From positions 8,751 through 72,750 of the forward strand of contig MFVE01000008.1 of NCBI GenBank assembly GCA_001785985.1: 64,000 nucleotides of DNA, in the 5' to 3' direction. The position numbers and the translations under genes are program-made. Numbering within the stretch: position 1 is the stretch's first letter; every line of letters begins with the position of its first letter. Below the pieces are notes generated by a model. It was not told where the DNA came from. It ran no database searches and saw only the letters and a list, made by a program, of their open reading frames with translations. Shown piece by piece: positions 1 through 64,000 of the stretch. The DNA comes from Candidatus Nomurabacteria bacterium RIFCSPLOWO2_01_FULL_42_17. GTDB taxonomy: Bacteria > Patescibacteriota > Minisyncoccia > Phycocordibacterales > UBA9973.

Positions 1-114
1 TCGAAAAAATTTCTTTTGAAGGCATGCAGTACAGAAAAGACATCGGCAAATCCGCTCGCTGATAATAGCATTATAGCAACGGCCGTATCTATTATGCTAT
101 TACGGTGATTTTTA

Positions 115-170
115 AGGAAAATGAAAAACCCTAACGAATCAGGATTTCTCATCCACCTTTCGTTAGGGTT
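115..170 (-). terminator. Rho-independent terminator-like hairpin downstream of the purA transcription unit. Stem AACCCTAACG / CGTTAGGGTT, then a T-run on the minus strand.
   Basis: Perfect 10-bp inverted repeat at 127-136 and 161-170 with a 24-nt loop. The plus-strand A-run at 117-126 reads as a T-run on the minus strand. Confidence 0.45.
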
Positions 171-288
171 ACTTTAATCTTTTTCCACTTACTTTTCTTG
201 TAATGGTTGACAGAATATTGAATATGCCCCAGAAAATCAAAGCGACTATCGCGATGATCAAAAAACTAAGATCTTGTACATTTTTCAT
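169..288 (-). CDS. Possible 39-aa single-TM peptide (MKNVQDLSFLIIAIVALIFWGIFNILSTITRKVSGKRLK). Below the ORF-track cutoff and has a weak RBS.
   Basis: Hand translation of the minus strand gives ATG to TAA with a hydrophobic core. No Shine-Dalgarno motif was seen. It sits between purA and the terminator hairpin. Confidence 0.2.
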   Translation of the reverse strand: MKNVQDLSFLIIAIVALIFWGIFNILSTITRKVSGKRLK

Positions 289-363
289 TCGAGGTGCTTT
301 CGTTGAGGTTCGCTAACATTAAATAGTATTTAAGCTTAAAAAGCAAGAAATTGAATACCCCCT

Positions 364-1707
364 TTATTTATCCCAATTGAAAAAGTGTTCTCGGTCTGGA
401 CCGGTGCCGACGGAGATGATTTTTACATTAAGGTCAGAAAGTTTATTTTTTATATATTTTAAATATCCAGAGAGTTCTTTGGAAACTTTCTTTTTCTCTC
501 TCACTCCATAATTAGCTTGACCCCAGCCCGGTATTTCTTCAGTGGTCACACTTGTCACCTCAGTTAAATAAAGCGGAAATTCTTTTAGAACTTTTTTATT
601 GTTTTTATATCCAGTGACCACTTTTATTTTATCACTCAGACAAATATCGGCCTTATTGATGAAAATTTTATTGGCGCCAGAGAGACCGATCGCATAACGG
701 AGGGCAAACAGATCCAACCAACCGCACATCCTCGGTCGTCCGGTGGTCGCTCCAAATTCATAGCCAGCATCTTGAAAAGCTTTCTCCAAAGCTTGATCTT
801 GTATTCTGGCTGGAAAGTTTCCACCGCCAACTTTAGTCGTATATGCTTTGATCACGCCATATATATCGCGCAAATATGTGTGAGGCACACCGAGACCGAG
901 GCAGACATTCGCAGGTAGGGTATTACTACTCGTAACATTTGGGTAATCTCCGAAATCCATATCCAGCATCACTGCCTGTGCGCCTTCTGCTAAAATATTT
1001 TTACCCTCGGACAACCTTTTTTGAATTAAAAATGACAAATCGCAAATCTGTAATTTTTTGAGCTCCCTCACAGCCTCGTCCCATTTTTCTTTCGCTTCTT
1101 TTATTTTTCCGAGCCTTTCCGCATTCATTTCAAAAGCATATTTTTCTTCATACATAGATAGAAAATTCGTATGAAATTCCGTCAGAGTTGCTTCTTTTTG
1201 GGCAAACTCTGGAGATAATATATCACCGATCAAGAGAGCTCTGCGAAATCTGACATCGCTATAAGCCGGGCCGATGCCCCTCGAAGTAGTGCCTATTTTC
1301 GTTCCTAATTTATTTCTGCGATATTCATCAGCTTGATCTAGAAAAGGATGCAAATGAGAGACCAGCTTTGCGCGATTGGAAATATAAAGACGTTTTTTAA
1401 TATCAAAACCTAAATTTTTAAGCTCGTTGATTTCTTTAATCAAAGATACAGCATCGACAACAACGCCATTGCCGATATACAGCTCGACATCTTTTTGCAG
1501 ACAGCCCGAAGGTATGATATGCCCTATAAAAGTCATATCTCCAAGTTTGAGAGTATGCCCGGCATTCGCTCCGCCCTGAAAACGCGCCACGCCGGAATAT
1601 TTTCCGTGAGACAAAAGTTCGTCTATGTTTTTTCCCTTACCTTCGTCGCCCCATTGTAGGCCGACAACCACATCAATAAATCCCTGTTTGTTTTTTAGTT
1701 TACTCAT
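364..1707 (-). CDS. purA: Adenylosuccinate synthetase
   Basis: 447 aa. N-terminal P-loop QWGDEGKGK, GHT motif, and full-length colinearity with the PurA family. Confidence 0.93.
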   Translation of the reverse strand: MSKLKNKQGFIDVVVGLQWGDEGKGKNIDELLSHGKYSGVARFQGGANAGHTLKLGDMTFIGHIIPSGCLQKDVELYIGNGVVVDAVSLIKEINELKNLGFDIKKRLYISNRAKLVSHLHPFLDQADEYRRNKLGTKIGTTSRGIGPAYSDVRFRRALLIGDILSPEFAQKEATLTEFHTNFLSMYEEKYAFEMNAERLGKIKEAKEKWDEAVRELKKLQICDLSFLIQKRLSEGKNILAEGAQAVMLDMDFGDYPNVTSSNTLPANVCLGLGVPHTYLRDIYGVIKAYTTKVGGGNFPARIQDQALEKAFQDAGYEFGATTGRPRMCGWLDLFALRYAIGLSGANKIFINKADICLSDKIKVVTGYKNNKKVLKEFPLYLTEVTSVTTEEIPGWGQANYGVREKKKVSKELSGYLKYIKNKLSDLNVKIISVGTGPDREHFFNWDK

Positions 1708-1721
1708 AATAAGTACGCGAA

Positions 1722-3212
1722 TTAATTCCCCAGACTGTAATTAGGAGGTTCTTTGGTAATTATAATATCGTGCGGATGACTTTCTTCCATGCCGGATTGC
1801 GTAATTCTGACAAATTTTGCTTTTTTCTGAAAAGTTTGAATATCTTTAGATCCGCAATATCCCATGCCCGCTCGAAGACCTCCGACCAGCTGATAGATCA
1901 CTTCAGAAAGTCCGCCTTTAAAAGCGACACGACCAACGATTCCTTCTGGAACAAGTTTCTTGATGTCATTTTCCATGTCTTGAAAATATCGGTCTTTAGA
2001 ACCTTGATTCATCGCCTCGACAGATCCCATCCCGCGATAAGTTTTATATTTTCTAGCATCTAAAATTATCGTTTCACCCGGCGATTCTTCCACTCCAGCA
2101 AAAAGACTCCCAGCCATGATAGAGCTCGCCCCTGCGGCGATAGCTTTACCGACGTCTCCCGTATATCTGATGCCTCCATCCGCGATCACAGGAACACCGG
2201 AGGCCTTAATCGCTTGCGCTACTTCATAGACAGCAGAAAATTGAGGAAAGCCTACTCCCGCGATCACCCGAGTAGTACAAATTGACCCTGGTCCAATGCC
2301 CACTTTTACCGCATCGGCTCCAGCGGCAACTAAATCTCGAGCTGCTTCCGCAGTAGCGATATTGCCGACGATAACTTCTAATTTTGGAAATTCTTTTTTT
2401 ATGTGGATTAACATTTCGATTACTCCCTTGGAATGTCCATGGGCAGTATCGATGACAATCACGTCGATGCCGTTTTGATCAAGCATTTTGACTCTCTCTA
2501 GGGTATCGGCAGTTATTCCGACCGCGGCGCCCACCCGCAGGCGCCCCAGGCTGTCTCGAGAAGATTTCGGCCGAGACTTTACCTTCATTATATCTTTGAA
2601 AGTAATCAAGCCGATAAGTTTATTTTGCTTGTCCACCAGCGGGAGTTTTTCCACTCTGTGCCTCATCAATATTTTTTCGGCCTCAAATAGATCTGTGCCG
2701 ATACTGCCGGTTATCAAATTTTTCTTGGTCATTATTTCTCCGACCGGCGTGCTCATTTTTTTCTGGAAACGCAGATCGCGATTGGTCAAAATACCCACGA
2801 GCTTCATGTCTTTATCGACGATCGGAATTCCGCCAATTTTATTTTCTTGCATTATTTTGATCGCTTCTTTTACCGATGCTTTTGGTGACAGAGTAATAGG
2901 GTCATGGATCATTCCGGACTCAGAGCGTTTTACTTTGCGTACTTGTTCTGCCTGCTGCGCAATGGTCATATTTTTATGCAAAATTCCGATACCGCCTTCT
3001 TGCGCCATCGCTATCGCCATGGCTGACTCGGTGACAGTGTCCATCGCGGCGGAGATGATCGGAACGCTGATTTTTATTTTTTTAGTTAGATGCGAGGTCG
3101 TATCGACATCTCGCGGCAAGACCTCAGAATATTGTGGCACCAACAAAACATCGTCGTACGTCAAGCCCTCTTGGAAATTCTCTCTGTCTTTCGTTTTTAC
3201 TTTGGAAGCCAT
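1722..3212 (-). CDS. guaB: IMP dehydrogenase (with CBS pair)
   Basis: 496 aa. Catalytic loop [11 protein letters not shown], an inserted CBS pair ([18 protein letters not shown]), and C-terminal GGIRYTGD. Confidence 0.93.
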
Positions 3213-3237
3213 AATATATCGTGTATACTAGCATATT

Positions 3238-4794
3238 ATGGCTGATATACAAATTCTGATCGTAGATTACGGATCGCAATATACTCTGGTTATCGGCAGA
3301 ACTCTGCGCGAACTTGGCGTGCGAAGTGTGATCTTGCCTCCCAAAAAAGTTGATCTGTGGCTGAAAAATAATCACCCGAAAGCCGTCATCCTTTCCGGAA
3401 GCAATTGGAGCGTACACAACGAGGGAGCGCCTGAGGTTCCAAAATCTCTAGATATTACGGGAAAAAAATATTTAATTTTAGGCGTATGTTATGGAATGCA
3501 ACTTCTTGCACACAAGCTCGGCGGCAAAGTCGAGCGGCCACTCTCGCATCGCGAATATGGGCCAGCAGAAGTGATACTGAATACATCACATCCGCTTTTT
3601 AGGGGCGTTAAAGAAAAAACAGATGTTTGGGCAAGTCACGGAGATACAGTTATAAAATTACCAAAGGGTTTTACTAGGGTAGCCACCTCGGCAGGTTGTG
3701 CGGCGATGAGCGATAAAAATAATCGTATCCTAGGAATCCAATTTCATCCGGAAGTCGCTCACACTAAAGAAGGTAAGAAAATATTGCAAAATTTTTTAAA
3801 TATTGCTAACTGCAAAAAAGATTGGAATCCAATTGATCTAATACATCAAATCCAAAACGAAGTCTTGGATATTGTAAATCCAGCAAAAAAACAAAAAGTA
3901 ATCTTGGGAGTTTCGGGCGGGGTAGACTCTACCACTCTCGCAGCCATTTTGGCGCCTGTTTTAAAAGAAAAACTTATCTGTATAGCAATAGATACTGGCG
4001 GACTGCGAGCAGATGAACTTTTTGAATTAAAAGCAAATACTGCGAGCGCTCTAGGAACAAATCAGGGAAAAAATTCTGCAAAAAACTTTGTGATCATAAA
4101 AGCTGGCGATGAATTTATAAAAAATATCAGCGCGACTATCGATGGAGAAGAAAAAAGGGGAAAATTCCGCGAAGTTTATAAAAGAATATTTGAAGAACAA
4201 ATAACAAAATACAGTGCTGGTTTTATTGTGCAAGGAACACTCGCCACCGACATCATCGAGAGCGGAAAAGCCGGGGAGTCGGCCATGATCAAGACGCATC
4301 ACAATGTGGGCCTTTCTTGGGAGGTAGATGATTTACATCCTTTTAGAAATTTATTCAAATACGAAGTCCGCGAACTCGCCCGGGTAATGAAACTCCCCAA
4401 GACGGTGTACGAGAGAAATCCTTTTCCTGGTCCCGGACTTTTCTTGAGAGTCGTTGGCACTCCGGTCACAGCCGAAAAAATAGAACTCGTGCGTGAAGCT
4501 GATAAAACTGTCGCGGGTATTCTAAAAAAACATAATTTAGAAAAAAATATTTCCCAAGTCATCGTCGCACTCCTAGGTATCAACTCTGTCGGAGTAAAAG
4601 GGGACGAAAGAGTTTACGGACATTCTCTAGCTGTCCGAGCTGTAGAGACAGTTGATTTCATGACAGCGAAAGGATTTTATTTTCCATCAGCCGTTGTGGA
4701 AGAGATAACTAGTGCGCTGACAAAACACAAAGACATCGTGCGTGTATTTTTCGATATGACTCCGAAACCCCCAGCCACCACGGAATTTGAGTAG
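3238..4794 (+). CDS. guaA: GMP synthase (glutamine-hydrolysing)
   Basis: 518 aa. N-terminal class I GATase (ILGVCYGMQLL, HPE), ATP-PPase SGGVDS motif and a C-terminal dimerisation domain. Confidence 0.93.
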   Translation: MADIQILIVDYGSQYTLVIGRTLRELGVRSVILPPKKVDLWLKNNHPKAVILSGSNWSVHNEGAPEVPKSLDITGKKYLILGVCYGMQLLAHKLGGKVERPLSHREYGPAEVILNTSHPLFRGVKEKTDVWASHGDTVIKLPKGFTRVATSAGCAAMSDKNNRILGIQFHPEVAHTKEGKKILQNFLNIANCKKDWNPIDLIHQIQNEVLDIVNPAKKQKVILGVSGGVDSTTLAAILAPVLKEKLICIAIDTGGLRADELFELKANTASALGTNQGKNSAKNFVIIKAGDEFIKNISATIDGEEKRGKFREVYKRIFEEQITKYSAGFIVQGTLATDIIESGKAGESAMIKTHHNVGLSWEVDDLHPFRNLFKYEVRELARVMKLPKTVYERNPFPGPGLFLRVVGTPVTAEKIELVREADKTVAGILKKHNLEKNISQVIVALLGINSVGVKGDERVYGHSLAVRAVETVDFMTAKGFYFPSAVVEEITSALTKHKDIVRVFFDMTPKPPATTEFE

Positions 4795-4832
4795 AGATAT
4801 TATTGTGTTAGTATTCGTGTATAGAAAAAATT

Positions 4833-6383
4833 ATGAAAAAGAAAATTAATTCGGCGCTGGTTTCAGTTTTCAATAAAGACGGACTTGAGGAAATAGTCAA
4901 ATTGCTGAATAAGCATGATGTAAAAATTATTTCTACGGGCGGGACTGCGGAATTTATTCGCCAATTAAAAACTCCAGCAAAGATTCCAGTGACGGAAGTG
5001 GAAACTATCACGAATTTTCCATCTGTTTTCGGCGGCAGGGTAAAAACTCTTCAACCGCAAATTTTTGGCGGTATTTTAAATCGTCGAGATAATGCTGATG
5101 ATCAAAAAGAAAAAACTAAACACAAAATCGAAGACATCGACTTGGTAATAGTCGATCTCTATCCATTCGAAGAAACGCTCGCGAGCGGCGCGCAAGAGAA
5201 AGAAATTATTGAAAAGATAGATATCGGGGGAATATCTCTCATCCGCGCCGCCGCCAAAAATTTCAATGACGTAGTTGTCATTCCCTCTAAACATCAATAC
5301 AAAGAGCTGGCGCAAATATTAGAACGTGGTAATGAGACCAGTTTAGAAGAACGAAAAAAATTCGCGGGTGATGCATTTGAAATTACGAGTAAGTATGACA
5401 GCGCAATCCGCGGATACTTTCAGGGTACGCCTCTGCGTTACGGCGAGAATCCCCACCAGAAAGCAGAATTTATCGGAAGTTTAGAAGAAAGCTTCACCCA
5501 GCTCCACGGCAAAGAACTTTCTTATAATAATCTCATAGACACCGAGGCGGCTATCATGGCTATCTACGATTTCAAAGATCCCGCTTTTGCCATCATCAAG
5601 CATATGAATGCCTGCGGACTGGCTGTGCGAAGCGAAGGAAACAAAGAGAGTTTGTTTGAAGCCTATGAAGCGGCCTATAATGCTGATCCGATTTCGGCTT
5701 TTGGCGGAATATTGGCGGCCAATAGGATGGTGGATGAAAATATCGCCGCGCTTATCAAAAAACAAAAACTTTTTATTGAAGTCATCATCGCTCCGGACTT
5801 TTCGGAAACTGCGCTGCAAATATTAAAAGAGAAAAAAGATTGCCGAATTTTAAAATGCCTGCCCGCCGATGCCTTCGGCCTCGAGCGATGGCAGGCGGGG
5901 AAAAATCCCATGTTCCCAAATAGACAGATTCGAAGTTGTTTCAATGGTTTACTTGTCCAAGACAGAGACAGCCATGTCGAAAGTGAAGCAGATTTAAAAA
6001 TTGTTACTAAACGCGCACCGACAGAAAAAGAAAAGGCTGATCTGCTCATCGCAGCGGTAGCGACTAAACATTTGAAATCCAATTCCGTAGCCCTAGTAAA
6101 GGGTGGCACGCTCATTGCCATGGGTTGTGGACAAACATCCCGCATCGACGCACTCAAGCAAGCGATCAACAAAGCCCAAAAGTTTGGTTTTTCTTTAAAG
6201 AACGCAGTGCTTTCTTCAGAAGCCTTTTTTCCATTTCCTGATTGCGTGGAACTAGCGGCCCAATCCGGCATCTCGGCCGTAATTCATCCCGGAGGTTCAA
6301 AGAATGATCAAGCGTCTATCGACATGGCGAATAAATACAATATGGCGATGGTCACAACTGGCTTTCGACATTTCAAACACTAA
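4833..6383 (+). CDS. purH: Bifunctional AICAR transformylase / IMP cyclohydrolase
   Basis: 516 aa. MGS-like N-terminal domain (ISTGGTAEFI) and an AICARFT C-terminal domain. Contains one copy of the 40-bp hairpin element at 5858-5900. Confidence 0.92.
   Translation: MKKKINSALVSVFNKDGLEEIVKLLNKHDVKIISTGGTAEFIRQLKTPAKIPVTEVETITNFPSVFGGRVKTLQPQIFGGILNRRDNADDQKEKTKHKIEDIDLVIVDLYPFEETLASGAQEKEIIEKIDIGGISLIRAAAKNFNDVVVIPSKHQYKELAQILERGNETSLEERKKFAGDAFEITSKYDSAIRGYFQGTPLRYGENPHQKAEFIGSLEESFTQLHGKELSYNNLIDTEAAIMAIYDFKDPAFAIIKHMNACGLAVRSEGNKESLFEAYEAAYNADPISAFGGILAANRMVDENIAALIKKQKLFIEVIIAPDFSETALQILKEKKDCRILKCLPADAFGLERWQAGKNPMFPNRQIRSCFNGLLVQDRDSHVESEADLKIVTKRAPTEKEKADLLIAAVATKHLKSNSVALVKGGTLIAMGCGQTSRIDALKQAINKAQKFGFSLKNAVLSSEAFFPFPDCVELAAQSGISAVIHPGGSKNDQASIDMANKYNMAMVTTGFRHFKH
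5858..5900 (+). repeat. Copy D of the ~40-bp GC-rich hairpin element (CCTGCCCGCC-[mini-hairpin GCCTTCGGC]-GGCAGGCGGGG). Sense orientation inside purH, encoding LPADAFGLERWQAG.
   Basis: Shares the CCTGCCCGC...GCAGGCGGGG termini with copies at 24754, 57916 and 62329. Locally about 70% GC against a genome background of about 35%. Confidence 0.6.
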
Positions 6384-6798
6384 TTTTAATTTAGATCGCT
6401 TAATTGCAAAAAATGATTTAAGTGATATTATTTGTATGGCTTCTGTTCTTTATGTAATTCTAAGAATGGAGGTCATAGACACCAAAACCAAGGAGAGAAA
6501 GGGAACGAAAAAATGGAGACTCAAGAAAACCAAAACTCGGAACCGACATCAGATTCGGTTCCATTGGTTCCAGCCCACGAGCTGGCAGATGGGGAAGTGT
6601 TGCTCAGAATGGCTCCTCCATCGGACTTCCAAATGCCTGTAGGCATTAAGTCGTTCGGAGGGGGATAGAAATCTCCAAAAGTAGATCAAAGGGGTCGACG
6701 GTTCACGCTGTCGACCTCCTTTTTATTTTATTTCATTTATTTTTGCCGAGTTGTTTTATATTTAAATAATGTTAAGATAATCTTAAGATAAAATTGCA

Positions 6799-7317
6799 AT
6801 GAAAAACCTAAAAATTGGAATAATTATGGGCTCAGATTCGGATCTAGAAGTAATGGCTGAAGCAGCGAAAGTGCTAGAAGAATTTAGCATACCTTACGAG
6901 ATTACTGTCGCTTCTGCGCACCGTTCACCAGAAATTGTACATAAATACGTGACTAGCGCCAAAGACAGAGGACTTAAGATCATCATCGCCGGCGCCGGCG
7001 GAGCGGCGCATCTGGCAGGCGTGGCTGCTTCGCTCACTACCTTGCCAGTAATCGGCATTCCAATGAAAGCAAAAAGTTTAGACGGGCTTGATTCGCTTTT
7101 ATCCACTGTCGGAATGCCCCCGGGAATACCTGTCGCCACTGTTGGAATAAATGCCGGGAAAAATGCGGGAATTTTAGCGGTACAAATACTAGCGACCTCT
7201 GGAAAAGATTTAGAAGATAGATTGATCGCCTACAAAGAGAAAATGAGCGGCGAAGTTGAAGCAAAAGGCAAAAAACTTTTGGAAATTGGATTTAAAAAAT
7301 ACTTGGAAAATAAATAG
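6799..7317 (+). CDS. purE: N5-carboxyaminoimidazole ribonucleotide mutase (PurE)
   Basis: 172 aa. GSDSD, SAHRSP and IAGAGGAAHL motifs. Confidence 0.92.
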   Translation: MKNLKIGIIMGSDSDLEVMAEAAKVLEEFSIPYEITVASAHRSPEIVHKYVTSAKDRGLKIIIAGAGGAAHLAGVAASLTTLPVIGIPMKAKSLDGLDSLLSTVGMPPGIPVATVGINAGKNAGILAVQILATSGKDLEDRLIAYKEKMSGEVEAKGKKLLEIGFKKYLENK

Positions 7318-7325
7318 GAATAAAA

Positions 7326-8339
7326 ATGACTAATCTTTACACAAAATCCGGCGTAAATATTAAAAAGGGCGGTGAAGTTGTGAAAAGAATAAAAAAAGAC
7401 GTCGCCTCCACACACACTCCGGCAGTGCTCCAAAATATTGGAGGATTTGGCGGGTTATACGCTCTCTCGGAAATAATAAAAAAATATAAAAATCCTGTTT
7501 TAGTCCAAAGTATCGATGGAGTAGGCACCAAGCTCTCGATAGCAAAAATGCTTAAAAAATATGATACCGTCGGACAAGATATTGTAAACCATTCTTGCAA
7601 TGACATCTTGGCGATGGGCGCTCGACCCCTGACCTTTCTAGATTATGTAGCCAACGAAACTCTGGTTTCAAAAGAAATGCAAGCGATAGTCAGCGGTATG
7701 GCAAAAGCTTGTAGAGAAGCAGGTGTGGCGCTCATCGGCGGTGAAACAGCCGAAATGCCCGGCGTATACATGAAAGGAGAACACGACATTGCTGGTTGTA
7801 TCACTGGAATCGTAGAAAAAGATAAAATCATTACCGGTGAAAAAATAAAAAAGGGCGATATAATTTTAGGTTTTCCTTCAAGTGGACTCCATACGAACGG
7901 TTTTTCTCTAGCGCGTAAACTGCTTTTAAATAAAATGACAAATAAATTGTCAGGTGAAATGATAGCGAAAACTCTGCTGAAAGTTCATATAAATTATTGC
8001 AAGCCCATTTTTTCACTTTTAGACAATGGTATTGATATAAAAGGCATTGCGCATATCACGGGCGGAGGATTTATTGAAAATATTCCGCGTATCTTACCGA
8101 AAAATCTGGATGCAGAAATTAAAAAAGGTTCTTGGCCGATGCTCCCTATCTTTCCCTATATGCAGAAAATTGGTAAAGTATCAGAGATGGAGATGTACAA
8201 GGTTTTCAATATGAGTATTGGATTAGTGATAGTAGTCAAAGAAGAAGAGAGAGAGAAAATTGAAAACATTTTAAAAAATCAAAATATTTTTTGGATTGGC
8301 AAAATTACTAAAGGAAAAGGAAAAACAAAATTAATATGA
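7326..8339 (+). CDS. purM: Phosphoribosylformylglycinamidine cyclo-ligase (AIR synthetase)
   Basis: 337 aa. PurM N- and C-terminal domains (DGVGTK, GGETAEMPGVY, HITGGG). Confidence 0.9.
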   Translation: MTNLYTKSGVNIKKGGEVVKRIKKDVASTHTPAVLQNIGGFGGLYALSEIIKKYKNPVLVQSIDGVGTKLSIAKMLKKYDTVGQDIVNHSCNDILAMGARPLTFLDYVANETLVSKEMQAIVSGMAKACREAGVALIGGETAEMPGVYMKGEHDIAGCITGIVEKDKIITGEKIKKGDIILGFPSSGLHTNGFSLARKLLLNKMTNKLSGEMIAKTLLKVHINYCKPIFSLLDNGIDIKGIAHITGGGFIENIPRILPKNLDAEIKKGSWPMLPIFPYMQKIGKVSEMEMYKVFNMSIGLVIVVKEEEREKIENILKNQNIFWIGKITKGKGKTKLI

Positions 8340-8341
8340 AT

Positions 8342-8402
8342 CCCGTTAGAAGTTGACTAATGGGAAGTTAAAAGATAAATTATAAATTTTAAAACTTCTA
8401 AC
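8342..8402 (+). promoter_or_regulatory. purM-purC intercistronic hairpin. A 13-bp perfect inverted repeat (CCCGTTAGAAGTT / AACTTCTAACGGG) ends 3 nt before the purC ATG.
   Basis: The inverted repeat was read directly. The 3' arm covers the expected RBS region of purC. Confidence 0.4.
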
Positions 8403-8405
8403 GGG

Positions 8406-9338
8406 ATGAATATCCTCAAAGAAACAAATTTTAAAAATCTAGGAGAAAAATACACTGGCAAAGTGCGAGATGTTTATAATCAAGACGATAAAGTTATTTT
8501 GATTTCAACCGACAGATATTCAGCTTTCGATCGTAATCTTGCGCTCATACCTTGTAAAGGCCAAGTGCTGACTCAAATCAGTAAATTTTGGTTCGAGCAG
8601 ACAAAAGATATTGTAAAAAATCATGCTCTGGATTTTCCTGATCCAAACGTAGTCGTAGGAGAGAAATGCACTGTGCTGCCGGTAGAAATGATCGTACGCG
8701 GATATATTACCGGCGTTACTTCGACCGCTCTTTGGGTAAATTATCAAAATGGGCAGAGGGATTTTGGAGATTTTGTTTTACCCGAGGGAATGAAAAAAAA
8801 TCAAAAGTTGGAGAAACCAGTAATTACTCCTACCACCAAATTTGAAGCGCACGACCGACCGCTCACCAGTAAAGTCATTTTGGATGAAAAAATGATAGCG
8901 CCAGAAATTTGGCAAAAAATTTGCGATATAGCTTTAAAACTTTTTACGCGCGGACAAGAGGTCGCGCTCGAAAAAGGATTGATATTGGTAGACACAAAAT
9001 ACGAATTTGGCCTCACAGCTGGTGGAGAAGTGATGCTCATAGACGAGATCCACACGCCAGATTCTTCCCGCTATTGGCAAGCCAATTCATATCAAAAAAG
9101 GATCGCCGAAGGCCTGGAACCAGAGAATTTCGACAAAGAATTTTTACGCTTGTGGTTCAAAGACAACTGCGATCCTTACAAGGACTCGGTGCTACCCGAA
9201 GCGCCAAAAGAAATGGTGCAGGAACTCTCGAGAAGATACATAAAAATATACGAACAAATCACCGGATTGCCTTTCAAGATTGAAGAGGGAAATATTGAGG
9301 AGAGAATAGAAAAAAATTTAGAAAAATATAAAATATAA
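8406..9338 (+). CDS. purC: SAICAR synthetase (long form)
   Basis: 310 aa with SAICAR_synt-family colinearity (GKVRDVY, STDRYSAFD, GLILVDTKYEFG). Confidence 0.9.
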   Translation: MNILKETNFKNLGEKYTGKVRDVYNQDDKVILISTDRYSAFDRNLALIPCKGQVLTQISKFWFEQTKDIVKNHALDFPDPNVVVGEKCTVLPVEMIVRGYITGVTSTALWVNYQNGQRDFGDFVLPEGMKKNQKLEKPVITPTTKFEAHDRPLTSKVILDEKMIAPEIWQKICDIALKLFTRGQEVALEKGLILVDTKYEFGLTAGGEVMLIDEIHTPDSSRYWQANSYQKRIAEGLEPENFDKEFLRLWFKDNCDPYKDSVLPEAPKEMVQELSRRYIKIYEQITGLPFKIEEGNIEERIEKNLEKYKI

Positions 9339-9342
9339 AATT

Positions 9343-10713
9343 ATGAAAAATGCGATCAACCCACTAGACGGAAGATATTTTGAAAAGACTCGCGCGCTGG
9401 CAGAGTATTTTTCTGAAGAAGCATTGATGAAATATCGAGTGATGATGGAATGTGAATATTTGATCAGTCTATCGGCTTTGAATAAAACAGCTTTAAGAAA
9501 ATTCACACCAGCTGAAATAAAAATCATTCGGAGTTTATACGAAAAATTTGACGACGCTTCTTATGAAGAAATAAAAAGGGGAGAAGCCATCACAAATCAT
9601 GACGTCAAAGCTGTGGAATATTTTTTGAAAGAAAAACTTGCAAAAACTTCTCTGAAAGACAGCATTGAATGGATTCATTTTGCGCTCACTTCCGAAGATA
9701 CAAATAATATAGCTTATGCACTCATTCTTTCTGATTCATTGGATCAGGTGATGAAGCCAGAAATTTCAAAAATAATCTCCGAGCTAGATAAACTTGCTAA
9801 AAAATATAAGAACTTGCCGATGCTCGCTCGCACTCATGGCCAATCCGCCAGCCCGACAACCTTCGGCAAAGAAATGAGGGTTTTTGTTGCTCGTTTAGAA
9901 AAGAGATTGGCAGGATTACAAAGTATAAAAATAGAAACAAAACTGAACGGAGCTACGGGAAATTACAATGCTCATATCACTGCTTACCCAGATGTAGATT
10001 GGCTAAAATTCACCAAAGATTTTATTCTTCAGCTTAATAAGTTACAAGCTACAAGTTACAAGCTACAAGCTAATTTAACAACTACCCAAATTGAGTGCCA
10101 TGATAGTTACGTAGCTGTTTTTGACACACTTAGGAGAATAAACACAATTCTTTTAGATTTTAATCAAGATATGTGGAGATATATTTCCGACGGCTGGGTG
10201 GGGCAGATACCGAAAGCAGGGGAGACGGGTTCGTCCACGATGCCACACAAAATAAATCCGATTGATTTTGAAAATAGCGAGGGAAATCTGGGCCTAGCAA
10301 ATGCCTTGTTTGAATTTTTTGCCCGCAAACTGCCGATCTCCCGACTGCAGCGCGATCTCTCAGATTCCACCGTCGAACGCGCTTTTGGCACTGCCTTTGG
10401 ACATTCATACTTAGCTTACGTCTCACTCTTGCAAGGCTTGAGTAAAATCAAAGTGAACGAAATAAAAATAAAAGAAGAATTAGTAGCGCATCCGGAAGTA
10501 GTAACCGAAGCCATTCAAACAATTTTGCGCCGTGAAGGAGAAAAAATGCCTTACGAACAGTTAAAAGAGCTGACTCGAGGCAAAGAGGTTACACTTTCTG
10601 ACATTCATGAATTCATCGATAACTTGAAAGTCAGCGAAAAAATAAAAAAAGAGTTGCTAAAAATCACGCCGGAAAATTACACCGGACTGGCTTCCAAACT
10701 GGCTTCAATGTAA
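9343..10713 (+). CDS. purB: Adenylosuccinate lyase
   Basis: 456 aa. Fumarate-lyase signature region (TGSSTMPHKINP) and the ADSL C-terminal domain. Contains a 7-bp tandem repeat (ACAAGCT x4) at 10044-10071. Confidence 0.92.
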   Translation: MKNAINPLDGRYFEKTRALAEYFSEEALMKYRVMMECEYLISLSALNKTALRKFTPAEIKIIRSLYEKFDDASYEEIKRGEAITNHDVKAVEYFLKEKLAKTSLKDSIEWIHFALTSEDTNNIAYALILSDSLDQVMKPEISKIISELDKLAKKYKNLPMLARTHGQSASPTTFGKEMRVFVARLEKRLAGLQSIKIETKLNGATGNYNAHITAYPDVDWLKFTKDFILQLNKLQATSYKLQANLTTTQIECHDSYVAVFDTLRRINTILLDFNQDMWRYISDGWVGQIPKAGETGSSTMPHKINPIDFENSEGNLGLANALFEFFARKLPISRLQRDLSDSTVERAFGTAFGHSYLAYVSLLQGLSKIKVNEIKIKEELVAHPEVVTEAIQTILRREGEKMPYEQLKELTRGKEVTLSDIHEFIDNLKVSEKIKKELLKITPENYTGLASKLASM

Positions 10714-10722
10714 TATAAGAAG

Positions 10723-10998
10723 ATGTCATTTAGTTTTTTTGGAAGAATTTTAGCCGCTATCATACTTCTTCTTTCAGTGCTTTTCATGCCCTTTTGGGTG
10801 TCTGCCATTTTAGCTTTAGCGGGCATGATATATTTCCCATTTTTTCTCGAAGCCGTACTGGTATTCCTCCTATCAGATTTGCTTTACGGCACTCCTCTAT
10901 CAAAGCCTTTTAATATTGTTTTTGTCTCTTTTATTCTAACACTCGCTTGCTTTATAATTTTAGAGTTATTAAAAAAGAAATTAAGATTCAATAAATAA
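10723..10998 (+). CDS. Hypothetical small membrane protein (3 TM)
   Basis: 91 aa, strongly hydrophobic, with no recognisable family. Confidence 0.5.
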   Translation: MSFSFFGRILAAIILLLSVLFMPFWVSAILALAGMIYFPFFLEAVLVFLLSDLLYGTPLSKPFNIVFVSFILTLACFIILELLKKKLRFNK

Positions 10999-10999
10999 A

Positions 11000-11082
11000 A
11001 AGACCTGTCCCGTACTAAATTTTTGATTACATGGTATATTGATAAATATTAATAGATAAAATTTTAGTACTGGGATGGTCTT
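11000..11082 (+). repeat. 83-bp imperfect-palindrome intercistronic element, copy X (AAGACCTGTCCCGTACTAAATTTTT-N33-AAAATTTTAGTACTGGGATGGTCTT). Its right arm contains the annotated ATG of the PBP2 gene.
   Basis: The two 25-nt arms match in 19 of 25 positions as inverted repeats, with T/A runs flanking the loop. A second copy lies at 49063-49143 in the same orientation relative to transcription. Confidence 0.6.
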
Positions 11083-12805
11083 CCGAAAATTTAGAAAAAC
11101 CCCCCGCCATGGCGGGGTAAACAAAAGTAAAAATACTTTCGTCGAAACGGACGAAATTTTTCTTGATTCAAAAAATCTGCAAAACTTTGACCGCCAACAA
11201 TTCGAAGGCCGGATAGAAAAACCGATTCCTAAAAAAACCATTAATTTCATCGGTATTTTTTTCCTTTTTATGACAATTATCTTTGCGAGTCGCCTGACAA
11301 ATCTGCAAATCCAAAATGGCGATGTGTATAAAAAGAGAAGTGAAAATAATATTTTAGAAAAAGTGAATATTTTTACGGAGAGAGGAATAATCTATGATCG
11401 AAATGGACTTGAACTAGCTTGGAATAAAAAGAGAGAAAATGAAGAAGGGGATCCGTCTCTCTTGTACACTCGCGCTTATATGTCGCCTGGGTTCTCACAC
11501 ATCTTGGGATATGTGAGCTATCCAGCCAAAGACAAAGACGGAAATTTTTGGCAAACTGAATTTATAGGTAAAGATGGCTTGGAAAAACAATACCAAAATA
11601 AAATAAAAGGCGAAAACGGATCAAAAATAATAGAGACAGACGCTCGGCGGGTCATCCATTCGGAAAATATTATCAACATTCCTGAAAAAGGAGACGATTT
11701 AAAGACAAGCATTGATCGGAGAATTCAGACGGCATTATTTTCTTTCATTAAAAATTTGGCGCAAAACAGCGGGTTTTCGGGCGGAGCTGGAATCATCATG
11801 GACATTCGAAATGGAGAAATCTTAACTGCTACCAGCTTTCCGGAATACAATTCTGAGATTCTTTCTTTGGGTAAGGATGCAAACAGCATTAAAAGCTATA
11901 TCACTGATAAAAGAAAATTCTTTTTAGATAGAAATGTTTCCGGACTTTATACTCCGGGTTCAATCGTCAAACCCTTTTTTGGCTTGGGCGCTCTAGTGGA
12001 AGGCGTGATCGATCCATACAAAAAAATCCTTTCGACCGGCTCTATTTCCATTCCAAATCCCTATTTCCCGGATCAAAAAACTGTTTTTAAAGACTGGCGA
12101 GTAAATGGCTGGACAAATATGGCCGAAGCCTTAGCAGTTTCTTCCGACGTTTATTTCTATGAGATCGGCGGAGGTTTTGAAAACCAGAAAGGGATAGGCA
12201 TCGCCAATATCGAAAAATACGCGAAGATGTTTGGTTTCGGAGAGAAAACCGGAGTTGACTTGCCGGATGAAACATCGGGCACAATTCCCAGTCCAGAGTG
12301 GAAAGCTGCAAATTTCAAAGGAGACATCTGGCGTATAGGAGACACCTACAACACGGCTATCGGGCAATATGGTTTTCAAGTCACTCCCATAGAAATGGTT
12401 CGAGCGATCTCCGCGATTGGAAACGGCGGCAAACTTTTAACACCGCATTTTATCTTGGGTGATAAGGAAAAAGAAAATTCAGTCAGGGCGGTAAATTTAC
12501 CCAAAGAGCACTTCGATGTGGTGCATGAGGGCATGCGCCAAGCGGTCACTTACGGCACCGCGTTAGCTTTAAATGTGCCTTATGTAGAAGTAGCAGCAAA
12601 GACTGGTACCGCTCAGCTGGGAGTAGCTAAAAATAAAGTGAACTCATGGGTTGTCGGTTTTTTCCCTTATAAAAATCCCAAATACGCTTTTGCAATAATG
12701 ATGGAAGCCGGCCCTGCCGCCAATTCGATCGGAGCTTCGTCTGTAATGCGGGAGCTTTTAGACTGGATGGCAATCAATACTCCAGAATATTTTGTTTTGC
12801 ATTAA
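11075..12805 (+). CDS. Penicillin-binding protein 2-type peptidoglycan D,D-transpeptidase
   Basis: 576 aa. N-terminal TM segment, PBP dimerisation domain, and a transpeptidase domain with SxxK (GSIVKPF), SxN and KTGT motifs. The start codon lies inside the palindromic element, so the true start is uncertain. Confidence 0.88.
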   Translation: MVFRKFRKTPRHGGVNKSKNTFVETDEIFLDSKNLQNFDRQQFEGRIEKPIPKKTINFIGIFFLFMTIIFASRLTNLQIQNGDVYKKRSENNILEKVNIFTERGIIYDRNGLELAWNKKRENEEGDPSLLYTRAYMSPGFSHILGYVSYPAKDKDGNFWQTEFIGKDGLEKQYQNKIKGENGSKIIETDARRVIHSENIINIPEKGDDLKTSIDRRIQTALFSFIKNLAQNSGFSGGAGIIMDIRNGEILTATSFPEYNSEILSLGKDANSIKSYITDKRKFFLDRNVSGLYTPGSIVKPFFGLGALVEGVIDPYKKILSTGSISIPNPYFPDQKTVFKDWRVNGWTNMAEALAVSSDVYFYEIGGGFENQKGIGIANIEKYAKMFGFGEKTGVDLPDETSGTIPSPEWKAANFKGDIWRIGDTYNTAIGQYGFQVTPIEMVRAISAIGNGGKLLTPHFILGDKEKENSVRAVNLPKEHFDVVHEGMRQAVTYGTALALNVPYVEVAAKTGTAQLGVAKNKVNSWVVGFFPYKNPKYAFAIMMEAGPAANSIGASSVMRELLDWMAINTPEYFVLH

Positions 12806-12832
12806 TCCCGATATATTGATATAATGTAATCC

Positions 12833-13060
12833 ATGCGTAGAGCATATAAACTTTTGATTTTGGGCATTTGGGTGGTGATATTACCATACCTCGGATTTCC
12901 AAGTTTCTGGAAAAATATTTTAGTAACCATCTCTGGGCTCGGACTCATTTTTTTTAGTTACGTGTTATATAAAGAATCCAAAATAAAAGAAGTAAAAAAA
13001 GAGAAAACTTTTGACAATTTTTCAGAAAATAATAATTTTGCTGAAGAAGAAAAAATCTAA
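12833..13060 (+). CDS. Hypothetical small membrane protein
   Basis: 75 aa with two TM helices and an acidic tail. Overlaps the annotated 5' end of ctpA. Confidence 0.4.
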   Translation: MRRAYKLLILGIWVVILPYLGFPSFWKNILVTISGLGLIFFSYVLYKESKIKEVKKEKTFDNFSENNNFAEEEKI

Positions 13061-13067
13061 AAGCCTT

Positions 13068-14282
13068 ATGCAGAAATTTTTGAAAGAAAGATGGAGCGCG
13101 GTGATTATCTTGTCCGTTTTGGGCGCTTTTTTTTGGGGTGTTCATGTCGGGGCGAACAATGTACCCGCAATAGACAAAGTATCTTTAGTTAATAAAGAAA
13201 CTCAAGTTGAAACAGAGGCAGATTTTGCTCCTTTTTGGAAAGTTTGGAATATTATAAACGAAAAATATCCGAAGGCCGACAAAATTGACCAAGAAAAAAT
13301 CTACGGAGCTATTGCCGGCCTTGTAGACTCCTTGGACGACCCCTACAGCGTGTTTTTTACTCCGGATGAGGCAAAATTATTTGAAGAAGAAATAGCTGGC
13401 AATTTTACTGGTGTGGGCATGGAAGTCAGTATAAAGGACAAAATCTTGACAGTCATTGCTCCGCTCAAGGACACCCCCGCTTACAAAGCCGACATTCGTC
13501 CGGGCGATAAAATCCTAAAAATTGATAAGACGATCACTGCCGGCTTAAGCATTGAAAAAGCGATCAAATTAATCAGAGGAGAAAAAGGCACGACAGTAAC
13601 ATTGACGATCGCTCGAGAAGGAGAAAAAGAACCTCTAGAGATAAAAATAGTAAGGGATACCATAGACATACCGACCATAGACACGGAAAAGAGACCAGAT
13701 GGCATTTTTGTTATCAAACTTTATAGTTTTTCTGCCAACTCGGCCAGCCTTTTTCGCAATGCGATCAAAAGCTTCGTAGATTCTAGAAGCGATAAATTGC
13801 TCTTGGATTTGCGAGGAAATCCGGGCGGATATTTGAATGCAGCTGTTGATATGGCCAGTTGGTTCTTGCCAAAAGGTAAAATTGTTGTGACTGAAGACTA
13901 CGGCAACAATAGAGAACCGGAAGTATTCAGAAGCAAAGGTTATGCTATTTTCAATGATAAATTGAAGTTTCTTATTCTGATCGATGGCGGATCCGCTTCA
14001 GCATCGGAAATCCTAGCTGGCGCGATGCAGGACTACGGACGCGCAAAGCTTGTGGGCAGCCCAAGTTTCGGCAAGGGCTCTGTGCAAGAAGCGATCAAAG
14101 TTACCTCCGATACTCTTTTGAAAATCACCGTAGCTAAATGGCTCACCCCGAATGAAAATTCTATTTCAGAAAAAGGACTGACTCCAGACTATCCAGTGGA
14201 AGTTACAAAAAAAGATTTAGAAAATAAGAAGGATGCGCAATTAGAAAAGGCCGTAGAGTTGTTGCTTAGTGGAAAGTTATAA
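13068..14282 (+). CDS. ctpA: Carboxyl-terminal processing protease (S41 family, PDZ domain)
   Basis: The ORF-track start is 13011; the probable start is the internal Met at 13068 (MQKFLKERW...), which precedes a signal/TM segment. PDZ domain plus S41 catalytic region (GNPGGY...SASASEILAGAMQD...GKGSVQ). Confidence 0.85.
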   Translation: MQKFLKERWSAVIILSVLGAFFWGVHVGANNVPAIDKVSLVNKETQVETEADFAPFWKVWNIINEKYPKADKIDQEKIYGAIAGLVDSLDDPYSVFFTPDEAKLFEEEIAGNFTGVGMEVSIKDKILTVIAPLKDTPAYKADIRPGDKILKIDKTITAGLSIEKAIKLIRGEKGTTVTLTIAREGEKEPLEIKIVRDTIDIPTIDTEKRPDGIFVIKLYSFSANSASLFRNAIKSFVDSRSDKLLLDLRGNPGGYLNAAVDMASWFLPKGKIVVTEDYGNNREPEVFRSKGYAIFNDKLKFLILIDGGSASASEILAGAMQDYGRAKLVGSPSFGKGSVQEAIKVTSDTLLKITVAKWLTPNENSISEKGLTPDYPVEVTKKDLENKKDAQLEKAVELLLSGKL

Positions 14283-14306
14283 AGTTCTTAAAGTTATAAA
14301 GTAAAG

Positions 14307-14750
14307 ATGAAAGTAATATTCTTACAAGATGTGCAAAGAGTGGGTAGAAAACATGATGTAAAAGAAATAAATGACGGTTATGCGGTAAATTTTCTTTTAC
14401 CTAGAAAGTTGGCCGAGCTTGCAACTCCCAGGGCAATTTCTGAATTAGAAAAAAGAAAGAAAAATATAGAAATAGAGAGGGAAGTGCAAGAAAATTTACT
14501 CCTGAAAAACTTAGAAGAAATAAAAGGGAAAGTGATAACTATCAAAACAAAAGCTGATGAAAAAGGACATTTATTTTCTAAAATTCACAGCAAAGAAATC
14601 ATTGCAGAAATGAAAGCGCAAAATCATGCTCATATCGGTGAAGAATTTATTGTCTTAGAAAAACCAATCAAAGAAATAGGGGAGTTTGAAATTCCCATTT
14701 CTATCAAGGGAAAGAAATCTTCGTTTAAACTTGTAGTGGAAAAAATCTAA
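14307..14750 (+). CDS. rplI: 50S ribosomal protein L9
   Basis: 147 aa. MKVIFLQDV...GYAVNFLLP N-terminal domain typical of L9. Confidence 0.9.
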   Translation: MKVIFLQDVQRVGRKHDVKEINDGYAVNFLLPRKLAELATPRAISELEKRKKNIEIEREVQENLLLKNLEEIKGKVITIKTKADEKGHLFSKIHSKEIIAEMKAQNHAHIGEEFIVLEKPIKEIGEFEIPISIKGKKSSFKLVVEKI

Positions 14751-14767
14751 AACCAGAGCTATATTGT

Positions 14768-15040
14768 CTAAATAATATTGACTATTTTCTTTACAGCTGT
14801 CTTGCCGTTAAAAGAAGTCTTGCGTCTAGAGCCAAACTTTACAGTACCGTCCTTTAGAGCGAAAAGAGTGTCATCTTTGCCTATACCGACGTTGTTGCCA
14901 GCCATGACCGTAGTACCGCGCTGACGAACGATAATAGCCCCAGATTGGGCCTTTTCCCCATCATAAAGCTTAATACCGAGGTATTGTGGATTTGAATCTC
15001 TTAAATTTTTGGCGGTTCCGCCAGCTTTTCTATGTGCCAT
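14768..15040 (-). CDS. rpmA: 50S ribosomal protein L27
   Basis: 90 aa. [12 protein letters not shown]...[15 protein letters not shown] signature. Confidence 0.93.
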
Positions 15041-15085
15041 AAAATATTGTATAATCCAATAACAAAATCAAGTATAATTCATTAT

Positions 15086-15457
15086 ATGGAAAAAATCAAG
15101 CAATTCTTGAAAAGTGAGCAGGGAAAAGATGTTTTGATAGTTATTATCGTCATTTTAGTGGGCTTGGGTTCGTTTGAATTAGGCAGATTATCCAAGGAAA
15201 ACAGCTCTTCAGGCATAAAAATCGAGTATAAAGATCAAATAAAAAACATAAAAAACCAGGAAGCCAGCGCTATTTTATCTGTGCCTGCAATTTCAAATTC
15301 ATCTCAAAAATCTTTTTTTGCCTCGAATAGGGGAACAAAATATTATTCGATCGGATGTTCGGCTGGTAAAACTATTAAACAAGAAAACAGGGTCTATTTT
15401 ACCACCAAAGAAGAGGCCGAAACGGCGGGATATGAGCTTTCCAATTCGTGTAGATAA
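15086..15457 (+). CDS. Membrane-anchored protein with a C-terminal Ada-type metal-binding-like domain
   Basis: The ORF track starts at 15032; the likely start is MEKIKQF at 15086. One TM helix. The C-terminus (YYSIGCSAGKTIKQENRVYFTTKEEAETAGYELSNSC) matches the Ada_Zn_binding pattern Y-x4-C...EN..FF...AE.AGY..C. Confidence 0.5.
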   Translation: MEKIKQFLKSEQGKDVLIVIIVILVGLGSFELGRLSKENSSSGIKIEYKDQIKNIKNQEASAILSVPAISNSSQKSFFASNRGTKYYSIGCSAGKTIKQENRVYFTTKEEAETAGYELSNSCR

Positions 15458-15732
15458 AACACATGGTACACAACATATATTGTGCGACACGGTATTTCTT
15501 TCAACAAAGGGCTTTTAGACCACTTCCCTTTAAATTACTTCACACTATTAAATAGATCTTTGAACCAATTTAGAATCCCAGCCCAAGTTAAATGAAAGTA
15601 ATCTAGAATACCTGATATGGTGATCCCGAAATAACGCATCAAAAGCAGAGCGATCACGATAATAATTATTAGTTGTAGAAATCCCCTGTTTTGATTTTTT
15701 AGATTATTTTTCATCTTTATATTTTATCATAG

Positions 15733-16998
15733 TTATTTATACGGAGGCAAATAATTCATTGGGTCAAGATAAGCATTGGTGGCTGAAATTGGCTGGGTTA
15801 GAGTTTTACCTGGATAAGACTTACTATCAAATGAGTCTACTTTTACTCCACTTGATACATACAAGGACAAATGCAGATGAGGACCAGTAGAAGAGCCTGT
15901 ATTGCCACTGTATCCTATCACAGCGCCTCTTGCCACTTGTTGTCCCACTTTTACTTTACTTAGAGACAGATGCGCATAAGTACTAGAAAGCCCATTATTG
16001 TGTTCAATAAATATCCACTTACCAAAAGATGCTTTTGGACAACAAATGTCTGTATCACCGACTCCTTTGACGATACCATCTGCAACAGATTTTACTGGAG
16101 TGCCTACAGGTGCTCGAAAATCTGTTCCACGATGAAATCCTCCCCATCTGGGAGCATATGGAGAAGTTACAAATATGCTATCAAGGGGCCAACCTAAAAT
16201 TCTGCCAGAAGGTATCTTGGATGGATCTAGGATGAATTTCAATTGTGATTCATAACCTTCTAATTCCCTTTCAAAAGCCGCTTTCTTTGCTAGCTGATCT
16301 TTCAATAATTTTTGATAATTTGCTTCGCTATTTTTTGTCTGAATCAAAAGCTTATTCTTTTCATTTGTATTTTGAATTACTATCTTTTGCTGATCCGAAA
16401 GTTTGGATTTCAAGAGGACAAGTTCATTTTTGGCGCTAATAGTTTCCTCTCTAGTATCTTCCAACTCGCTTTTTATCTCTTTTAATTCCAATATTTTTTC
16501 TCTAATTTTTTCTCGAATAGCAACAATGTTATCTATATCATTCCAGACTGCCGTAAAATCATTTTTAGATAAGATGGTCTCCAATATATTATTTTCCTCC
16601 AATTCATAAGTATCTCGAATACCCAAGCTAATGGATTCCACATCATTTTCGATAGAATTTTGCTTCGCGCCAATATCAGAGCTCAAACTCTGTATTCGAA
16701 GATTTGTTTTATCGATTTTCGTTTGAGTGATATTTATATCAACTACTAATTTTTTCTTGGTCAGATCCAATTCTTTGATTGATTTGCTCAAAGAATTTTT
16801 CTGCTCGCCAATATTCCCCAGTTCAATTTGATATATTCTTATTTCTTCTTCCAGTTTGGCAATGTCGGCATCTTTTTGATTTATTTTATTTTGCAGTTCC
16901 TGTGCTGTCTGCGCGTTAGAAAAAGCTAGAGGAATTATCAAAAATACTCCAAAAAATATCAGACTAAATAGCTTTTTGTAATCTTGATAATGTTTCAT
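15733..16998 (-). CDS. M23 family metallopeptidase with N-terminal coiled coil (EnvC/NlpD-like murein hydrolase or activator)
   Basis: 421 aa. Signal/TM segment, a roughly 230-aa heptad-rich coiled coil, and a C-terminal LytM/M23 domain (HRGTDFRAPVGTPV, HLHLSL). Confidence 0.85.
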   Translation of the reverse strand: MKHYQDYKKLFSLIFFGVFLIIPLAFSNAQTAQELQNKINQKDADIAKLEEEIRIYQIELGNIGEQKNSLSKSIKELDLTKKKLVVDINITQTKIDKTNLRIQSLSSDIGAKQNSIENDVESISLGIRDTYELEENNILETILSKNDFTAVWNDIDNIVAIREKIREKILELKEIKSELEDTREETISAKNELVLLKSKLSDQQKIVIQNTNEKNKLLIQTKNSEANYQKLLKDQLAKKAAFERELEGYESQLKFILDPSKIPSGRILGWPLDSIFVTSPYAPRWGGFHRGTDFRAPVGTPVKSVADGIVKGVGDTDICCPKASFGKWIFIEHNNGLSSTYAHLSLSKVKVGQQVARGAVIGYSGNTGSSTGPHLHLSLYVSSGVKVDSFDSKSYPGKTLTQPISATNAYLDPMNYLPPYK

Positions 16999-18274
16999 TT
17001 TTTCCTATGATCGAAGCAATAATAAAAGGATCTGGAGATTTGTCCAAGCCTGATAGGGCATAGCGAACAGGGTGCAACAGCTCTCCCCTACTGCCTAGAT
17101 TATTAGCGATCAGTATCAAAGTATTTTTAATAATTTCTGTAGTGAAATTTTCTTCAGTTAGATCTTCTAGGGCTTTGATCGCCAATTTTAAATTGCTAAT
17201 AATTTTTTCTGGAGCTATATTTTTATATATAAGTTTTGCTTTGTCTATCGTGGGTGACTTGAAAAATAAATCGAGCTCTCCCCTTTCGATCATATCTTTC
17301 ACATCTCCCCATTTTGAAATTCGTTCAAGAACAAGCGGAACTAATTTGGGATTTTTCATTTCAGCTGGCAACCACTCTAAAATATTTTTCTCTATTTCGG
17401 CTGGTGGCAGCCTTTTCATGTGTTCCTTGTTTAGCCAGTCTAGTTTTTCAGAATTAAACACTCCCCCGCTTTTTTGGATCTTATGTAAATTAAATTTTTC
17501 TATAAGTTCTTCTAGAGTAAAGACTTCTTGTTCGCCGCCTGGATTCCACCCAATCAGCGCCATAAAATTTATAATCGCTTCTGGTAAATACCCCAGATCT
17601 CTATATTCCAAAGCAGGTATCACTTCCGGATCTCGCTTGGAAAGTTTGGATTTGTCTTTACCTAGAATAAGCGGCATGTGCGCGTAAAGCGGGCGGGGGG
17701 CGCCGATAGCTTCTTGGATCAGAATCTGACGTGGAGTATTAGCGATGTGTTCTTGGCCGCGGATGACATGAGTGACCGCCATTTCAAAATCGTCCACCAC
17801 GACTGTGAAATGATAGAGTGGCTCAGTAAGACTTCGGGCGATAATAAAATCTTTCAAATCTGTCGTGTCGAATTCTATATCGCCCAAAACAATATCGTTG
17901 AATACGATTTTTTTATTTGGATTCTTAAAACGAATTACTTCGCTTCTCTGCCCTGCTTCTTTTATCTCTTCTTTTGATACATAAGCAGATCCATCAGCGA
18001 TCATTTTCTCTAAATATTTTTTATATATTTCTGTCCGCTCTGATTGCCTGAAAAATTGGTCCGGTTTTAATCCCAACCATTCAAAAAGATCCAAAAATCC
18101 ATCTTCATATTCTTTTTTAGATCGCTCTTTGTCGGTATCTTCACTACGCAGAATATAAGTGCCCTTATTTTGCTTTGCAAAAAGGTAATTATATAAGGCC
18201 GAACGAACCCCACCCAGATGGAAATGACCCGTCGGCGATGGCGCAAATCTGGTTACAATCTTTTGGTCTGGCAT
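16964..18274 (-). CDS. gltX: Glutamyl-tRNA synthetase
   Basis: Class I synthetase with HIGH (PSPTGHFHLGG) and KMSKS (KLSKR) motifs. The likely start is MPDQK at 18274, inside the longer ORF-track call. Confidence 0.9.
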   Translation of the reverse strand: MPDQKIVTRFAPSPTGHFHLGGVRSALYNYLFAKQNKGTYILRSEDTDKERSKKEYEDGFLDLFEWLGLKPDQFFRQSERTEIYKKYLEKMIADGSAYVSKEEIKEAGQRSEVIRFKNPNKKIVFNDIVLGDIEFDTTDLKDFIIARSLTEPLYHFTVVVDDFEMAVTHVIRGQEHIANTPRQILIQEAIGAPRPLYAHMPLILGKDKSKLSKRDPEVIPALEYRDLGYLPEAIINFMALIGWNPGGEQEVFTLEELIEKFNLHKIQKSGGVFNSEKLDWLNKEHMKRLPPAEIEKNILEWLPAEMKNPKLVPLVLERISKWGDVKDMIERGELDLFFKSPTIDKAKLIYKNIAPEKIISNLKLAIKALEDLTEENFTTEIIKNTLILIANNLGSRGELLHPVRYALSGLDKSPDPFIIASIIGKNETLSRLQKAI

Positions 18275-18356
18275 ACCTATATAATAACACAAAAATACAA
18301 CCCCTCCCTAGCCCTCCCCTTATCAAGGGAGGGGAAAATACAAATACAAAACGAAC

Positions 18357-19343
18357 CTATTTTTCTAATAAATGTTTAGTTTTAACAAGATACTCTTGAA
18401 CATTTTTTATCTGTTCAAAATTTTTCACTTTATGACCGTACGGGAATTTCATATAAGCGTTCAATAAAATTGAAGCTTGCAGAGCTCTTTTATTATAAGG
18501 TTTTTCTTTAAAATACCCTTTAATCAGTTGCTCGCCAGCCCGAGATAGTCCGCCATCATTGGCTATGGTTCTCATTATGCTCCGCCCTAGATCAATATAT
18601 CCATCATTAAAGCCTGGACTCGGATCAAAAATCGTCAACGGATTTGTAGCAAAGGTGTTGGAAGTTCCAAAGTCATTATGGCAATAACTGCTTTTTTTAT
18701 TATCATTTATATGAGTAATAAGTATCTCAAATGCTAAAGACAAAGATCCATGCTCTTCCCCAAGAAGATTATTTTCTCTTGCGTATTCAATTCTCTTTTG
18801 CATTTCAGGACTATCAAGCCAATCTTTAAATTGATGAAACTCAGCTTTGATATTTTTGTTGTCTAGACTGCGGCCATATCCTTTTGCTTCAGGCTCATGC
18901 ATCACGCGAAGAATTTTTCCCAACTCAACATAAATTTCTCTATTGATTGTTTCTCCTTTATGATAAGTTTCCGTTAGTGTTTTTGCATCTATAAATTCCA
19001 TCAAAATGTACTGATGACCATTCAATATTCCATCTTCAAATACATGTGGAACTCTAACCCCCGCCTGTTCCCAGACTTTCAAAAATTGAGCATCCCCGAG
19101 GGTGTGCGTGAGACTTAAAGGAATTCTAAGAACCAACTTTTCGTCAGATGTTTCTATGATACTTATGAGTGATGAAACACCCTTGTCGGCAAATGTAACA
19201 CTGACATCTTTATCTTTAAATCTTTCATGATTGGAAATAAAATCTTTAACATGCGGAACAAGAGTCATTCGTCTTTCGTTGAATTTTTGATCTACTTCGT
19301 GTTCAGATAATTTTGGCTCGTTATAAAAAGTAATTTCTGACAT
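18357..19343 (-). CDS. Kinase-fold phosphotransferase (APH/choline-kinase family)
   Basis: 328 aa. Catalytic loop HNDFGTSN (HGDxxxxN type) and a DFG-like IFDPSPGFNDGYIDLG segment. Confidence 0.6.
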   Translation of the reverse strand: MSEITFYNEPKLSEHEVDQKFNERRMTLVPHVKDFISNHERFKDKDVSVTFADKGVSSLISIIETSDEKLVLRIPLSLTHTLGDAQFLKVWEQAGVRVPHVFEDGILNGHQYILMEFIDAKTLTETYHKGETINREIYVELGKILRVMHEPEAKGYGRSLDNKNIKAEFHQFKDWLDSPEMQKRIEYARENNLLGEEHGSLSLAFEILITHINDNKKSSYCHNDFGTSNTFATNPLTIFDPSPGFNDGYIDLGRSIMRTIANDGGLSRAGEQLIKGYFKEKPYNKRALQASILLNAYMKFPYGHKVKNFEQIKNVQEYLVKTKHLLEK

Positions 19344-19351
19344 TTTTCTTA

Positions 19352-19372
19352 TGTAGACGTCCGACGTCTACA
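19352..19372. repeat. REP1 palindrome copy (TGTAGACGTCCGACGTCTACA), 3' flank of RAYT1
   Basis: Perfect palindrome with 10-bp arms. Confidence 0.8.
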
Positions 19373-19376
19373 AGTG

Positions 19377-20084
19377 TTAATCATCATTAAAGTGAAAGTC
19401 GATTTCTTCTAAATTATCACGTCTATCTTTAAAAGATTTCTTCCCCCTACTCTCTCGCACTATATCAATTATTTCTTTTCCGTGTCGGTAAAAATTTTCA
19501 TAACCGCCAAACCATTCAAGAAATTTATTTCCTTCTTTGGGATTTATAATAAAAAAATTACCTTTTTCATATTCTTCTTCACTACTACGCACTAATTTTA
19601 ATTTATTTTTTGAAATATTATGCACTTTATAATTCCACATTACATAAGCAAAAATCATTTCAAAATAATTTTCCTTTTCAGCATAATTTGATTTAAATTT
19701 CCCTTGAAGCAACGCTCCGCTTCGCCGATTTTTGTCATTAAAATATCTTGTGTATCCTCCTTGTAATCTTTTCATAAATTCACTGATACCGCCATCAATT
19801 TCCTGTTTTAAAATAAAATGAAAATGATTCGGATTAAGACAATATTCAACAATAGAAACCAATCTTTCTTTATTTTTAGGAATTTGGAGACGTCGGACGT
19901 CTACAAATGATTCTTGTTCGCGAAGTGCTAGTTCTAAACTTCCCACAGGATCTTTATAGGAAAATAATTTCATAGATAATAAAAATCTTGCAGCATCTTT
20001 TTCATCCATGAAAATAGAGCGCTTATCAACGCCTCTATTGTAAATGTGGAAATAAGAACCAGAAATAAAGGGATGTTTTCTCAT
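19377..20084 (-). CDS. IS200/IS605-like HUH (Y1) tyrosine transposase of the REP-associated (RAYT/COG1943) type
   Basis: 235 aa. YHIYNRG first-strand block, HUH motif NHFHFIL, and a C-terminal LLQGKFKS...Y..AYVMWN helix region matching the LWQ.R(F/Y)..H...YIH.NP catalytic-Tyr region of RAYTs. Paralogous to 54271-55026. Confidence 0.7.
   Translation of the reverse strand: MRKHPFISGSYFHIYNRGVDKRSIFMDEKDAARFLLSMKLFSYKDPVGSLELALREQESFVDVRRLQIPKNKERLVSIVEYCLNPNHFHFILKQEIDGGISEFMKRLQGGYTRYFNDKNRRSGALLQGKFKSNYAEKENYFEMIFAYVMWNYKVHNISKNKLKLVRSSEEEYEKGNFFIINPKEGNKFLEWFGGYENFYRHGKEIIDIVRESRGKKSFKDRRDNLEEIDFHFNDD
19888..19908. repeat. REP1 palindrome copy (GAGACGTCGGACGTCTACA) embedded in-frame in RAYT1, encoding VDVRRL
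   Basis: Near-perfect copy, read directly. It lies about 200 bp from the gene's 5' end in the loop between the YHxYNRG block and the HUH motif. Confidence 0.8.
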
Positions 20085-20100
20085 ATCTTTAGTATATCAT

Positions 20101-20121
20101 TGTAGACGTCGGACGTCTACA
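20101..20121. repeat. REP1 palindrome copy (TGTAGACGTCGGACGTCTACA), 5' flank of RAYT1 / 3' flank of murG
   Basis: Perfect palindrome. Confidence 0.8.
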
Positions 20122-20124
20122 CGG

Positions 20125-21267
20125 TTATTTCTCGTGGCTCAAAGCGATATCCACGAGAGCGCGAGCGATTTTCATCGCCGCATCATGTTTAGCAAAGGCT
20201 TTGGCGCTCTGTACCATCGAGTCGTAAACTCCTTTGTCCCCCGTTATCCTTTCAATTTCTGAGCTCAAAATATTGGCTGTCATATTCATTTCTTCTACTA
20301 CACTGCAAGCGCCCGCGCGAGCATAATTAAACGCATTTTTTTTCTGATGATCCATGTTGGTATGTGTGATCGGTATCAAAATGGATGGCACACCCCAAGA
20401 GGCTATCTCAAAAAGCATTGACCCCGCTCGAGAAATGATGATGGTGGCCGCGCCGGCAGCCATTTTCATCGCGAGAGGATTCAAAAAAGCCACCGAAAGA
20501 TACCTGGTCTTGTATTCATTCTCACTTAGCACGACTTCCGCCCTGTTCGTCACGCTCGTAAAATTCCTGACACCCGTCTGGTGGATAATCTGATAATTAT
20601 TCACCAATCTAGGCAATGCATCTAAGATAGTATTATTGATAAGTTCCGCGCCTTGAGAACCTCCCAAGACGAGGATCACTGGCAAACTCCCTTCAAGCTT
20701 AAAATAATCCAGCGCCTCTTTTTTAGGAGCAGGATTTTCTATTTCTGTTCTGATAGGCTGGCCCGTCCAAGCGATTTTTTTCTTTGGGAAGTGATCAGCC
20801 GCTTCTATGAAAGAAACAGCGATTTTTTTGGCAAAATGGCCAGCCCACCTATTCACCCGCCCCGGAGTAGAATCTGATTCATGGATCACTATTGGAATAC
20901 GTAAAATTCTCGCGGCAAAAATCGCCGGAAACGAGGCATATCCGCCCTTGCCAAAAACAACGTCTGGATAAATTGAAAACATTTTATAAAGCGCATTCAC
21001 GGTACCAAAAAAAATCTTTAAAATATCCCGGATATTTTTTAAAAAACTTTTAAAAGAAACATGGGTGCGCATTTTGCCAGTCTTGATCTCTTCATATATC
21101 AGCCCATTTTCAAAAAGCATTTCCTTGTCATAAGGATTGTCCGAGATATAGTAAAGCTTGGGCCCTAATATATTCTCGTGATCTATTATTTGATTGACTC
21201 TCTCGGTAACGGCAATAATGGGATAAAAGTGACCGCCCGAACCACCGCCTGTAAAAACTATTTTCAT
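20125..21267 (-). CDS. murG: Undecaprenyldiphospho-muramoylpentapeptide beta-N-acetylglucosaminyltransferase
   Basis: GT28 N- and C-terminal domains (MKIVFTGGGSGGHFYP, GGSQGA). The likely start is MKIVF at 21267, inside the longer ORF-track call. Confidence 0.88.
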   Translation of the reverse strand: MKIVFTGGGSGGHFYPIIAVTERVNQIIDHENILGPKLYYISDNPYDKEMLFENGLIYEEIKTGKMRTHVSFKSFLKNIRDILKIFFGTVNALYKMFSIYPDVVFGKGGYASFPAIFAARILRIPIVIHESDSTPGRVNRWAGHFAKKIAVSFIEAADHFPKKKIAWTGQPIRTEIENPAPKKEALDYFKLEGSLPVILVLGGSQGAELINNTILDALPRLVNNYQIIHQTGVRNFTSVTNRAEVVLSENEYKTRYLSVAFLNPLAMKMAAGAATIIISRAGSMLFEIASWGVPSILIPITHTNMDHQKKNAFNYARAGACSVVEEMNMTANILSSEIERITGDKGVYDSMVQSAKAFAKHDAAMKIARALVDIALSHEK

Positions 21268-21280
21268 ATACTTTATAACT

Positions 21281-22390
21281 TTATGAACTTTTTGCTTTAT
21301 AACTACTTTTAGATACCTGCAACACGATGCCAATCGCCATGAGGTATATCATGAGCGAAGTGCCCCCATGGCTCATGAAAGGAAGTGGGACGCCGGTCAA
21401 TGGAAAAACTCCAGTAATCGAAGCAATGTGCATAAATGACTGCACGGTAATCAGTATAACAATTCCAGAGACCAAAAGTCTACTAAAGAGATCCGGAGCA
21501 CTGTTCCCAATACGAAATCCACGCAGGGCAAAAAGCACATAGATAAATATGACACTGGCCGCTCCGACAAAACCCAGCTCTTCACCCACTACGGCAAAAA
21601 TGGAGTCCCCTTGCGGTTCTGGAAGATAACTGAACTTTTGAATGCTTTGACCAAATCCCCTGCCGAATATTCCACCTGACCCCATGGCAATCAGCGATTG
21701 TTGAATTTGATAGGAAGATCCCCTAGGATCGGCAGATGGATCGATAAAAGTTTTTACTCTCTCTTGCAAATAGGGCGTAAAAAAAATTAGAGTTCCCAAA
21801 AGAAATACTCCCCCGACACCCACTCCTAAAATATATTTAATAGGAACACCGGAGATAAAAAGCATCACGATTCCAGTTACGGTGATTAAAATAAAACTTT
21901 TAGTATCGGGTTGTTTAAGTAAAATGACAGCGATGAGCGCGAGCATTATAGTAAATGGCAGAATTCCAAACTTGAAATCCTGCACTTTGTTCTTTACCCA
22001 AGACAGCCAAGCGGCAAAATAAATCACGAATCCCAATTTTAAAAATTCCACCGGCTGAAAAGAAAAACCACCGAGCTCTATCCATCTTTGCGCGCCACCA
22101 TGACTCCAGCCAAAGTGGGGTATAAAAACAGCGGCGGTTAAAAGTATTGATCCTAAAAAAATCAAAAAAGAATATTTGCGCCAAAACTTGTAATTTATTT
22201 TTGAACAAAAATACATGAGAGCGAGCCCAACCCCAAGACCTAAAACCAGCTGGCTAAAAAGAACTGAGTAAAAAGTTTTTGCATTTTTAGCCAAGATCCC
22301 CAAGGACGCAGAAACAAACATCGCAACTCCAAAAACAACAAGCAGAAATATTATTATCAGAAAAAATCTATCTATCTTCTTTTCTCTCAT
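21281..22390 (-). CDS. ftsW: SEDS-family peptidoglycan glycosyltransferase (FtsW/RodA)
   Basis: 369 aa, about 10 TM helices. Conserved SEDS loops (QPVEFLKLGFVIY, LPEPQGDSIFAVVGEELGF). Sits between mraY and murG. Confidence 0.85.
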   Translation of the reverse strand: MREKKIDRFFLIIIFLLVVFGVAMFVSASLGILAKNAKTFYSVLFSQLVLGLGVGLALMYFCSKINYKFWRKYSFLIFLGSILLTAAVFIPHFGWSHGGAQRWIELGGFSFQPVEFLKLGFVIYFAAWLSWVKNKVQDFKFGILPFTIMLALIAVILLKQPDTKSFILITVTGIVMLFISGVPIKYILGVGVGGVFLLGTLIFFTPYLQERVKTFIDPSADPRGSSYQIQQSLIAMGSGGIFGRGFGQSIQKFSYLPEPQGDSIFAVVGEELGFVGAASVIFIYVLFALRGFRIGNSAPDLFSRLLVSGIVILITVQSFMHIASITGVFPLTGVPLPFMSHGGTSLMIYLMAIGIVLQVSKSSYKAKSS

Positions 22391-22398
22391 GATTTAAT

Positions 22399-22430
22399 GA
22401 GGCAAGACCTAACATGTTAGGTCTTGCCTC
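22399..22430. promoter_or_regulatory. 32-bp perfect palindrome GAGGCAAGACCTAACATGTTAGGTCTTGCCTC, filling most of the 44-bp mraY-ftsW spacer
   Basis: Reverse complement checked base by base. No T-run follows on the minus strand, so it is not a canonical terminator. Confidence 0.6.
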
Positions 22431-22434
22431 TAAC

Positions 22435-23490
22435 TTATCTGCTTATAATTGCTAAAATTATACCGATAATGGCAAAGATGACGGAGATAATCCAAAAACG
22501 CATCGTAACCTTGTAAGAAGACCAGCCAATTGCTTCAAAATGGTGATGAAGCGGGGCAAGTTTGAACAATCTTTTTCCTCCTCTAAATTTTTTCGAGGCC
22601 ATCTGTAAAATAACCGAAGCAGATGTGAGAACTAGGGGCAAAGCGACAATGGGAAGAATAAAAACTGAATCAGTCAAAAATGCCAGCGTCGCGAGGGTAA
22701 TAGTGAGGCCCATGATGCCCGTCTCTCCCATAAAAAATCTAGCCGGAGGAATGTTGAACCACAGAAATGCCAAGATCGCCCCGGTAATAACGGCTGAAAA
22801 TGCGGCGATATCGATCTGATTGTTGGCATAAGCTATCGCCGAGTAAGCGGCAAAAATAGATGCTAAAACCCCTCCAGAAAGTCCATCGATCCCATCTATC
22901 ACTCCCCCGGAAAAAGTAGCCAAGGCGACGATGATAAAAAATGGAACAATTAAAATGCCTAAATAGATTTCTCCAAAAAAAGGAATATGCAGCGAGGTTA
23001 TGCCTAATTTATAAAAAAACCACATTCCTATCATAAGAGACATAAAGGTAATGAGAAAGACTTTCCATTTGCGCCAAGATTTATCGTCCCGAGCAAACCT
23101 GCCGCTGCCATAAATCTGAATCAAGTCGTCCCAAAGCCCGATCAATGACCCTATCAAAAGCGTAAAAATAGGTATGAGGGTTTGATTGCGGCTCAAGAAA
23201 TTTATTTCAGAACTATAGCTGGAAGGAAAGAAAATTGAGGCTAAATAAAAAATAAGCGTGGTCGTCAAGACAGAAATCCAGATGATCACCCCGCCCACTC
23301 TGGGTGTGCGGAGTTCCTCCTTCTCTTTATTAATCTTTTGAAAATCTGAAGTGGTTCCGTTAGCGCTCCTAGAATACCTCTTCCACATTTTATATTTGTA
23401 AAAAAAATGAGTCGCGATTGGAGTAAAAAAAAGCCCGAAAAAAAATGCAACCGCTGTCGGCAAAAATATTTTGATTAAGCTGAAATACAT
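22435..23490 (-). CDS. mraY: Phospho-N-acetylmuramoyl-pentapeptide transferase
   Basis: 351 aa polytopic membrane protein. LRTPRVGG, NAIDGIDGL and PLHHHFE motifs of MraY/GT4. Confidence 0.85.
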   Translation of the reverse strand: MYFSLIKIFLPTAVAFFFGLFFTPIATHFFYKYKMWKRYSRSANGTTSDFQKINKEKEELRTPRVGGVIIWISVLTTTLIFYLASIFFPSSYSSEINFLSRNQTLIPIFTLLIGSLIGLWDDLIQIYGSGRFARDDKSWRKWKVFLITFMSLMIGMWFFYKLGITSLHIPFFGEIYLGILIVPFFIIVALATFSGGVIDGIDGLSGGVLASIFAAYSAIAYANNQIDIAAFSAVITGAILAFLWFNIPPARFFMGETGIMGLTITLATLAFLTDSVFILPIVALPLVLTSASVILQMASKKFRGGKRLFKLAPLHHHFEAIGWSSYKVTMRFWIISVIFAIIGIILAIISR

Positions 23491-23526
23491 ATATCCACTA
23501 TACCATTTTTTGATTAAAATGCATCA

Positions 23527-24390
23527 ATGTGCTATTGTTTTCAAGTGAAAAAACATATTTCTAAACTTGCATTGTCTTTCGCCACATTTCTTTTTGTATT
23601 CCTGTTGTTTACACCCTACTTTACGACAGACTTCATGGATTTAAGACAGCAAAAAGAAAACGAGGAAAATTATCAAAGATTTCTGCAAGAAAAAATTGCG
23701 CAAGAAATTGCAAAAAGAAACGCTGAAGACAAAATCTACTTGACTGGCAAATTTGACCCGAATCTGCGGGAAGATTTTGCTCTGGTGCCCTCACAATACA
23801 ACATCGCCAGATACAAGATGTATTTAAGAAAAGAGACTTTGGATGCTTTTGGGGACATGGCAGAAGCTGCCGCAAAAGATTCTATAGAATTGAATATAAC
23901 TTCCGCTACCAGAAATTTTGATTACCAAAAAGATCTCTGGAATAGAAAGTGGGACAGCACGACGTTGGCAGAAAAAAAAGATCTATCAGAAGACATGCTC
24001 GATGAGATAAAGAGGTTTAAGAAGATATTGGAATATAGCGCTGCTCCCGGCACATCTAGACATCATTGGGGCACAGAAATAGATATTAATAGCGTAACTC
24101 CAAAATTTTTTGAGACAAGCGAGGGTAAAAAAGTATACGAATGGCTCCAAGTAAATGCTCCCGTCTTCGGATTTTGCCAGACTTATAATGAAAAGGGTGA
24201 AAGCAGACAAGCCGGGTACAACGAAGAAAAATGGCATTGGTCCTATATGCCACTGTCCCGAACTCTCACGCAAGAATATAAAAAATTGATAAAAGATGAA
24301 GACATCACAGGATTCTTGGGCGACCAATATGTCCCCGCTTTAAATTTAATCAATAATTATGTACTCAACATCAATCCTGATTGCTTTTAA
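23527..24390 (+). CDS. Peptidase M15B (VanY/D-Ala-D-Ala carboxypeptidase-like), secreted or anchored
   Basis: 287 aa. N-terminal TM or signal segment. SATRNFDYQ and AAPGTSRHHWGTEIDI zinc-ligand motifs of M15B. Confidence 0.7.
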   Translation: MCYCFQVKKHISKLALSFATFLFVFLLFTPYFTTDFMDLRQQKENEENYQRFLQEKIAQEIAKRNAEDKIYLTGKFDPNLREDFALVPSQYNIARYKMYLRKETLDAFGDMAEAAAKDSIELNITSATRNFDYQKDLWNRKWDSTTLAEKKDLSEDMLDEIKRFKKILEYSAAPGTSRHHWGTEIDINSVTPKFFETSEGKKVYEWLQVNAPVFGFCQTYNEKGESRQAGYNEEKWHWSYMPLSRTLTQEYKKLIKDEDITGFLGDQYVPALNLINNYVLNINPDCF

Positions 24391-24964
24391 CTTCTTCCTC
24401 TAAATTCTTTGCCGCAACATCTATGGAATTTATAACTTCAGCATAGCCGGGCAGTTCTTCTACTGATTTTATACCCATAAAGGAGATCAGCTCAAAACTT
24501 GGTTTGTAGATAAAGCGCCTATTGTCTTTCGGATCTGTTATTTTTTCTACCAGCCCGCGGACGGACAAAGCGCGCAAGGTGAAGCTCGAATTCACGCCCC
24601 GGATATAATCAATCTCGGCGCGGGACACTCCATTTTTATAAAGCACAATAGACAGTGTTTCCAGACTTGCCTTGGAAAGTTCTTTATTCAGTTCTTCTTT
24701 CTGTAAATTCTCAATCAGATCGGACAACTCTGGCGCCGTGCCGAGCATAATTTCCCCGCCTGCATCAGCTATGCTTGAAGCATTGCGGGCAGGTTTTTCT
24801 TTTTCCAACAAAACTATCCCCCTGTCTTTTAAATTTTCTTTTAATTTTTCTACACCTTTGTTTATTTCTGTCTCTTCAACTTTCAAAATCTCCGAAAGTT
24901 TTTTACGTGCAATCGGCTCCCCTTTCCAAAATAATATAGCTTCTATCTTTTTTTCTATTTCCAT
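24371..24964 (-). CDS. scpB: Segregation and condensation protein B
   Basis: 197 aa with tandem winged helices (IEAILFW...). Carries one copy of the 40-bp element, encoding PARNASSIADAGG, at 24754-24794. Confidence 0.85.
   Translation of the reverse strand: MEIEKKIEAILFWKGEPIARKKLSEILKVEETEINKGVEKLKENLKDRGIVLLEKEKPARNASSIADAGGEIMLGTAPELSDLIENLQKEELNKELSKASLETLSIVLYKNGVSRAEIDYIRGVNSSFTLRALSVRGLVEKITDPKDNRRFIYKPSFELISFMGIKSVEELPGYAEVINSIDVAAKNLEEEVKSNQD
24754..24794 (-). repeat. Copy A of the ~40-bp GC-rich hairpin element, sense-oriented in scpB and encoding K-P-A-R-N-A-S-S-I-A-D-A-G-G
   Basis: Plus strand CCCCGCCTGCATCAGCTATGCTTGAAGCATTGCGGGCAGG. Inner mini-hairpin ATGCTT-G-AAGCAT. Confidence 0.65.
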
Positions 24965-24969
24965 AAATT

Positions 24970-25719
24970 TTAATTTGCAATTTGCTCCTGCTTATTAAAT
25001 ATAATATCCCCCTTATCGCCTTCTTGGACCGCATCGATAATTCCTTGCCTCACAAGCTCTAATAAAGCCAAAAATCCGACTATCGCAACCACTTTTTCCT
25101 CCCGAGTCGTTATTTTGCCGTGCAAATCTTTAAAATTCATTTTCAGAGAATTTTGTATTCTTTCGGTAAGCCGATCGATCATCTCTTCAATACTGATGAC
25201 TTTGCGCACTTCCACCTCCGGCAAAAATACTTTCTTTGGCATTGAGCCTAGGACATTTTGAGCAAAACCCATCATGCTTTCTTTTGTAATTTGCGCATCC
25301 GGCAAAAATACTAGAACATCACTCTTTCTTTCAAGTGGCGCAAAAATTATGTTTTTACCAAAATTGTTTTTGATATTTCCTCCAAGTTTTGTAAAAAGTT
25401 CGTACAATCGCAATCTCTCCTCCAGATTTTTTATATCACCTTCTTCCTCCAACGTCAGATTCAGATTAGGCAAAAGTGATTTTGATTTGATCAAAATAAG
25501 GGTTGAGGCCACTAAAATAAAACTAGCGATTTGGGCAGAAGAAATCGAACCAGAAGCGCCAAGTTTGTTCATGTAACTCAAATAATCTTCCGTCACTGCC
25601 GAGAGCGAAACATCGTTTATGAAGAATTTGCGTTTTTCTATCAATTCCAAAAGCAAACCAAACGGTCCTTCAAAATTTGCCATTTTTATTGTATATGCGT
25701 GCTCCCTTTGGGTTTCCAC
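24970..25719 (-). CDS. scpA: Segregation and condensation protein A (kleisin)
   Basis: 249 aa. ScpA N-terminal (LIEKRKFFINDVSL) and C-terminal winged-helix regions. Immediately upstream of scpB. Confidence 0.85.
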   Translation of the reverse strand: METQREHAYTIKMANFEGPFGLLLELIEKRKFFINDVSLSAVTEDYLSYMNKLGASGSISSAQIASFILVASTLILIKSKSLLPNLNLTLEEEGDIKNLEERLRLYELFTKLGGNIKNNFGKNIIFAPLERKSDVLVFLPDAQITKESMMGFAQNVLGSMPKKVFLPEVEVRKVISIEEMIDRLTERIQNSLKMNFKDLHGKITTREEKVVAIVGFLALLELVRQGIIDAVQEGDKGDIIFNKQEQIAN

Positions 25720-25741
25720 CCTTATATGCTAGCATTTCTTT

Positions 25742-28249
25742 ATGCAAAAGAAAAATACTGCGAGAAATTTCACCCGCCACAAAGGAGGGGTCCGCCTATC
25801 AAAAAATGTCATACCAATAGAATACGACATACAACTAAAACCAGATTTAGACAACTTTACTTTTTGGGGTATGGAAGTCATAACGCTTTTCATATTAAAA
25901 CCGACCAAAATATTAACTCTGCATTCTAAAGAGCTCGAAATTGAAACAGTTAGGATTGCAGATGTATATGCCAAAATTTCTTATGATGAAAAAAAGGAAA
26001 CAGCAACTTTTTTATTTCCCAAAAATATTTTAGCCGGCAAAAATAAATTAATAATAGTTTTCAAAGGAATATTGAATGATAAAATGCGCGGATTTTATCG
26101 CAGCCGTTATACTACCGGTGGCAAAGAATACCACATGGCGACAACCCAGTTTGAAGCTACAGATGCGCGCAGAGCATTTCCTTGTTTTGATGAACCAGCG
26201 CAAAAAGCTGTCTTCTATGTATCGCTCATCGTCCCACTCGGCAAGACCGCGATTTCCAATACGCTTCCCGTTTCCGTAGCAGAACATGAGGCGGGCTATC
26301 AAATAGTAAAGTTCTCGCCGACACCCAAAATGTCCACATATCTGCTCGCATTTATCGTCGGAGATTTTGAGTATATAGAATCCAAAACCAAGAATAACGT
26401 ACAAGTGCGGGTCTTTACTACTCCCGGCAAAAAACATCAAGCCGAGTTTGCTCTCGACTGCGCGGTAAAAACTTTAGAATTTTACGAAAAATATTTTGCT
26501 ATTGCTTATCCTCTTCCTGTCTTAGACATGATCGCTATTCCGGATTTTACATCCGGAGCAATGGAAAATTGGGGCGCGATCACTTATCGCGAGTCCGCTC
26601 TTTTGGTTGATGAAGAGCATTCCTCACTTTCGAATAAACAATGGGTAGCGCTGGTCATTGCCCACGAGATAGCGCATCAATGGTTCGGCAATCTAGTGAC
26701 AATGGAATGGTGGACTCATTTATGGCTCAATGAGGGTTTTGCTTCATATATAGAATATCTCGCAATAGACAAACTCTTCCCGCATTGGGATATTTGGACG
26801 CAATTTTCGAACAATGAGCTGGGCACAGCGCTTAGACTCGACGCCCTACTTCATACTCATCCGATCGAAATACCCGTGCATCACCCGGATGAAATCGGCG
26901 AGATATTCGATGAGGTGTCTTATTCCAAAGGCGCATCGATCATCCGAATGCTCGCGGATTATTTGGGTGAAAAAGATTTCAGAGACGGCCTCCGGCATTA
27001 CCTAAAAAAACATAGTTATAAAAATACTGAGACATTCCACCTCTGGGAATCATTTGAGAAGATTTCTAAAAAACCTGTCGCCAAAATGATGCATAATTGG
27101 ACTTCCGAGCCTGGATATCCAGTAGTAAAAGCTCAAATGATAAAGGGAAAAATAAATTTCTCTCAAAGTAGATTCTTCGCGAGCCCGATATCAGCAAAAA
27201 AAGTAAAAGGTAAAACAAAATGGGAAATCCCGATAAATTTCAAAAAAAATAAGGTAAATTTTGGTGAAGCAGGATTCTTTAGGACTGCATATTCTCCTGA
27301 ACTTCTCGAAAAATTAAAAATCCCGGTTGAAAAAAAACTTTTGTCCGCTCGCGATAGACTCGGCATCATCCGAGATCTATTTGCTCTCGCCGAAGCGGGC
27401 ACGATACCGACTACAGATGCACTAGAATTTTTGTCCGCATACAAAAAAGAAGACAATTATACCGTTTGGCTTGAAATTGCAATGGGTCTAGGGAGGTTAG
27501 AACAACTTTTGGCTAAGACCGACCTAAAAGCAAGACTAGACGGGCTGGTTTTCTCCCTATTCTCCCCTCTTGCCAAAAAATTGGGTTGGAAAAAGAAAAG
27601 AAACGAAGCTCACACTGATGCGCTCTTGCGTTCCCTGGCTATCTCTCGCGCCGGACGCGCCGGACGTTCGAGTGATGAAAAAATAATAAACGAAGCGAGA
27701 AAAAAATTTATTTTAATGCAAAAGGGCAAACATGTGCATCCCGATCTGCGCGGAGCTATTTATTCCATTATCGCAAAATGGGGAGGAAAATCAGAATACG
27801 ATCTTTTTATTAAAAAATATAAAAAAGAAACACTACATGAAGAAAAAAATAGAATCGGTAACGCTCTAGGAGATTTTCGTGATCCAAAATTATTAAAGCT
27901 TGCATGCGAATTTGCATTTTCGAATAATGTCCGAATGCAAGACACCATCGGCATCCTTTCTTCTGTAGGAGGAAATCCACTGGGACGAGATATCTGGCTC
28001 AATTTTATCCAGAAGAATTGGAAAACATTAGTCTCGCGTTACGGCGACGGCGGGCATACCCTCGCTCGACTGGTCAAAGCCATTTCCGGAAGCGCCGAAG
28101 AAAAGCATTTGAAAGCTTTTAAAAAATTCTTTGCCACGCACGACGCTCCGGGCGCGCAGCGCGCGATAGAGCAAGTCAAAGAGCGCTTAGAGGGCAATAT
28201 CGCATGGCTGAAACGAGATCATGAGAAAATCAATAATTTCTTGCTATAA
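25742..28249 (+). CDS. pepN: M1-family aminopeptidase N
   Basis: 835 aa. GAMEN, HEIAHQWFGNLVT-x18-E zincin motif, and an ERAP1-like C-terminal domain. Confidence 0.9.
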   Translation: MQKKNTARNFTRHKGGVRLSKNVIPIEYDIQLKPDLDNFTFWGMEVITLFILKPTKILTLHSKELEIETVRIADVYAKISYDEKKETATFLFPKNILAGKNKLIIVFKGILNDKMRGFYRSRYTTGGKEYHMATTQFEATDARRAFPCFDEPAQKAVFYVSLIVPLGKTAISNTLPVSVAEHEAGYQIVKFSPTPKMSTYLLAFIVGDFEYIESKTKNNVQVRVFTTPGKKHQAEFALDCAVKTLEFYEKYFAIAYPLPVLDMIAIPDFTSGAMENWGAITYRESALLVDEEHSSLSNKQWVALVIAHEIAHQWFGNLVTMEWWTHLWLNEGFASYIEYLAIDKLFPHWDIWTQFSNNELGTALRLDALLHTHPIEIPVHHPDEIGEIFDEVSYSKGASIIRMLADYLGEKDFRDGLRHYLKKHSYKNTETFHLWESFEKISKKPVAKMMHNWTSEPGYPVVKAQMIKGKINFSQSRFFASPISAKKVKGKTKWEIPINFKKNKVNFGEAGFFRTAYSPELLEKLKIPVEKKLLSARDRLGIIRDLFALAEAGTIPTTDALEFLSAYKKEDNYTVWLEIAMGLGRLEQLLAKTDLKARLDGLVFSLFSPLAKKLGWKKKRNEAHTDALLRSLAISRAGRAGRSSDEKIINEARKKFILMQKGKHVHPDLRGAIYSIIAKWGGKSEYDLFIKKYKKETLHEEKNRIGNALGDFRDPKLLKLACEFAFSNNVRMQDTIGILSSVGGNPLGRDIWLNFIQKNWKTLVSRYGDGGHTLARLVKAISGSAEEKHLKAFKKFFATHDAPGAQRAIEQVKERLEGNIAWLKRDHEKINNFLL

Positions 28250-28325
28250 GATAGTTTTTATGATATAATACGAGAAACGTACAAACAGACCCTCATGGTC
28301 TTCACAATTTAAAAAAGGAAACAAA

Positions 28326-29051
28326 ATGAACAAAAACAACTCGGGGGAGTATTGGGATTCCCGACTCACCCAAAGTCCGGAAAATCCATTCCCCTTAGCC
28401 CCTAAAGACTGGATTGAAAAAGTGATGGCTAAATGGAAATCTGGTAATGATGCAGAAAGGGGGAAGTATGAGAGAAAGTATCGGAAAGAAAATCGACGGT
28501 TCGGAAATTTCTGCCGCAAAAAGATGTTGGTCGAACTTAAAAACATGGATCCTGGCAGGATAAATGTTTTGGGTTTAGGCCTTCGAAGAGACATTGCGTG
28601 GACGGAAATGGCCGTTAGAATGGGGTTCGGAGTCAGTATCTGGGACATGAGTCGATTTGCGTGTGAAAACGCAAGGCGAGAGCTAATGATATTGATGAAC
28701 ATCACCCAAGTCGAGATAATGGCTGGTTGGAAATCCGGGGAAATCGATGAACAGGATGCAGTAGCATATTACGCCTGTCAATTCATCGAACACCAGGGTG
28801 ACGAATTACCAATGTTCATGCATCATTTGGGAGAATTTCTCCGGGTTCCTGGACGCAAAGTTTATTTAATCCTTCCACGTCTGGAAGACAATCCGTCCAA
28901 TAAAGTAAAATGGAACTCGGCTTCCCCACCTCTCGACCACCAATGGCAGAAACCGTTACTGGAAGGATTCGGGGGGCAACTCAATATTTATGTCTTAGGT
29001 AAGCATAAATATTTTAACCGGATGTATACATTTGTCCGGATCAGCATGTAG
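28326..29051 (+). CDS. Hypothetical protein, compositionally atypical (about 45% GC). Possible degenerate class-I SAM methyltransferase fold.
   Basis: 241 aa. INVLGLGLRRD resembles MTase motif I with the Gly-rich loop degenerated. DAVAYYACQFIEH and LRVPGRKVYLIL resemble motifs II and III. The terminator-like hairpin AGGGAG...CTCCCT plus T-run at 29064-29110 follows. Confidence 0.35.
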   Translation: MNKNNSGEYWDSRLTQSPENPFPLAPKDWIEKVMAKWKSGNDAERGKYERKYRKENRRFGNFCRKKMLVELKNMDPGRINVLGLGLRRDIAWTEMAVRMGFGVSIWDMSRFACENARRELMILMNITQVEIMAGWKSGEIDEQDAVAYYACQFIEHQGDELPMFMHHLGEFLRVPGRKVYLILPRLEDNPSNKVKWNSASPPLDHQWQKPLLEGFGGQLNIYVLGKHKYFNRMYTFVRISM

Positions 29052-29159
29052 AAAAAATCACTAGGGAGGGAACGAGGACAATCTCTTCTCTCCCTTTCTT
29101 TTTAAATTTAGTATAATCCCAGTAGTAGAGCAAAGCTCACTACAGGATAAATAAAAAAA

Positions 29160-30380
29160 ATGAAGCAAAAAATAAACACAATTTCAGAAAAAATTACTTT
29201 ACTGAATAAAACTATTCTTGACTCAATGGCGGAAAAAGACAAAGGTGCTATAGTCAAAAATTTTACTGAAAACAGCATCAAAATTTTAGGAGCTGATTTT
29301 GGCTTCGCTTGGTGGAAATTTAGCGACAGCGATGAATACAAATTGGCTTATAAAAGTCCTAGCACTCCCTACAATCCATTTTTACCAAGAAATAAAGCAA
29401 GCCATTACACGGCTATAAAAACTAGGAGACCTCTTTTTAAAAGCACGATAAAAAAAGAAGATTACGGATCATCTAATATTACTCCCTATATGAAAAGTTT
29501 TGTTATCATCCCCATTTATCATAAACAATATATTTATGGCAGCATCACATTGTGCTATAAAAAACAACACAATTTTACGGAGGAAGAAATTACTTTATCT
29601 CAAGCAATAGGACATACCACCGCTCAAGCTATCACTACCCATAGACTTCTCAAGACAGACGCTCTTCTTAGAGAAGAAAAATCCAAAACAGAGTTTATTG
29701 CAAACGCGACTCATGAGCTTCGCACTCCGCTGGCTGTCATGAAAGGCAACATAGATTTGGCGTTGATCGACAAGAAAAATTCAAAATTAGCGCATCAAGC
29801 TTTAGAAGCCGTAGACATCGAGATAGACATCCTATCTAATATCTTTAAAGATCTAGCCCTACTGACTTCTCCTAAAAATAGAAAAAATTTGATAAATCCA
29901 ATTGATATTAATATCACAAACTTGCTGGAAAAAACAATAAAAAGATTGGAAACCATAGCTGCAGAAAAAAATATAGAAATCAAAATAGAAACTCCGGAAA
30001 ACCCTAAGCATCAAAATATTTTTGTATTGGGAGATGAAGAATATTTAAATAAATTATTTCTCAATCTTATAACCAATGCCATTGCCTATGGCAAAAATGA
30101 CGGAAGTGTTTTTATCGGCATATCTAAAAACAAAGATTTTGTGAAAATAAAAATAGTAGATGACGGCATGGGCATATCAAAAGAAGATCTGCCGAAAATA
30201 TTTGACCGTTTTTATAGAGCGGACAAAGCTCATAATTCTTATGGCAATCATTCTGGGCTAGGACTCGCAATAGTAAAATGGATAACGGAAATACACGGGG
30301 GTATGATAAAAGTCCAGAGTATCCATGGTAAAGGTAGCATTTTCACCGTAACCCTACCGATCTCGTCACAGTTGAACTAG
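29160..30380 (+). CDS. Cytoplasmic sensor histidine kinase (N-terminal GAF-like domain, HisKA, HATPase_c)
   Basis: 406 aa with no TM segment. H-box HELRTPLAVMKGN, N-box NLITNAIAYGKNDGS, G1 DDGMGI, G2 GLGLAIV. Confidence 0.85.
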   Translation: MKQKINTISEKITLLNKTILDSMAEKDKGAIVKNFTENSIKILGADFGFAWWKFSDSDEYKLAYKSPSTPYNPFLPRNKASHYTAIKTRRPLFKSTIKKEDYGSSNITPYMKSFVIIPIYHKQYIYGSITLCYKKQHNFTEEEITLSQAIGHTTAQAITTHRLLKTDALLREEKSKTEFIANATHELRTPLAVMKGNIDLALIDKKNSKLAHQALEAVDIEIDILSNIFKDLALLTSPKNRKNLINPIDINITNLLEKTIKRLETIAAEKNIEIKIETPENPKHQNIFVLGDEEYLNKLFLNLITNAIAYGKNDGSVFIGISKNKDFVKIKIVDDGMGISKEDLPKIFDRFYRADKAHNSYGNHSGLGLAIVKWITEIHGGMIKVQSIHGKGSIFTVTLPISSQLN

Positions 30381-30589
30381 ACTTTTTGTGCATAAGTCTG
30401 TGGAAAAAGTTAATATAGATTTAATAATTGAAGTTATCCACATCTTATTCACAAAAAGATGCAAAAGAGCTAATTTTTGATATTGACAACAATATTCATA
30501 AAAAGTTAATATTAAAACTAGGTTAAGTTTTTTAAACAAACTAAATCTAAAAAGTCGATCAACATTAAAAAATTACGAAGAAATAAAAT

Positions 30590-30838
30590 ATGTTAAAAAA
30601 ATTTATGAAAATAAAGAAGGGGTCACAAAGTGTTCAAGAGAATAAATCTAAAAAAGAGTACGGCGTTTTAAAAATGTGCAGAAAATGTTATGCATTCCAA
30701 TACGAAAATGGATGGCATTTTGAAAAGCCTGCTCATTTACTAGAACGAGACCCAAACGAAGAAGTCACAGTGCAATTCAGCCAATGCTCTGCTTGCGTTG
30801 AAGAAGCTCTGGCTATGTATGATATGGAGTACGTTTAA
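30590..30838 (+). CDS. Small CxxC...CxxC zinc-ribbon protein, translationally coupled to the downstream alarmone synthetase. Candidate antitoxin or regulator.
   Basis: 82 aa with Cys pairs CRKC and CSAC. The stop at 30836-30838 is 1 nt before the ATG at 30840. Confidence 0.45.
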   Translation: MLKKFMKIKKGSQSVQENKSKKEYGVLKMCRKCYAFQYENGWHFEKPAHLLERDPNEEVTVQFSQCSACVEEALAMYDMEYV

Positions 30839-30839
30839 A

Positions 30840-31514
30840 ATGAATAAAACTACAGAAAGAATCCTAAAAGAATACGAAGCGAAAGCTGATTTATATAAAA
30901 AGTTTACCGATGCGATCCGTTTCCTCTTCGAGAACATACTAAAAAAGGGAGGCTATAAATATTATATTTATGCCCGCCTCAAACAGATAGAAAGCTTGGA
31001 AGAAAAAATTGAAAGAAAAAAGCTGAAAGGTAAAATATATAAAAGACTAGAAGATATAAAAGACATCGCCGGAATAAGGGTGATCTTTTATACTGAGAAG
31101 GATAGAAGAAAATTTATCTCAAAAATACAAAAAGAATTCAAAGACTCCCTAAAAATCAAAAAAACCCATAAAATATCAGGTTATCGAGCTGTTCATGCAA
31201 ATGTAGTCTTGGGAAAAGAAAGACTAAAATTAAGCGAATACGAAGCTTTTAAAGGATTAAAATGTGAAATACAACTTTGCCTCATTTTAGAGCACGCTTG
31301 GGCTGAAATCGAACATGATGTTCTATATAAAGAAAATATAAAATTGAGCGAATCCGATAAGGTTCATTATCTCCACATGAAAGACAGAATGCAAGGAATT
31401 ATGCAAAATTATATAAACAAGGCATCAGTCGAACTCGAGCGCGTTGTTTTGCAGTCTAAAAGAATAAAAAGAGATAGTGTGGGAAAATTAAAATCCGAGA
31501 TCCTCGTTCACTAA
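30840..31514 (+). CDS. RelA/SpoT-homologue small alarmone synthetase ((p)ppGpp-synthetase-type nucleotidyltransferase). Possible toxSAS.
   Basis: The ORF-track call begins at a TTG at 30798; the ATG at 30840 has a GGAG 10 nt upstream. Synthetase-domain motifs DIAGIRVIFY, GYRAVHANV and EIQLCLILEHAWAEIEHDVLYK are present. The usual RT of EIQIRT is replaced by CL. Confidence 0.75.
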   Translation: MNKTTERILKEYEAKADLYKKFTDAIRFLFENILKKGGYKYYIYARLKQIESLEEKIERKKLKGKIYKRLEDIKDIAGIRVIFYTEKDRRKFISKIQKEFKDSLKIKKTHKISGYRAVHANVVLGKERLKLSEYEAFKGLKCEIQLCLILEHAWAEIEHDVLYKENIKLSESDKVHYLHMKDRMQGIMQNYINKASVELERVVLQSKRIKRDSVGKLKSEILVH

Positions 31515-32105
31515 TATCATTCTGATTTTTCTGCCCATCATTTGATGCTCACCATTAAATGTTACGATCTTGTTGGGCGCGGTGCCGACGCCGTATTTTT
31601 CTTTCATATGCTTGTCTTCGAGTGGTATAACATAGTCATAGAGACGATTCATCGCATCCGGCAAAGTCGGAACAATTTTCTTGGTACTAACTACAAAAAT
31701 AAGATTTGGAGAGGTAAAGACTATGTGCGGTAATTGGCTCCCAGTATTCGATGCAATAATGAATTCACCTGTCTGCGCAAGAGCATGCACACTGCCTAGA
31801 TAATAATCTGAAAGAACGGCAAGCTTTCTAAGTTGCGCTTGCTTGACTGGATCTTTTTCCGCAATTATTCCTTCATGCAGATTGTTCCAGCCGTGCTTCC
31901 CTTCTTTAAGAAAATCCACGAAACCCAACTGCTCGAGCGTCACCGAAGCTCCATTCATGACCGATGCGCCTTTCGGAATGAGTTCTTTGATTTTTGCAAG
32001 TGCTTCCGATCCACTTTCCACCATAAATGCTTCCGTATTTCTCGCACTAAGAGCTTTAATAGTTTTATCTACGACTTCTTTTGTAGCTAATTGATCGTAT
32101 TTCAT
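31488..32105 (-). CDS. LUD-domain (LutC/YkgG-like, DUF162) protein
   Basis: 205 aa. Family-typical layout (ASNTGS...VVSTKKIVP) resembling lactate-utilisation LutC/YkgG. Confidence 0.6.
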   Translation of the reverse strand: MKYDQLATKEVVDKTIKALSARNTEAFMVESGSEALAKIKELIPKGASVMNGASVTLEQLGFVDFLKEGKHGWNNLHEGIIAEKDPVKQAQLRKLAVLSDYYLGSVHALAQTGEFIIASNTGSQLPHIVFTSPNLIFVVSTKKIVPTLPDAMNRLYDYVIPLEDKHMKEKYGVGTAPNKIVTFNGEHQMMGRKIRMILVNEDLGF

Positions 32106-32130
32106 ACTTTTATATTATATCAAGAATCAA

Positions 32131-32463
32131 TTAATTATTCGCATCTATTTTTGTCGCAACGATGAAGTCGTTTTCAGAGAGTCCGCCGATGGCGTGAGTG
32201 GAAAGTTCGAGAAGAACTTTATTGTAATGTATGTGAATATTTGGATGATGACCTTCTTCTTCAGCAATATCGGCGACACGCTCGACGAAATTTATCGCCC
32301 CGATAAAATCTTTAAATTTATATTCTTTGGAGATTTTTTTAGCCTCGCTGTCTAATGCCCAACCTGGAGTTTCATCTAAATAATTTTGCGCATCAGCCCT
32401 ACTGAAAGGCTTAATCCCCTTCCCTTCGCACGGTACGCACTTTTTCTTCAGTAAATCATTCAT
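32131..32463 (-). CDS. Pterin-4a-carbinolamine dehydratase (PCD/DCoH)
   Basis: 110 aa with the EEGHHPNIHIHYNKVLLELSTHA signature ([EDKH]-x3-H-[HN]-P-x5-V-x3-L-x-T-H). Confidence 0.8.
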   Translation of the reverse strand: MNDLLKKKCVPCEGKGIKPFSRADAQNYLDETPGWALDSEAKKISKEYKFKDFIGAINFVERVADIAEEEGHHPNIHIHYNKVLLELSTHAIGGLSENDFIVATKIDANN

Positions 32464-32469
32464 AAAAAA

Positions 32470-33705
32470 TTAAAGTTCATCTAAATTTAGAATATGCCCC
32501 ATTTTATTGCGCTTGGTAGTCAGATAAGAATGATTGTGTTTATTTGATTTTATTTCTATCGGAATATTTTCCACAATCTCTAGACCATACCCCGCCAGCC
32601 CCGCGCGCTTTTTTGGATTATTTGTCATAAGTCGCATTTTGGAAACACCCAAATCTCGCAGGATCTGCGCCCCGATACCATAATCTCGCTCATCCATTTT
32701 AAAACCAAGTTTTAGATTTGCATCCACAGTGTCAAAACCCTGCTCCTGAAGCTTGTATGATTTTAATTTATTTAAAAGACCTATTCCTCTGCCTTCTTGA
32801 TTCATATACACGATCACACCTTTACCTAAAGTATTTATCATCTCCATCGCCATGTGGAGCTGAGGTCCGCAATCGCAACGCAAAGAGCCAAAAATATCTC
32901 CAGTAATACAAGAAGAATGCACCCGCACCAAGATAGGCTCGTCTTTTTCCCATGTCCCTTTTACTAACGCCAAATGTTCTTCGCCTGTATCTTTGCGACT
33001 ATAAGCATATAAATCAAAATCGCCCCATTCAGCCGGCAATTTTACTTGTACTTCTCTTTTGATTAAAACTTCATTTTTTAATCTGAAAGATATTAGATCT
33101 CCAATACTGATAATTTTTAAATTAAATTTTTTCGCTATTTTGAATAATTCAGGCAGACGAGCCATCGTGCCATCTTTATTCATAATCTCGACGAGAACAC
33201 CAGCCGACCCCATGCCCGCCAAGCGCACCAGGTCAACCACTGCTTCTGTATGTCCGACTCTCCTTAAAACTCCGCCGTTCATCGCTTGAAGGGGAAAAAT
33301 ATGCCCTGGACGACCGAGGTCGTGAGGCTTTGTAGATGAATCGACTAAAGCTTGCACTGTCTTTGCTCTATCGTGAGCAGAGATGCCAGTCGTGCAACCA
33401 TGACCAAGCAAATCAACCGAAACAGTAAAAGAAGTAGAATGAAAAGAAGTATTTTTGGCAGCCATCATCGGGAGTTCAAGTTCTTTGGCTCTTTCTTCTG
33501 TGATGGGCGCGCAGACGAGTCCCCGTCCATGAATCGTCATAAAATTTATAATCTCAGGAGTCACATTTTGGGCGGAGGCAATAAAGTCTCCTTCGTTTTC
33601 CCGATTGGCATCATCCACCACGATCACAATTTTACCCGACTTGATATCTAATATAGCGTCTTCGATAGAATTTAATTTAAATTCAGTTTTTTTATTTTTT
33701 TTCAT
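32470..33705 (-). CDS. ribBA: Bifunctional 3,4-dihydroxy-2-butanone-4-phosphate synthase / GTP cyclohydrolase II
   Basis: 411 aa. DHBP synthase N-terminal half ([13 protein letters not shown]) and GCH-II C-terminal half (CDCG, EGRGIGL). Confidence 0.92.
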
Positions 33706-34172
33706 TTTAATAAAGCTAGTTCGAGAGCGGCTTCGGCCGCTTCGCCTCCGACATGGATCCTGACTTTTGCTTGTTCGAGATTGTTCATTGTTAATACACC
33801 AAAACCGACAGGAATATTGTCTTCAATCATTATCTTTAAAACTCCTTCTTGCGCCATTTTACAAACATAATCAAAGTGTGGAGTATCTCCACGAATAATG
33901 CACGCAATCGCTACTAGAAAATCATATTTTTTTGATTTTGCCAATTGGTGTAAAGCAAAAGGCATCTCCACTGCCCCAGCGACACGCACAATTTTAATAT
34001 TTTTCTCGCTGAGCTTAGATTCCTTTAGAGTTTTCAGAGCGTTCACTAAAAGCTCGTCTGTAATTTCAGAATTCCATCTAGCAACGACAATACCAGCTTT
34101 TAATTTGCTTCCATCAAAATATTTTTTATTCTTTGTTTTATTTTTTATTTGCATATTTAATAAGTATATCAA
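33702..34172 (-). CDS. ribH: 6,7-dimethyl-8-ribityllumazine synthase
   Basis: Lumazine-synthase fold ([14 protein letters not shown]). The start may be the internal Met at 34154. Confidence 0.88.
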
Positions 34173-34731
34173 ATTCTAAATTTAAAAAGTCACCCTTCTT
34201 TTTGAATTTTAAATTCGTATGTTTTAAAGTATATGGAATAATTTTCACAATAAAAGAATTACTGGAAACTTTAACAACAGTCAGACTAATCCCCTCCATT
34301 GTCACCGATCCCTTATAAACCAAAAATTTCTTGAAACTTTTAGCCGGTATTTTTATTTCAAACGCTTGTGAATTTCCTTCTTTTTTTATATTGAGAATTT
34401 CCCCTTTACCATCAATATGCCCAAGCACGATATGCCCACTTATCCTGTCGCCTAGACGCATTGATCGCTCGATATTTACTGTATCATTTTTCTTTAAAAA
34501 ACTTAAATTTGTGATCTTCAGAGTTTCTGGCATATATTCAAAATAAATATTTTTACCACCCCCGCCTTTGGATGGGGTAAATTTTTTAACAGTTGAACAA
34601 ACACCATTTACAGAAATACTTTCTCCAAGTTTTATTTTCCCTAAATTATTAGCAATTTTAACAAACAAACCATCTTTGGCTGATTTTACCTCGTTTATTT
34701 TTGAAGTTTTAGAAATTATTCCTGTGAACAT
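34138..34731 (-). CDS. ribE: Riboflavin synthase alpha chain
   Basis: 197 aa. MFTGII N-terminus and two Lum_binding repeats (SLTV... twice). Confidence 0.88.
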   Translation of the reverse strand: MFTGIISKTSKINEVKSAKDGLFVKIANNLGKIKLGESISVNGVCSTVKKFTPSKGGGGKNIYFEYMPETLKITNLSFLKKNDTVNIERSMRLGDRISGHIVLGHIDGKGEILNIKKEGNSQAFEIKIPAKSFKKFLVYKGSVTMEGISLTVVKVSSNSFIVKIIPYTLKHTNLKFKKKGDFLNLEFDILIKYANKK

Positions 34732-35054
34732 AACTGGATATCTTTTTTTATCTGAGCAATTAACTCTTCTTCTGTATTAAATTTTTGATACTCTCTCAAG
34801 AATTTTTTAGGGTGGAGAGTGACTTCTTTCCCGTATGCATCTTGACTATATCCTATCAAATGAGCTTCCACCTTTTCGGCTGGTCCTATCACAATGCCCG
34901 CGCAATATTTTTGATTTTCTAAAATTGCATCTCCAACATATACTCCGGCTTTGGGGAGCTCCTGATCATTTATTTCCAAATTCACTGTCGGAAATCCAAT
35001 CTTCCTGCCATATCCGTCGCCCTTCACTACCTTGCCTGAAATTGTGTATTGCAT
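34716..35054 (-). CDS. Riboflavin kinase domain protein (RibF C-terminal-type)
   Basis: 112 aa. G.GRKIGFPTVN and E.H flavokinase motifs. No FAD-synthetase domain is present. Confidence 0.75.
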   Translation of the reverse strand: MQYTISGKVVKGDGYGRKIGFPTVNLEINDQELPKAGVYVGDAILENQKYCAGIVIGPAEKVEAHLIGYSQDAYGKEVTLHPKKFLREYQKFNTEEELIAQIKKDIQLCSQE

Positions 35055-35062
35055 TTTAGAAT

Positions 35063-36397
35063 TTATTCCGAAAGTCTGCTATCAATCCGAGTCATATCTC
35101 TAGGAAAAGCAGTTGCCTCTTTTACGTTTTGAAGCTCAAGCATTCGAGCGGTAAAACGTTCTAGTCCAGTAGATGCTCCTCCATGGGGCGGCATGCCATA
35201 TTTAAAAATTTGGAGATAGTATGAGAACTTTTCTGGATCCATCCCTCTTTCTATAATACGTCTTACAAGATCTTCATAATTATGCATTCTCTGTGCACCA
35301 CTGTTTATTTCCAATCCACGAAACAGTAAGTCAAAACCACGAGATAAAGGTGCCTCACTTGGATCTTCATACGTATAAAAGGCGCGCTTTTTTGTGGGAA
35401 ATCTGGTAATAAATACAAAATCAGAATGAAGATTTTTCTTTACATATTCACAGAGTTGGCGTTCGTCTTCCGGAGACATATCATTCGTATCCTCGATCGT
35501 GCGATTAAATTCTTTAGAAACAAGAGCTTGCGCCTCGACTAAAGTAAATATTGGAATCTCCGCAGGAATTTCAGGCACAGTCGTATTGAAACGCGCAAAG
35601 ATATCTTTATGTAACTCTACCACTTTCGTTACTGTGTCGCGAATAGCATTCTCCAGAACTTTCATTGGCTCTCGTTCATTCTCAATGAAACCCATTTCAA
35701 AATCCATTTGAGTTATCTCACTCAAATGTCGCGTAGTCGCGCTTTTCTCTGCGCGAAAAACTTTAGCAATGGTATAGGAACGTTCAAATGGCCCGATCAT
35801 TATCTGTTTGTAAAATTGGGGACTAGTGGCGAGATATGCCTTATGATCTTTGAAATAATTTATAGAAAAAACAGCCGCCCCGCCCTCAGCATCTCCCCCA
35901 ACGATCCCGGGAGACATAAATTCTGTAAATCCCTGAGACCTTAGCGAAGAACGATACGCTTCAAGGATAGTTGATTGCATCATAAAAATATCTTTGGCTC
36001 GCTCAGTGCGAAGTGTATAGGGCAAATAATCTAAATACGTATCAAGATTCACTTCGGCACTTAGCTCAAATGGCAGATCTTCCGCTTGACTTAAAACTTC
36101 AATGTCCGTAACTTCTAGCTCTGTATCGCCGTTTAATACCCCTGCTTTTATATTTTTATCTGGGCGTTTGTTCACCATCCCCGTAATTTTGAGTACCCAC
36201 TCCGGTCTGATTGTTTTTGCCTTTTCTATCGCAGATGTCCGGCTGGGCAACGCCACGCATTGGACTTTGCCAGTCATATCACGCATATCAAAAAACACCA
36301 TTTTTCCTTGGTCGCGTCTGACATCCACCCATCCAGCGATGACAACTTCTTTACCTACATTATCTTTTAAATCCTTGATATATACTCGATCTTTCAT
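35063..36397 (-). CDS. Class IIb aminoacyl-tRNA synthetase (asparaginyl/aspartyl type)
   Basis: 444 aa. N-terminal OB anticodon-binding fold. Motif 2 FRAEKSATTRHLSE and motif 3 GGASTGLERF. AsnRS cannot be told from an archaeal-type AspRS by eye. Confidence 0.8.
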   Translation of the reverse strand: MKDRVYIKDLKDNVGKEVVIAGWVDVRRDQGKMVFFDMRDMTGKVQCVALPSRTSAIEKAKTIRPEWVLKITGMVNKRPDKNIKAGVLNGDTELEVTDIEVLSQAEDLPFELSAEVNLDTYLDYLPYTLRTERAKDIFMMQSTILEAYRSSLRSQGFTEFMSPGIVGGDAEGGAAVFSINYFKDHKAYLATSPQFYKQIMIGPFERSYTIAKVFRAEKSATTRHLSEITQMDFEMGFIENEREPMKVLENAIRDTVTKVVELHKDIFARFNTTVPEIPAEIPIFTLVEAQALVSKEFNRTIEDTNDMSPEDERQLCEYVKKNLHSDFVFITRFPTKKRAFYTYEDPSEAPLSRGFDLLFRGLEINSGAQRMHNYEDLVRRIIERGMDPEKFSYYLQIFKYGMPPHGGASTGLERFTARMLELQNVKEATAFPRDMTRIDSRLSE

Positions 36398-36437
36398 GAC
36401 AAAAACATTTTAACATAAATTAAAAAAGAAAAATAGG

Positions 36438-36490
36438 CTAAATAAAAATAAAAACCAGCAATATTTTCCTCCTTTCGAGTATTGCTGGTT
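36438..36490 (-). terminator. Bidirectional intrinsic terminator. Stem ACCAGCAATA / TATTGCTGGT, with T-runs on both strands.
   Basis: 10-bp perfect stem at 36454-36463 and 36480-36489. The minus strand is followed by TTTTTATTTTTATTT. Lies downstream of the 36521-36736 gene. Confidence 0.6.
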
Positions 36491-36520
36491 TTTGAAATGT
36501 TGATTTTTCAACAGACCCGA

Positions 36521-36736
36521 TCACCATCCCCATCCTACAGGCCTCCCTTCACGTCCCACCATGAGACCACGTATTTCACCACAATGGGCACATTTGAAAC
36601 AATCAGTCCGACCATTAGGGTTAAGAAGAGGGTCTAGATCTACTTGCACAATTTTCACTACATTTTGGCAGGTAATACACCATGCCCTTTTTGGAGGATT
36701 ATAGTCTCCACTTTGTTCATCTGAAGCACCCCACAT
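36521..36736 (-). CDS. Hypothetical small zinc-ribbon protein (CITC...CAHC), in a GC-richer segment
   Basis: 71 aa with two CxxC pairs. Local GC is above background. No recognisable family. Confidence 0.35.
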   Translation of the reverse strand: MWGASDEQSGDYNPPKRAWCITCQNVVKIVQVDLDPLLNPNGRTDCFKCAHCGEIRGLMVGREGRPVGWGW

Positions 36737-37086
36737 ATATAACCTTTCTTTTTACTATATTTTGAAATCACTTACATGGGTGGATTCCTGCACCTGAGAA
36801 TTTAAAGTTTTCACAAACTTTTTTTATTATCAAAGAACAAAAAGTGACGCTCATGCGCCACTTAATGGATTCCCTGTTTTAAATAGTTTAAAAAGAAATC
36901 AACAGAGTAGCGCAAAAGCAAATGCCTTTCCGCCCCACCAAGATTTCATTAATTTATTTATTTTAAATTGATTTTTCATATTTGTCTTCGTGCATCCTCC
37001 TATCCATGCACTAGTGCATGGTAGCATACTATAAAAAGTCTGCAACTACTAAAAATTACAGACTGTGGATAACTCTCCACTAAAGT

Positions 37087-37383
37087 TTATTTGCCTAATT
37101 TTTTCAAAACTAGATTGAAGCCGCCATTTTTATTGCGGAGCATGCGAGACCCACGGGTCACAGTGCTCATTCCAAGACCTAAATCCCCCACTACAGACCT
37201 GTGTGTTTCTCCTTTATTTAATTTTTTAACTATTTGCCAACGCAAAGACAGGGCTTCAAATTCATTAGGAGTAAGTATGTCTTTTAAAAATAAAGCCACT
37301 AATTCTTTACTACTATTAATTTTAGAAAAAATCTCCACCAGTTCCTGCTTGTATTCTGGAATTTTTTTACTGATGTGCTTCAT
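37087..37383 (-). CDS. TrpR-family (YerC/YecD-like) helix-turn-helix protein
   Basis: 98 aa. TPNEFEALSLRWQIVKKL...GMSTVTRGSR matches the Trp_repressor family HTH. Confidence 0.7.
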   Translation of the reverse strand: MKHISKKIPEYKQELVEIFSKINSSKELVALFLKDILTPNEFEALSLRWQIVKKLNKGETHRSVVGDLGLGMSTVTRGSRMLRNKNGGFNLVLKKLGK

Positions 37384-37477
37384 ACTTGATGAGATCTTTA
37401 ATAAAAGGTATCAAACCTTTTGATACGACGTCGACTCGGACATTGTGAACGAGGGGTACTCGTTCACATGCTCCTCG

Positions 37478-38482
37478 CTAGTCATAATAAACATTCACTC
37501 CGATTTTTTCTCGCACTTCATTCATTTTAGCCGATGCGACTTTTTTGGCTTTTTCGCCTCCGGCTTTTAGGATCGCCAACGCTTTCGGAATATCTTTCGC
37601 AAATTCTTTTCGCCTTTCTCGCAGTGGCGCGATGAATTTTTCCAAATCTTCTATCAACAACTCTTTTAATTCTTTATACTTTCCTGTCTTGCTCTCATAA
37701 ATAGGTAAAAGCTCAGAAGCTGGGCGAAGTAGATTATGTATCGCATAAACATTTTTAGGAATTCCTCCGCTCGCATCTGTCACAATGCTCATCACCGCTT
37801 TTTTTATTTCTTCATACTCAGCAAAAAGCAGAATGGTGTTGCCGTAACTTTTAGACATTTTTCTTCCATCGGTTCCCGGCACCACTGCTACCTTATCCAT
37901 AATCAAAGGCTCAGGTATTTTGAAAGTGTCTCCATAAATTCTGTTGAATTTTTCAGCTGTATCACGAGAAATCTCTATATGTTGTTTTTGGTCCGCTCCT
38001 ACAGGTACGGCATCTGGACTGTATAACAAAATATCAGCCGCTTGGAGCAATGGGTAATTAAAAGTTCCCACAACTATATCTTTATTCTTCGCTTCTGCAT
38101 CTTTAAAAGCATGTGCGCGCATTAAATACGGCATCGTGGTGATGGTGTCAAAAATCCAACACAACTCTGTGTGTTCTGAAATATCTGATTGCTTGAAAAG
38201 CGTCACTTTCTCTGGATCTAGCCCGACGGCTAAATAATCCAGAAGTAAATTCGTTATATTTTCTTTCATTTCCTTCGGATTTTGCAAAGAATGTAAGGCG
38301 TGATAGTCAGCTATGAAAATATAGCAGTCGTAATCATTTGATAAATCCACCCATTGTTTCATCGCCCCAAAATAGTTGCCAATATGGGCTTTTCCTGAAG
38401 ATTGAATGCCCGACAATAATACCTTTTTGCTCATAGGCAACATAATATCATAAAAAGGCTCATTTTGCGATTTTTTGTCCAC
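37478..38482 (-). CDS. trpS: Tryptophanyl-tRNA synthetase
   Basis: 334 aa class Ic synthetase. HIGH variant (SGKAHIGNY), KMSKS and the TrpRS GxDQ motif (VGADQKQHIEIS). Confidence 0.9.
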   Translation of the reverse strand: MDKKSQNEPFYDIMLPMSKKVLLSGIQSSGKAHIGNYFGAMKQWVDLSNDYDCYIFIADYHALHSLQNPKEMKENITNLLLDYLAVGLDPEKVTLFKQSDISEHTELCWIFDTITTMPYLMRAHAFKDAEAKNKDIVVGTFNYPLLQAADILLYSPDAVPVGADQKQHIEISRDTAEKFNRIYGDTFKIPEPLIMDKVAVVPGTDGRKMSKSYGNTILLFAEYEEIKKAVMSIVTDASGGIPKNVYAIHNLLRPASELLPIYESKTGKYKELKELLIEDLEKFIAPLRERRKEFAKDIPKALAILKAGGEKAKKVASAKMNEVREKIGVNVYYD

Positions 38483-38558
38483 ATTTTAATAACACTTTTA
38501 TAAACTTTTGGCCCATTTTCTCATTTTGATAATTTTTCTACTGTGCTAGAATGCCCTT

Positions 38559-39977
38559 ATGGAAAAATCGGCTACTAAAGCAGTAAAAAACATCAGACCA
38601 AAAAATTTGCGCATTCCACCTCAGAGCATCGAATCAGAAATGGCAGTCTTGGGTTCTATCATGCTCCGCAAAGACGCCATGCACGAAGTAGAAGACATGA
38701 TCAGCCCAGAATCTTTTTATGTAGAAAAACATAAAATGATTTTTCAGGCCATGCTTGATCTGTCGAACAAGAACGAGCCGATAGATATGCTCTCGCTCTC
38801 GACAAAGCTCGGAGAACAAAAATTGCTCGATAATGTGGGCGGAAATGTTTATCTGGCCGAAATAGTCAACGTCGTCCCCTCCTCTACCAACGTCAAACAC
38901 TATGCCGATATCGTACAAAAAAAATATGTCCTGCGAAGTCTGATCGAAGCCGCCGACTATGTGTCGGAGCTCGCCTTTGAAGAAGGAGACGACCGCATGG
39001 ACGATATCTTGGACATGGCGGAAAAGAAAATTTTTAGCGTCGTCTCCAGCCCAAAAAATCAAAAATTCGTAAACCTAAAAGATGCGCTACCGGAAGCTTA
39101 TGAACGATTAGAAAAATTACATGAACACAAGGGCATGCTGCGCGGACTGCCGACTGGTTTTAAAGATTTAGATAACATATTATCCGGCCTACAAAAGTCT
39201 GATCTAGTGATTCTCGCCGCGCGGCCGAGTATGGGTAAGACTACTCTGGCACTAGACATCGCACGCATGACTTCTACGACTCACGAAAAATCCGTGGTGA
39301 TATTTTCTCTGGAAATGTCCTCCCAACAATTAGTGGACAGAATGCTCTCGGCCGAGAGTCGAGTAAATGCGTGGAACTTGCGTACAGGACGAATATCAGA
39401 TGAAAAAGGAGACTTTATTAAGCTTCAACATTCACTTGATAAACTCGCCAAAGCTAAAATTTATATTGACGACCAGCCAGGAAATTCAATAGTTCGAATG
39501 AAGGCTCTTTCGCGCCGATTGAAAGCAGAAAAAGGGCTTGACCTCATCGTCGTAGACTATCTGCAACTCATGTCTACTTCAAAAAATTATGATTCAATGG
39601 TGAATCAAGTGACAGAAATCAGTAGATCGTTGAAAGGCTTGGCAAAAGAACTCGACGTGCCGGTTCTCGCACTCTCCCAGCTTTCTCGTGCGGTGGAATC
39701 TCGCGGTGGTAAACCTCGCCTTTCTGATCTTCGTGATTCGGGATCTATTGAGCAAGACGCAGATGTCGTAATGTTCCTACATCGAGATGATAAAGGAAAA
39801 GACGAATCAGAAAAAACAAATATCGTTGAAATTTTGATTGAAAAACACCGAAATGGCCCGATTGGGAAAATAGAACTCTATTTCGATGAAAAAACCACTA
39901 CCTTCCAAAGCCTAGAAAAGAGCAGCCTAAGTGAATTCGCTCCGTCAAAGGTAAAGGGAGATTTGGATGCGTTTTAA
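38559..39977 (+). CDS. dnaB: Replicative DNA helicase
   Basis: 472 aa. DnaB N-terminal domain, Walker A (ARPSMGKTT), and RecA-like C-terminal motifs. Confidence 0.92.
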   Translation: MEKSATKAVKNIRPKNLRIPPQSIESEMAVLGSIMLRKDAMHEVEDMISPESFYVEKHKMIFQAMLDLSNKNEPIDMLSLSTKLGEQKLLDNVGGNVYLAEIVNVVPSSTNVKHYADIVQKKYVLRSLIEAADYVSELAFEEGDDRMDDILDMAEKKIFSVVSSPKNQKFVNLKDALPEAYERLEKLHEHKGMLRGLPTGFKDLDNILSGLQKSDLVILAARPSMGKTTLALDIARMTSTTHEKSVVIFSLEMSSQQLVDRMLSAESRVNAWNLRTGRISDEKGDFIKLQHSLDKLAKAKIYIDDQPGNSIVRMKALSRRLKAEKGLDLIVVDYLQLMSTSKNYDSMVNQVTEISRSLKGLAKELDVPVLALSQLSRAVESRGGKPRLSDLRDSGSIEQDADVVMFLHRDDKGKDESEKTNIVEILIEKHRNGPIGKIELYFDEKTTTFQSLEKSSLSEFAPSKVKGDLDAF

Positions 39978-39983
39978 TCAGCT

Positions 39984-40595
39984 ATGGATATCATAGACAA
40001 ATTATCAGAAATTTTTAAAGAATTTCCCGGCATTGGAGAGAGGCAAGCTAGACGCTTTGTCTATTTTTTGATGTACAAGAATCCCGCATATGCGGAAAAC
40101 TTATGTTCCCTGATCGCTGACTTGAAAAAAGAAGTAGCGCAATGCAGAGAGTGCTTTAGATTTTTTATTTTAAATAAAAGTAAAGAAAGATTGTGCGATG
40201 TTTGCGCGAATCCAAACGTCGACTCTTCCACCTTGATGGTGATCGAAAAAGATTCTGATTTAGAAAGTGTGAAGAAAAGTAGAGTCTACAATGGCAAGTA
40301 TTTTATTCTGGGTGGACTCGTTCCTATCGTTGAAAAAACCACAAAGAGCAGAATTAGAATCGAAGAATTAAAAAACAAAATATCCAAAGGCAAAGATTTA
40401 AAAGAGATAATTCTAGCATTTTCCTTGAGTCCCCAGGGAGACCATACCGATTCTTATGTCCGAGAACAAATAAAAGATACAGCAGAAAAATCTGGAATCA
40501 AGGTTTCCTCTCTCGGCAAAGGCCTCTCCACCGGCACCGAACTCGAATACTCCGATAACGATACCCTCAAAAATGCGCTAAAAAATAGACAATAA
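39984..40595 (+). CDS. recR: Recombination protein RecR
   Basis: 203 aa. HhH (FPGIGERQARR), C4 zinc finger (CRECFRF...CDVCAN) and Toprim domain. Confidence 0.9.
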   Translation: MDIIDKLSEIFKEFPGIGERQARRFVYFLMYKNPAYAENLCSLIADLKKEVAQCRECFRFFILNKSKERLCDVCANPNVDSSTLMVIEKDSDLESVKKSRVYNGKYFILGGLVPIVEKTTKSRIRIEELKNKISKGKDLKEIILAFSLSPQGDHTDSYVREQIKDTAEKSGIKVSSLGKGLSTGTELEYSDNDTLKNALKNRQ

Positions 40596-40596
40596 T

Positions 40597-40624
40597 AATC
40601 CCGCATCGGCGGGATTATTTTATA
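40597..40624. terminator. Bidirectional intrinsic terminator between convergent recR and rplU (AATCCCGC-ATCG-GCGGGATT + ATTTTAT)
   Basis: 8-bp perfect stem with a 4-nt loop. T-rich on the plus strand and A-rich upstream, which reads T-rich on the minus strand. Confidence 0.55.
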
Positions 40625-40953
40625 GAAGTAATTTTCACTTTAAAAAATGGCTGGCGGTGGCCGTTCCTGCGTAAGTAACGAGATTTTTGTTTGTATTTTA
40701 CGACGAGGATTTTTCGAGCGCGGCCGATTTCTACAATTTCCGCATTTACTTTTGCGCCAGTGATATATGGAGTGCCGATAGTAGTATTTTTGCCATCATC
40801 AACGAGCAAAACCTTGTCAAAAGAAATTAGTTCCCCCTTTTTGTAATCGCCAGACTTGCCGCCCTTTATTTTCTCAATAGAAACAAGGCCTCCCTCGGAG
40901 ACTTTGTATTGCTTGCCGCCTGTTTGTATAACTGCAAATTCCTCTGTATTCAT
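40615..40953 (-). CDS. rplU: 50S ribosomal protein L21
   Basis: FAVIQTGGKQYKV...GHRQPFFKVKI matches L21. The ORF-track N-terminal extension is probably spurious. The start is placed at MNTEEF, with MSHMNTEEF as an alternative. Confidence 0.85.
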   Translation of the reverse strand: MNTEEFAVIQTGGKQYKVSEGGLVSIEKIKGGKSGDYKKGELISFDKVLLVDDGKNTTIGTPYITGAKVNAEIVEIGRARKILVVKYKQKSRYLRRNGHRQPFFKVKITSIK

Positions 40954-41049
40954 ATGGCTCATATTATATGAAATTTCATAAAAAGGCAAGCCCCGCCTCA
41001 TTGAAATTAAAAATTTGGCGGCGGGGCAAGTATTTGATATACTTACCCT

Positions 41050-42066
41050 ATGCAAACAAAAATTATTGAGAAGTATTTTTTCTTCGGTTTATTGCTCACG
41101 ACCTTTCTCTTTGCTTTTTTTATTTTCCGCCCTTTTTGGATAGTGCTGGTGCTTGGCATCTCTTTCTCGATCGTTCTCTATCCGGTATATGAATGGTTTC
41201 ATAAAAAGCGTCTGCCAAACTGGCTTTCTGCTCTTTTGACAGTTTTTCTTTTTATCATCGTACTTTGTGGTCCGCTTTTTACCATCGGCGCGGTGGTTTT
41301 CAAGCAAAGCCAGGACGTCTACCATACAGTAACGAGTAATGAAAGCACCGGGGCATTTTTGAACTCAATCGAAGAGAAAGTAAATAAAATATTGCCTTCC
41401 GGGATGACTTTTGATGTTGAGGAAAAAACAAAGGAATTTATCTCTTTCGTCTCAAACAATGTAGCCAGTATCTTTACTGCCACAGTCTCAGCATTTTTTT
41501 CATTTGTATTGGTCCTCTTAATTATGTTTTATATTCTCAAAGATGGAGCGCACTGGAGGAAAGCCATTATCGTACTCAGTCCGCTCGGAGACAAAGATGA
41601 TGAAAAAATAATCAATAAATTGGCGCAAGCGGTAAATGGCATAATCAAAGGATCTCTTTTTATAGCTCTGATTCAAGGCGTATTGCTCGGATTTGGGCTC
41701 TGGCTTTTCGGCATCAATAACGCGGCTCTATGGGGCGTGGTGGCGGCTATCACGTCTCTTATCCCCACTCTTGGAACTTCCCTTGTCTCAATTCCCGCAA
41801 TCGTTTTCCTTTTTGCCACTGGGAATACTCCTGCCGCTATCGGCCTTTTGATCTGGGCAGTGGTGATGGTGGGAATGATAGATAATCTCCTGGGTCCGCT
41901 GATCGTAGGCAAAAAAATACAAATCTCTTCCCTTTTGATTCTTTTCTCCGTGCTGGGAGGAATCTCGCTCTTGGGACCAGTCGGCGTCTTGGTCGGACCT
42001 TTGACCATAAGCTTGCTCTACACTCTGATCTCAATCTACACGAATGAATTTAAACAAAACACATGA
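41050..42066 (+). CDS. AI-2E family transporter (PerM/YhhT-like permease)
   Basis: 338 aa, about 8 TM helices, with the UPF0118/AI-2E family layout. Confidence 0.75.
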   Translation: MQTKIIEKYFFFGLLLTTFLFAFFIFRPFWIVLVLGISFSIVLYPVYEWFHKKRLPNWLSALLTVFLFIIVLCGPLFTIGAVVFKQSQDVYHTVTSNESTGAFLNSIEEKVNKILPSGMTFDVEEKTKEFISFVSNNVASIFTATVSAFFSFVLVLLIMFYILKDGAHWRKAIIVLSPLGDKDDEKIINKLAQAVNGIIKGSLFIALIQGVLLGFGLWLFGINNAALWGVVAAITSLIPTLGTSLVSIPAIVFLFATGNTPAAIGLLIWAVVMVGMIDNLLGPLIVGKKIQISSLLILFSVLGGISLLGPVGVLVGPLTISLLYTLISIYTNEFKQNT

Positions 42067-43517
42067 TTTCAGGTAAAAAAATAATATTGTATAACACTCT
42101 CTCGCGGACAAAAGAAAACTTCGCCCCTATTAATAAAAAGGAAGTTCGAATGTATACTTGCGGACCGACGGTGTATAACTATGCCCATATAGGAAACCTG
42201 AGGTCTTATGTCTTTTCTGATATTTTACAAAAAACTTTAGAGTATTCTGGATATAGAGTAAAACGTGTTATGAACATCACCGATATTGGGCACCTTTCCA
42301 GCGATGCTGACTCGGGAGAAGATAAAATGACAAAGGGACTTTTGCGTGAAGGTAAAACTCTTACGCTCAAAAATATGCGTGAGCTTGCAGAATTTTATAC
42401 AGAAAAATTCAAAGAAGATTTAAAAGCTTTGAATATTAAAATACCTACCGATCTATACTTCGCGAGTGATTATGTCAAAGAAGATATCGAACTCATCCAA
42501 AAATTAGAAAAAAAGAGTTACACATACCAAATTAGCGATGGGATTTATTTTGATATTTCTAAAATGCCGGATTATGGAATTCTGTGGGGAGGCAAAGGGA
42601 ATAAGGAAACCAAAAATGAATCGCAAACTAGAATTGGAGAAAATTCCGAAAAAAGAAACTCGGAAGATTTTGCTCTGTGGAAATTTGATAAGAAAATAGG
42701 TTTTGAGTCGCCTTGGGGTACAGGATTTCCCGGTTGGCATATTGAATGCTCGGCAATGGGTATAAAATTCTTGGGCGAACAATTTGATATTCATACGGGA
42801 GGAATTGATCATATTCCTGTACATCATACTAACGAAATCGCGCAATCAGAATGCGCAACCGGCAAAAAACCTTTCGTGAAATATTGGATACATCACGAAT
42901 TCTTAGACACGAGCAAGGGAGAGAAAATGGCAAAATCTGGCGAAAATTTTATTACTTTGCGCACCTTGACTGAAAAAGGAATGCACCCGATAACTTATAG
43001 ATTCTGGCTCTTGATGGGCCATTACCGCACTAAGCTAAACTTCGTCTGGGAGGCCCTGGAGGGCGCAGAAACGGCCCTAAAACGGCTTTATAATCTATAT
43101 AGTGAGCTCGGCCCCTCCTCCGCCAAGGCTTCGGCGGGCAAGGAAGATGTCGGCAAAGTAAATAAAGAATACCAAAATAAATTTAAAGAATTTATAGATG
43201 ATGATCTGGATACTCCGAGAGCTTTGACCGTCTTGTGGGATGTATTAAAAGATGAAAATATTTCCAATGCCGACAAAAAAGCGACCGTTTTGGATTTTGA
43301 TAAAGTACTGGGGCTAGGCTTCTCCACCCAAGGCGGACCAGCCTCGGGCTGGGAAAATGACCCTAACGCAGAAAAAATTTCTACATTAGTAGAAGAGCGC
43401 GAACAAGCTCGCCAAAATAAAGATTTCCAAAAATCCGACGAGCTCCGCAAAGAAATAAATTCTCTAGGTTATGAGGTAAAGGATACAACCGAGGGACAAA
43501 AGATTTCTAAGATTTAA
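42063..43517 (+). CDS. cysS: Cysteinyl-tRNA synthetase
   Basis: 484 aa. HIGH (NYAHIGN), KMSKS (KMAKS), the zinc-ligand Cys in MYTCGPTVY, and a DALR anticodon-binding domain. Contains a GC-rich patch at about 43030-43150. Confidence 0.9.
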   Translation: MISGKKIILYNTLSRTKENFAPINKKEVRMYTCGPTVYNYAHIGNLRSYVFSDILQKTLEYSGYRVKRVMNITDIGHLSSDADSGEDKMTKGLLREGKTLTLKNMRELAEFYTEKFKEDLKALNIKIPTDLYFASDYVKEDIELIQKLEKKSYTYQISDGIYFDISKMPDYGILWGGKGNKETKNESQTRIGENSEKRNSEDFALWKFDKKIGFESPWGTGFPGWHIECSAMGIKFLGEQFDIHTGGIDHIPVHHTNEIAQSECATGKKPFVKYWIHHEFLDTSKGEKMAKSGENFITLRTLTEKGMHPITYRFWLLMGHYRTKLNFVWEALEGAETALKRLYNLYSELGPSSAKASAGKEDVGKVNKEYQNKFKEFIDDDLDTPRALTVLWDVLKDENISNADKKATVLDFDKVLGLGFSTQGGPASGWENDPNAEKISTLVEEREQARQNKDFQKSDELRKEINSLGYEVKDTTEGQKISKI

Positions 43518-43849
43518 CCCAACTTCCCTCCTAATACCGCACCATCTTTGTCGGGCGTAATTAATATCACCTTTCCTTCTGCGTTAACCACGCCGAGCGT
43601 CAGAACTTCTGACTCAAAGGGTCCTACTTTTCTAACCGGAAAATTTACTACACCCAGAACAACCTTTCCCATCAAATCCTCTTTCGTGTACAAAGCAACG
43701 ATTTGAGAAAAAGAATTCTTAATTCCAATTTCAGGACCAAAATCTATTCTTAACTTATATCCAGGCTTTCTGGCTTCTGGATAATCATTTGCTTCGATTA
43801 TTTTCCCCACCCTAATATCTAATTTTTCAAAATCTTCTATTGTTGCCAT
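43514..43849 (-). CDS. tRNA-binding domain protein (CsaA/Trbp111/EMAP-like OB fold)
   Basis: 111 aa. FEKLDIRVGKIIEA...SQIVALY...GKVVLGVVNFP pattern. Confidence 0.75.
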   Translation of the reverse strand: MATIEDFEKLDIRVGKIIEANDYPEARKPGYKLRIDFGPEIGIKNSFSQIVALYTKEDLMGKVVLGVVNFPVRKVGPFESEVLTLGVVNAEGKVILITPDKDGAVLGGKLG

Positions 43850-43858
43850 ATAATTTTA

Positions 43859-44437
43859 TTATACCTTAAAAATTTTCTTGCGATATATACAAAATACGAT
43901 AGCTATATTTATTAATATATTATATATACCAAAAGAATAGATAGTGAAGATCCAGTTTTTGATAATAAATAAGCCCAAGATGTTACCAAATATACCCGTT
44001 ATGTAGGTTACAGAGTTTTCTGTTTCTGGAAATTTCCATGACTTTATGAGCGTGGGTATTGCTGCTAGGCCATCGCTTAGGATTGCAAATACTATTGATA
44101 TGCCTAGATTGTGAGTTACTACATAGAGTATCAAGGACAGAAGAGCGAGTAACCCACAAATTATATCTAAAGTATTTAACTTCCAATAAGCATTTTTTTT
44201 AAAGAGAAAAAGAACGATGACAAGAAGAGGTCCAAAGCCAGCCATAAATACAGGCAACACAGAAAGACCTGCTCCAGCTTTTAGCTGTAGAAATACCGCA
44301 ATAAAAGGAGCCAACATCCAAAGAAACCAAGAAACTAAATTGGGTCGCGTATTCCCGTAAATAATACTCTTGAGATACCAAAATATACCTACAAGGCTTA
44401 CGAAAACTCCAATATAAATGATTTTTTCGGGAAGCAT
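43859..44437 (-). CDS. Hypothetical integral membrane protein (about 6 TM)
   Basis: 192 aa, hydrophobic, with no recognisable family. Confidence 0.45.
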   Translation of the reverse strand: MLPEKIIYIGVFVSLVGIFWYLKSIIYGNTRPNLVSWFLWMLAPFIAVFLQLKAGAGLSVLPVFMAGFGPLLVIVLFLFKKNAYWKLNTLDIICGLLALLSLILYVVTHNLGISIVFAILSDGLAAIPTLIKSWKFPETENSVTYITGIFGNILGLFIIKNWIFTIYSFGIYNILINIAIVFCIYRKKIFKV

Positions 44438-44440
44438 ATA

Positions 44441-45517
44441 TTATATGCCCTCTTTTTTTAGCTCTTCTATGAGTTTGCGAGATTCGCGAGAAAGTTTTCC
44501 GGGAAGTTTGATGTTGAGTTTGATCAAGAGATCTCCGCGTTTGTTTTTCCCGATGGGCACGCCCTTTCCTCGCACGCGCAGAATTTCATTTACAGATACG
44601 CCCTCCGGAATTGTAACTTTGATCTCACCATCTAGAGTTTGGATTGGATATTCTGTACCCAATAGCGCTTCAGAAAGCTTTAAATTCAAATTCATCGATA
44701 AATCATTGCCATCACGTTTGAAGACCGGGTGAGAAGCCACATTTATTTTTATATAAAGATCGCCAGTAGTACCCTTCGAAACGGCTTCGCCAAAACCCGT
44801 CATTCGAATCATTTCCCCATCTCGTATGCCAGCTGGAATAACAATGGAAACTTCTTCCTCACGACGGAGCACCCCTTTGCCTTTGCATGTCTCACAAATC
44901 TCTTTTGGCACTTCACCTGTACCTAAACAAACTTCACAGATTTTTGTACTCGCGATATTTCCAAAAATTGTTCTTTTTGATTCACGAATATGCCCTTGGC
45001 CATTGCAAGTCTTGCAAGTTTCCATCTTTGTTCCCGCTTTCGCTCCAGAGCCATGACAAGTAAGACAATTGGAAGTTTTGGTAATCAAAATTTTTCGATT
45101 AGTGCCGAAAATAGAATCAGAAAAAGAAATTTGAACTTCGGTCGAAATATCCCGCCCACGTCTCGCTTCCCTTCTACCTCCGCCGCCGCCAAAGAAATCA
45201 CTGAAAATGTCGTTCAAATTTCCAAAATCAAAATCCGCCCCTCCACCCCGCTCGAAACCAGAAAAATCGAAGCCTTCAAACCCAGACTGCGAGCCGCCAA
45301 AGCCTTGAGCGTCGGCGCTGCCGTATTGGTCGTATTTTGAACGCTTAGCATCATCAGAAAGCACTTGATATGCCTCATTCACTTGCTTGAATTTTGCCTC
45401 ATTCCCCTCTTTTTTATCAGGATGATATTTATGCGCGAGCTTGTAGAAGGCCTTTTTTATTTCGTCCTTGGATGCGCCCTTATTTACTCCCAATGTTTCG
45501 TAATAGTCTTTTGCCAT
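44441..45517 (-). CDS. dnaJ: Chaperone DnaJ
   Basis: 358 aa. J-domain with HPD, a G/F region, and four CxxCxGxG zinc-finger repeats. Confidence 0.92.
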
Positions 45518-45524
45518 AAATTAT

Positions 45525-46994
45525 TTATATCATAGGCTCGGCTTCTTGTGAAGTTTTTTCTTTTTCGCCTTTCTCTTTTTCTTTTCTTTTCGCTCTGCCT
45601 TCGATGATCGCTTTTTCTTCAGCGCTACGAATGATCGTGGCCTCTTCTTCCGCGATCAGTTTGGCCGCATCGTCTTTTGGTATTGAATACTTTCGGCGCG
45701 AAGCATCAATAATTTCTTTCCTGAAAGATTTATGAGTCGCCGGCAAAACCCGGAGAGTTTCCGCTGAAAAAGGATCATATGATTCACCGTCGATCGTCAT
45801 TTTCACATAGATTTCGCCAACGGCGAGATTGATCATGTCTTTTACATCGAAAAGAGGCGCAAACTCTGGCTTTAATTTGACCGCATCTTCTCCACCGACG
45901 CGAAAAGTTATAACATTTCCCACATTTCCGAGCACTGCTTGATGCACCTTGGGCAAGATCTGGCCTACATACTGGTGCGCGATGGTCAGGTTTAGCCCGT
46001 ACTTGCGAGCTTCGGATAAAATATTTTCGAAAGTTTGAGTAACGACATTTTGAAACTCATCTACGTATAGATAAAAGTCTAGGCGATCTTTTTCCGGAAT
46101 AGCCGCGCGCTCCATTCCCGCCTGCTTTATTTTAGTCAAAAATATCGAACCGAGAAAAGAAGAATTTTCTTCGCCCAGACGGCCCTTGGAAAGATTGATG
46201 AAAATTATTTTCTGTTCATTCATCAATTTGCTGATATCTATCTTATTTTGTTTCTGGCCGAAAATGTTGCGTAAAAGCGGATCCGAGAGGAATTGCCCGA
46301 GCTTGTTTACTAGTGGAATGATAGCATCAGTATCAAACTTCTCGGACCAATCGGCAAATTCGATAGCGAAGAATCTTTTGACCATGTCATCCGTGATGTA
46401 TTCCACCACCTTCTGTCTGTAATTTCGGTCAGTCAGCATCGAGATCATCCCGCGCATCGTCGCGTGCGGATAATCGAGAAGCGCGAGACAAGTAAAACGG
46501 AAGACGTGCTCCAAGCGCGGCGTCCAATTTGCCCCGAATTGTTTCTGAAACACTTCGATGAGTCCCTGCGTCAGCTGAAACTTGAACATCGGGTCCACAT
46601 TCGCGAGCGGATTAAAAGATGCCGGGAAATCAATATCAGCTGGATCAATAATACACACGTCCTCCATTCTCTCTTTCGGCACATAGTCCAGCATTGCATC
46701 GATGACATCTCCATGCGGATCAATCAGGCAGAGACCATGCCCATAGGTCACATCTTGCCGAAGCATCAGTTCGAGCAGTTTCGTTTTGCCCACGCCGGAC
46801 TTGCCAATAATATAAAGATGGCGGCGGCGGTCCACCCGCTTGATGCCAAAGATAAATTTCTTTTCCTCTAAAGCGGCCACATAATTCGTCCGCCCAATGA
46901 AAGAAACATCTTCAGGTTTGACCTTGCCGAAGACCGGCAACTCTGGCGGCGGCGGTCCGTATTTGATTATTTGCACTCGATTCGGCTTTGGCAT
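45525..46994 (-). CDS. Soluble HerA/FtsK-superfamily P-loop ATPase (DUF87 / T4CP-VirD4-like 'type IV secretion DNA-binding domain' type), copy A
   Basis: 489 aa. Walker A IIGKSGVGKT followed by LIDPHGD, Walker B LYVDEFQN, and an AHQ motif. No TM segment. Paralogue of 49502-51610. Confidence 0.7.
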   Translation of the reverse strand: MPKPNRVQIIKYGPPPPELPVFGKVKPEDVSFIGRTNYVAALEEKKFIFGIKRVDRRRHLYIIGKSGVGKTKLLELMLRQDVTYGHGLCLIDPHGDVIDAMLDYVPKERMEDVCIIDPADIDFPASFNPLANVDPMFKFQLTQGLIEVFQKQFGANWTPRLEHVFRFTCLALLDYPHATMRGMISMLTDRNYRQKVVEYITDDMVKRFFAIEFADWSEKFDTDAIIPLVNKLGQFLSDPLLRNIFGQKQNKIDISKLMNEQKIIFINLSKGRLGEENSSFLGSIFLTKIKQAGMERAAIPEKDRLDFYLYVDEFQNVVTQTFENILSEARKYGLNLTIAHQYVGQILPKVHQAVLGNVGNVITFRVGGEDAVKLKPEFAPLFDVKDMINLAVGEIYVKMTIDGESYDPFSAETLRVLPATHKSFRKEIIDASRRKYSIPKDDAAKLIAEEEATIIRSAEEKAIIEGRAKRKEKEKGEKEKTSQEAEPMI

Positions 46995-47093
46995 AATTTA
47001 TTATTGTATCATATTCCCCTCTTGAGGGGTGGCTTTAGCCGGGGTGGAAAATCCATCCACCTCCCCCTAAAGGGTACTCCTCAAGAGGAGAAC

Positions 47094-48755
47094 TTAGTAC
47101 ACTTCTTGCTGATAACATTTCTCACAATAGACTATTTCTGGACGCTCGGGAGCATAATTTGTAGTTATTTCTTTTTTACATTTCACGCAATTACGATCCC
47201 AGAATTTATATGGACCGCGATGCGTAATGCGGTCTCGGTGGCGACAATAAAAACATTTTCGCGGTATCGGAAGGTTCATTTTTCGATAAAATAAAAGCTC
47301 TTGATTGATGATTTTATAATTACGATTGCAATCTATACACTTTAAAATTTCATCCGTGATAGAGTCTGACACATCTTTTATATGATCTGGAATATCCTCT
47401 GGTTTCATCGTTTCCTTCCCTTCTGTTTTTTGGATATCATCTTCCCATCTAAAACCAGTCTTTAGCACTTCCTCTTTTGTCATAGGCATATTGTCTTGCG
47501 CAATACTTTCGTTATAAGCAAAAGGTGCAAGCTCAGGTGGAATCATTAGCCCATATAAATCTTTTTGTTTTAATTCTTCAATTATTTTCGCTCGCAGTCT
47601 CTCATATTCTTCTTTTGAATACTGTTTATTTAAAATTGAATATTCGCCATGATGTAACGCGTCGCAACCGATGCAATTTTTACAATTTCTGACATAAAAT
47701 CCATATAAAATATCTGTAGAATTCTCTGCGCCATATGTGCCAATCACATTACTACATAGACCGGTGGCAACCACTTCAAGCATTCGTTCTGATTTAGTGC
47801 CATAGCCGATAGTGTCCATAGAATCCTTGACTCCTTTTGAGGAAAATATATATCTAGAATCTTCTGCATTGGTAGCTTCAAAAGAATCTTTAACATTTTT
47901 GCACTCAAATAAATAATCTCCAGTGGAATTGACTGTCTTAATATTATTATTTTCGCGCATTGGAAAATCTAGAATGAATTTTTGAAATTCTTTTTTGAAT
48001 TCTTCTATCTTTTCATAACTGCCCATGATTTCACCCACTTTTTTCTTATACTCTTCTGGCTGCATTGGGTGATTAAAAAAATAATACGATTTATTATTTA
48101 AATTCACACAACCGAAACAATTCATCAATCCTCGGCAATTTAAAACAAAAGCAGAATCCACTGAACCGGTGATATTTTGGCCAAAAAGTATGCCCGCAGA
48201 CTCTTGAACATTTATAGATTCATAACATCTTTCAAAACTGGTGCCAAAATACATATCAGATGAATCATTACCATGCCTGACTCCCCTTGAATAAAGTAAT
48301 TCTTCGGCCGGACTAGTATTAAAAACTAAATAGCAATTTCTACAGCCAGTAGACATATTTGTGTATTCACTATTCACGTTTGCTCCGGAACCCAGAGAAA
48401 TATATGTAGTAATTTTTGGCACTTTTTTGAGAAGCTCGCCGAACTGCTCTAAAAAAGATTTATTTTCATCATAGTCCATCGCGTAATTTTTCGGCTCCCA
48501 TTTTTCGGAGTAAAAACAATCGTAGCAATAAATAGTGTAGGGAGATTTTGGATTATACATAGAGATAATACCCTTCCCGCAAAGTCCGCACTGACGTCCA
48601 GAATAAAGAGTCGTCTCATTTCGAAACATCGCGCGCATTTTAAAACGGCACGGAGGGCAGACTTTTGGTGATGGCACCTTCATCTTTTCATAAAATCCAA
48701 GATCGTCCAAATCTAGAATAAAATCTTGCCTGCATTTTTTACAATTTTGCTGCAT
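47094..48755 (-). CDS. Cys-rich protein with duplicated FYxK-x2-(V/L)P-x-P-x2-C-x2-CR zinc-ribbon modules at both ends (copy A, partly degenerate Cys repeats)
   Basis: 553 aa. N-terminus CKKCRQDF...FYEKMKVPSPKVCPPCR. C-terminus FYRKMNLPIPRKCFYCR...CVKCKKEITT...IVYCEKCYQQEVY. Two internal YSILNKQYSKEEYE-type blocks. Paralogue of 55602-57308. Confidence 0.6.
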   Translation of the reverse strand: MQQNCKKCRQDFILDLDDLGFYEKMKVPSPKVCPPCRFKMRAMFRNETTLYSGRQCGLCGKGIISMYNPKSPYTIYCYDCFYSEKWEPKNYAMDYDENKSFLEQFGELLKKVPKITTYISLGSGANVNSEYTNMSTGCRNCYLVFNTSPAEELLYSRGVRHGNDSSDMYFGTSFERCYESINVQESAGILFGQNITGSVDSAFVLNCRGLMNCFGCVNLNNKSYYFFNHPMQPEEYKKKVGEIMGSYEKIEEFKKEFQKFILDFPMRENNNIKTVNSTGDYLFECKNVKDSFEATNAEDSRYIFSSKGVKDSMDTIGYGTKSERMLEVVATGLCSNVIGTYGAENSTDILYGFYVRNCKNCIGCDALHHGEYSILNKQYSKEEYERLRAKIIEELKQKDLYGLMIPPELAPFAYNESIAQDNMPMTKEEVLKTGFRWEDDIQKTEGKETMKPEDIPDHIKDVSDSITDEILKCIDCNRNYKIINQELLFYRKMNLPIPRKCFYCRHRDRITHRGPYKFWDRNCVKCKKEITTNYAPERPEIVYCEKCYQQEVY

Positions 48756-48765
48756 AGTTTTATAT

Positions 48766-49068
48766 TTATGCGCTAATATACTGATACTGATTCATAAATT
48801 TATAAGAAAAAGGTTCTGCGTATTTTTCCAAAATACGTCGCTCAAAAGCATCCAACTTATCGTAGCCAAGAATAAAATTTTTAATTACGCTCCATTCTTC
48901 GCGTCCGGCCGGTTTAATATCTTTAAAAGATAAAATGTTATTAACTATGCCCAGCGCGCGATTTTTTGCATTCTCCGCGGCCTGCACTTTATGTGAATCA
49001 AAAAAAGAAAAAAGTCTGCCTATTTCAGGATATAAGTTCGCCATATAAAAAAGAGAGTTCTTTTCCAT
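48766..49068 (-). CDS. Hypothetical protein
   Basis: 100 aa. Its ATG is supplied by the 83-bp palindromic element. Confidence 0.4.
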   Translation of the reverse strand: MEKNSLFYMANLYPEIGRLFSFFDSHKVQAAENAKNRALGIVNNILSFKDIKPAGREEWSVIKNFILGYDKLDAFERRILEKYAEPFSYKFMNQYQYISA

Positions 49069-49143
49069 CCCAGTACTAAAATTTTAAATTGTTATTAATA
49101 TTGACCATTTGTTTTACTCAAAAATTTAGTACGGGACAGGTAA
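49063..49143 (-). repeat. 83-bp imperfect-palindrome intercistronic element, copy Y (reverse complement of copy X). Supplies the ATG of the 48766-49068 gene.
   Basis: Arms CCATCCCAGTACTAAAATTTT and AAAAATTTAGTACGGGACAGG are identical to the reverse complement of the copy X arms over 21 nt each. Confidence 0.6.
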
Positions 49144-49144
49144 A

Positions 49145-49495
49145 TTATTTTAGATCAATAAACTTATAAATAATCTCTGTGGCTTTTTTTGTCGTTTCTT
49201 CATTATTTATTCCACGCGAGCGATTACCAGAGTTTGGTTTAATATTAACCATAGAATCAAATTCTAAAACTCCATCAGGATTTTCCTCAAAACGAATATT
49301 AAAACCCCACACATCTTCAAATTTTGAACCAGAAGCCGTCAGCATTTCTGAAGATTCAATATGATAATCCCCTCCCAAAGCAACTCGTCCAAGCTCGACA
49401 TCAACAGTGCCCTTAATCATCGTGCCATACCAAAAATCAGCCATTTTTTTTACTTCTTCCATGCTTATTTTATTATCTAAAATTTGTATCTTCAT
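49145..49495 (-). CDS. Hypothetical protein
   Basis: 116 aa with no confident family. Confidence 0.4.
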   Translation of the reverse strand: MKIQILDNKISMEEVKKMADFWYGTMIKGTVDVELGRVALGGDYHIESSEMLTASGSKFEDVWGFNIRFEENPDGVLEFDSMVNIKPNSGNRSRGINNEETTKKATEIIYKFIDLK

Positions 49496-49501
49496 TTAAG
49501 T

Positions 49502-51610
49502 TTATTCTAAAATCTTCCGCAAGACATCTTCTGGAACTTCTTTTACTTTTTCAGCCTTAGGTTGACCAGCCTCGGGCTGGGGTTTTTGAGGTATAGAAAT
49601 GGGTAGAGGAGATGGCGCAGTTTTTGATGAAATTAAATCCTTCAATTTATTCATATCCTCCGAGCTCGCGGCGCGATCAGAGCCTGTGTGGATAGGCTTG
49701 GCAGAGACAGATTCTTTTATTTTTTCTTTTAGGGCATCAAGTGAAACAGGTGCTGGAACGGGTTCTTTTATCACTGATTTCTGTGGGGCAGCTCCGTCAC
49801 TAGTGATTTTATTTAGCACTTCTCGTAACGCTAAATTTTCCTCACCGGTGCGGGCAGGTTTCGGCTTTGGAGCTATGAAAACTTTTTTAATAGCCCCGAG
49901 AATCCCAGGTTTGGGATTGATATTAGAATGAATCGTATTTGAATGCGTACCTGCTCTAAAAGGAGGCTTAACCCATTTTTTATCTAGATGATGATCCTCC
50001 CTCTCTGGATATCTTTCTTTTTCTTCATCAATATTTTTTTCCTTTTTCTCGAATTCTATACCCAAATCGGCTAGTGGTTTGAAAAAAGTGACCTCATCAT
50101 GCTTGATCTGATTTTCGGAGCCTTTTTCTACCTTTACTTCGCCAGATTTTATTTTAGCGATGCAATCTTTGCAATAAACAGCTCGGCCCGGATCGGGTTT
50201 GAAGGGCACGGTCGTTTCTTTTTTGCAGAGCGAACAAATAGCTGGAAATTTTTCTAGATTTCCGCTTCCAGTGTCGGACTCGTTGCCGAGGGACATTCCG
50301 CTCCAATTATTGATCTCTCTCTCCACCACTTCTTTGCTCTTGCAGTAAAGGGCGCGCGAAGAACGGATCACTTCTTCTTCGATCTTTTTATCGCCGGACT
50401 TCACTAGAGGTGGCAAAGTTTTGGCGGAAAAGGGACGAGAAGTAACCCCGTCGATCATCAGCTTTAGATAAATTTTATAATTCGGCAAGTTTACTATGTC
50501 TTGCGGGGTGAATTCCGGGTCAAATTCGGGCTCTAAAAATTCTGCATCGTCCGCCCCAACCCGGAAAACTATCGTCGTACCAACGTTGCCGAAAACGGCG
50601 TCTCGCACAGCTGAACTTTTATCTACTACGAGCTGAGCAGTATATTGATGGGCTACGGTGAGGTTGAGTCTGTATTTTCTAGCTTCCGAAAGAATTCCGG
50701 CGAATGCGTCCGTCACGAAATTTTGAAATTCATCCACAAAAAGATAAAAATCTTTTCTACTTTCTTCGGGAATACGCACCCGTTCCATCGCCGCTAGCTG
50801 AATCTTGGTAATGATCATACCGCCCAGAAGCCCGGAATTGTCTTCACCAATGCGCCCTTTGGAAACGTTTACTAAAAAGATCTTGCCTTCGTTCATCATG
50901 TCAAAAATATTTATCGTGCTTTTGGATTGACCGACGACATTTCGAATGATGCTGGTGGAGAGAAATTGCCCGACTTTATTTTGAATCGGCGCGATTGCTT
51001 CGTTTCGAAATTTATCCTGCCAGGCCTCGTATTCGTGTATCCAGAAAGCCTTGATGACCGGATCTTTTAAATTAGAAATTATTTTTTGGCGGTAATCTTT
51101 GTCCACCAACATTCTGGGGATACCGAGGAGAGTCGTACCCGGAGTGTCGAGTAAGGCCAAAATCGCATTGTTTAAAATATATTCCATTCGAGCGCTCCAA
51201 GCATTCGCCCAAATTTTAGTAAAAATTCCCATCAGACCCGAAGCCACCAAATGTTTGTATTGCGGATCAATCAATTCTAAAACATTAAAGCCGATATGAT
51301 GATCTGCGTCGGCTGGATTGAAATAGACGACGTCTTTGACGCGCTCGGGTGGAATGGCCGACAGGACTGCTTCGACATTTTCTCCATGAGGGTCAACCAT
51401 GCAGACCCCATCTCCATTTTTGATATTCTGAATAATCATGTTGAACATCAAAGCCGATTTACCTGTGCCGGACTTTCCAAGAATATAAACATGCTGACGC
51501 CTGTCTTTGCGCTTGATGCCAAAAAGCTGATTCCTGTCGCGATAAGTGCTGACTCCGAGATAGGTAATCTCCTTATTCTGAGGTATTTGGGGTATTTCTG
51601 GCAGATCCAT
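49502..51610 (-). CDS. Soluble HerA/FtsK-superfamily P-loop ATPase, copy B, with a C-terminal zinc ribbon and a Pro/Lys-rich tail
   Basis: 702 aa. Walker A ILGKSGTGKS then MVDPHGEN, Walker B LFVDEFQN, AHQ motif. The C-terminal ribbon CSLCKKETT...VYCKDCIAK matches the C-terminal ribbon of the Cys-rich proteins. Confidence 0.7.
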   Translation of the reverse strand: MDLPEIPQIPQNKEITYLGVSTYRDRNQLFGIKRKDRRQHVYILGKSGTGKSALMFNMIIQNIKNGDGVCMVDPHGENVEAVLSAIPPERVKDVVYFNPADADHHIGFNVLELIDPQYKHLVASGLMGIFTKIWANAWSARMEYILNNAILALLDTPGTTLLGIPRMLVDKDYRQKIISNLKDPVIKAFWIHEYEAWQDKFRNEAIAPIQNKVGQFLSTSIIRNVVGQSKSTINIFDMMNEGKIFLVNVSKGRIGEDNSGLLGGMIITKIQLAAMERVRIPEESRKDFYLFVDEFQNFVTDAFAGILSEARKYRLNLTVAHQYTAQLVVDKSSAVRDAVFGNVGTTIVFRVGADDAEFLEPEFDPEFTPQDIVNLPNYKIYLKLMIDGVTSRPFSAKTLPPLVKSGDKKIEEEVIRSSRALYCKSKEVVEREINNWSGMSLGNESDTGSGNLEKFPAICSLCKKETTVPFKPDPGRAVYCKDCIAKIKSGEVKVEKGSENQIKHDEVTFFKPLADLGIEFEKKEKNIDEEKERYPEREDHHLDKKWVKPPFRAGTHSNTIHSNINPKPGILGAIKKVFIAPKPKPARTGEENLALREVLNKITSDGAAPQKSVIKEPVPAPVSLDALKEKIKESVSAKPIHTGSDRAASSEDMNKLKDLISSKTAPSPLPISIPQKPQPEAGQPKAEKVKEVPEDVLRKILE

Positions 51611-51721
51611 ATAATGCTATTTTACAATAAAATGGCTCTTTGCGCTAATTTAACTTGACTTTTGTCTAACTTTAGAATACACTGGGAGTGTAAATGCTTT
51701 CCTTGTCGAAAGCTCCGAGAA

Positions 51722-51764
51722 ACCCCCGAAAGGGGGTTTCGTATTTTATAAAATACTCCCGCCC
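51722..51764 (-). terminator. Terminator-like hairpins just downstream of the dnaK stop (GCCCC-CGGA-GGGGC with a U-rich tail on the minus strand, and AAACCCCC-GAAA-GGGGGTTT)
   Basis: Both stems were read directly. Confidence 0.4.
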
Positions 51765-51788
51765 CCGGAGGGGCTTTTAGGAAAAATT

Positions 51789-53699
51789 TTATTTCTTCGG
51801 CGCCTCGCCTTCAGGCTTCTCTCCTTCTTTGAATTCCGCATCTTTTACTTCCGCTGGTTGCTCTTCTGGAGCTCCGGCTGGAGGAGTAGTCGTACCACCA
51901 GCCTTTTGTATTGCTTCCCCTATTTTGGACATTTCAGCCGAAAGTTCTTCGGTCGCTTTTTTGATTGCCTCTCCATCCGTGCCATCTTTAGTAGTTTTGA
52001 GCGCGGTAATTTTCATATTGACGCTGTCTTTTAATTCCGCCGGAATTTTAGCTTCGTTATCTTTCAACGCCTTTTCAGCGGTATAAATAATCATCTCTGC
52101 GGTATTTTTCACATCCACCACATCTTTTTTCTTTTTATCTTCCTCAGCGTGCATTTCCGCGTCTTTCTGCATTTTTTTAATTTCCTCATCTTTGAGTCCA
52201 GAGCTTGCTTCTATTTTGATCGATTGAGTCTTGCCAGAAGCTTTGTCTTTCGCCGTGACATTCAAGATTCCATTCGCATCCACATCGAAGGAAACCTCGA
52301 TCTGCGGCATACCGCGAGGCGCTGGTGGAACTCCGTCTAAAATAAATCTTCCTAAAGATCGGTTGTCAGACGCCATCGGACGTTCTCCTTGAACTATATG
52401 GATCTCTACGCTAGTCTGATTGTCAGCAGCCGTAGAAAAGACTTGAGACTTGCTGGACGGAATGGTCGTATTCCTCTCGATTAATTTGGTCGCCACTCCT
52501 CCGAGCGTTTCGATGCCGAGAGAAAGAGGAATGACATCGAGCAAGAGAACATCGCGCACATCTCCGGCGAGTACGCCGGCCTGCACCGCCGCGCCGAGCG
52601 CCACCACTTCGTCCGGATTGATAGACATATTCGGCTCTTTGCCGAAAAGATTTTTCACTGCCTGCACAATCGCCGGCATTCTGGTTTGTCCGCCCACCAT
52701 GATGATTTCATTTATTTCTTCCATTTTGAAAGGTGAAGCCGCTAGTGCCCTCTTGGTGATCTCAATCGAACGATCAATCAGATCTTTCGTGAGAGATTCA
52801 AGTGTGGCACGAGACATCTTCATCAATAAATGCTTCGGTCCTCCAGCATCCGAAGTGATGAAAGGAATATTTATTTCTGATTCAATGGTTGTAGAGAGTT
52901 CATGCTTTGCTTTTTCCGCAGCCTCACGAAGTCTCTGATGAGCAAGCGGATCTTTAGTTACATCAATGCCAGATTCTTTTTTATATTCTTCCGCAATCCA
53001 CTTCACTATCTTTCGATCAATATCGCCTCCGCCCATGTGACTGTCGCCATCTATAGATTTAACCTCAATAACATCACTGCCTATCTCGAGCACGGACACG
53101 TCAAAAGTTCCTCCACCAAAATCATAAACCACAATCTTTTCATTTTTCTTTTTATCAAATCCATAAGCGAGCGCGGCAGCCGTCGGCTCGTTTATAATTC
53201 TTTTTACATCTAATCCCGCGATCGCTCCGGCATCCTTGGTCGCTTTTCTTTGCGCATCATTAAAATACGCCGGCACGGTGATAACCGCTTCGGTTATTTT
53301 CTCTCCGAGCTTTGCTTCCACATCTGTCTTTATTTTTTGCAAAATCATCGCAGAAATTTCTTCCGGTCGGTAAAATTTATCTGTCATTTTAACTTTCACT
53401 CCGCCGCCATCGCCTGCTTCTATTTTAAACGGCGCGGTTCCGCGGTCTTTTTGCACTTCCGGATCGTCAAAACGATGCCCCATCAGACGCTTAATTTCCG
53501 CAATTGTATTTTCTGGATTTGTAATTGCTTGCCTTCTAGCTAAAAGCCCGACAATCCGATCGCCATTTTTTGCAGTCGCCACCACCGAAGGCGTCGTGCG
53601 ATTACCTTCAATATTTTCAATAATCTTCGGCGCGCCTCCTTCGATGACAGCGACCGCTGAATTTGTTGTACCCAAATCTATACCTATTATTTTTGCCAT
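51789..53699 (-). CDS. dnaK: Chaperone DnaK (Hsp70)
   Basis: The likely start is [14 protein letters not shown] at 53699; the ORF-track N-terminal extension is spurious. Full-length Hsp70 signatures. Confidence 0.93.
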
Positions 53700-53876
53700 A
53701 TGTTTTATTTTATTAACTAATAAATTTATTAATTTTAAAAAATCAACGCTCCCAAAACGAAACCAACTATAAACCAAAAGATAATGAGCCTAGTTCCTGT
53801 TTTTTCTAATAATCTTTTTTGTTCTGCTAACGTATCATTTACATTTTTTTCGTACATATATTTTATATAAAATTAA

Positions 53877-54167
53877 TTAATAATTATTTAAATTTAATTT
53901 AACTACGAACCAACTAACAATAATGCTAATAATTATCGGTATTAATAAATTCCATATTGTTTTTGGTAACCAAGATTCTCTTTTATCGATTAAAAAATTT
54001 CTTTTATGCTCTAAAATTTCTAATCTATGAACTAATGGTTTTTTTGCTTGGTCAAATTGCCCATCAAGGATTGATTGAGGTATGGGTTTACGCAATTTGT
54101 TGGGCAAATCAAAAATCTCCTCCTTTATTTCTAATATTTCTTTTTCAATTTTATAGAACTTACTCAT
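53877..54167 (-). CDS. Hypothetical small C-terminally anchored protein
   Basis: 96 aa with a single C-terminal TM helix. Confidence 0.35.
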   Translation of the reverse strand: MSKFYKIEKEILEIKEEIFDLPNKLRKPIPQSILDGQFDQAKKPLVHRLEILEHKRNFLIDKRESWLPKTIWNLLIPIIISIIVSWFVVKLNLNNY

Positions 54168-54270
54168 ACGCGATAATTATATACCCATCTTTAATTTTTA
54201 GCAAGTTTTTCGTGACCACGAAATACTTGTCAAAAGTTAGTACATAGTATAAGATATAACATGTCAACTT

Positions 54271-54291
54271 GTGGAGGACGGTCCTTCACAG
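54271..54291. repeat. REP2 copy (GTGGAGGACGGTCCTTCACAG), 5' flank of RAYT2
   Basis: One mismatch from a perfect palindrome. Confidence 0.75.
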
Positions 54292-55026
54292 TATGATATA
54301 AATATGCAACGACCTCATACATTTTCTATCGACGAGTACTATCATTTATATAATCGCGGAACTGACAAGAGATCTATTTTTCTAGATGTTAATGATTATC
54401 ATCGATTTATTATGCTTCTCTATCTTTGTAATACAATCGAGCCATTTGATATGCAAAAGATTTTCCGCACTAACGGTGAAGGACCGTCCTTCACAGAAAT
54501 ATTTAAACTTCATCGAGGTCAGCCCATTATTTCCATAGGCACCTGGGTACTCATGCCAAATCATTTTCATCTATTGGTAAAAGAAATAGCTGAAGGAGGA
54601 ATCACGACATTCATGCGAAAAGTGAATACTGGATATTCAATGTATTTTAATAAAAAATATGGGAGAACGGGAAATCTATTTCAGGGAAAATTTAAATCAG
54701 AACATGCCGATAATGATAATTATCTTAAGTATCTTTTTTCATATATCCATCTTAATCCAATAAAATTAATCAGAGGCGAGGATAACTGGAAAGAAGTTGG
54801 AATTACAAATCTAAATAATGCAAAAGATTTTTTATCTAAATATGAATACTCAAGTCTGCCTAGTTATCTAACTATAAAGACTAATTTTAACAAAATTATT
54901 CAGAAAGATTTATTCCCTGAATATTTTCCTGATCCAAATAATATATGGGATGATATGACAGAATGGCTTACTTCTAAAAAAGAACCCGAAGAAAAAATTA
55001 TGAAGGACGGTCCTTCACAGAAATAA
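54271..55026 (+). CDS. IS200/IS605-like HUH (Y1) tyrosine transposase of the REP-associated (RAYT/COG1943) type, paralogue 2
   Basis: 251 aa. The start may be the internal Met at 54304. YHLYNRGTDKRSIF block, HUH motif NHFHLLV, and LFQGKFKSEH...YLFSYIHLNPIKL matching the RAYT catalytic-Tyr helix. Peptides GEGPSF and KDGPSQK are encoded by REP2 copies. Confidence 0.75.
   Translation: MEDGPSQYDINMQRPHTFSIDEYYHLYNRGTDKRSIFLDVNDYHRFIMLLYLCNTIEPFDMQKIFRTNGEGPSFTEIFKLHRGQPIISIGTWVLMPNHFHLLVKEIAEGGITTFMRKVNTGYSMYFNKKYGRTGNLFQGKFKSEHADNDNYLKYLFSYIHLNPIKLIRGEDNWKEVGITNLNNAKDFLSKYEYSSLPSYLTIKTNFNKIIQKDLFPEYFPDPNNIWDDMTEWLTSKKEPEEKIMKDGPSQK
54475..54498. repeat. REP2 copy (GGTGAAGGACCGTCCTTCACAGAAAT) embedded in-frame in RAYT2, encoding GEGPSFTE
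   Basis: Perfect 8-bp arms. Same loop position as the REP1 copy in paralogue 1. Confidence 0.8.
55002..55025. repeat. REP2 copy (TGAAGGACGGTCCTTCACAGAAAT) overlapping the RAYT2 stop
   Basis: Perfect palindrome. Confidence 0.8.
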
Positions 55027-55030
55027 AAAA

Positions 55031-55558
55031 ATGAAAAACAAAAAACAGAATTACAAAGAAAAAATATTAAATTTATTGTCGGAAAGAACTGCAGTCTCTT
55101 TTACTGAGATTAATAGATTCGTGAAGGACGGTCCTTCACAGAAATACGCTGTAACCCGTTCAATAAAGGGCTTGAAGGAGGCTGGACTAATAGAACAAAT
55201 AGCATCTCCGCAAAACGAATACGCTCGTTTGACAAAAGAGGGGCAAAAAAAAGTACATATTTTAAAATTAGATAGTGATACGACACTGGTGAATACCACT
55301 TGGGATGGATTTTGGAGAATTATTTTGATAGATCTGCCAGAAGACAGAAAAAGTGAACGCGAAAGTCTACGTTACCTTCTAAAAAAAGCCGGCTTCGTCT
55401 GCTTGAAGAATTCTGCTTGGATCTCCCCTTTCCCCTTTGAACATTTGTTCACGAATATAAAAAAAGACTTGGGACTAAGAGAAGAAATGATGATCATTGT
55501 CACCGAATTTGTGGACGAAGAGACAAAAAAATTTCTATTTGAAACTTTCGGGAAATAA
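55031..55558 (+). CDS. PaaX-family-like transcriptional regulator (N-terminal winged HTH and a C-terminal PaaX_C/Cas2-like domain)
   Basis: 175 aa. wHTH ILNLLSERTAVSFTEIN...VTRSIKGLKEAGLIE. C-terminal WDGFWRIILIDLPEDRKSERESLRYLLKKAGFVCLKNSAWISPFP matches the PaaX C-terminal pattern W.G.W....D.PE...R..LR..L...GF..L..S.W.SP. Carries an in-frame REP2 copy (VKDGPSQK). Confidence 0.55.
   Translation: MKNKKQNYKEKILNLLSERTAVSFTEINRFVKDGPSQKYAVTRSIKGLKEAGLIEQIASPQNEYARLTKEGQKKVHILKLDSDTTLVNTTWDGFWRIILIDLPEDRKSERESLRYLLKKAGFVCLKNSAWISPFPFEHLFTNIKKDLGLREEMMIIVTEFVDEETKKFLFETFGK
55122..55146. repeat. REP2 copy (GTGAAGGACGGTCCTTCACAGAAAT) in-frame within the PaaX-like gene
   Basis: Perfect palindrome. 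Confidence 0.8.
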
Positions 55559-55601
55559 ACTAATTTACTATTATTATGCTATAGCATTATTATAGTAAAT
55601 T

Positions 55602-57308
55602 TTAATAAACCTCTTGCTGATAGCATTTTTCACAATAAATTATTGGGGAATATTTTTCATCATAAACTGTTTCGACTTCGGTCTCGCATTTTGAACATTG
55701 ACGTTTAATGGTGCAAAGCGGCGGACGTTTTTGCAAACGACGAGTATGTCTGACATCAAAACAAACTCGCGGAAGTGGCAAATCCATTCTGCGATAAAAA
55801 GAAAGTTCGTTAGAAGTAATACGAAAAGCTCCCGTAGAATACGGCTGATCTTTTTCGGCGCACTCAATAATTTCATTCAAAATAGAATCATCGACTTCTG
55901 CTATTGTTTCCGGTAAATCAGAACTTTTGATGGTGGTCGTATAATTTTTCTTTTCTTTCTCTTTCCAGCTGTATCCCCTTTTCAGCGCTTCCGTCTTAGA
56001 AAGTGGATAAAAATCTATCGCCGCAGTTTCATTATAGGCAAACGAAGACAAATCGGCAGGGAAAAACTCTCCATATCCATAGGATTTTCCTGTTTTATCT
56101 ACATATGGCATATCCTGCATATGCTTGATGATTTTTGGCAACAATACCTCATATTCTTCCTTCGTATATTTTTTATTTAAAATAGAATACTCGCCCTTCT
56201 TCAAACCTATGCATCCAAAGCAGTATCTAGAACTTGGACAAGAATCACAGTAGTATAGATCATGGGCGCCAGTCCAACATTGTGAACAGAAAAAAATTCT
56301 TGAATCGTTTATGCCACAATTTGCTGATTCATAAATAAGTTCAGAAGAATCGCCCCACTGGAAATGATCCATGCAGTCCTGTTCGTTGAATGCGAAATAA
56401 ATATATTTGCAATCCTTTAAATTCATACAGCCGAAAGAATTTTTAACATTTTCACAATTAAGAAACCAATTACCCGAAACTTTATTTGATTTTAAAGACA
56501 TAATTGCTCTCTCTGGAAACTTCTTCCTAAATTCATTAAATTTAACATCCATCATGACAATACCTGAATCAGTATTCAATTCAAACTCTTTGAGTTTTTC
56601 AAAATATTCTTCTTTGGTGTATTGCTTATTGAAAATACAAAATTGTTTATTAACCAAATTAACACAGCCAATGCAGTCAGAGCAATTTCGACAAGCGTAT
56701 AAAAATATAGAATCACGACACTCAGCGCATTCTTGAGAAAATCTGGTTTTATAACATTTATTGCAATCTATACATTCGTAGCATAGCTCGCAATGGTTCA
56801 CGTTAAAACAATCTACACAATTTTTCACATTTCGAGCCGTATAAGTATATAGCGAATCTTCACAATCCGAAGCTCGGAAAACCATATAACAATTCTTTAA
56901 ATCGTGCACTCTATGTGTGTATTCACTATTGATAGAAAAACCCTGGCGGACAAGTGCCATGCGCGGAACTTTATTAAATAATTCTTGAAATTGTGAAAAA
57001 AATGGCCGAGAAAAATCGTATTCTTGGCCATATTGATACGGATCCCATTCATCAGAGTAAAATTCTTTGGTTTCGTAGACCGGAAAAGGCGCTTCGGGTG
57101 GATACATACTAAAAATATCTTGCCCGCTCAAGTCAGACTTTCTTTTGTAAAATACTCGCTCATTGGCACCCACCATGCGTCGCACTGACCGGCACTCTGG
57201 ACAAAAAGTTGGTGGCGGGACTTTTATTTTTTCATAAAAAGAAAAATCATCCAGTTCGATGGTGAAATCTTTTTTACAATTTTGACAATTTTTTGTTTCG
57301 TTTTGCAT
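55602..57308 (-). CDS. Cys-rich protein with duplicated FYxK-x2-(V/L)P-x-P-x2-C-x2-CR zinc-ribbon modules at both ends and a central period-8 Cys-repeat region (copy B)
   Basis: 568 aa. N-terminus CQNCKKDF...FYEKIKVPPPTFCPECR. C-terminus FYRRMDLPLPRVCFDVR...CSKCETEVET...IIYCEKCYQQEVY. Central NCVDCFNVNHCELCYECIDCNKCY... and two YSILNK(K/Q)YTKEEYE blocks. Confidence 0.6.
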   Translation of the reverse strand: MQNETKNCQNCKKDFTIELDDFSFYEKIKVPPPTFCPECRSVRRMVGANERVFYKRKSDLSGQDIFSMYPPEAPFPVYETKEFYSDEWDPYQYGQEYDFSRPFFSQFQELFNKVPRMALVRQGFSINSEYTHRVHDLKNCYMVFRASDCEDSLYTYTARNVKNCVDCFNVNHCELCYECIDCNKCYKTRFSQECAECRDSIFLYACRNCSDCIGCVNLVNKQFCIFNKQYTKEEYFEKLKEFELNTDSGIVMMDVKFNEFRKKFPERAIMSLKSNKVSGNWFLNCENVKNSFGCMNLKDCKYIYFAFNEQDCMDHFQWGDSSELIYESANCGINDSRIFFCSQCWTGAHDLYYCDSCPSSRYCFGCIGLKKGEYSILNKKYTKEEYEVLLPKIIKHMQDMPYVDKTGKSYGYGEFFPADLSSFAYNETAAIDFYPLSKTEALKRGYSWKEKEKKNYTTTIKSSDLPETIAEVDDSILNEIIECAEKDQPYSTGAFRITSNELSFYRRMDLPLPRVCFDVRHTRRLQKRPPLCTIKRQCSKCETEVETVYDEKYSPIIYCEKCYQQEVY

Positions 57309-57340
57309 TCTATAATTCTATAGAATATTAGAATAGATTT

Positions 57341-57964
57341 TTATTCTCTATACTCATACACATTCACTCGCGCTGGGCGCATCACTCTATCGCCCAACTT
57401 GTAGCCTTTTTGAATTACACTTGAAACTGCATGATCGAGTTCCTTTTTATCGGTTGCCATCAATTCCATGGACTGATGAATGTTAGGATCAAACTTTTCC
57501 CCTACTTCGCCTATAGGTTTCACTCCATATTCTTCAAAAACTGTATTCATCTGTCCGTAGATATATTCCACACCGCGTCTCCAATTCTCATCCACTTTCT
57601 CCCATGCCTCACGGTTAGCGAAAGCCATATTGAAACTATCCACCACCGATAGAAAACGGGTCAAAATCCGCTCGCGCATTGATTCGGAAAACATCGCTTT
57701 GCGATCATCCTCGCCTTTTTTGTAATTGGCAAATTCCGCCCGCTCCTTCTGCCAGCCAGTAAGATATTCTTCCTTCTCCTTTTTGCACGCTTTCAAATCT
57801 TCCCTAAATTTCTTTAGAGTCTTTTTTAAATCTTCTTCCCCATCTTCATTGAATTCAAATTCCAAAACTTCAGAATCAGTTTCTGGAACTATATTTTCAG
57901 GATCTTTTTTAATTTCCCCGCCTGCATCGTTATGCGAAGCATTGCGGGCAGGTTCATCAGACAT
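57341..57964 (-). CDS. grpE: Nucleotide exchange factor GrpE
   Basis: 207 aa with the GrpE coiled-coil and beta-domain (DPNIHQSM, GYKLGDRVMRPARV). The N-terminal tail carries 40-bp element copy B, encoding EPARNASHNDAGG. Confidence 0.9.
   Translation of the reverse strand: MSDEPARNASHNDAGGEIKKDPENIVPETDSEVLEFEFNEDGEEDLKKTLKKFREDLKACKKEKEEYLTGWQKERAEFANYKKGEDDRKAMFSESMRERILTRFLSVVDSFNMAFANREAWEKVDENWRRGVEYIYGQMNTVFEEYGVKPIGEVGEKFDPNIHQSMELMATDKKELDHAVSSVIQKGYKLGDRVMRPARVNVYEYRE
57916..57953 (-). repeat. Copy B of the ~40-bp GC-rich hairpin element, sense-oriented in the grpE 5' end
   Basis: Plus strand CCCCGCCTGCATCGTTATGCGAAGCATTGCGGGCAGG. Inner GCGAAGC mini-hairpin. Confidence 0.65.
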
Positions 57965-57977
57965 AAATGCATTTTAG

Positions 57978-58006
57978 CACAAAAAATCCCCTTCGGAAAG
58001 GGGATT
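57978..58006 (-). terminator. Perfect 9-bp-stem hairpin (AATCCCCTT-CGGA-AAGGGGATT) with a T-run on the minus strand, ending 14 nt upstream of the grpE ATG. Terminator or 5'-UTR structure.
   Basis: Read directly. Its position is incompatible with a simple terminator followed by a promoter. Confidence 0.4.
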
Positions 58007-58111
58007 TTAATTAACGTTTGCGGCCACAACTCTCATCCTCGCCGTCGCTCGGACTCGGTCGCAGCCCCCGCCTCGCTTTTACTCACTGCTGTTCGTAATA
58101 GAGCTCCGGCC

Positions 58112-58136
58112 GAGCAAGCGGAAAGAAAAAGCCGGC
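58112..58136 (-). terminator. Intrinsic terminator downstream of rpsI (GCCGGC-GCAG-GCCGGC + TTTTT on the minus strand)
   Basis: 6-bp GC stem followed by five T on the minus strand. Confidence 0.6.
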
Positions 58137-58152
58137 GCAGGCCGGCTGTTTT

Positions 58153-58572
58153 CTAACGCTTGCTCCATTGTGGCGCCTTTCGAGCTTTTTTGAGACCGAA
58201 TTTACGGCGTTCTTTGGCTCTCGGATCGCGTTTTAGAAAACCTAGAGTTTTCAGACCTCCACGTAATTCTGAATCTGTTGATACAAGAGCGCGGGAAAGA
58301 CCATGGCGAATCGCTTCTGCTTGACTGTGAACCCCTCCACCTGAGACATGGACTTCCACACCCCATTTCTTCGTAGAGCCGGTCGGTAATCCTTTTATCA
58401 TTGGATCTAAAATCAAACGACGCTCCCCTTCTGTTTTAAAATATTCTTTAGCATCTTTGCCGTTTACAACAAAACTTGCCTTTGCAGATTCAGAAATGCG
58501 TACTCGCGCAGTAGAAGTTTTGCGTCTTCCTACTGCTTCTATATATTCACCTGTTTTTGTTTCTTTATCCAT
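58153..58572 (-). CDS. rpsI: 30S ribosomal protein S9
   Basis: 139 aa. GRRKTSTARV and C-terminal ...KRKAPQWSKR. Confidence 0.92.
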   Translation of the reverse strand: MDKETKTGEYIEAVGRRKTSTARVRISESAKASFVVNGKDAKEYFKTEGERRLILDPMIKGLPTGSTKKWGVEVHVSGGGVHSQAEAIRHGLSRALVSTDSELRGGLKTLGFLKRDPRAKERRKFGLKKARKAPQWSKR

Positions 58573-58582
58573 ATTGCTGATC

Positions 58583-58954
58583 TTAATCAGTTATTGTTAA
58601 ATGCTTCATCATTGTCCTGCGCAATTTGTTTGCTGGCAACATCTGCTCAGTGGCCAGCCTGATCAATTCTTTCAATCCTTTTTTCTCGGCTGTTTCGGTA
58701 CCTTTCAAAATACGCAATCCTCCGGGAATACCAGAATATCTGGTATGATAAATACTTTCCAATTTTTTTGCGGTAATGCTAAGCTTGGAAGCATTCACAA
58801 CTTTTACCGGAAACCCAGAATATTTGTTGCGCTCAAAACTAGGCGAGGTCTTGCCCATGAGAGACATAGCCACCTCGCTCGCCACTCGGCCCAAGGTTCT
58901 ACCACTCGCATCTATTGTTTTCTTTTCTTTAATTTTTTTGTTTTCTTTTTTCAT
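58583..58954 (-). CDS. rplM: 50S ribosomal protein L13
   Basis: 123 aa. GRTLGRVASEVA...YSGIPGG pattern. Confidence 0.92.
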   Translation of the reverse strand: MKKENKKIKEKKTIDASGRTLGRVASEVAMSLMGKTSPSFERNKYSGFPVKVVNASKLSITAKKLESIYHTRYSGIPGGLRILKGTETAEKKGLKELIRLATEQMLPANKLRRTMMKHLTITD

Positions 58955-58997
58955 ATTTTTTATTTCCTAAGCTACAAGCTAACCAGCTACAAGCTGT

Positions 58998-59351
58998 TTA
59001 TACAAATTCTATTATTGCCATTTTCGCGCCATCCGACTTTCTCGCCCCTAATTTCAAGACTCGGGTATACCCTCCTTTTCTGTCTGTATATTTCGGCGCG
59101 ATCACATCAAAAAGCTTTTTAACTTCGGGTTTGCGATTGAAAAGTGAAGAAATTACGATTCGACGAGTTGCTGCATCGCCCTTTTTTGCGCTGGTAACCA
59201 ACTTCTCGATAAAAGGTCGCAATTCTTTCGCCTTTGGTTCTGTAGTCCTGATTTTTCCGCGCACGATCAAATTGAGCGCCAAAGAATTTATCAAGGCCTT
59301 CCTGACTTTCCTAACTCTGCCGAATTTTCGTTTGTTATTGCCGTGTCTCAT
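58998..59351 (-). CDS. rplQ: 50S ribosomal protein L17
   Basis: 117 aa. MRHGNNKRKFGR...TTEPKAKELRP. Confidence 0.92.
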   Translation of the reverse strand: MRHGNNKRKFGRVRKVRKALINSLALNLIVRGKIRTTEPKAKELRPFIEKLVTSAKKGDAATRRIVISSLFNRKPEVKKLFDVIAPKYTDRKGGYTRVLKLGARKSDGAKMAIIEFV

Positions 59352-59352
59352 A

Positions 59353-60339
59353 TTAATCTTTTAAATTCAAGCCGAATTTGCCAAGCACTTTTTTAATCTC
59401 CGAAATTCCTTTTTCTCCAATGCCTTCGACTTCCAAGAGATCCTCTCTCTTCTTTCGAGCGAGCCCGCCTAGAGTGCGGATATTTGCCCCCACCAAAGCG
59501 TTTAGCGTCCTGGTAGAGAGCTCCAAACTGTCAGTCCTAGTCTTCAAGACATCGGCAAAGACTTCACTTTTTTTCGCATCGCCGCCCTCTTCCTTCTCTT
59601 TCGAGGCATTTGCAGTCGTGGCTCCGGTTCCTCCCTCTGTTGGAGCTGGTTCTTTGAAGTCAACGATGGCCTTTAATTGATTGATCATGATAATTATAGA
59701 CTGTGAAAGAGCTTCGCGAGCCGAGAGTGTGCCGTCTGTCTCGATGGAGATTCTTAAACGATTGTGGTTAGTCTTGTCGCCCACACGCATATTTTCAACT
59801 TCATAAGAGACTCGACGAATTGGGGTAAAAATAGCGTCGACAGCGATAGTGCCGACATCCACTTTTTCTTTCTGGAAAACTTCCTTAGAAATAAATCCTA
59901 GCCCCTTCTCTATTTTCATTTCGATATTTAAATTGATTTTTCCGGTAACCTCCACGATATGAAGTTCTGGATTTAAAATCTCTACTTGTCCGCCCGTTTT
60001 TATATCTCCTGCCGTCACTGCCTTTGGGCCTTTGATCGAGAGGGTGACTGTCTGAGGTTCGTCAGAAAGCATTTTGAAACGAGTCTTTTTTAAATTTAAA
60101 ATCATTACAATTACATCTTCTTTGATGCCATCGAGTGTCTGAAACTCGTGGCTGACGCCCTCGATCTTGATCGATGTGACACTGGCGCCAGGAAGTGAAG
60201 AGAGAATAATCCTGCGAAGACTGTTTCCGAGAGTATGACCATACCCCGGATAGAGACCATCTATCTCAAACACTCCTTTATTTCCCTCTTCCACTACGAC
60301 ACGAGGCTTTGAAGGCATAATTATTTTGTATTCGGACAT
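59353..60339 (-). CDS. rpoA: DNA-directed RNA polymerase subunit alpha
   Basis: 328 aa with an alpha-NTD (GYGHTLGN) and alpha-CTD HhH. Confidence 0.92.
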   Translation of the reverse strand: MSEYKIIMPSKPRVVVEEGNKGVFEIDGLYPGYGHTLGNSLRRIILSSLPGASVTSIKIEGVSHEFQTLDGIKEDVIVMILNLKKTRFKMLSDEPQTVTLSIKGPKAVTAGDIKTGGQVEILNPELHIVEVTGKINLNIEMKIEKGLGFISKEVFQKEKVDVGTIAVDAIFTPIRRVSYEVENMRVGDKTNHNRLRISIETDGTLSAREALSQSIIIMINQLKAIVDFKEPAPTEGGTGATTANASKEKEEGGDAKKSEVFADVLKTRTDSLELSTRTLNALVGANIRTLGGLARKKREDLLEVEGIGEKGISEIKKVLGKFGLNLKD

Positions 60340-60395
60340 AATTTTAAAAAGTTAGCTTTTAATTTTTCCACCTTTGGCGGAAATAATATTAATAA

Positions 60396-60998
60396 TTATC
60401 TACTATAAAATTCCAACACGGCATTCAGGTCAATAAAGCTTTCTGTATTTTTTGGCTTATCCAAAACTTTACCCTCCATACTGCCGACATCAAAACTAAG
60501 CCAAGCTGGAGGATTGTAATCTTTTATTTTTTCGGCTATGTTACTAAAAATTTTCTTTGCTTTCGACCCTTCGCGTATTTTTATAACATCTCCGGACTTC
60601 AACCCATAGGACGGAATGGTAACTCTCTTGTCATTCACAATAAAATGTCCGTGGGAAACCATTTGCCTAGTAGAACGGCGAGAACTTCCTAGGCCCATTC
60701 GGTAAACTGCATTGTCTAGGCGAGACTCAAGTTCTTCAAAAAGCGTCGTCGCTGTGCCAGAGCCCCTGCTACTAATAGCCTTCTTGACATAGTTTGAGAG
60801 CTGGCGTTCGGTGATGCCGTAAGAAAAGCGTATTTTTTGTTTTTCGATCAGCTGCGCTCCATATTCCGAAGGAGCCTTTGGACGACGCGCATTTGGAGAC
60901 ATCGAAGCAGAGGCAGCTGAAAATTTAGCAGTCTGACATTTGTCGTATACCCCGGGGCCTAATCTTCGGCAAATTTTAAATTTTGGTTTACTTATCAT
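60396..60998 (-). CDS. rpsD: 30S ribosomal protein S4
   Basis: 200 aa with an S4 domain. Confidence 0.92.
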   Translation of the reverse strand: MISKPKFKICRRLGPGVYDKCQTAKFSAASASMSPNARRPKAPSEYGAQLIEKQKIRFSYGITERQLSNYVKKAISSRGSGTATTLFEELESRLDNAVYRMGLGSSRRSTRQMVSHGHFIVNDKRVTIPSYGLKSGDVIKIREGSKAKKIFSNIAEKIKDYNPPAWLSFDVGSMEGKVLDKPKNTESFIDLNAVLEFYSR

Positions 60999-61043
60999 TG
61001 ATTTAGTTGAAAGTTATAAAGTTCATAAAGTTAAAAGTGCAAA

Positions 61044-61481
61044 TTAAACCCTGCGAGGTTTTTTTGCTTTCGGTCCGTTGTGAGGCACTGGCGTACTGTC
61101 GGAGATAGAAGTGATCTCAATCCCATGCGCCATGAATGCTCGAATTGCGGGCTCCCGACCAGACCCGACTCCTAAAACCATCACATCCGCATCTTTTACT
61201 CCTAGAATTGCTGCTTTGCTCCCGATCACATCCCCTACCTTCGAAGCCGCAAAAGGAGTTCCCTTTTTTGCCCCTCTAAAACCCAGAGACCCGGCACTGG
61301 ACCAAAACAATGTATTGCCTGCCTTGTCTGCAAAAAGCACTTTGGTATTATTGAAAGTAGCTTCAATCGAAAGAATCCCGGAAATCACTTTCTTTTTGGG
61401 TGTCTTAGGCACAACAACTTTCTTCTCTGCTTCTGTTGTTGCCTCTTCTTTTTTTATTTCTGTTGTTTTTTCTTTTGCCAT
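61044..61481 (-). CDS. rpsK: 30S ribosomal protein S11
   Basis: 145 aa. Lys/Glu-rich N-terminal extension and the GSGREPAIRA signature. Confidence 0.92.
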   Translation of the reverse strand: MAKEKTTEIKKEEATTEAEKKVVVPKTPKKKVISGILSIEATFNNTKVLFADKAGNTLFWSSAGSLGFRGAKKGTPFAASKVGDVIGSKAAILGVKDADVMVLGVGSGREPAIRAFMAHGIEITSISDSTPVPHNGPKAKKPRRV

Positions 61482-61522
61482 GTCAACTTTTCACTTTATG
61501 AACTTTATAACTTTAAACTCAT

Positions 61523-61903
61523 CTACGTCTTTGTCTCTTTTCTCTTACCTGATGCCATCGTCTTTCGGACATTGCCCCGAACGGTTCTGGAATTTGTCTT
61601 GGTTCTCTGGCCTCTGACTGGCAATCTCTTCATGTGGCGAATCCCTCGGTAACTTTTAATATCTTTCAATCTTTTAATATTGGCAGATATTTCCCTTTTT
61701 AAATTTCCCTCTATTAAAACACTTTCGATAACCACGCGAATTTTATTCTCTTCATCCAAAGATAGATCTTTCGCTTTTTTGCCGCGATCGATCCCCACCT
61801 GATCTAAAATTTTACGCGCTTTTGGAATGCCAATGCCATAGAGGCAAGTCAAGCCAATCTCAAGTCTCTTTTCATTTGGTACTGTGATTCCTAAAATTCT
61901 CAT
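61523..61903 (-). CDS. rpsM: 30S ribosomal protein S13
   Basis: 126 aa. MRILGITVP...LTCLYGIG. Confidence 0.92.
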   Translation of the reverse strand: MRILGITVPNEKRLEIGLTCLYGIGIPKARKILDQVGIDRGKKAKDLSLDEENKIRVVIESVLIEGNLKREISANIKRLKDIKSYRGIRHMKRLPVRGQRTKTNSRTVRGNVRKTMASGKRKETKT

Positions 61904-61911
61904 ATTTCTGA

Positions 61912-62022
61912 TTATTGCTTTTGTTTATGCTTTGGATTAGAGCAAGTGATCCGCAGGTGCCGCTCGCGTCTGACCATTTTACAATTATCACAGATTTTTT
62001 TTACTGCTGATCTAATTTTCAT
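61912..62022 (-). CDS. rpmJ: 50S ribosomal protein L36 (36 aa, below the ORF-track cutoff)
   Basis: Hand translation of the minus strand gives [36 protein letters not shown], with the C-x2-C-x12-C-x4-H zinc ribbon. The position between rpsM and infA is canonical. Confidence 0.85.
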
Positions 62023-62176
62023 AAAATATTTCAAAAATAACTTAAGAATAACTAAAAAAAGAAAAACAAGGAAAAAACCCTTATTTTTCAATCTATTTTC
62101 TTTTTAAAACCGCAGTTAAACGGTAGTCAATATGATACACTATTCCGTAAAAAATTACAAGCCAAATTGACTAAAG

Positions 62177-62452
62177 CTACAACCTTTTGATTATTCTTCC
62201 TTTTCCTCCATAAGAATCAAGCACGACTTCGACCGCATCTCCGATCAAGACCTTGATCCTATGCATACGCATTTTCCCTGAAAGGTAAGCTAAAATTTCC
62301 TGCTCAGTATCTATTTCATTTTTGTCGTCCCCGCCTGCAACGCTTTGCGTAGCATTGCGGGCAGGTATCTTCACTCTAAACAAGGTGCTGGGCAGAGCTT
62401 CGGTGACAATTCCTTTCACCACCGACAATTTTTCATTTTTTTGGTCACTCAT
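62177..62452 (-). CDS. infA: Translation initiation factor IF-1, carrying a roughly 20-aa insertion in the beta2-beta3 turn encoded by 40-bp element copy C
   Basis: 91 aa against the usual 72. The S1-like OB fold (LPSTLFRV...LSGKMR...IKVLIGDAVEVVLDSY) is interrupted by PARNATQSVAGGDDKNEIDTEQ. Confidence 0.88.
   Translation of the reverse strand: MSDQKNEKLSVVKGIVTEALPSTLFRVKIPARNATQSVAGGDDKNEIDTEQEILAYLSGKMRMHRIKVLIGDAVEVVLDSYGGKGRIIKRL
62329..62366 (-). repeat. Copy C of the ~40-bp GC-rich hairpin element, sense-oriented in infA
   Basis: Plus strand CCCCGCCTGCAACGCTTTGCGTAGCATTGCGGGCAGG. Inner GCGTAGC mini-hairpin. Confidence 0.65.
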
Positions 62453-62517
62453 GTATTGGTGTAACTATAATAAAATTATAAACTTGTGTCAAATTTAGAT
62501 CCGAAGAAAAATATAAA

Positions 62518-63795
62518 TTATTTGGGATAATTTATGATCAATTTTATGTCTTTGGTTTGCTCCGGCAGAGATATTTTCCAGAAAGGACTGATCGTCAAAT
62601 CAGCAGACTCAATATTGGGATATTGAGCTAATAACTGCCTGAAATCCTTTTTTGATTTACCCAAGAGGTCGGAGAGGAACTTGCCTTCATCCAACTTCCA
62701 GACTATTCTGGTAGCGCCCTTTAAATTAAAATTAATATTTTTCACATCTGCAAATGAAGCATTGTCTTTACCTAGGAGAGCAAAAGACAGATCTCTGATA
62801 TTTGATATGTATACGGGACTGCCATCGAAATCCTTGATTTTATTTTCCGCAATTTTTTTCGTTAACTTACCCTCATCAAAGAGCAAACCATAGAGGGTGC
62901 CTTTCACTTTAATCGGAAACTTTCCATCCTCGGAAGGCAAGGAGGGGGCAGGAAGATCGAGCTCATCCTCTTCTATATCGAGATAAGTCGAGCCTTTGAA
63001 TAAAATAAGTCCGCTTGGAATCTGGCTAGTGGCTTTTTGGAAAAGCCGGAACTGAAGAATATTTTTTAGGTCATTCCGAGCAATTTTCTTCTCTTCATCG
63101 GAGATAACAGGCGTCTTGCCTTTGAATCCACCAGCAATAGGACCCTTCGATCTGGCATAAAACTTAGAATATTTAGGGGTCCCTTTAAACCCAAAAATCG
63201 TGAAGTCGAGCGGATCACTATTATATTCGGCGCCAGCATTTGCTCCATAGATGCCTACCTCGACGGAACCGGGAACATTGCCTTGCATGCCGGGCACGAC
63301 TACTTGCCTCTCGGTTTTATAAATTTTGCCATTTGAACCTTCGAGTCTGGTATCTATATCCAATCGCTGGGTCTTTGAACTGAAAGCATTGTAGATCAAG
63401 ACTCTACCCCGAGCGCTCAAAGAAACGTCTTTTTGCCCCGTCGCCTGCACTATTTTCTCCTCTTCTCCTGGAATCGCAATCAGATGAAAAGGCAGAGCAT
63501 CCGTCGTGACGGCATCCAGACTCGCAGATAAATCCTGATTCAAAGTTACGGCCTGCACTTTTGGATTGACTTTAACCACTACTTTTAAAAACATAAAAGA
63601 AAGCGCGAAGAGAAAAAAAATGATAGAGATGATAGCTACACCCCAGAGCATATATCTGTGCCTGTCCTTGGGAGCAGAATGAGCAGGTGGATTTGGCTCT
63701 TTTGGGATAGGGTCTGAAGTAAAACCCGCAGACTTATTCGGCCTTATTCTTTGGCGTTTTACTTTTACCATATCTTGAAATAAATTTTTGGGCAT
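62518..63795 (-). CDS. Hypothetical N-terminally membrane-anchored protein with a Pro-rich cytoplasmic head
   Basis: 425 aa. One TM helix after about 50 residues, then a large extracytoplasmic domain with no recognisable family. Confidence 0.45.
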   Translation of the reverse strand: MPKNLFQDMVKVKRQRIRPNKSAGFTSDPIPKEPNPPAHSAPKDRHRYMLWGVAIISIIFFLFALSFMFLKVVVKVNPKVQAVTLNQDLSASLDAVTTDALPFHLIAIPGEEEKIVQATGQKDVSLSARGRVLIYNAFSSKTQRLDIDTRLEGSNGKIYKTERQVVVPGMQGNVPGSVEVGIYGANAGAEYNSDPLDFTIFGFKGTPKYSKFYARSKGPIAGGFKGKTPVISDEEKKIARNDLKNILQFRLFQKATSQIPSGLILFKGSTYLDIEEDELDLPAPSLPSEDGKFPIKVKGTLYGLLFDEGKLTKKIAENKIKDFDGSPVYISNIRDLSFALLGKDNASFADVKNINFNLKGATRIVWKLDEGKFLSDLLGKSKKDFRQLLAQYPNIESADLTISPFWKISLPEQTKDIKLIINYPK

Positions 63796-63797
63796 AA

Positions 63798-63992
63798 TTA
63801 TGTTCGAATTAAAAATCTATTAACGTAAATGGAACTAATGATCAAAAATGGATCCCGGACTATATCTTCCTCAAACTTTGCCAAACCATGAAAAACTTTT
63901 GGACCTAAAAAGACGACTTCAAATTTTGATTCGGTCAGAGTATATTGGTTAAACTGTTCATTTTTAATTATCTCCGAAAAAAAATCGGCCAA
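63798..63992 (-). CDS. Hypothetical small protein (possibly an N-terminally truncated call at the window edge)
   Basis: 64-aa ORF with no family. The start lies 8 nt from the window end. Confidence 0.2.
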   Translation of the reverse strand: MADFFSEIIKNEQFNQYTLTESKFEVVFLGPKVFHGLAKFEEDIVRDPFLIISSIYVNRFLIRT

Positions 63993-64000
63993 ATCTTTGT

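Follow-up and report, generated by a model that had tools for sequence, protein, structure and literature searches.

A RAYT-like gene of CPR bacteria with copies of a cognate palindrome upstream of, within and downstream of its coding sequence

Introduction

REP/RAYT systems are among the commonest bacterial repeat systems. In the 64-kb stretch of DNA analysed here (the window), a RAYT-like gene is bordered on both sides by the same short palindrome, and a third copy lies in frame inside the gene itself. The first-pass annotation of the window described this 770-bp unit as a classic REP-RAYT association in which the internal copy is tolerated. The locus raises the question of whether the internal palindrome is an accidental passenger or a regular part of the gene, and what relation holds between the enzyme and the palindrome. 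We addressed it by comparing the locus with a second RAYT-like locus in the window, with homolog loci and with other genomes.

Results

The 235-aa protein encoded by the unit is a Y1/HUH enzyme of the IS200/RAYT type, as had been proposed from its motifs. It matched the Pfam family PF01797 (Y1_Tnp) at 33.2 bits against a cut-off of 23, the alignment covering residues 72-148 only (profile positions 37-118). A PDB search by sequence alone returned nothing useful. Its AF2 model (pLDDT 77) placed Y1 folds at the top of a Foldseek search of the PDB: 2a6m, 2a6o and 4er8 were the best folds (probability 0.99-1.0) and the top 13 matches were IS608, TnpA-REP and ISDra2 transposases (probability 0.94-1.0), the match being modest in E value (about 6e-3) and in TM score on the target (about 0.5). 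H87, Q127, Y147 and N151 were invariant and H89 nearly so among 28 homologs. H87/H89, Q127 and Y147 align with H59/H61, Q95 and Y115-IYINP of E. coli RayT, in which the tyrosine is Y115 (PMC8266576, PMC3479197). The HFH and AYVMWNY motifs were located as annotated (Table 1); the third hallmark, given as YHIYNRG, reads YFHIYNRG.

The description "classic REP-RAYT" holds for the cognate palindrome on both sides of the gene but not for the enzyme. The score against the NCBIfam equivalog NF047646 (REP_Tyr_transpos) was 28.1 bits, below the cut-off of 80, and the protein has a clade-specific extra segment of ~30 aa between helix 1 and strand 2 (helix 28-40, strand 76-83) and a C-terminal extension of ~85 aa. 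It is best called RAYT-like, a member of a separate large clade that was found only in CPR/Patescibacteria.

The exact family-1 palindrome is 21 nt long, TGTAGACGTC-S-GACGTCTACA, and two exact copies occur in the window. They are the flanking copies reported in the first-pass annotation, both built as exact 10+1+10 palindromes with no difference other than the centre base, and 0 are expected by chance. The third copy was correctly recognised as in frame, where it is translated as ESFVDVRRLQI, but it lies at 19885-19905, not 19888-19908, and has one mismatch, which is a synonymous CTA>CTC change of a Leu codon on the gene strand. The 5' copy is followed after 16 nt by the start of the 235-aa ORF, whose stop codon stands 4 nt before the 3' copy. 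The neighbours, a kinase-fold gene and murG, are those already named. When up to 3 mismatches were allowed, the 64 kb contained three matches in total, all at the RAYT-like gene and none away from it. A chance origin was rejected, as 0.00 copies were expected from 100 dinucleotide-preserving shuffles.

The GTAG of family 1 lies inside the stem, on both strands, and the perfect symmetry of the palindrome makes REP and iREP identical. As RNA, the palindrome hairpins fold at -9 to -13 kcal/mol. Several other identities were tried. No Rfam family matched at gathering score across the whole 64 kb, and the palindrome had no exact match in viral contigs, which speaks against a phage origin. Intrinsic terminators of the minus-strand genes are unlikely because no T-tract follows any family-1 copy on the gene strand; a terminator scan called only the plus strand of 20101-20121.

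Table 1. Positions of the features at the two RAYT-like loci of the window.
Feature	Position	Strand	Remarks
Kinase-fold neighbour (APH/kinase-fold, PF01636)	downstream of RAYT-like gene	-	
3' copy, family 1, TGTAGACGTCCGACGTCTACA (centre C)	19352-19372		4 nt past the RAYT-like stop codon, 8 nt ahead of the kinase-fold ATG
RAYT-like Y1 HUH enzyme CDS, 235 aa	19377-20084	-	ORF; PF01797 match; AF2 model
Putative catalytic Y147 in YVMWN (Y147xxxN151)	19644-19646	-	AYVMWNY at 19629-19649
HUH motif H87-F-H89	19818-19826	-	HFH in sequence
Internal copy, family 1, TGGAGACGTCGGACGTCTACA	19885-19905		in frame in the 235-aa ORF; 1 mismatch
Extended -10 element TGaTATACT	20091-20099	-	ends 6 nt before ATG
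5' copy, family 1, TGTAGACGTCGGACGTCTACA (TGTAGACGTC-G-GACGTCTACA)	20101-20121		-17 to -37 from ATG, 3 nt past the murG stop
murG (PF03033 + PF04101)	upstream of RAYT-like gene	-	
Family-2 5' copy, TGAAGGAC-S-GTCCTTCA	54272-54288		1 mismatch; ends 14 nt before the paralog-2 ATG
Paralog 2, RAYT-like CDS, 240 aa	54304-55026	+	canonical YIHLNP tyrosine motif
Family-2 internal copy	54477-54493		+174 of the paralog-2 CDS, encodes GEGPSFT
Family-2 third copy	55001-55017		within the last codons of paralog 2
Family-2 fourth copy	55122-55138		in frame (VKDGPSQK) in the adjacent PaaX_M/HTH-like ORF 55031-55558

A promoter-like site was predicted at 20119-20091. Among 60 non-redundant homolog upstream regions, TAnnnT stood at -12 to -7 in 38 (mean of 1.65 at other offsets) and TG at -15/-14 in 36 (3.1 at other offsets), and the centre of the 5' palindrome in homologs had a median position of -30.5. 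The gene appears to have an extended -10 promoter of its own, conserved among homologs, and the 5' copy lies across its -35 region. Because the -10 element ends so close to the ATG, a leaderless or near-leaderless mRNA is implied, and transcription from this promoter would begin at about the ATG. The first-pass annotation did not mention a promoter under the 5' copy.

The window contains a second RAYT-like gene, paralog 2, whose product is 38% identical to the first and scored 31.6 bits against PF01797. It is accompanied by another palindrome, family 2 (TGAAGGAC...), which lacks GTAG. Four copies of family 2 are present in the window, all at or next to paralog 2, and 0.01 were expected by chance. 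The paralog-2 homolog in L145 likewise repeats the layout with a palindrome other than family 1, and the L145 ortholog of the PaaX_M/HTH-like ORF has a copy at the same position as the fourth copy here; such an ORF is paired with paralog 2 in at least three genomes. Not every member of the paralog-2 subfamily conforms: L146 has copies at the flanks only, and the internal palindrome of L147 does not match. Palindrome identity tracks the RAYT paralog, and the two paralogs of one genome have the same layout with different palindromes.

In the roughly 80 homolog loci that we examined, the palindromes are of dozens of kinds, and each recurs at as many as three sites in its gene. Most loci carry their own palindrome near -40, internally near +175, and just after or overlapping the stop codon. 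Of 63 non-redundant loci, 45 contain the core of their own flank palindrome again within the CDS, at about +160 to +196 (at most 2 mismatches), whereas mismatched flank and internal pairs drawn across families matched in 0.3%. All three copies agree within 3 mismatches in 43 of 66 loci. Compensatory double changes across lineages were seen at 9 of 10 stem pairs, in a set that was selected for pairing. The palindrome sequence varies widely between lineages, many homolog palindromes being without GTAG, and the palindrome has been replaced many times; the internal site nevertheless occupies a constant position in subfamilies and paralogs with identities as low as about 36-43%. In roughly a quarter to a third of the homolog loci, no internal copy is recognisable. 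No fixed REP/iREP orientation rule was found among the three sites: the 5' copy is inverted relative to the internal one in 30 loci and has the same direction in 17, and the remaining pairs split about evenly.

The palindrome of the window covers F60-VDVRRLQ67 (codons 60-67). The encoded residues belong to the loop 55-66, which has pLDDT <50 in the AF2 model and lies inside the clade-specific segment. In the homolog L010 the exact 19-mer is read in another frame and gives SRRRTST instead of VDVRRLQ, and the centre base flips between R and G. Identical residues have identical codons in 87% of cases inside the palindrome and in 58% elsewhere, and the internal palindrome uses rare codons. Judged from these comparisons of sequence, the internal site is conserved at the level of DNA and not of peptide. 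The idea that the encoded peptide recognises the palindrome itself was rejected because of the frame in L010 and the flip of the centre. In a control with E. coli rayT, no 10-12-mer was common to the REP-bearing flanks and the CDS. The internal copy is a feature of the family that is fixed in position and co-varies with the flanks, and to call it an insertion merely tolerated, as had been done, understates it.

The family-1 palindrome also occurs far beyond this locus. The exact 19-mer is present in 86 copies in 18 assemblies, 17 of them of CPR type, with 1-16 copies per CPR-type MAG, mostly far from any RAYT gene. The doublets anticipated in the first-pass annotation do exist in other CPR genomes, some copies being 22-29 nt apart. 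No conserved target site or duplication was found around the palindromes, only YYT...ARR, which extends the dyad. Of 95 copies with at most 1 mismatch in other CPR MAGs, about half lie inside ORFs of at least 100 aa, and UvrA, CysRS, LeuRS, ArgRS, a PIF1 helicase and DnaX were among the ten host ORFs compared with Pfam. Some in-frame copies stand at orthologous positions of proteins that are only 70-79% identical while the 19-mers are exact; insertions in housekeeping genes are missing in more distant orthologs (L008; the window's own CysRS). Since in-frame copies persist in housekeeping genes, persistence and homogeneity alone need no function specific to the RAYT gene. The palindrome is, in other CPR genomes, a REP-like element that bears GTAG, is scattered in multiple copies and forms doublets.

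Discussion

We judge it rather probable that the 770-bp unit is a variant of the REPtron, that is, a RAYT-type Y1 HUH gene with its cognate palindrome, which is confined to CPR and whose gene-borne copies act in cis. The palindrome is probably the DNA on which the enzyme acts. If it works like E. coli TnpA-REP and IS608 TnpA, the enzyme would bind the hairpin on single-stranded DNA, and the DNA beside the hairpin would be cut and rejoined via an HUH-bound metal and Y147. Cutting and rejoining would spread and homogenise the palindrome copies, including in-frame copies in other genes, and the three gene-borne copies would stay matched to the current specificity of the enzyme by concerted evolution. 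Since one of these copies covers the promoter and another is part of the transcribed DNA, they would most likely serve in cis as well, the enzyme limiting its own expression through them; such autoregulation is proposed from position only. A bolder version, which we advance tentatively and give somewhat less than an even chance, is that the palindrome within the ORF is an obligatory cis element of a self-referential system, in which the gene would contain the substrate of its own enzyme at promoter, coding sequence and 3' end, and the enzyme would sense and limit its own gene by autorepression or as a roadblock. Shifts in hairpin specificity would then be written back into the gene, so that enzyme and substrate would be physically coupled in their evolution throughout thousands of CPR lineages.

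It is also conceivable, but in our opinion rather unlikely, that the internal copy is a neutral hitch-hiker: palindromes would insert wherever they are tolerated, also in frame into surface loops of many proteins, the RAYT loop being one permissive site, and their identity would come from general homogenisation of no use to the gene. The copies within ORFs of other CPR genomes, UvrA and aminoacyl-tRNA synthetases among them, and the exact 19-mers at orthologous positions of diverged proteins fit this explanation, as do the disordered loop around the internal copy and the family members without one, and intragenic REPs are known in other organisms (PMC3733652). What weighs against it is that the internal position has remained constant down to about 36-43% identity despite repeated replacement of the palindrome, whereas the housekeeping insertions are missing in more distant orthologs. 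In addition, the copies of both families in the window are found only at or next to the two RAYT genes, and the 5' copy stands in a fixed relation to the promoter.

The unit might instead be an autonomous IS200/IS605-like insertion sequence, mobile as a whole, with the flanking palindromes as left- and right-end hairpins and the solo copies as footprints or derived MITEs. In 68 of 68 loci the GC content of the RAYT gene is about 8 points lower than that of the flanks, homologs of 80-83% identity (L023, L036, L065) lack the neighbour genes of the window within the few hundred bases to few kb covered per side, and a relative (L060) has murG, a solo palindrome and gltX without RAYT; the Y1 fold, moreover, is shared with IS608 TnpA. 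Yet each paralog is present in a single copy in 64 kb and the paralogs are only 38% identical, the same symmetric palindrome stands at both ends in place of distinct left and right ends with guide sequences, there is no tnpB, and no conserved flanking target or duplication was found. Solo palindromes far outnumber genes, and an internal end-like site, if used, would truncate the element. We regard an autonomous element as improbable. More improbable still is that another factor, such as an HTH repressor, uses the palindromes as operators or as RNA hairpins (terminators or stabilisers), with the Y1 protein not acting on them. A perfect dyad over a promoter does resemble a classical double-stranded operator, the PaaX_M/HTH-like gene beside paralog 2 could supply such a factor, the hairpins fold as RNA, and REPs are known 3'-UTR elements. 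However, RAYT-1 has no HTH partner gene, T-tracts are missing after all three copies on the gene strand, and palindrome identity follows the RAYT paralog; doublets, dispersal and in-frame copies suit a mobile REP better than a regulon.

If the unit is a REPtron variant, the CPR clade bears on the control of RAYT expression and on the matching of enzyme and hairpin. The clade is a natural experiment in which specificity, autoregulation and concerted evolution of repeats become directly testable, and databases contain about 8,000 CPR homologs of the two paralogs (overlapping counts) as a large set for surveys. The reduced genomes of CPR bacteria contain active-looking palindromic repeats, which lie in frame even in essential proteins, and such repeats matter for the annotation of CPR genomes and for protein-family alignments.

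Known REPtrons (E. coli rayT, PDB 4ER8; group 3 of Stenotrophomonas and Marinomonas; REPIN-RAYT of Pseudomonas) likewise comprise a Y1 HUH enzyme with a YxxxN(P) tyrosine helix and a cognate short GC-rich palindrome on both gene flanks, one palindrome family per paralog, with GTAG (here in family 1) and with singles and doublets dispersed in related genomes. The CPR clade differs in the third, mid-ORF and in-frame copy that co-varies with the flanks, which is absent in E. coli rayT, and in the 5' copy, which occupies the -35 position in a conserved promoter of the leaderless type. Copy numbers are also low in CPR (1-16 exact copies per MAG), and the insertion of ~30 aa, the extension of ~85 aa and the failed NCBIfam cut-off set the enzyme apart. 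Classical TnpA-REP tells REP and iREP apart and recognises GTAG in unpaired form (PMC8266576), whereas family 1 is fully symmetric and has its GTAG within the stem. Flanking REPs of RAYT genes may overlap the gene ends (5'ov and 3'ov cases; PMC3733652), and intragenic REPs are reported in other genes. In the REP/RAYT literature, which we covered incompletely, we came across neither a RAYT gene with a conserved mid-ORF REP nor any account of REP/RAYT in CPR; within that coverage, the three-site layout (promoter, mid-CDS and 3' end) was not found for classical REPtrons.

The closest structural matches are the IS200/IS605 Y1 transposases (IS608 TnpA 2A6M/2A6O, ISDra2, IS200), which likewise have sub-terminal hairpins at both gene ends; recognition of the hairpin on single-stranded DNA would, by analogy, be common to both. 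IS200 restrains its own expression by hairpins. These elements differ in their distinct LE and RE ends with guide tetranucleotides, in contrast to the identical symmetric ends here, where tnpB is lacking, solo hairpins far outnumber genes and a multi-copy element was not seen in the 64-kb window. Rickettsia palindromic elements and intragenic GTAG/CGTC REPs (Di Nocera et al. 2013) are likewise short in-frame palindromes, located in surface loops of housekeeping proteins. In the CPR clade, however, the host ORF is that of the enzyme presumed to mobilise the palindrome, and the site has been conserved through many palindrome replacements.

Results

RAYT-1 matches the Pfam profile Y1_Tnp (PF01797) with 33.2 bits, above the cut-off of 23, in an alignment that covers residues 72-148 only. 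The first-pass annotation, which had proposed this search, also took the gene for part of a classic REP-RAYT association; the NCBIfam RAYT equivalog model does not bear out the word classic, giving 28 bits under a cut-off of 80. RAYT-1 has H87-F-H89 and Y147-VMW-N151, and its catalytic-type residues match H59/H61, Q95 and Y115-IYINP of E. coli RayT by position. In an alignment of 28 homologs H87, Q127, Y147 and N151 were invariant and H89 was nearly so. The best PDB fold matches of the AlphaFold model (pLDDT 77, pTM 0.76) were Y1 transposases, namely IS608 TnpA (2a6m/2a6o) and TnpA-REP (4er8), with a probability of 0.99-1.0 and modest scores (E about 6e-3, TM about 0.5 on target); a sequence search of the PDB with RAYT-1 found nothing. 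Relative to E. coli RayT, RAYT-1 is longer by about 30 residues in the segment that joins helix 1 to strand 2, and it carries a helical C-terminal extension. More than 2,242 homologs were found, and among the 120 matches listed all source names were CPR (Patescibacteria) lineages, such as Nomurabacteria, Paceibacterota and Parcubacteria, or generic labels like "bacterium". The Y1/HUH profile, motif and fold matches, the failed RAYT cut-off and the source names of the listed homologs lead us to file RAYT-1 as a RAYT-like Y1 HUH enzyme of a separate CPR clade.

Both palindromes reported to flank the gene are present and exact, and the gene has the described neighbours, murG upstream and an APH/kinase-fold gene downstream, in the minus-strand run ftsW-murG-ORF-kinase-gltX. 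The third copy reported inside the CDS is indeed in frame and translated as stated (ESFVDVRRLQI), but its position is 19885-19905 instead of the stated 19888-19908, and its one mismatch is synonymous on the gene strand (CTA>CTC). These three sites are the only family-1 matches with up to 3 mismatches in the 64 kb, where shuffled sequences give 0.00. A search of the whole 64 kb with Rfam at gathering score returned no family, tRNA included.

Features of the two RAYT-like units and related sites
Feature	Position	Strand	Remarks
Family-1 3' copy, TGTAGACGTCCGACGTCTACA	19352-19372		exact 10+1+10 palindrome
RAYT-1 ORF	19377..20084	-	235 aa
Family-1 internal copy, TGGAGACG (+ strand)	19885-19905		one mismatch
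RAYT-1 extended -10 element	20099-20091	-	TGaTATACT
Family-1 5' copy, TGTAGACGTCGGACGTCTACA	20101-20121		exact 10+1+10 palindrome
Perfect 32-nt palindrome, GAGGCAAGACCTAACA/TGTTAGGTCTTGCCTC	22399-22430		between ftsW and mraY-like gene; unique in window; unrelated to family 1 or family 2
CysRS	42087-43511		no palindrome copy
Paralog 2, RAYT-like	54304-55026	+	Y1_Tnp 31.6 bits
PaaX_M/HTH-like ORF	55031-55558		directly downstream of paralog 2; in-frame family-2 copy VKDGPSQK
Half-sites (examples), other genomes	L003 1565, L023 1970, L028 482, L032 321, L039 1094, L051 4471, L055 5543, L057 6692		few bases from a full palindrome

The same layout was found in other genomes when 80 metagenomic loci encoding homologs were scanned together with the RAYT-bearing loci of the exact family-1 genome scan. 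Palindromes accompany nearly all homolog genes: one near -40 relative to the ATG, one within the CDS near +160 to +196, and one at or just after the stop codon. The palindrome sequence varies by lineage (for example AGATAGCGCCTAAGGCGCTATCT, TTCGGACGTTGGACGTCCGAA, CACTTGGCGGTTTAACCGCCAAGTG, GTCGGGTGTTGGACACCCGAC, AGTGAGAGCTTTAAGCTCTCACT and CTTAGAGGTTCGACCTCTAAG). Of 63 non-redundant loci, 45 had the 19-nt core of their own flanking palindrome again, with at most 2 mismatches, in the internal zone; the rate was 0.3% when cores were paired with loci from a different palindrome family. In 43 of 66 loci no more than 3 mismatches separate the three copies. In 38 internal copies, compensatory double changes occur at 9 of the 10 stem pairs, and 94.5% of cells are paired versus 32-42% with the partner slid; this set was selected for having a stem and is therefore biased, so that it illustrates diversity, the unbiased test being own-core versus cross-family matching. 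In E. coli rayT, the one classical RAYT control, no 10-12-mer is common to the REP-bearing flanks and the CDS. Homologs of the CACTTGGCGG...CCGCCAAGTG family (L129, L134, L137, L139-L141) have an additional in-frame copy at about +445 to +459; the +445 copy of L139 and L141 seems to take the place of the one at about +180. One homolog (L046, JASEHL010000009) is mixed, with TGTAGCGGTTCGACCGCTACA at the 5' and internal sites and TGTAGACGTCGGACGTCTACA, of which its genome has at least 16 copies, at the 3' site, and may represent a transitional stage of palindrome turnover. Similar mixtures occur in L091 and L119.

Paralog 2, 38% identical to RAYT-1 and with the canonical tyrosine motif YIHLNP, is a replicate of this layout inside the window. 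Its palindrome, TGAAGGAC-S-GTCCTTCA, is distinct from family 1 and occupies four sites: 14 nt before the ATG, in frame at +174 (GEGPSFT), within the final codons, and inside the following ORF, again in frame, where it falls between two predicted helices. The Y1_Tnp and PaaX_M gene pair also occurs on the contig of the protein homolog P0139 and in a Nomurabacteria MAG (L145), whose 74%-identical paralog 2 homolog has the same four sites with its own palindrome variant, at orthologous codons (SVKEGPSQ) in the PaaX_M-like gene. Two relatives at a greater distance deviate: L146 has flank copies only, and the internal palindrome of L147 is non-matching.

Conservation at the internal site is at the level of DNA, not of peptide. 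The variable loop peptides of the homologs (VDVRRLQ, IAPKALS, SDVGRP, LGGLTAK and others) are translations of their own lineage's palindrome; L010 has the identical 19-mer in a different frame, as SRRRTST, and a flip of the centre base turns R into G. Among nine GTAGACGTC-clade genes, identical residues share the codon in 87% of cases within the palindrome versus 58% elsewhere, a large effect in pairs that are not independent. The genome, with 39% GC, makes little use of the palindrome codons (CGA 8%, CTA 8%, CGT 11%). Apart from its ends, the model drops below pLDDT 50 in residues 55-66 only, and this stretch takes in almost all of the palindrome-encoded residues 60-67; the loop is a permissive one.

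Upstream of the ATG the homologs keep TGnTAnnnT at -15 to -7. Of 60 non-redundant upstream sequences, 38 have TAnnnT at -12 (mean 1.65 at other offsets) and 36 have TG at -15/-14 (3.1 at other offsets). The 5' palindrome ends at median -18 and is centred at median -30.5, that is, in the -35 region. Since the extended -10 element ends 6 nt before the ATG, the RAYT mRNA is predicted to be leaderless or nearly so; the 5' copy would thus lie outside the mRNA, and the internal and 3' copies inside. As RNA, the three family-1 hairpins fold with -9 to -13 kcal/mol, and none of the three is accompanied by a T-tract on the gene strand.

An exact family-1 scan of one genome per species gave 86 copies at 64 loci in 18 assemblies. 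Seventeen of these are CPR-type MAGs, with 1-16 copies per MAG, and the remaining match, in Baekduia, is at chance level (about 4 random matches estimated in 596 Gb). Some MAG labels ("Saccharibacteria", "Bdellovibrionales") are possibly unreliable, and for this reason we make no cross-phylum claim. The element reads YYT-GTAGACGTC-S-GACGTCTAC-ARR, and no conserved flanks were found around the copies beyond YYT/ARR. Most copies are distant from any RAYT homolog and several are doublets 22-29 nt apart; in these relatives, therefore, the palindrome behaves as a GTAG-tagged REP of low copy number would. The view of the flanking palindromes as REPs is thus supported by other CPR genomes, but not by the 64-kb window, where dispersal is absent.

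The genomes with family-1 copies are deeply diverged (CysRS 42% identical to that of the window). About half of the copies in other CPR MAGs, exact or with one mismatch, sit in frame in housekeeping genes, namely those for UvrA, CysRS, LeuRS, ArgRS, a PIF1-like helicase, DnaX and glycosyltransferases (L015, L027, L033, L038, L042, L044, L051, L053, L057, L059, L063, L064). They read VDV[GR]RLQ or CRR[PR]TST and are often doublets. Genomes with 70-79% protein identity have them at orthologous positions; orthologs at greater distance, the CysRS of the window among them, lack them. Beside many copies lies a partial half-site (GTAGACG or CGTCTAC); half-sites may be footprints of a copying mechanism or of slippage.

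The RAYT-1 gene has 30% GC and paralog 2 has 32%, both versus 39% in their surroundings, and RAYT-like genes are AT-richer than their surroundings in 68 of 68 loci (mean -8 GC points). The window neighbour genes are absent, within the DNA around those loci, near homologs 80-83% identical (L023, L036, L065). In L060 (2150-2500), murG (71% identical) is followed by a solo palindrome 3 nt past its stop, an ORF of about 60 aa and then gltX. This relative shares with the window the palindrome behind murG and lacks the RAYT and kinase genes. These gene orders show that the RAYT-1 unit or its surroundings have been rearranged.

Discussion

The RAYT-1 unit is most likely a variant of the REPtron, a RAYT gene with its cognate REP palindromes. 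In vitro, E. coli TnpA-REP binds its REP, cleaves at CT and carries out strand transfer (PMC3333891, PMC3479197, PMC8266576). By analogy, the RAYT-1 enzyme would act on single-stranded DNA, recognising the hairpin and cutting and rejoining the strand beside it. It is less likely that the palindromes are operators for another factor. An IS-like element, for which the rearranged surroundings might be considered, is also less likely; neither target duplication nor multi-copy behaviour of the unit was found.

Copies match exactly even across genomes that share no more than 70-79% identity in their housekeeping proteins. This argues for continuing homogenisation, or for strong selection on every copy, gene-borne copies included. 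A serious rival is that the gene-borne copies are neutral hitch-hikers without a role for the gene. However, the internal site has outlasted many palindrome replacements, unlike the copies that CysRS and other genes carry in frame, which are absent from distant orthologs, and the 5' copy is locked to the promoter. We therefore favour, with moderate confidence only, a cis role of the gene-borne copies over pure neutrality. The simplest such role would be autorepression through promoter occlusion and/or a roadblock.

Known intragenic palindromes include the Rickettsia palindromic elements, and IS200 expression is under hairpin control. Intragenic REPs are known in uvrA, dnaE and tRNA synthetase genes. 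REPs flank known RAYT genes and sometimes overlap the gene ends (PMC3733652). In the REP/RAYT literature, of which our coverage is incomplete, we found no RAYT gene with a cognate REP that is conserved in mid-ORF and co-varies, no RAYT promoter with a REP fixed at its -35 position, and no account of REP/RAYT systems in CPR. Compared with known REPtrons, the first two are features of the CPR clade.

Follow-up and report, generated by a model that had tools for sequence, protein, structure and literature searches.

Two RAYT-like genes and their palindromes

The window analysed here is a 64-kb stretch of Candidatus Nomurabacteria RIFCSPLOWO2_01_FULL_42_17 (contig MFVE01000008.1), and it holds two RAYT-like genes, each accompanied by copies of its own palindrome. 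Table 1 lists the genes, the hairpins and the associated features. The start of gene 2 was set at the ATG at 54304 because the GTG at 54271 falls within the upstream palindrome and the relatives use ATG.

Table 1. Features of the two cassettes in the window (U, upstream; A, internal; E, at the gene end)
Feature	Position	Strand	Description
Gene 1	19377-20084	-	Y1/HUH RAYT-like protein, 235 aa
Hairpin U, cassette 1	20102-20120	-	5' of gene 1; gene strand GTAGACGTCCGACGTCTAC; ends 17 nt before ATG
-10-like hexamer TATACT	20091-20096	-	TG in front (extended -10); ends 6 nt before gene 1 ATG
Hairpin A, cassette 1	19886-19904	-	inside gene 1, in frame, encodes F-VDVRRL-Q
Hairpin E, cassette 1	19353-19371	-	3' of gene 1; loop inverted
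Gene 2	54304-55026	+	Y1/HUH RAYT-like protein, 240 aa; NHFH, LFQG, YIHLNP
Hairpin U, cassette 2	54272-54288	+	5' of gene 2; 1 mismatch; followed by TGATATAAA, then ATG
Hairpin A, cassette 2	54476-54494	+	inside gene 2, in frame, encodes G-EGPSFT-E
Hairpin E, cassette 2	55001-55017	+	within last codons of gene 2 CDS (MKDGPSQK-stop)
Partner gene	55031-55558	+	wHTH + PaaX_M (Cas2-like) protein
Fourth copy of hairpin 2	55121-55139	+	in frame (VKDGPSQK), turn of the partner protein's HTH

The two proteins are 38% identical. Both match Pfam Y1_Tnp (PF01797; 33.2 bits for gene 1 and 31.6 bits for gene 2, gathering cutoff 23) and both have the HUH motif with the catalytic Tyr on the following helix, which places them in the Y1/HUH superfamily. 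The NHFH motif and Y147 are invariant across 49 aligned sequences; the gene 1 protein further shows a YNRGVDKR block, the Tyr helix and a C-terminal extension. The scores for the equivalog NCBIfam NF047646 (REP_Tyr_transpos) were 28.1 bits for gene 1 and 43.8 bits for gene 2, below its cutoff of 80, and no HTH was found by Pfam at E<=0.01 in either protein. Since a sequence profile search of the PDB gave no match at E<=0.01, a fold search was used for gene 1, and its top solved structure is 4er8_A, the E. coli RAYT bound to a REP; 2a6m and 2vjv were also retrieved. In the AF2 model of gene 1 (pLDDT 80.5), the hairpin-encoded residues sit in segment 55-67, where pLDDT is below 50. The clade is large: the databases contain over 2,200 and over 5,600 of its proteins, depending on the threshold.

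Palindrome 1, GTAGACGTCSGACGTCTAC, occurs three times in the window against 0 copies expected from shuffles, and palindrome 2, TGAAGGACSGTCCTTCA, four times against 0.08. As matches to palindrome 2, the copy within gene 2 and the one within the partner gene span 54477-54493 and 55122-55138. Each of the seven copies folds as DNA into a hairpin whose loop has 3 nt (-5.4 to -8.3 kcal/mol), and the 64 kb contain neither palindrome outside the two loci. In cassette 1, hairpin A starts 180 nt past the ATG and has one mismatch in the outer stem, while hairpin E lies 5 nt past the stop of gene 1 and 8 nt before the ATG of the next gene (19343). In cassette 2, hairpin A starts 172 nt past the ATG and has C as its central loop base where the other copies have G; a 3' tail, CAGAAATA, is common to hairpins A and E and the fourth copy. 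Three relatives of this cassette (L170-L172) share the layout from U to the ATG and bear their own co-varying hairpin at the place of hairpin A. The HTH slot of the partner gene, where the fourth copy lies, holds L170's own cognate hairpin in L170 and an unrelated palindrome in L171.

The first-pass annotation had stated that each paralogue carries its own palindrome in frame within the same protein loop, and this is borne out: in the alignment, both hairpin-encoded peptides fall in one common gapped stretch. The two slots share the loop but not the codon. The hairpin centre lies about 29 aa past the RF motif in gene 1 and, by arithmetic from the coordinates, about 24 aa past it in gene 2, so that the slots are about 5 codons apart; the gene 1 hairpin comes after the shared 'SF' codons, and that of gene 2 overlaps and precedes them.

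The surroundings of the two genes differ. Gene 2 stands between dnaK and the PaaX_M partner gene, and this synteny is kept in the relatives; genes of this type appear to be vertically inherited; the partner gene is conserved directly downstream of gene-2-type genes only. Gene-1-type cassettes are found in unrelated neighbourhoods among the relatives, and the DNA homology of gene 1 to relatives in other contexts starts exactly at hairpin U and stops exactly at hairpin E. A search for empty sites through relatives of the downstream kinase gene defined no clean empty site or target sequence; the closest usable relative (L167, 70% identity) has the order murG-acetyltransferase-kinase with the RAYT gene absent.

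Hairpin U of cassette 1 is also part of a promoter-like match, TAGACG-17-TATACT with an upstream TG, in which the 5' arm of the hairpin contributes the -35-like hexamer. The short distance from TATACT to the ATG suggests from sequence a leaderless gene 1 mRNA. The pattern recurs in the family: TGnTAnnnT is present within 30 nt upstream of the ATG in 81 of 148 loci compared with 9 of 148 control windows. The median distance from the end of the -10-like hexamer to the ATG is 6 nt.

Fixed slots in the homologues

We surveyed 149 non-redundant homologous loci from Patescibacteria; 12 loci with the motif NSNH, NQNH or similar were recovered by tblastn. A cognate hairpin is present at E in 98 loci, at U in 92, at slot A in 82 (55%) and at slot B in 22 (15%), and most of the loci have U and/or E. 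Slot A falls in a disordered loop that leads from the N-terminal beta-alpha unit to the HUH strand, and slot B is the loop just past the catalytic-Tyr helix; in none of the intact genes of the 149 loci was a cognate hairpin found outside these two slots. Single-strand folding energy, evaluated for 82 loci, peaks at -40, +180, +460 and +660 nt, where 36%, 23%, 10% and 24% of the windows are below -10 kcal/mol against a background of 0.95%. The in-frame hairpin within its own gene is a family-wide design in these tiny bacteria. A homologue survey had been set beforehand as the test of the intragenic copies, and the refuting outcome, relatives without intragenic cognate hairpins, is not what was obtained.

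The slots are not filled in every locus. About 45% of the homologues have no slot A hairpin, and in some close relatives (L097) this hairpin was lost while U and E were kept. The linker is 47 aa long with a perfect slot A hairpin and 45 aa without one; because the difference is only about 2 aa, many 'empty' A slots may be eroded hairpins and not sites that were never filled. Outside the genes the copies are sparse, with 24 in 390 kb around 82 related loci (0.06 per kb). Together with the restriction of the palindromes to two loci in the window, which lacks dispersed copies, this makes the label 'REP' too strong for them, and we use it only loosely. Paralogues within one MAG bear distinct hairpins.

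That two random insertions had not hit the same loop was argued from the two genes, and the survey agrees: the same slot is used in 82 of the 149 loci, and the only other location is a second fixed slot. We also considered recurrent independent insertions, in which local hopping and purifying selection leave hairpins only in permissive loops, with neither a homologous slot nor homogenisation. The 5-codon offset between genes 1 and 2 fits this account, as do the different palindromes in the HTH turn of the partner gene in different genomes and the in-frame palindromes already known from many genes (Di Nocera 2013, PMC3733652). But other variable loops and the poorly conserved C-terminal third are free of insertions in all 149 loci, the frame is constant within clades, and the centre of slot A lies a median of 29.2 aa past the RF motif (IQR 27.5-29.4), a spread of less than 2 aa across unrelated hairpin families. 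We regard this explanation as improbable. A search next to the hairpins for a conserved insertion target found none, only copy-specific complementary flanks; at slots A and B the stems are often extended by such cassette-specific complementarity, up to 16-19 bp.

Concerted change of the copies and its explanation

The sequence of the internal hairpins follows that of the terminal ones. In 80 of 90 loci the inner 7 nt of slot A equal those of U or E in the same cassette, whereas the nearest relative's hairpin gives such a match in only 36 of 90 (sign test 50:2, p = 6e-13). At slot B, the own hairpin matches in 19 of 24 loci and the nearest neighbour's in 0 of 24. Internal copies thus resemble the terminal hairpins of their own cassette much more closely than a near relative's, which means that the copies evolve in concert, and the co-divergence of hairpin and gene that had been proposed is confirmed. 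The companion proposal that the arrangement predates the gene duplication is plausible but uncertain, because the slots of the two paralogues differ by about 5 codons.

The stem is composite: its outer part follows the protein clade, and each cassette has its own inner stem and loop, which differ between close relatives yet are the same at U, A, B and E within a cassette. All sites switch together (L093 and L094), all three at once in L094, the loop is flipped between sister loci (L014/L015 vs L005/L016), and the singlet or inverted-doublet state is common to U, A and E. These observations bear on the account of an old insertion passively inherited, a single ancestral loop hairpin carried along and never copied between sites. 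It would explain the tightly conserved slot position and the single reading frame that the ACTTGG..CCAAGT hairpins keep throughout their clade, but it is contradicted by the co-variation statistics, the joint switches, the loop flips and the variation of the inner stem and loop among close relatives that is the same within each cassette. A relic in a free loop should also decay faster than its flanks, and slot A does the opposite, being an island of nucleotide conservation 6-8 times less diverse than its flanks in the stretch where the gene varies most. We consider passive inheritance very improbable.

The island is seen among the six closest relatives of cassette 1, where the nucleotide diversity of hairpin A is 0.046 and that of the 30-nt flanks 0.31 and 0.37. 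At third codon positions, the hairpin has a diversity of 0.14, compared with 0.53 for the flanks and 0.39 for the whole gene. The peptides encoded at slot A are unrelated (VDVRRL, SGVQHP, LGGRTSK, PKALS, GEGPSFT), and the hairpins are read in all three frames, so what is conserved is the DNA hairpin and not the encoded peptide. Chance, or a protein motif with incidentally palindromic codons, has nothing in its favour except the short length of the palindromes, and it is refuted by the shuffle counts given above, by the unrelated peptides of different clades and by the recurrence of the same sequence outside the ORF; we give it practically no weight.

Recombination between the copies is visible in one natural allele: relative to the L088 allele, L096 has undergone a precise deletion of 217 nt between hairpins U and A, and the internal copy does recombine with a terminal one. 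Separately, five loci (L026, L027, L006, L019 and L024) look like mosaics, and hairpin U of L057 has hybrid arms.

We account for the internal hairpins primarily as self-colonised slots that are continually rewritten, and we put the probability of this whole reading, cassette and copying included, at roughly 0.6. Each gene would be the cargo of a compact cassette of about 0.75 kb, which opens with hairpin U over the -35/spacer of an extended -10 promoter, continues with an ORF that is probably leaderless, and closes with hairpin E at the stop or across it. The encoded Y1/HUH enzyme most likely recognises this hairpin, which also stands in frame at one or two fixed ORF slots. For this pairing of enzyme and site, the co-variation and the U/A deletion allele give indirect support. 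The copies would be kept identical by DNA-level copying between sites, probably through the enzyme's cut-and-rejoin activity on single-stranded hairpins or through hairpin-templated strand switching, and the internal copies may persist because any short peptide is acceptable in the slot loops. They may in addition have taken on a regulatory role. Several observations weigh against this reading, among them the small difference in linker length given above. Deletion-prone palindromes are kept in 55% of the loci and down to 38%-identical paralogues, which is easier to understand if they are useful; and slots A and B are occupied far more than the flanking DNA while other variable loops are never used, so that target specificity or selection is needed.

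The main competitor is a selected cis-regulatory site, where the enzyme binds the internal hairpin as extruded or single-stranded DNA or as mRNA, or the stem slows transcription or translation. The outcome would be negative feedback on, or cis-tethering of, a potentially dangerous nuclease, with U and E in the same circuit. The fixed slots retained across very divergent homologues, the inclusion of synonymous sites in the conservation island, the lengthened A and B stems, and the overlap of U with the -35/spacer and of E with the stop codon all agree with it. In E. coli, a REP that lies no more than about 15 nt from the stop codon reportedly reduces translation. Against it, passive homogenisation predicts the conservation equally, the slot A hairpin is absent from the homologues noted above (and lost in L097 with U and E kept), and the loop orientation of the internal hairpin relative to U and E is random. 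Among the slot A mismatches, moreover, pairs that G.U could bridge on the sense strand are not in excess (8 G.T vs 24 A.C), so nothing points to selection on mRNA structure, and the autoregulatory or mRNA function offered in the first-pass annotation gains no support from this test; from the excess of A.C we draw no positive conclusion because many mismatches are at outer stem levels. What concerted evolution establishes is only that a copying process acts on the internal copy; that the copy is useful does not follow. We hold the cis-regulatory explanation to be unlikely, though much less so than the insertion and inheritance accounts.

A bolder possibility, which we offer tentatively and would not expect to hold, is that the internal hairpins serve a Y1 system that targets itself, as working sites of recombination or regulation. 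The gene would then be built as modules (promoter with N-terminal unit, catalytic core, C-terminal domain) parted by the enzyme's own recognition hairpins, and the enzyme, or replication across the hairpins, would excise, exchange or rewrite them. The U x A deletion would then be an off-switch, and mosaic cassettes and a fast re-addressing of specificity via the hypervariable inner stem would be further outcomes.

The clade bears on the role of RAYT-type enzymes and on how enzymes and hairpins stay matched. It is a large clade and a minimal system, since 0.8 kb hold the enzyme gene together with three or four copies of the site, and site-enzyme co-evolution, hairpin copying between sites and recombination can be read from its sequences directly. 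It also illustrates that palindromes in coding loops are tolerated even in genomes as streamlined as those of Patescibacteria.

Comparison with known systems

Rickettsia palindromic elements are short palindromes in frame within coding genes, where they add a surface peptide. Other intragenic REPs are in-frame palindromes that add a surface peptide, sometimes at the same site in orthologues (Di Nocera 2013, PMC3733652). Both are dispersed families in many unrelated genes, whereas here the host gene is that of the hairpin's own presumed enzyme (plus the partner gene) and the copies change in concert with the terminal ones.

With IS200/IS605 elements, the cassettes share the small size, the bounding by subterminal hairpins (recognised there by the Y1 transposase) and, for gene-1-type cassettes, the occurrence in different contexts. 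In IS200, hairpins near the 5' end restrain expression. Membership was rejected on copy identity, length, Y motif and end hairpins: the pair in the window is 38% identical where several near-identical copies per genome would be expected, the proteins have 235 and 240 aa instead of about 150 aa for the transposase and are extended far at the C-terminus, their Y motif belongs to the class 2 type and not Y---Q, and the same palindrome stands at both ends in place of different LE and RE hairpins. Gene-2-type genes, moreover, are syntenic.

TnpAY1 subclass 2.1 (Quentin 2018, PMC6006769; NH[YF]H, FQ or W[EQ], Y[IV]HLNP or YIELNP; about 238 aa) was reported to have a C-terminal HTH-like domain and no REP-like hairpins. 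Gene 2 resembles this subclass (Bertels group 1, TIRYT) in all three motifs and in length (NH[YF]H, FQ, Y[IV]HLNP; 240 aa vs a median of 238), and gene 1 shares NHFH but deviates in two motifs (LQ, YVMWNY). Unlike subclass 2.1, both genes have hairpins, and in neither protein did Pfam detect an HTH.

The REPtron (Nunvar 2010; Ton-Hoang 2012; Messing 2012, PDB 4ER8) shares several features. Both genes are flanked on both sides by a gene-specific palindrome, as is the Y1/HUH enzyme gene of a REPtron, co-resident paralogues each have their own palindrome, and 4ER8 is the best structural match. The differences are the missing dispersed REP population within the 64-kb window, the insertion-sequence-like occurrence of gene-1-type cassettes in unrelated neighbourhoods, and the internal copies, since classical REPtrons are not described as having internal REPs. 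REPtron hairpins are marked by a 5' GT[AG]G tetranucleotide at the foot. The foot of hairpin 1 is a 'double foot' (GTAG...CTAC) and has this feature; that of hairpin 2 is GTGAAGG...CCTTCAC, with neither GTAG nor GTGG.

The closest precedent is TnpAY1 subclass 2.4, where in-frame REPs within the own tnpAREP gene were taken as tolerated surface insertions (Quentin et al. 2018, PMC6006769). There, as here, a cognate REP is in frame inside its own Y1 enzyme gene and also flanks it, the insertion is in a peripheral region of that paper's model, and the 'double-foot' hairpins (5' GT[AG]G ... C[TC]AC 3') resemble hairpin 1. The co-variation, the deletion allele and the cassette boundaries are absent from that report. 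Our genes belong to a patescibacterial clade with subclass-2.1-like motifs; gene 1 has LQ and YVMWNY and gene 2 FQ and YIHLNP, and their slots lie at different positions, before HuH (A) and after Y (B). The kind of arrangement has thus been known since 2018 from another branch of the enzyme family and at a different position, and what differs here is the clade and its slots; contrary to the earlier view, a REP inside its own gene is not unique to subclass 2.4.

Palindromes of the two genes and their homologues

The two Y1/HUH RAYT-like proteins encoded in the window by gene 1 and gene 2 are 38% identical, and each has a YNRG-DKRSIF..RF block, a variable segment, NHFH and the Tyr helix. Three copies of the palindrome GTAGACGTCSGACGTCTAC lie in the 64 kb, where shuffles give an expectation of none: 17 nt 5' of gene 1, within gene 1, where a copy with one mismatch codes for VDVRRL, and 5 nt past the stop codon. 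The palindrome TGAAGGACSGTCCTTCA occurs four times (0.08 expected from shuffles), namely 5' of gene 2, within gene 2 (GEGPSFT), in the last codons of gene 2 and within the next gene. The first-pass annotation was correct that both paralogues carry their own palindrome internally; these copies start 180 nt (gene 1) and 172 nt (gene 2) after the ATG. Folding predicted a DNA hairpin with a 3-nt loop for all seven copies. As neither palindrome has copies outside the two loci in the whole 64-kb window, no dispersed REP population is demonstrated there. A different, perfect 32-nt loopless palindrome was observed between two minus-strand genes, just upstream of an ftsW-like gene, and its 22-nt core was found again in an unrelated patescibacterial contig.

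Coordinates of the features discussed (L-numbers denote homologous loci retrieved from databases)
Feature	Locus	Position	Strand	Details
Gene 1	window	19377-20084	minus	235 aa; Pfam Y1_Tnp above threshold
Gene 2	window	54304-55026	plus	240 aa; Pfam Y1_Tnp above threshold
Partner gene	window	55031-55558	plus	wHTH + PaaX_M (Cas2-like domain)
Partner gene	L170	3210-3734		wHTH + PaaX_M (Cas2-like domain)
Partner gene	L171	3198-3791		wHTH + PaaX_M (Cas2-like domain)
Partner gene	L172	3214-3762		wHTH + PaaX_M (Cas2-like domain)
HTH-turn palindrome	window	55121-55139
HTH-turn palindrome	L170	~3297-3319
HTH-turn palindrome	L171	~3315-3340
HTH-turn palindrome	L172	~3311-3325
GC-rich palindromes	L112	~-1833, -1796, -1384		from gene
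GC-rich palindrome	L131	+1277		from gene
GC-rich palindromes	L099/L100	-1194, -1162		from gene
GC-rich palindrome	L171
32-nt loopless palindrome	window	22399-22430		GAGGCAAGACCTAACATGTTAGGTCTTGCCTC
22-nt core of the same	L154	4445-4466
Hairpin E duplication	L083	~4740-4790		GACGTCTACAGACA twice
ORF with one of the two longest slot A doublets	L066	160-465		truncated ORF, 101 aa
ORF with one of the two longest slot A doublets	L072	1889-2464		truncated ORF, 191 aa

Homologues in the databases number more than 2,200 for gene 1, nearly all in Nomurabacteria, Paceibacteria and other Patescibacteria, and more than 5,600 for gene 2. Homologous loci were retrieved from genomes (80) and metagenomes (80). 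In 82 loci the single-strand folding energy showed sharp peaks at -40, +180, +460 and +660 nt relative to the start codon, where 36%, 23%, 10% and 24% of the 44-nt windows, respectively, fell below -10 kcal/mol, compared with 0.95% in the flanks. These four peaks are named U (5' of the gene), A (an in-frame slot before the HUH strand), B (a slot after the catalytic-Tyr helix) and E (at or near the stop codon); a gene with its U/E hairpins and any internal ones is called a cassette, and a hairpin of the same family as its locus is called cognate. Among 149 non-redundant loci, hairpins of the cognate family are present at E in 98, at U in 92, at A in 82 and at B in 22, with none elsewhere in intact genes, and 390 kb of flanking DNA held only 24 cognate copies. 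Three gene 2 relatives (L170-L172) have the U/A/E layout of gene 2. The first-pass annotation would have been refuted if homologues never carried intragenic cognate hairpins; they clearly do, slot A being filled in 82 of the 149.

In the AlphaFold model of the gene 1 protein (pLDDT 80.5, pTM 0.80), the hairpin-coded residues are predicted to fall within residues 55-67. No other internal segment has a pLDDT below 50, and this one runs from a short helix to the strand that precedes the HUH strand. Slot B corresponds to the loop that follows the Tyr helix (residues 140-149). Among solved structures, the E. coli RAYT-REP complex 4er8 matches best, with the IS608 and ISDra2 transposases next. Across loci, the centre of the slot A hairpin lies a median of 29.2 aa past the RF motif (IQR under 2 aa), and that of gene 2 lies about 24 aa past it by arithmetic from the coordinates; the 'SF' codons common to both genes are overlapped and preceded by the gene 2 hairpin, while the gene 1 hairpin comes after them. 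From these offsets and this order, the earlier claim that both hairpins sit in the same loop holds, but they are not at the same codon.

Conservation and co-variation of the copies

The conserved entity is the nucleic acid and not the peptide. Slot A peptides are unrelated across clades, and all three reading frames are used. Nucleotide diversity in the set of the six closest gene 1 relatives is 0.215 over the CDS and 0.046 in hairpin A, with 0.31 and 0.37 in its 30-nt flanks; third codon positions alone give 0.39 across the gene, 0.14 within the hairpin and 0.53 within the flanks. Hairpin U is likewise conserved (0.084 vs 0.354). A role at the mRNA level receives no support from the sense-strand mismatches of slot A in the 149 loci, which are 8 G.T vs 24 A.C. 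These A.C mismatches, three times commoner than sense G.T, are G.T on the template strand, and their surplus could come from mutational bias, codon constraint or a function of the other strand.

The outer stem follows the clade on the protein tree (ACTTGG..CCAAGT, CAGATAG..CTATCTG, GTCGGGTGT.., GTAGACGT..), and the inner stem and loop vary between neighbouring loci on the tree but agree between the U, A, B and E copies of one locus. The inner 7 nt of slot A equal those of the locus's own terminal hairpin in 80 of 90 loci and those of its nearest relative in 36 of 90; the own hairpin is closer in 50 cases and the neighbour's in 2 (p = 6e-13). For slot B, the corresponding values are 19/24 vs 0/24 (22:0, p = 5e-7). 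In L094, a member of the gene 1 clade with 68% identity, all three sites read GTAGGTGT(CCA/TGG)ACACCTAC, and L093 has an altered loop at all three. When the flanking unit is an inverted, REPIN-like doublet, slot A holds a doublet too, in frame (L053, L059, L080, L037). The loop of internal copies has no fixed orientation with respect to U and E, and it can be reversed from one sister locus to the next. Matched compensatory changes at three to four sites cannot plausibly arise by independent point mutation and require some copying between the sites at the DNA level.

Several cassettes are mosaic (L026, L027, L006, L019, L024, L057): L026 has U and A of one hairpin type with B and E of another, U is unlike A and E in L006 and L019, and hairpin U of L057 has one A-type and one E-type arm. 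They hint at recombination within or between hairpins. As an exception to the concerted pattern, L029, L032 and L079 have in common a long palindrome at slot B, AAGTTTGGTGGCT..GCCACCAAACTT, whose stem reaches 15 bp and which is of another family than the U and A hairpins of these loci. The longest slot A doublets, with 25-26-bp stems, occur in truncated ORFs; over-grown internal palindromes may accompany gene decay.

Cassette boundaries and the partner gene

The locus L096 has the neighbourhood of L081-L083 and L088 and matches them exactly as far as hairpin U, whose loop it carries, before passing straight to the sequence 3' of hairpin A. The precise deletion, of 217 nt, removes the promoter and the first 59 codons; judged from its sequence, the internal copy is evidently recombinationally active. 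At least six neighbourhoods, unrelated to one another, harbour relatives of gene 1 with 78-87% identity, and the DNA homology of these relatives has U and E as its exact limits. The kinase-like gene downstream of gene 1 lies at 18357-19343 of the window; one relative, whose downstream kinase is 70% identical, carries murG-acetyltransferase-kinase without the RAYT gene. From these contexts and boundaries, gene-1-type cassettes behave like a small mobile unit.

Tandem duplications of the 3' arm of hairpin E and its flank were observed in L083 and, past the stop codon, in L084/L091 (GACGTCTCCAGCCA twice in L084), while the sister alleles L081 and L082 have a single copy; they could be slippage products or footprints of hairpin processing. 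Members of a second, GC-rich palindrome family (CCCTCTCC..GGAGAGGG and CCTCCCC..GGGGAGG) are dispersed in the vicinity of several loci. The RAYT hairpin of the locus is not its cognate, and it may represent a further REP-like family of these genomes.

The gene-2-type genes are the opposite, with the order dnaK, gene 2-type, PaaX_M/Cas2-like gene kept in four relatives at 62-75% identity. Each gene-2-type RAYT gene examined has the partner gene immediately after it or overlapping it, and the other 166 loci lack it, suggesting that the two genes form a conserved unit beside dnaK/grpE. In the window and in L170-L172, the turn between two helices of the partner's HTH holds a palindrome. It is the RAYT-cognate hairpin in the window and L170, an unrelated one with an 11-bp stem, CCCCTCTCCTTAGTAAGGAGAGGGG, in L171, and the short GCAGGCTGGCCTGC in L172, so that one coding slot is reused by different palindromes.

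Possible role of the internal copies and comparison with known systems

Chance, a peptide-level reason for the internal hairpin and passive inheritance of one old insertion were each excluded. The best-supported reading is that A and B are extra copies of the enzyme's putative own recognition hairpin, placed in permissive loops. Continual copying would keep them the same as the terminal copies, with which they can also recombine; the copying would most likely be done by the encoded Y1 enzyme, working on single-stranded hairpins, or come from strand switching templated by the hairpins.

The motif TGnTAnnnT was found within 30 nt 5' of the ATG in 81 of 148 loci, compared with 9 of 148 control windows. 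The median distance to the ATG is 6 nt for the end of the -10-like hexamer and 20 nt for the end of hairpin U, and the promoter scan of gene 1 paired a -35-like hexamer inside hairpin U with TG-n-TATACT. U thus appears to overlap the promoter and the mRNA is probably leaderless, in which case A, B and E alone would be transcribed. It is plausible that the internal copies have a role, with autoregulation, cis-tethering or a self-inactivation switch as candidates: they have been retained over a long time, their stems are extended by copy-specific flank complementarity, and U seems to overlap the promoter. However, about 45% of homologues have no slot A hairpin, and equal conservation is expected from passive homogenisation.

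A REP inside its own tnpAREP gene is already known, having been called "unique" to TnpAY1 subclass 2.4 and deemed probably of little consequence (Quentin et al. 2018, PMC6006769), while Di Nocera et al. 2013 (PMC3733652) catalogued other genes that contain in-frame REPs, as well as REPtrons of species that have no REP families. Both genes score under the cutoff of the NCBIfam RAYT model. By its motifs, gene 2 fits TnpAY1 subclass 2.1, which was reported without REPs (Quentin et al. 2018, PMC6006769), whereas gene 2 has hairpins. Compared with subclass 2.4, the present genes belong to another clade and use other slots, and the co-variation of all copies, the conservation island, the natural deletion allele and the cassette boundaries are evidence not reported before.

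What the first reader, a model, noticed from the sequence alone, without database searches (positions are those of the whole stretch)
30590..31514. Small zinc-ribbon ORF translationally coupled to a RelA/SpoT-type small alarmone synthetase, a candidate toxSAS toxin-antitoxin or regulator pair
The 82-aa CxxC...CxxC ORF stops 1 nt before the ATG of a 225-aa single-domain (p)ppGpp-synthetase homologue (DIAGIRVIFY, GYRAVHANV, EIQLCLILEHAWAEIEHDVLYK). Stand-alone SAS enzymes with a tightly linked small partner gene are the architecture of toxic SAS toxin-antitoxin modules, where some toxins pyrophosphorylate tRNA or make (p)ppApp. The synthetase has CL in place of the normally invariant RT of EIQIRT, hinting at altered substrate chemistry. 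The pair sits downstream of a cytoplasmic histidine kinase with no response regulator nearby, so it may instead be a signalling output.
Basis: partly seen in the sequence, partly recalled or inferred. Interest (0 to 1): 0.65.

Follow-up and report, generated by a model that had tools for sequence, protein, structure and literature searches.

The report
Two-component-controlled zinc-ribbon plus alarmone synthetase operon
A small zinc-binding protein gene and a stand-alone alarmone (ppGpp-type) synthetase gene in a Nomurabacteria genome most likely form the output operon of a neighbouring two-component sensor system rather than a toxin-antitoxin pair, and the synthetase belongs to an unstudied branch lacking one normally conserved arginine.

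Summary
An 82-aa four-cysteine ORF (30590-30838) stops 1 nt before a 224-aa single-domain RelA/SpoT synthetase (SAS, 30840-31514) that reads EIQLCL where EIQIRT is usual.

The toxin-antitoxin reading is poorly supported.
- The zinc-ribbon (ZR) gene sits upstream of the synthetase in only 7 of 59 loci of its clade.
- At least nine ZR genes, five of them close homologues, have no synthetase beside them, yet stay up to 85-89% identical in the core to SAS-linked ones.
- One relative has an ECF sigma gene between the two.
- ZR shows no similarity to known toxSAS antitoxins.
- The SAS model is closest to housekeeping RelQ/RelP, not CapRel.

The constant partner is an OmpR-type response regulator gene, divergent from ZR in 11 relatives. 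They share a conserved promoter with a tandem TTATNCACA-N2-TTATNCACA repeat about 49 bp upstream of the -35. This window keeps the promoter and the GAF histidine kinase, but the regulator gene has been deleted.

The missing arginine is a trait of the whole clade, in which all catalytic residues remain invariant.

Best reading: a sensor-controlled alarmone synthetase operon, analogous to RelP/RelQ under VraRS/WalKR. ZR's function is unknown. Moderate interest.

The parts
29160..30380 (+). Cytoplasmic GAF-HisKA-HATPase_c histidine kinase (406 aa), the sensor of the associated two-component system
   Evidence: Pfam GAF_2 2.2e-8, HisKA 1.8e-11, HATPase_c 1.7e-25. 72.6% nt identity to the kinase of syntenic L164. 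GAF kinases in the same position in L164 and L001.
30387..30426 (+). Deletion scar: 40 nt homologous to the region just 3' of the response-regulator gene in the syntenic relative. The regulator gene itself is missing.
   Evidence: blastn: window 30387-30426 = L164 2801-2840 (85%) and window 30431 onward = L164 3612 onward. L164 2841-3611, which holds the RR gene 2851-3519, is therefore absent.
30434..30453 (+). Tandem direct repeat TTATCCACA-TC-TTATTCACA (11-bp period), the inferred OmpR/PhoB-type response-regulator operator
   Evidence: Present with <=2 mismatches in all 11 regulator-ZR intergenic regions examined. It starts 48-49 bp upstream of the -35 (39 in L164) in the nine loci where a TTGACA was found. 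Absent from the two ZR loci without a regulator. 3 of the 6 TTATNCACA matches in the 64-kb window lie within 67 bp here.
30387..30395 (-). Third, inverted copy of the box (TTATGCACA)
   Evidence: Function not tested.
30483..30516 (+). Sigma-70-like promoter: -35 TTGACA (30483-88), 18-nt spacer, -10 TAATAT (30507-12), inside the conserved block AAAAAGTTAATATTAAA (30500-16)
   Evidence: 10 of 12 matches. The block is conserved in 9 related loci.
30553..30562 (+). Conserved leader motif AGTCGATCAA in the 5' UTR, function unknown
   Evidence: No Rfam match and no significant RNA fold.
30590..30838 (+). ZR: 82-aa four-cysteine zinc-ribbon protein with a Lys-rich disordered N-terminus, a beta-ribbon core and an acidic C-terminal helix ending LAMYDMEYV
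   Evidence: No Pfam, NCBIfam or PADLOC family. No significant PDB fold or sequence match.
30826..30829 (+). GGAG Shine-Dalgarno-like element for the synthetase, inside the last codons of ZR
   Evidence: Read directly from the sequence.
30840..31514 (+). SAS: 224-aa single-domain RelA/SpoT-type pyrophosphokinase of an arginine-less clade (EIQLCL)

Best explanation
ZR and SAS form one transcription unit that is the output operon of an adjacent OmpR-family two-component system. Shown: the operon has a conserved sigma-70-like promoter. Its -35 is preceded by a tandem direct repeat with an 11-bp period at a fixed distance. In relatives, an OmpR-type response regulator gene starts divergently about 170-340 bp upstream of ZR, and a GAF histidine kinase lies beside it in the two closest syntenic relatives. 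Inferred: the phosphorylated regulator binds the repeat and switches on ZR-SAS, and probably its own gene. SAS then transfers pyrophosphate from ATP to a purine nucleotide, making a (p)ppGpp-type alarmone as a stress output. This matches how RelP/RelQ are induced by VraRS or WalKR in Firmicutes. SAS keeps every ATP-binding and catalytic residue, so it should be an active pyrophosphokinase. Its acceptor is not established, because the clade has replaced the Arg of EXQXR(T/S). ZR is the constant first gene of this regulator-controlled unit and works independently of SAS. My low-confidence guess is a small zinc-dependent adaptor or feedback modulator of the signalling module or its downstream effector. 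In this genome the regulator gene has been cleanly deleted. The operon is therefore either constitutive or silent from its core promoter, or it is served by a regulator encoded elsewhere.
For: Regulator next to ZR: an OmpR-type regulator (Response_reg + Trans_reg_C) lies divergent to ZR in L001, L004, L081 (partial), L163, L164, L162, L176, L177, L169 and in the P0138 and P0131 contigs.
Operator: the tandem box is present in all 11 regulator-ZR intergenic regions, 48-49 bp (one at 39) upstream of TTGACA where a -35 was found. It is absent in L167 and L170, which have no regulator.
Synteny: PepN, hypothetical, GAF kinase, [regulator], ZR, SAS and a convergent gene are shared with L164 at about 72% nt identity, with only the regulator segment missing here.
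Two-component linkage: a regulator or kinase lies within 3 kb in 8 of the 13 closest SAS loci, including L003, L005 and L006, which have no ZR. The figures are 3 of 46 for other clade members and 4 of 105 for the outgroup.
SAS as an enzyme: R46, K48, K56, D75, G78, R80, G114, Y115, H119, E143, Q145 and H159 are 100% conserved in 51 clade sequences. They map onto the SaRelP ATP and Mg2+ ligands (PMC5794853). The AF2 model has pLDDT 91, and its nearest folds are RelQ 5DEC and RelP 6EWZ/6FGK at E about 1e-9.
Precedent: relP/relQ belong to the VraRS regulon and relP is under WalKR (PMC10117726).
Against: No regulator gene is present in this window, so regulation here is by analogy with relatives. 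Regulator binding to the repeat is inferred from architecture only. The repeat also matches the DnaA-box consensus TTATCCACA. No expression or enzymatic data exist. The acceptor substrate is unknown because of the missing Arg. Tight ZR-SAS spacing in four loci (1-5 nt) is also compatible with a protein-protein partnership. ZR's own function remains a guess.
Confidence: 0.6

Rival explanations
1. Type II toxSAS toxin-antitoxin module. SAS is a growth-arresting toxin (tRNA pyrophosphorylation or (pp)pApp synthesis). ZR is its antitoxin, a genuine zinc-finger counterpart of the pseudo-zinc-finger antitoxins (ATfaRel2, CapRel pZFD), and blocks the ATP site with tyrosines of its C-terminal YDMEY.
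For: A small upstream ORF 1-5 nt from SAS in the window, L081, L164 and L001. Known tRNA-targeting toxSAS are neutralised by pZFD-fold domains that use a YXXY motif stacking on the two adenine-sandwiching arginines (PMC11782079). Those arginines (R46, R80) are conserved here. ZR has conserved Tyr77 and Tyr81.
Against: ZR is beside SAS in only 7 of 59 clade loci. At least nine ZR genes have no SAS: P0138, P0134, P0128, P0136, P0131, P0172, P0178, P0180 and P0182. SAS-less ZRs keep the YDMEY tail and are 85-89% identical in the core to a SAS-linked one, and the two kinds interleave in the tree. L165 and L177 are syntenic with and without SAS, with no remnant. An ECF sigma gene separates ZR and SAS in L163. 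The gap is 29 and 80 nt in L004 and L165. The ZR profile against the CapRel pZFD gives hhalign probability 0.3%. Foldseek and PDB searches find no antitoxin. The motif is YxxxY in an alpha-helix, not YXXY in a 3-10 helix. SAS is nearer RelQ/RelP than CapRel and matches only the SYNTH part of the PADLOC CapRel model. Phage homologues are weak. The context is housekeeping and syntenic.
Confidence: 0.08
2. ZR is a non-toxic post-translational partner. It would be a zinc- or redox-sensitive switch or adaptor that binds whichever effector follows it (SAS, ECF sigma, PAS protein) and gates its activity, adding a second input to the two-component output.
For: ZR is always the first gene and is followed by varied regulatory effectors: SAS (7 loci), ECF sigma (L163, L166), PAS protein (L167). 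It has a Cys4 site and a conserved acidic C-terminal helix suited to protein binding. It is closely spaced to SAS in four loci.
Against: In five close homologues ZR is monocistronic, with no effector downstream. One adaptor recognising unrelated folds is unparsimonious. There is no ZAS (HxxxCxxC) motif and no similarity to known anti-sigma or DksA/TraR families.
Confidence: 0.2
3. The TTATCCACA repeats are DnaA boxes, so the operon is coupled to DnaA and replication status rather than to the response regulator.
For: 30434-30442 is a perfect match to the canonical DnaA box, with two more near-consensus copies within 67 bp.
Against: The repeat co-occurs strictly with an adjacent OmpR-type regulator gene and is absent where the regulator is absent. 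Tandem direct hexamers with an 11-bp period at a fixed distance from the -35 are the classic OmpR/PhoB-family arrangement (own knowledge: B. subtilis PhoP TT(A/T/C)ACA-N5 repeats, WalR TGTWAH-N5-TGTWAH). No dnaA, dnaN or origin features were seen nearby.
Confidence: 0.07

Closest known systems
RelP/RelQ (SAS2/SAS1) small alarmone synthetases of Firmicutes, transcriptionally induced by VraRS, WalKR or ECF sigma factors
   Same: Single SYNTH domain of about 210-230 aa with long N- and C-terminal helices. All ATP, Mg2+ and acceptor-stacking residues are conserved. They are the nearest solved folds. Control by a cell-envelope two-component system is the documented mode of regulation (PMC10117726).
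   Different: Only about 20-23% identity. Fails the NCBIfam YjbM equivalog cut-off (40 bits against 320). Lacks the Arg of EIQIRT (SaRelP R178). Here the regulator, kinase and synthetase are physically clustered, with a small zinc-ribbon gene in front.
toxSAS toxin-antitoxin modules (FaRel2/ATfaRel2, PhRel2, bipartite and fused CapRel)
   Same: A SYNTH-domain protein preceded by a small ORF. The known antitoxins have a (pseudo) zinc-finger fold and use tyrosines to block the ATP site (PMC11782079, PMC7229694).
   Different: The partner is not conserved across the SAS clade and exists without it. There is no sequence or Foldseek similarity to the pZFD. CapRelSJ46 keeps EVQLRT. The locus is not mobile or in a defence island. 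The PADLOC CapRel model matches only the SYNTH core.
About 350-375-aa SAS proteins with a helical C-terminal extension (group B; Bacillus toyonensis, Exiguobacterium, Mucilaginibacter, Clostridia MAGs)
   Same: The closest sequence relatives outside the clade (about 110 bits, 36-43% identity over the SYNTH domain). They share HAWAEIEHD..YK.
   Different: They keep EIQIR[ST], T83 and Q151. They carry an extra domain of about 150 aa and are not linked to two-component genes.
OmpR/PhoB-family autoregulated divergent operons (such as PhoP and WalR boxes)
   Same: Tandem direct repeats with an 11-bp period at a fixed distance upstream of a -35, in the intergenic region next to the regulator's own gene.
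   Different: The box sequence (TTATNCACA) is not a described regulon motif and coincides with the DnaA-box consensus. The regulator gene is deleted in this genome.

Membership tests
RelA/SpoT homologue (RSH) small alarmone synthetase | SYNTH domain (Pfam PF04607) above the gathering threshold, with no HD or regulatory domains | tested here: met
   58.8 bits against a cut-off of 27, residues 46-166 of 224. No other domain found.
RelA/SpoT homologue (RSH) small alarmone synthetase | ATP-binding and catalytic residues: adenine-stacking Arg pair, Lys/Ser/Arg phosphate ligands, Asp and Glu Mg2+ ligands, acceptor-stacking Tyr | tested here: met
   R46/R80, K48, S52, K56, R59, D75, E143, Y115 and H159 align with SaRelP R78/R112, K80, S84, K88, R91, D107, E174 and H190. 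The core set is 100% conserved in 51 clade sequences.
RelA/SpoT homologue (RSH) small alarmone synthetase | Arg of the EXQXR(T/S) motif | tested here: not met
   EIQLCL here. Position 147 is T 78%, or V, L or C, in the clade, against R 94% in group B. R is also present in CapRelSJ46 and RelQ.
RelQ (YjbM) orthologue | NCBIfam equivalog NF053588 above its cut-off | tested here: not met
   40 bits against a cut-off of 320.
toxSAS toxin-antitoxin module | Bicistronic arrangement conserved across the SAS subfamily | tested here: not met
   ZR lies upstream in 7 of 59 clade loci, all within the nearest subclade (7 of the 13 closest). No other conserved neighbour was found.
toxSAS toxin-antitoxin module | Partner gene dependent on the toxin, not maintained alone | tested here: not met
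   At least 9 ZR genes have no SAS, with 85-89% core identity to SAS-linked ZR.
toxSAS toxin-antitoxin module | Antitoxin homologous to a known class (pZFD/ATfaRel2/PAD1, Tis1-like, SAH, Panacea) | tested here: not met
toxSAS toxin-antitoxin module | Toxicity of the SAS and neutralisation by the partner | not testable with these tools
   Needs expression assays.
toxSAS toxin-antitoxin module | Phylogenetic membership in FaRel, FaRel2, PhRel, PhRel2 or CapRel | tested here: inconclusive
   Not CapRel: PADLOC PDC-S33 gives 60 bits on the SYNTH part only, against 290 bits full-length for CapRelSJ46. Phage homologues are weak, E>=1e-9. FaRel, FaRel2, PhRel2 and Tas1 sequences could not be obtained.
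OmpR/PhoB-type response-regulator target operon | Tandem direct-repeat operator with a period of about 11 bp at a fixed position relative to the promoter | tested here: met
   30434-30453, 49 bp upstream of the -35, conserved in 11 loci.
OmpR/PhoB-type response-regulator target operon | Cognate regulator present and binding the operator | tested here: not met
   No receiver-domain ORF in the 64-kb window. The gene is deleted relative to L164. Binding is not testable here. The regulator is present in 11 relatives.

The most novel reading that the evidence does not exclude
The arginine-less SAS clade may have a changed acceptor chemistry (for example (pp)pApp, pGpp or a non-guanine target). ZR may be a genuine Cys4 zinc-finger inhibitor or sensor that docks its C-terminal Tyr-containing helix into the SAS ATP site. 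That would be an ancestral, metal-bearing counterpart of the pseudo-zinc-finger antitoxins. Together they would give ultra-small Patescibacteria a two-component-triggered, zinc/redox-gated growth-arrest switch. ZR would then have been retained for a second role where SAS was lost.
Probability: 0.1. Interest if true: 0.7.

Novelty: new variant of a known kind. Interest (0 to 1): 0.4.

Why it matters
Patescibacteria (CPR) have tiny genomes and largely unknown stress physiology. A compact cluster of kinase, regulator, small zinc protein and alarmone synthetase, with a readable operator, would be a directly testable example of how these organisms wire an environmental sensor to nucleotide second-messenger synthesis. 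The SAS clade, found in Patescibacteria, Syntrophia, NC10 and some Proteobacteria MAGs, keeps all catalytic residues but has lost the Arg of EXQXR. It is therefore a natural experiment on what that residue does and on acceptor specificity. The ZR family (46 clusters at 50% identity, no annotation) is a new small protein tied to response regulators and ECF sigma factors. The result is also a caution against calling toxin-antitoxin pairs from 'small ORF plus SAS' architecture alone.

Tried and rejected
- CapRel kinship. The 360-375-aa nearest relatives looked like fused CapRel, but their best PDB match is RelQ at 72 bits with no CapRel hit. PADLOC PDC-S33 turned out to be CapRel itself and matches only the SYNTH core here.
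- ZR as a DksA/TraR-type, ZAS anti-sigma or NMD3-like protein. Only sub-threshold NMD3 and eS26 zinc-ribbon pattern matches appeared.
- A riboswitch or structured leader in the conserved 5' UTR. No Rfam hit, and the fold z-score is -0.46.
- Role of the missing Arg. The RelP/RelQ and Rel modelling papers read do not assign it, and Manav et al. 2018 is not held.
- Subfamily name from Jimmy et al. 2020. The supplements are not held.
- FaRel2, Tas1 or PhRel2 sequences for comparison. They were not retrievable by PDB phmmer with the CapRel core.
- A foreign island. GC is somewhat low (0.30-0.36) across the kinase-ZR-SAS stretch, but similar dips occur elsewhere and synteny with L164 argues for vertical inheritance.

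Full report
**Source and observation**

The window comes from Candidatus Nomurabacteria bacterium RIFCSPLOWO2_01_FULL_42_17. Both proteins are 100% identical to its hypothetical proteins A2917_01390 and A2917_01395.

The ORF 30590-30838 encodes 82 aa with CxxC at residues 30-33 and 66-69. Its TAA (30836-38) is followed by one base and then ATG 30840, which opens a 224-aa ORF ending at 31514. A GGAG sits 10 nt before that ATG. Thirty-two homologues start at the same position, so the upstream in-frame TTG at 30798 can be ignored. The 224-aa protein has a RelA_SpoT SYNTH domain (E 7.7e-16) and nothing else. The upstream gene is a GAF-HisKA-HATPase kinase.

**The synthetase**

The database holds about 33 close homologues of 209-258 aa. 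The next relatives are many proteins of 350-375 aa.

Scans of genomes and metagenomes, plus loci fetched later, gave 59 loci forming a coherent clade ('clade A'). It occurs in Patescibacteria and also in Syntrophales, NC10, Lysobacterales and other MAGs.

- Almost every clade-A member is a single-domain protein of about 205-270 aa, with a few longer ORFs or fusions (L024, L026, L027). Every member lacks the Arg of EXQXR(T/S). Position 147 is T in 78% of sequences and otherwise V, L or C.
- The 350-375-aa relatives ('group B') have R at that position in 94% of sequences. CapRelSJ46 (EVQLRT) and RelQ also keep it.
- The change is coupled to F83 (100% in clade A, T in group B) and to loss of Q151.
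- All residues that in SaRelP bind ATP and Mg2+ or stack the acceptor are invariant in 51 unique clade sequences (mapping from PMC5794853). The enzyme is therefore under selection as a pyrophosphokinase.

CapRel, which modifies tRNA, keeps the Arg, and so do the RelQ chains aligned and the RelP numbering from the literature. Its loss therefore does not point to any known toxSAS chemistry. I could not find the role of this Arg in the papers available.

**Placement of the synthetase**

- PDB sequence search: RelQ and RelP score about 35 bits, CapRel 27 bits.
- The AF2 model (pLDDT 91.3) is closest to RelQ 5DEC and RelP 6EWZ/6FGK (E about 1e-9, target-normalised TM-score 0.67-0.74). CapRel ranks 30th, and no FaRel2 or Tas1 appears in the top 50.
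- It fails the RelQ equivalog cut-off.
- The PADLOC hit PDC-S33 is the CapRel model. CapRelSJ46 scores 290 bits over its full length, while this protein scores 60 bits on the SYNTH part only.
- Group B is not CapRel either.
- Phage-encoded homologues are few and weak.

**The small protein (ZR)**

ZR has 17 close homologues. A full scan of 1.84 billion representative proteins found 46 matching clusters, all but three weak matches being 58-105 aa. C30, C33, W42, C66 and C69 are invariant, and F36 and P47 are nearly so.

AF2 predicts a disordered Lys-rich N-terminus, a short beta-ribbon core and a C-terminal helix (residues 67-81), with core pLDDT 84-96.

No Pfam, NCBIfam or PADLOC family matches. 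Foldseek against PDB finds nothing significant; the best hit, at E 0.74, is the Zn(Cys)4 domain of Fur/Zur. A profile search of PDB finds nothing. Profile comparison with CapRelSJ46, which carries the pseudo-zinc-finger antitoxin domain, gives probability 0.3%.

**Is ZR the partner of the synthetase?**

ZR lies directly upstream of SAS in these loci:

| Locus | ZR-SAS gap | SAS identity to the window |
|---|---|---|
| window | 1 nt | - |
| L081 | 1 nt | 67% |
| L164 | 2 nt | 69% |
| L001 | 5 nt | 72% |
| L004 | 29 nt | 51% |
| L165 | 80 nt | 59% |

In L163 an ECF sigma gene sits between ZR and SAS.

ZR is absent from the other 52 clade-A loci. That includes close relatives L002, L003, L005 and L006 (49-54% identity), and no other neighbour is conserved there.

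Conversely, ZR occurs without any SAS:
- Five close homologues: P0138, P0134, P0128, P0136 and P0131.
- Four distant ones, followed by an ECF sigma (P0172), a PAS protein (P0178), an unknown ORF (P0180) or an SPW protein (P0182).

L165 (ZR, SAS, LamG, CAP) and L177 (regulator, ZR, LamG, CAP) are syntenic with and without SAS, and L177 holds no SAS remnant. SAS-less ZRs keep the same C-terminal YDMEY(V/A). They are 85-89% identical in the core to the SAS-linked ZR of L165, and the two kinds interleave in a neighbour-joining tree. ZR therefore has a function that does not depend on SAS.

**What is constant**

An OmpR-type response regulator gene (Response_reg + Trans_reg_C) lies divergent to ZR in 11 contexts. 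A GAF kinase lies next to it in L164 and L001, and other histidine kinases lie nearby in L004, L163 and L169.

The intergenic region is conserved at the nucleotide level. It contains:
- a tandem direct repeat TTATNCACA-N2-TTATNCACA (window 30434-30453), whose start lies 48-49 bp (39 bp in L164) upstream of the -35 in the nine loci where a TTGACA was found;
- a -35 TTGACA (30483-88);
- a block AAAAAGTTAATATTAAA containing the -10 (30500-16);
- a leader motif AGTCGNTNAA (30553-62).

The repeat is absent from the two ZR loci that lack a regulator. In the window, 3 of the 6 TTATNCACA matches fall within 67 bp here. Tandem hexamers with an 11-bp period at a fixed distance from the promoter are the standard OmpR/PhoB-family operator layout (own knowledge). 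The sequence also equals the DnaA-box consensus, which I keep as a minor rival.

Independently of ZR, two-component genes lie within 3 kb of SAS in 8 of the 13 closest SAS loci. The figures are 3 of 46 for other clade members and 4 of 105 for group B.

**This genome is the exception**

Against the syntenic L164 (PepN, hypothetical, GAF kinase, 69-aa ORF, regulator, then ZR, SAS and a convergent gene; about 72% nt identity), the alignment is as follows:
- window 30387-30426 matches the 40 nt just 3' of the L164 regulator gene;
- window 30431 onward matches L164 3612 onward;
- the 771 bp holding the regulator gene, and the 69-aa ORF region, are missing.

The deletion ends 3 bp from the operator. 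No receiver-domain ORF exists in the whole window. 'No response regulator nearby' is thus a derived deletion.

**Mechanism proposed**

- Shown: operon structure, conserved promoter and operator, linkage to the regulator and kinase, intact catalytic residues, and independence of ZR from SAS.
- Inferred: the phosphorylated regulator activates ZR-SAS, and SAS makes an alarmone as the stress output. This parallels relP/relQ under VraRS and relP under WalKR (PMC10117726).
- Unknown: the acceptor nucleotide, the role of ZR, and how the operon is controlled here without its regulator.

L163 extends the unit to ZR, ECF sigma, SAS, a P-loop protein, NUDIX and a kinase. This hints at a self-contained alarmone synthesis and turnover cluster.

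**Verdict**

The toxin-antitoxin reading gets a confidence of about 0.08. The signalling-output reading is the best explanation at about 0.6, and a non-toxic ZR-effector partnership gets about 0.2. Interest is moderate (0.4). This is a new variant of a known kind, a SAS under two-component control, and it involves two uncharacterised families: the arginine-less SAS clade and the ZR zinc ribbon.

Noticed in passing
window 30381-30433, compared with L164 2460-3611: The response-regulator gene and a 69-aa ORF present between the GAF kinase and ZR in the syntenic relative are cleanly deleted here. The deletion ends 3 bp from the operator and leaves an apparently intact orphan kinase.
   Followed up: yes
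window 30404-30416 and 30500-30512: An exact 13-nt direct repeat AAAAAGTTAATAT. The downstream copy is the conserved -10 block. The upstream copy lies in the scar segment homologous to the region 3' of the regulator gene in L164. It may relate to the deletion event.
   Followed up: partly
window 30434-30442 (also 30387-30395 on the minus strand and 37064-37072 on the minus strand): The inferred regulator box is identical to the canonical DnaA box TTATCCACA. Whether DnaA also binds here is open.
   Followed up: partly
L163 1011-5019: In a 66%-identical relative the unit is: regulator, divergent to ZR, ECF sigma, SAS (4-nt overlap), AAA_18 P-loop protein, NUDIX hydrolase, histidine kinase. This is a possible complete alarmone synthesis and degradation cluster under one sensor.
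   Followed up: partly
L026 5929-9003 and L027 5950-9021: Two Patescibacteria MAGs encode proteins of about 1025 aa with an N-terminal arginine-less SAS domain fused to a long uncharacterised C-terminal region.
   Followed up: no
L081 1256-1405, L017 6620-6751, L105 890-1036, L177 2057-2170, and the P0138 contigs (DUF6496): A very basic 37-65-aa protein (MAKRSTTLSPKKKSRRSHKTKKRL...) is repeatedly encoded convergently just downstream of ZR or SAS. The P0138 neighbours carry Pfam DUF6496.
   Followed up: no
window 31488-31514: The 3' end of SAS overlaps the 3' end of the convergent LUD-domain gene (31488-32105, minus strand) by 27 nt. The convergent gene in L164 shows the same 27-nt overlap.
   Followed up: partly
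window 28326-29051: A 241-aa protein with no Pfam or NCBIfam match lies between aminopeptidase N and the kinase. A 233-aa gene occupies the same position in L164.
   Followed up: no
L029-L080 and L110-L160 (for example L046, Bacillus toyonensis): A widespread group of 350-375-aa SAS proteins with a helical C-terminal extension. They keep EIQIR[ST], are closer to RelQ than to CapRel, and have no conserved two-component neighbours. Their function is unexamined.
   Followed up: partly
window 32131-35054, minus strand: Housekeeping genes lie downstream: pterin-4a-carbinolamine dehydratase (Pfam), then a run of ORFs that by sequence inspection look like a riboflavin operon (ribBA-, ribH-, ribE-like and a 112-aa riboflavin-kinase-like ORF). 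This is ordinary and argues for a core chromosomal context.
   Followed up: no
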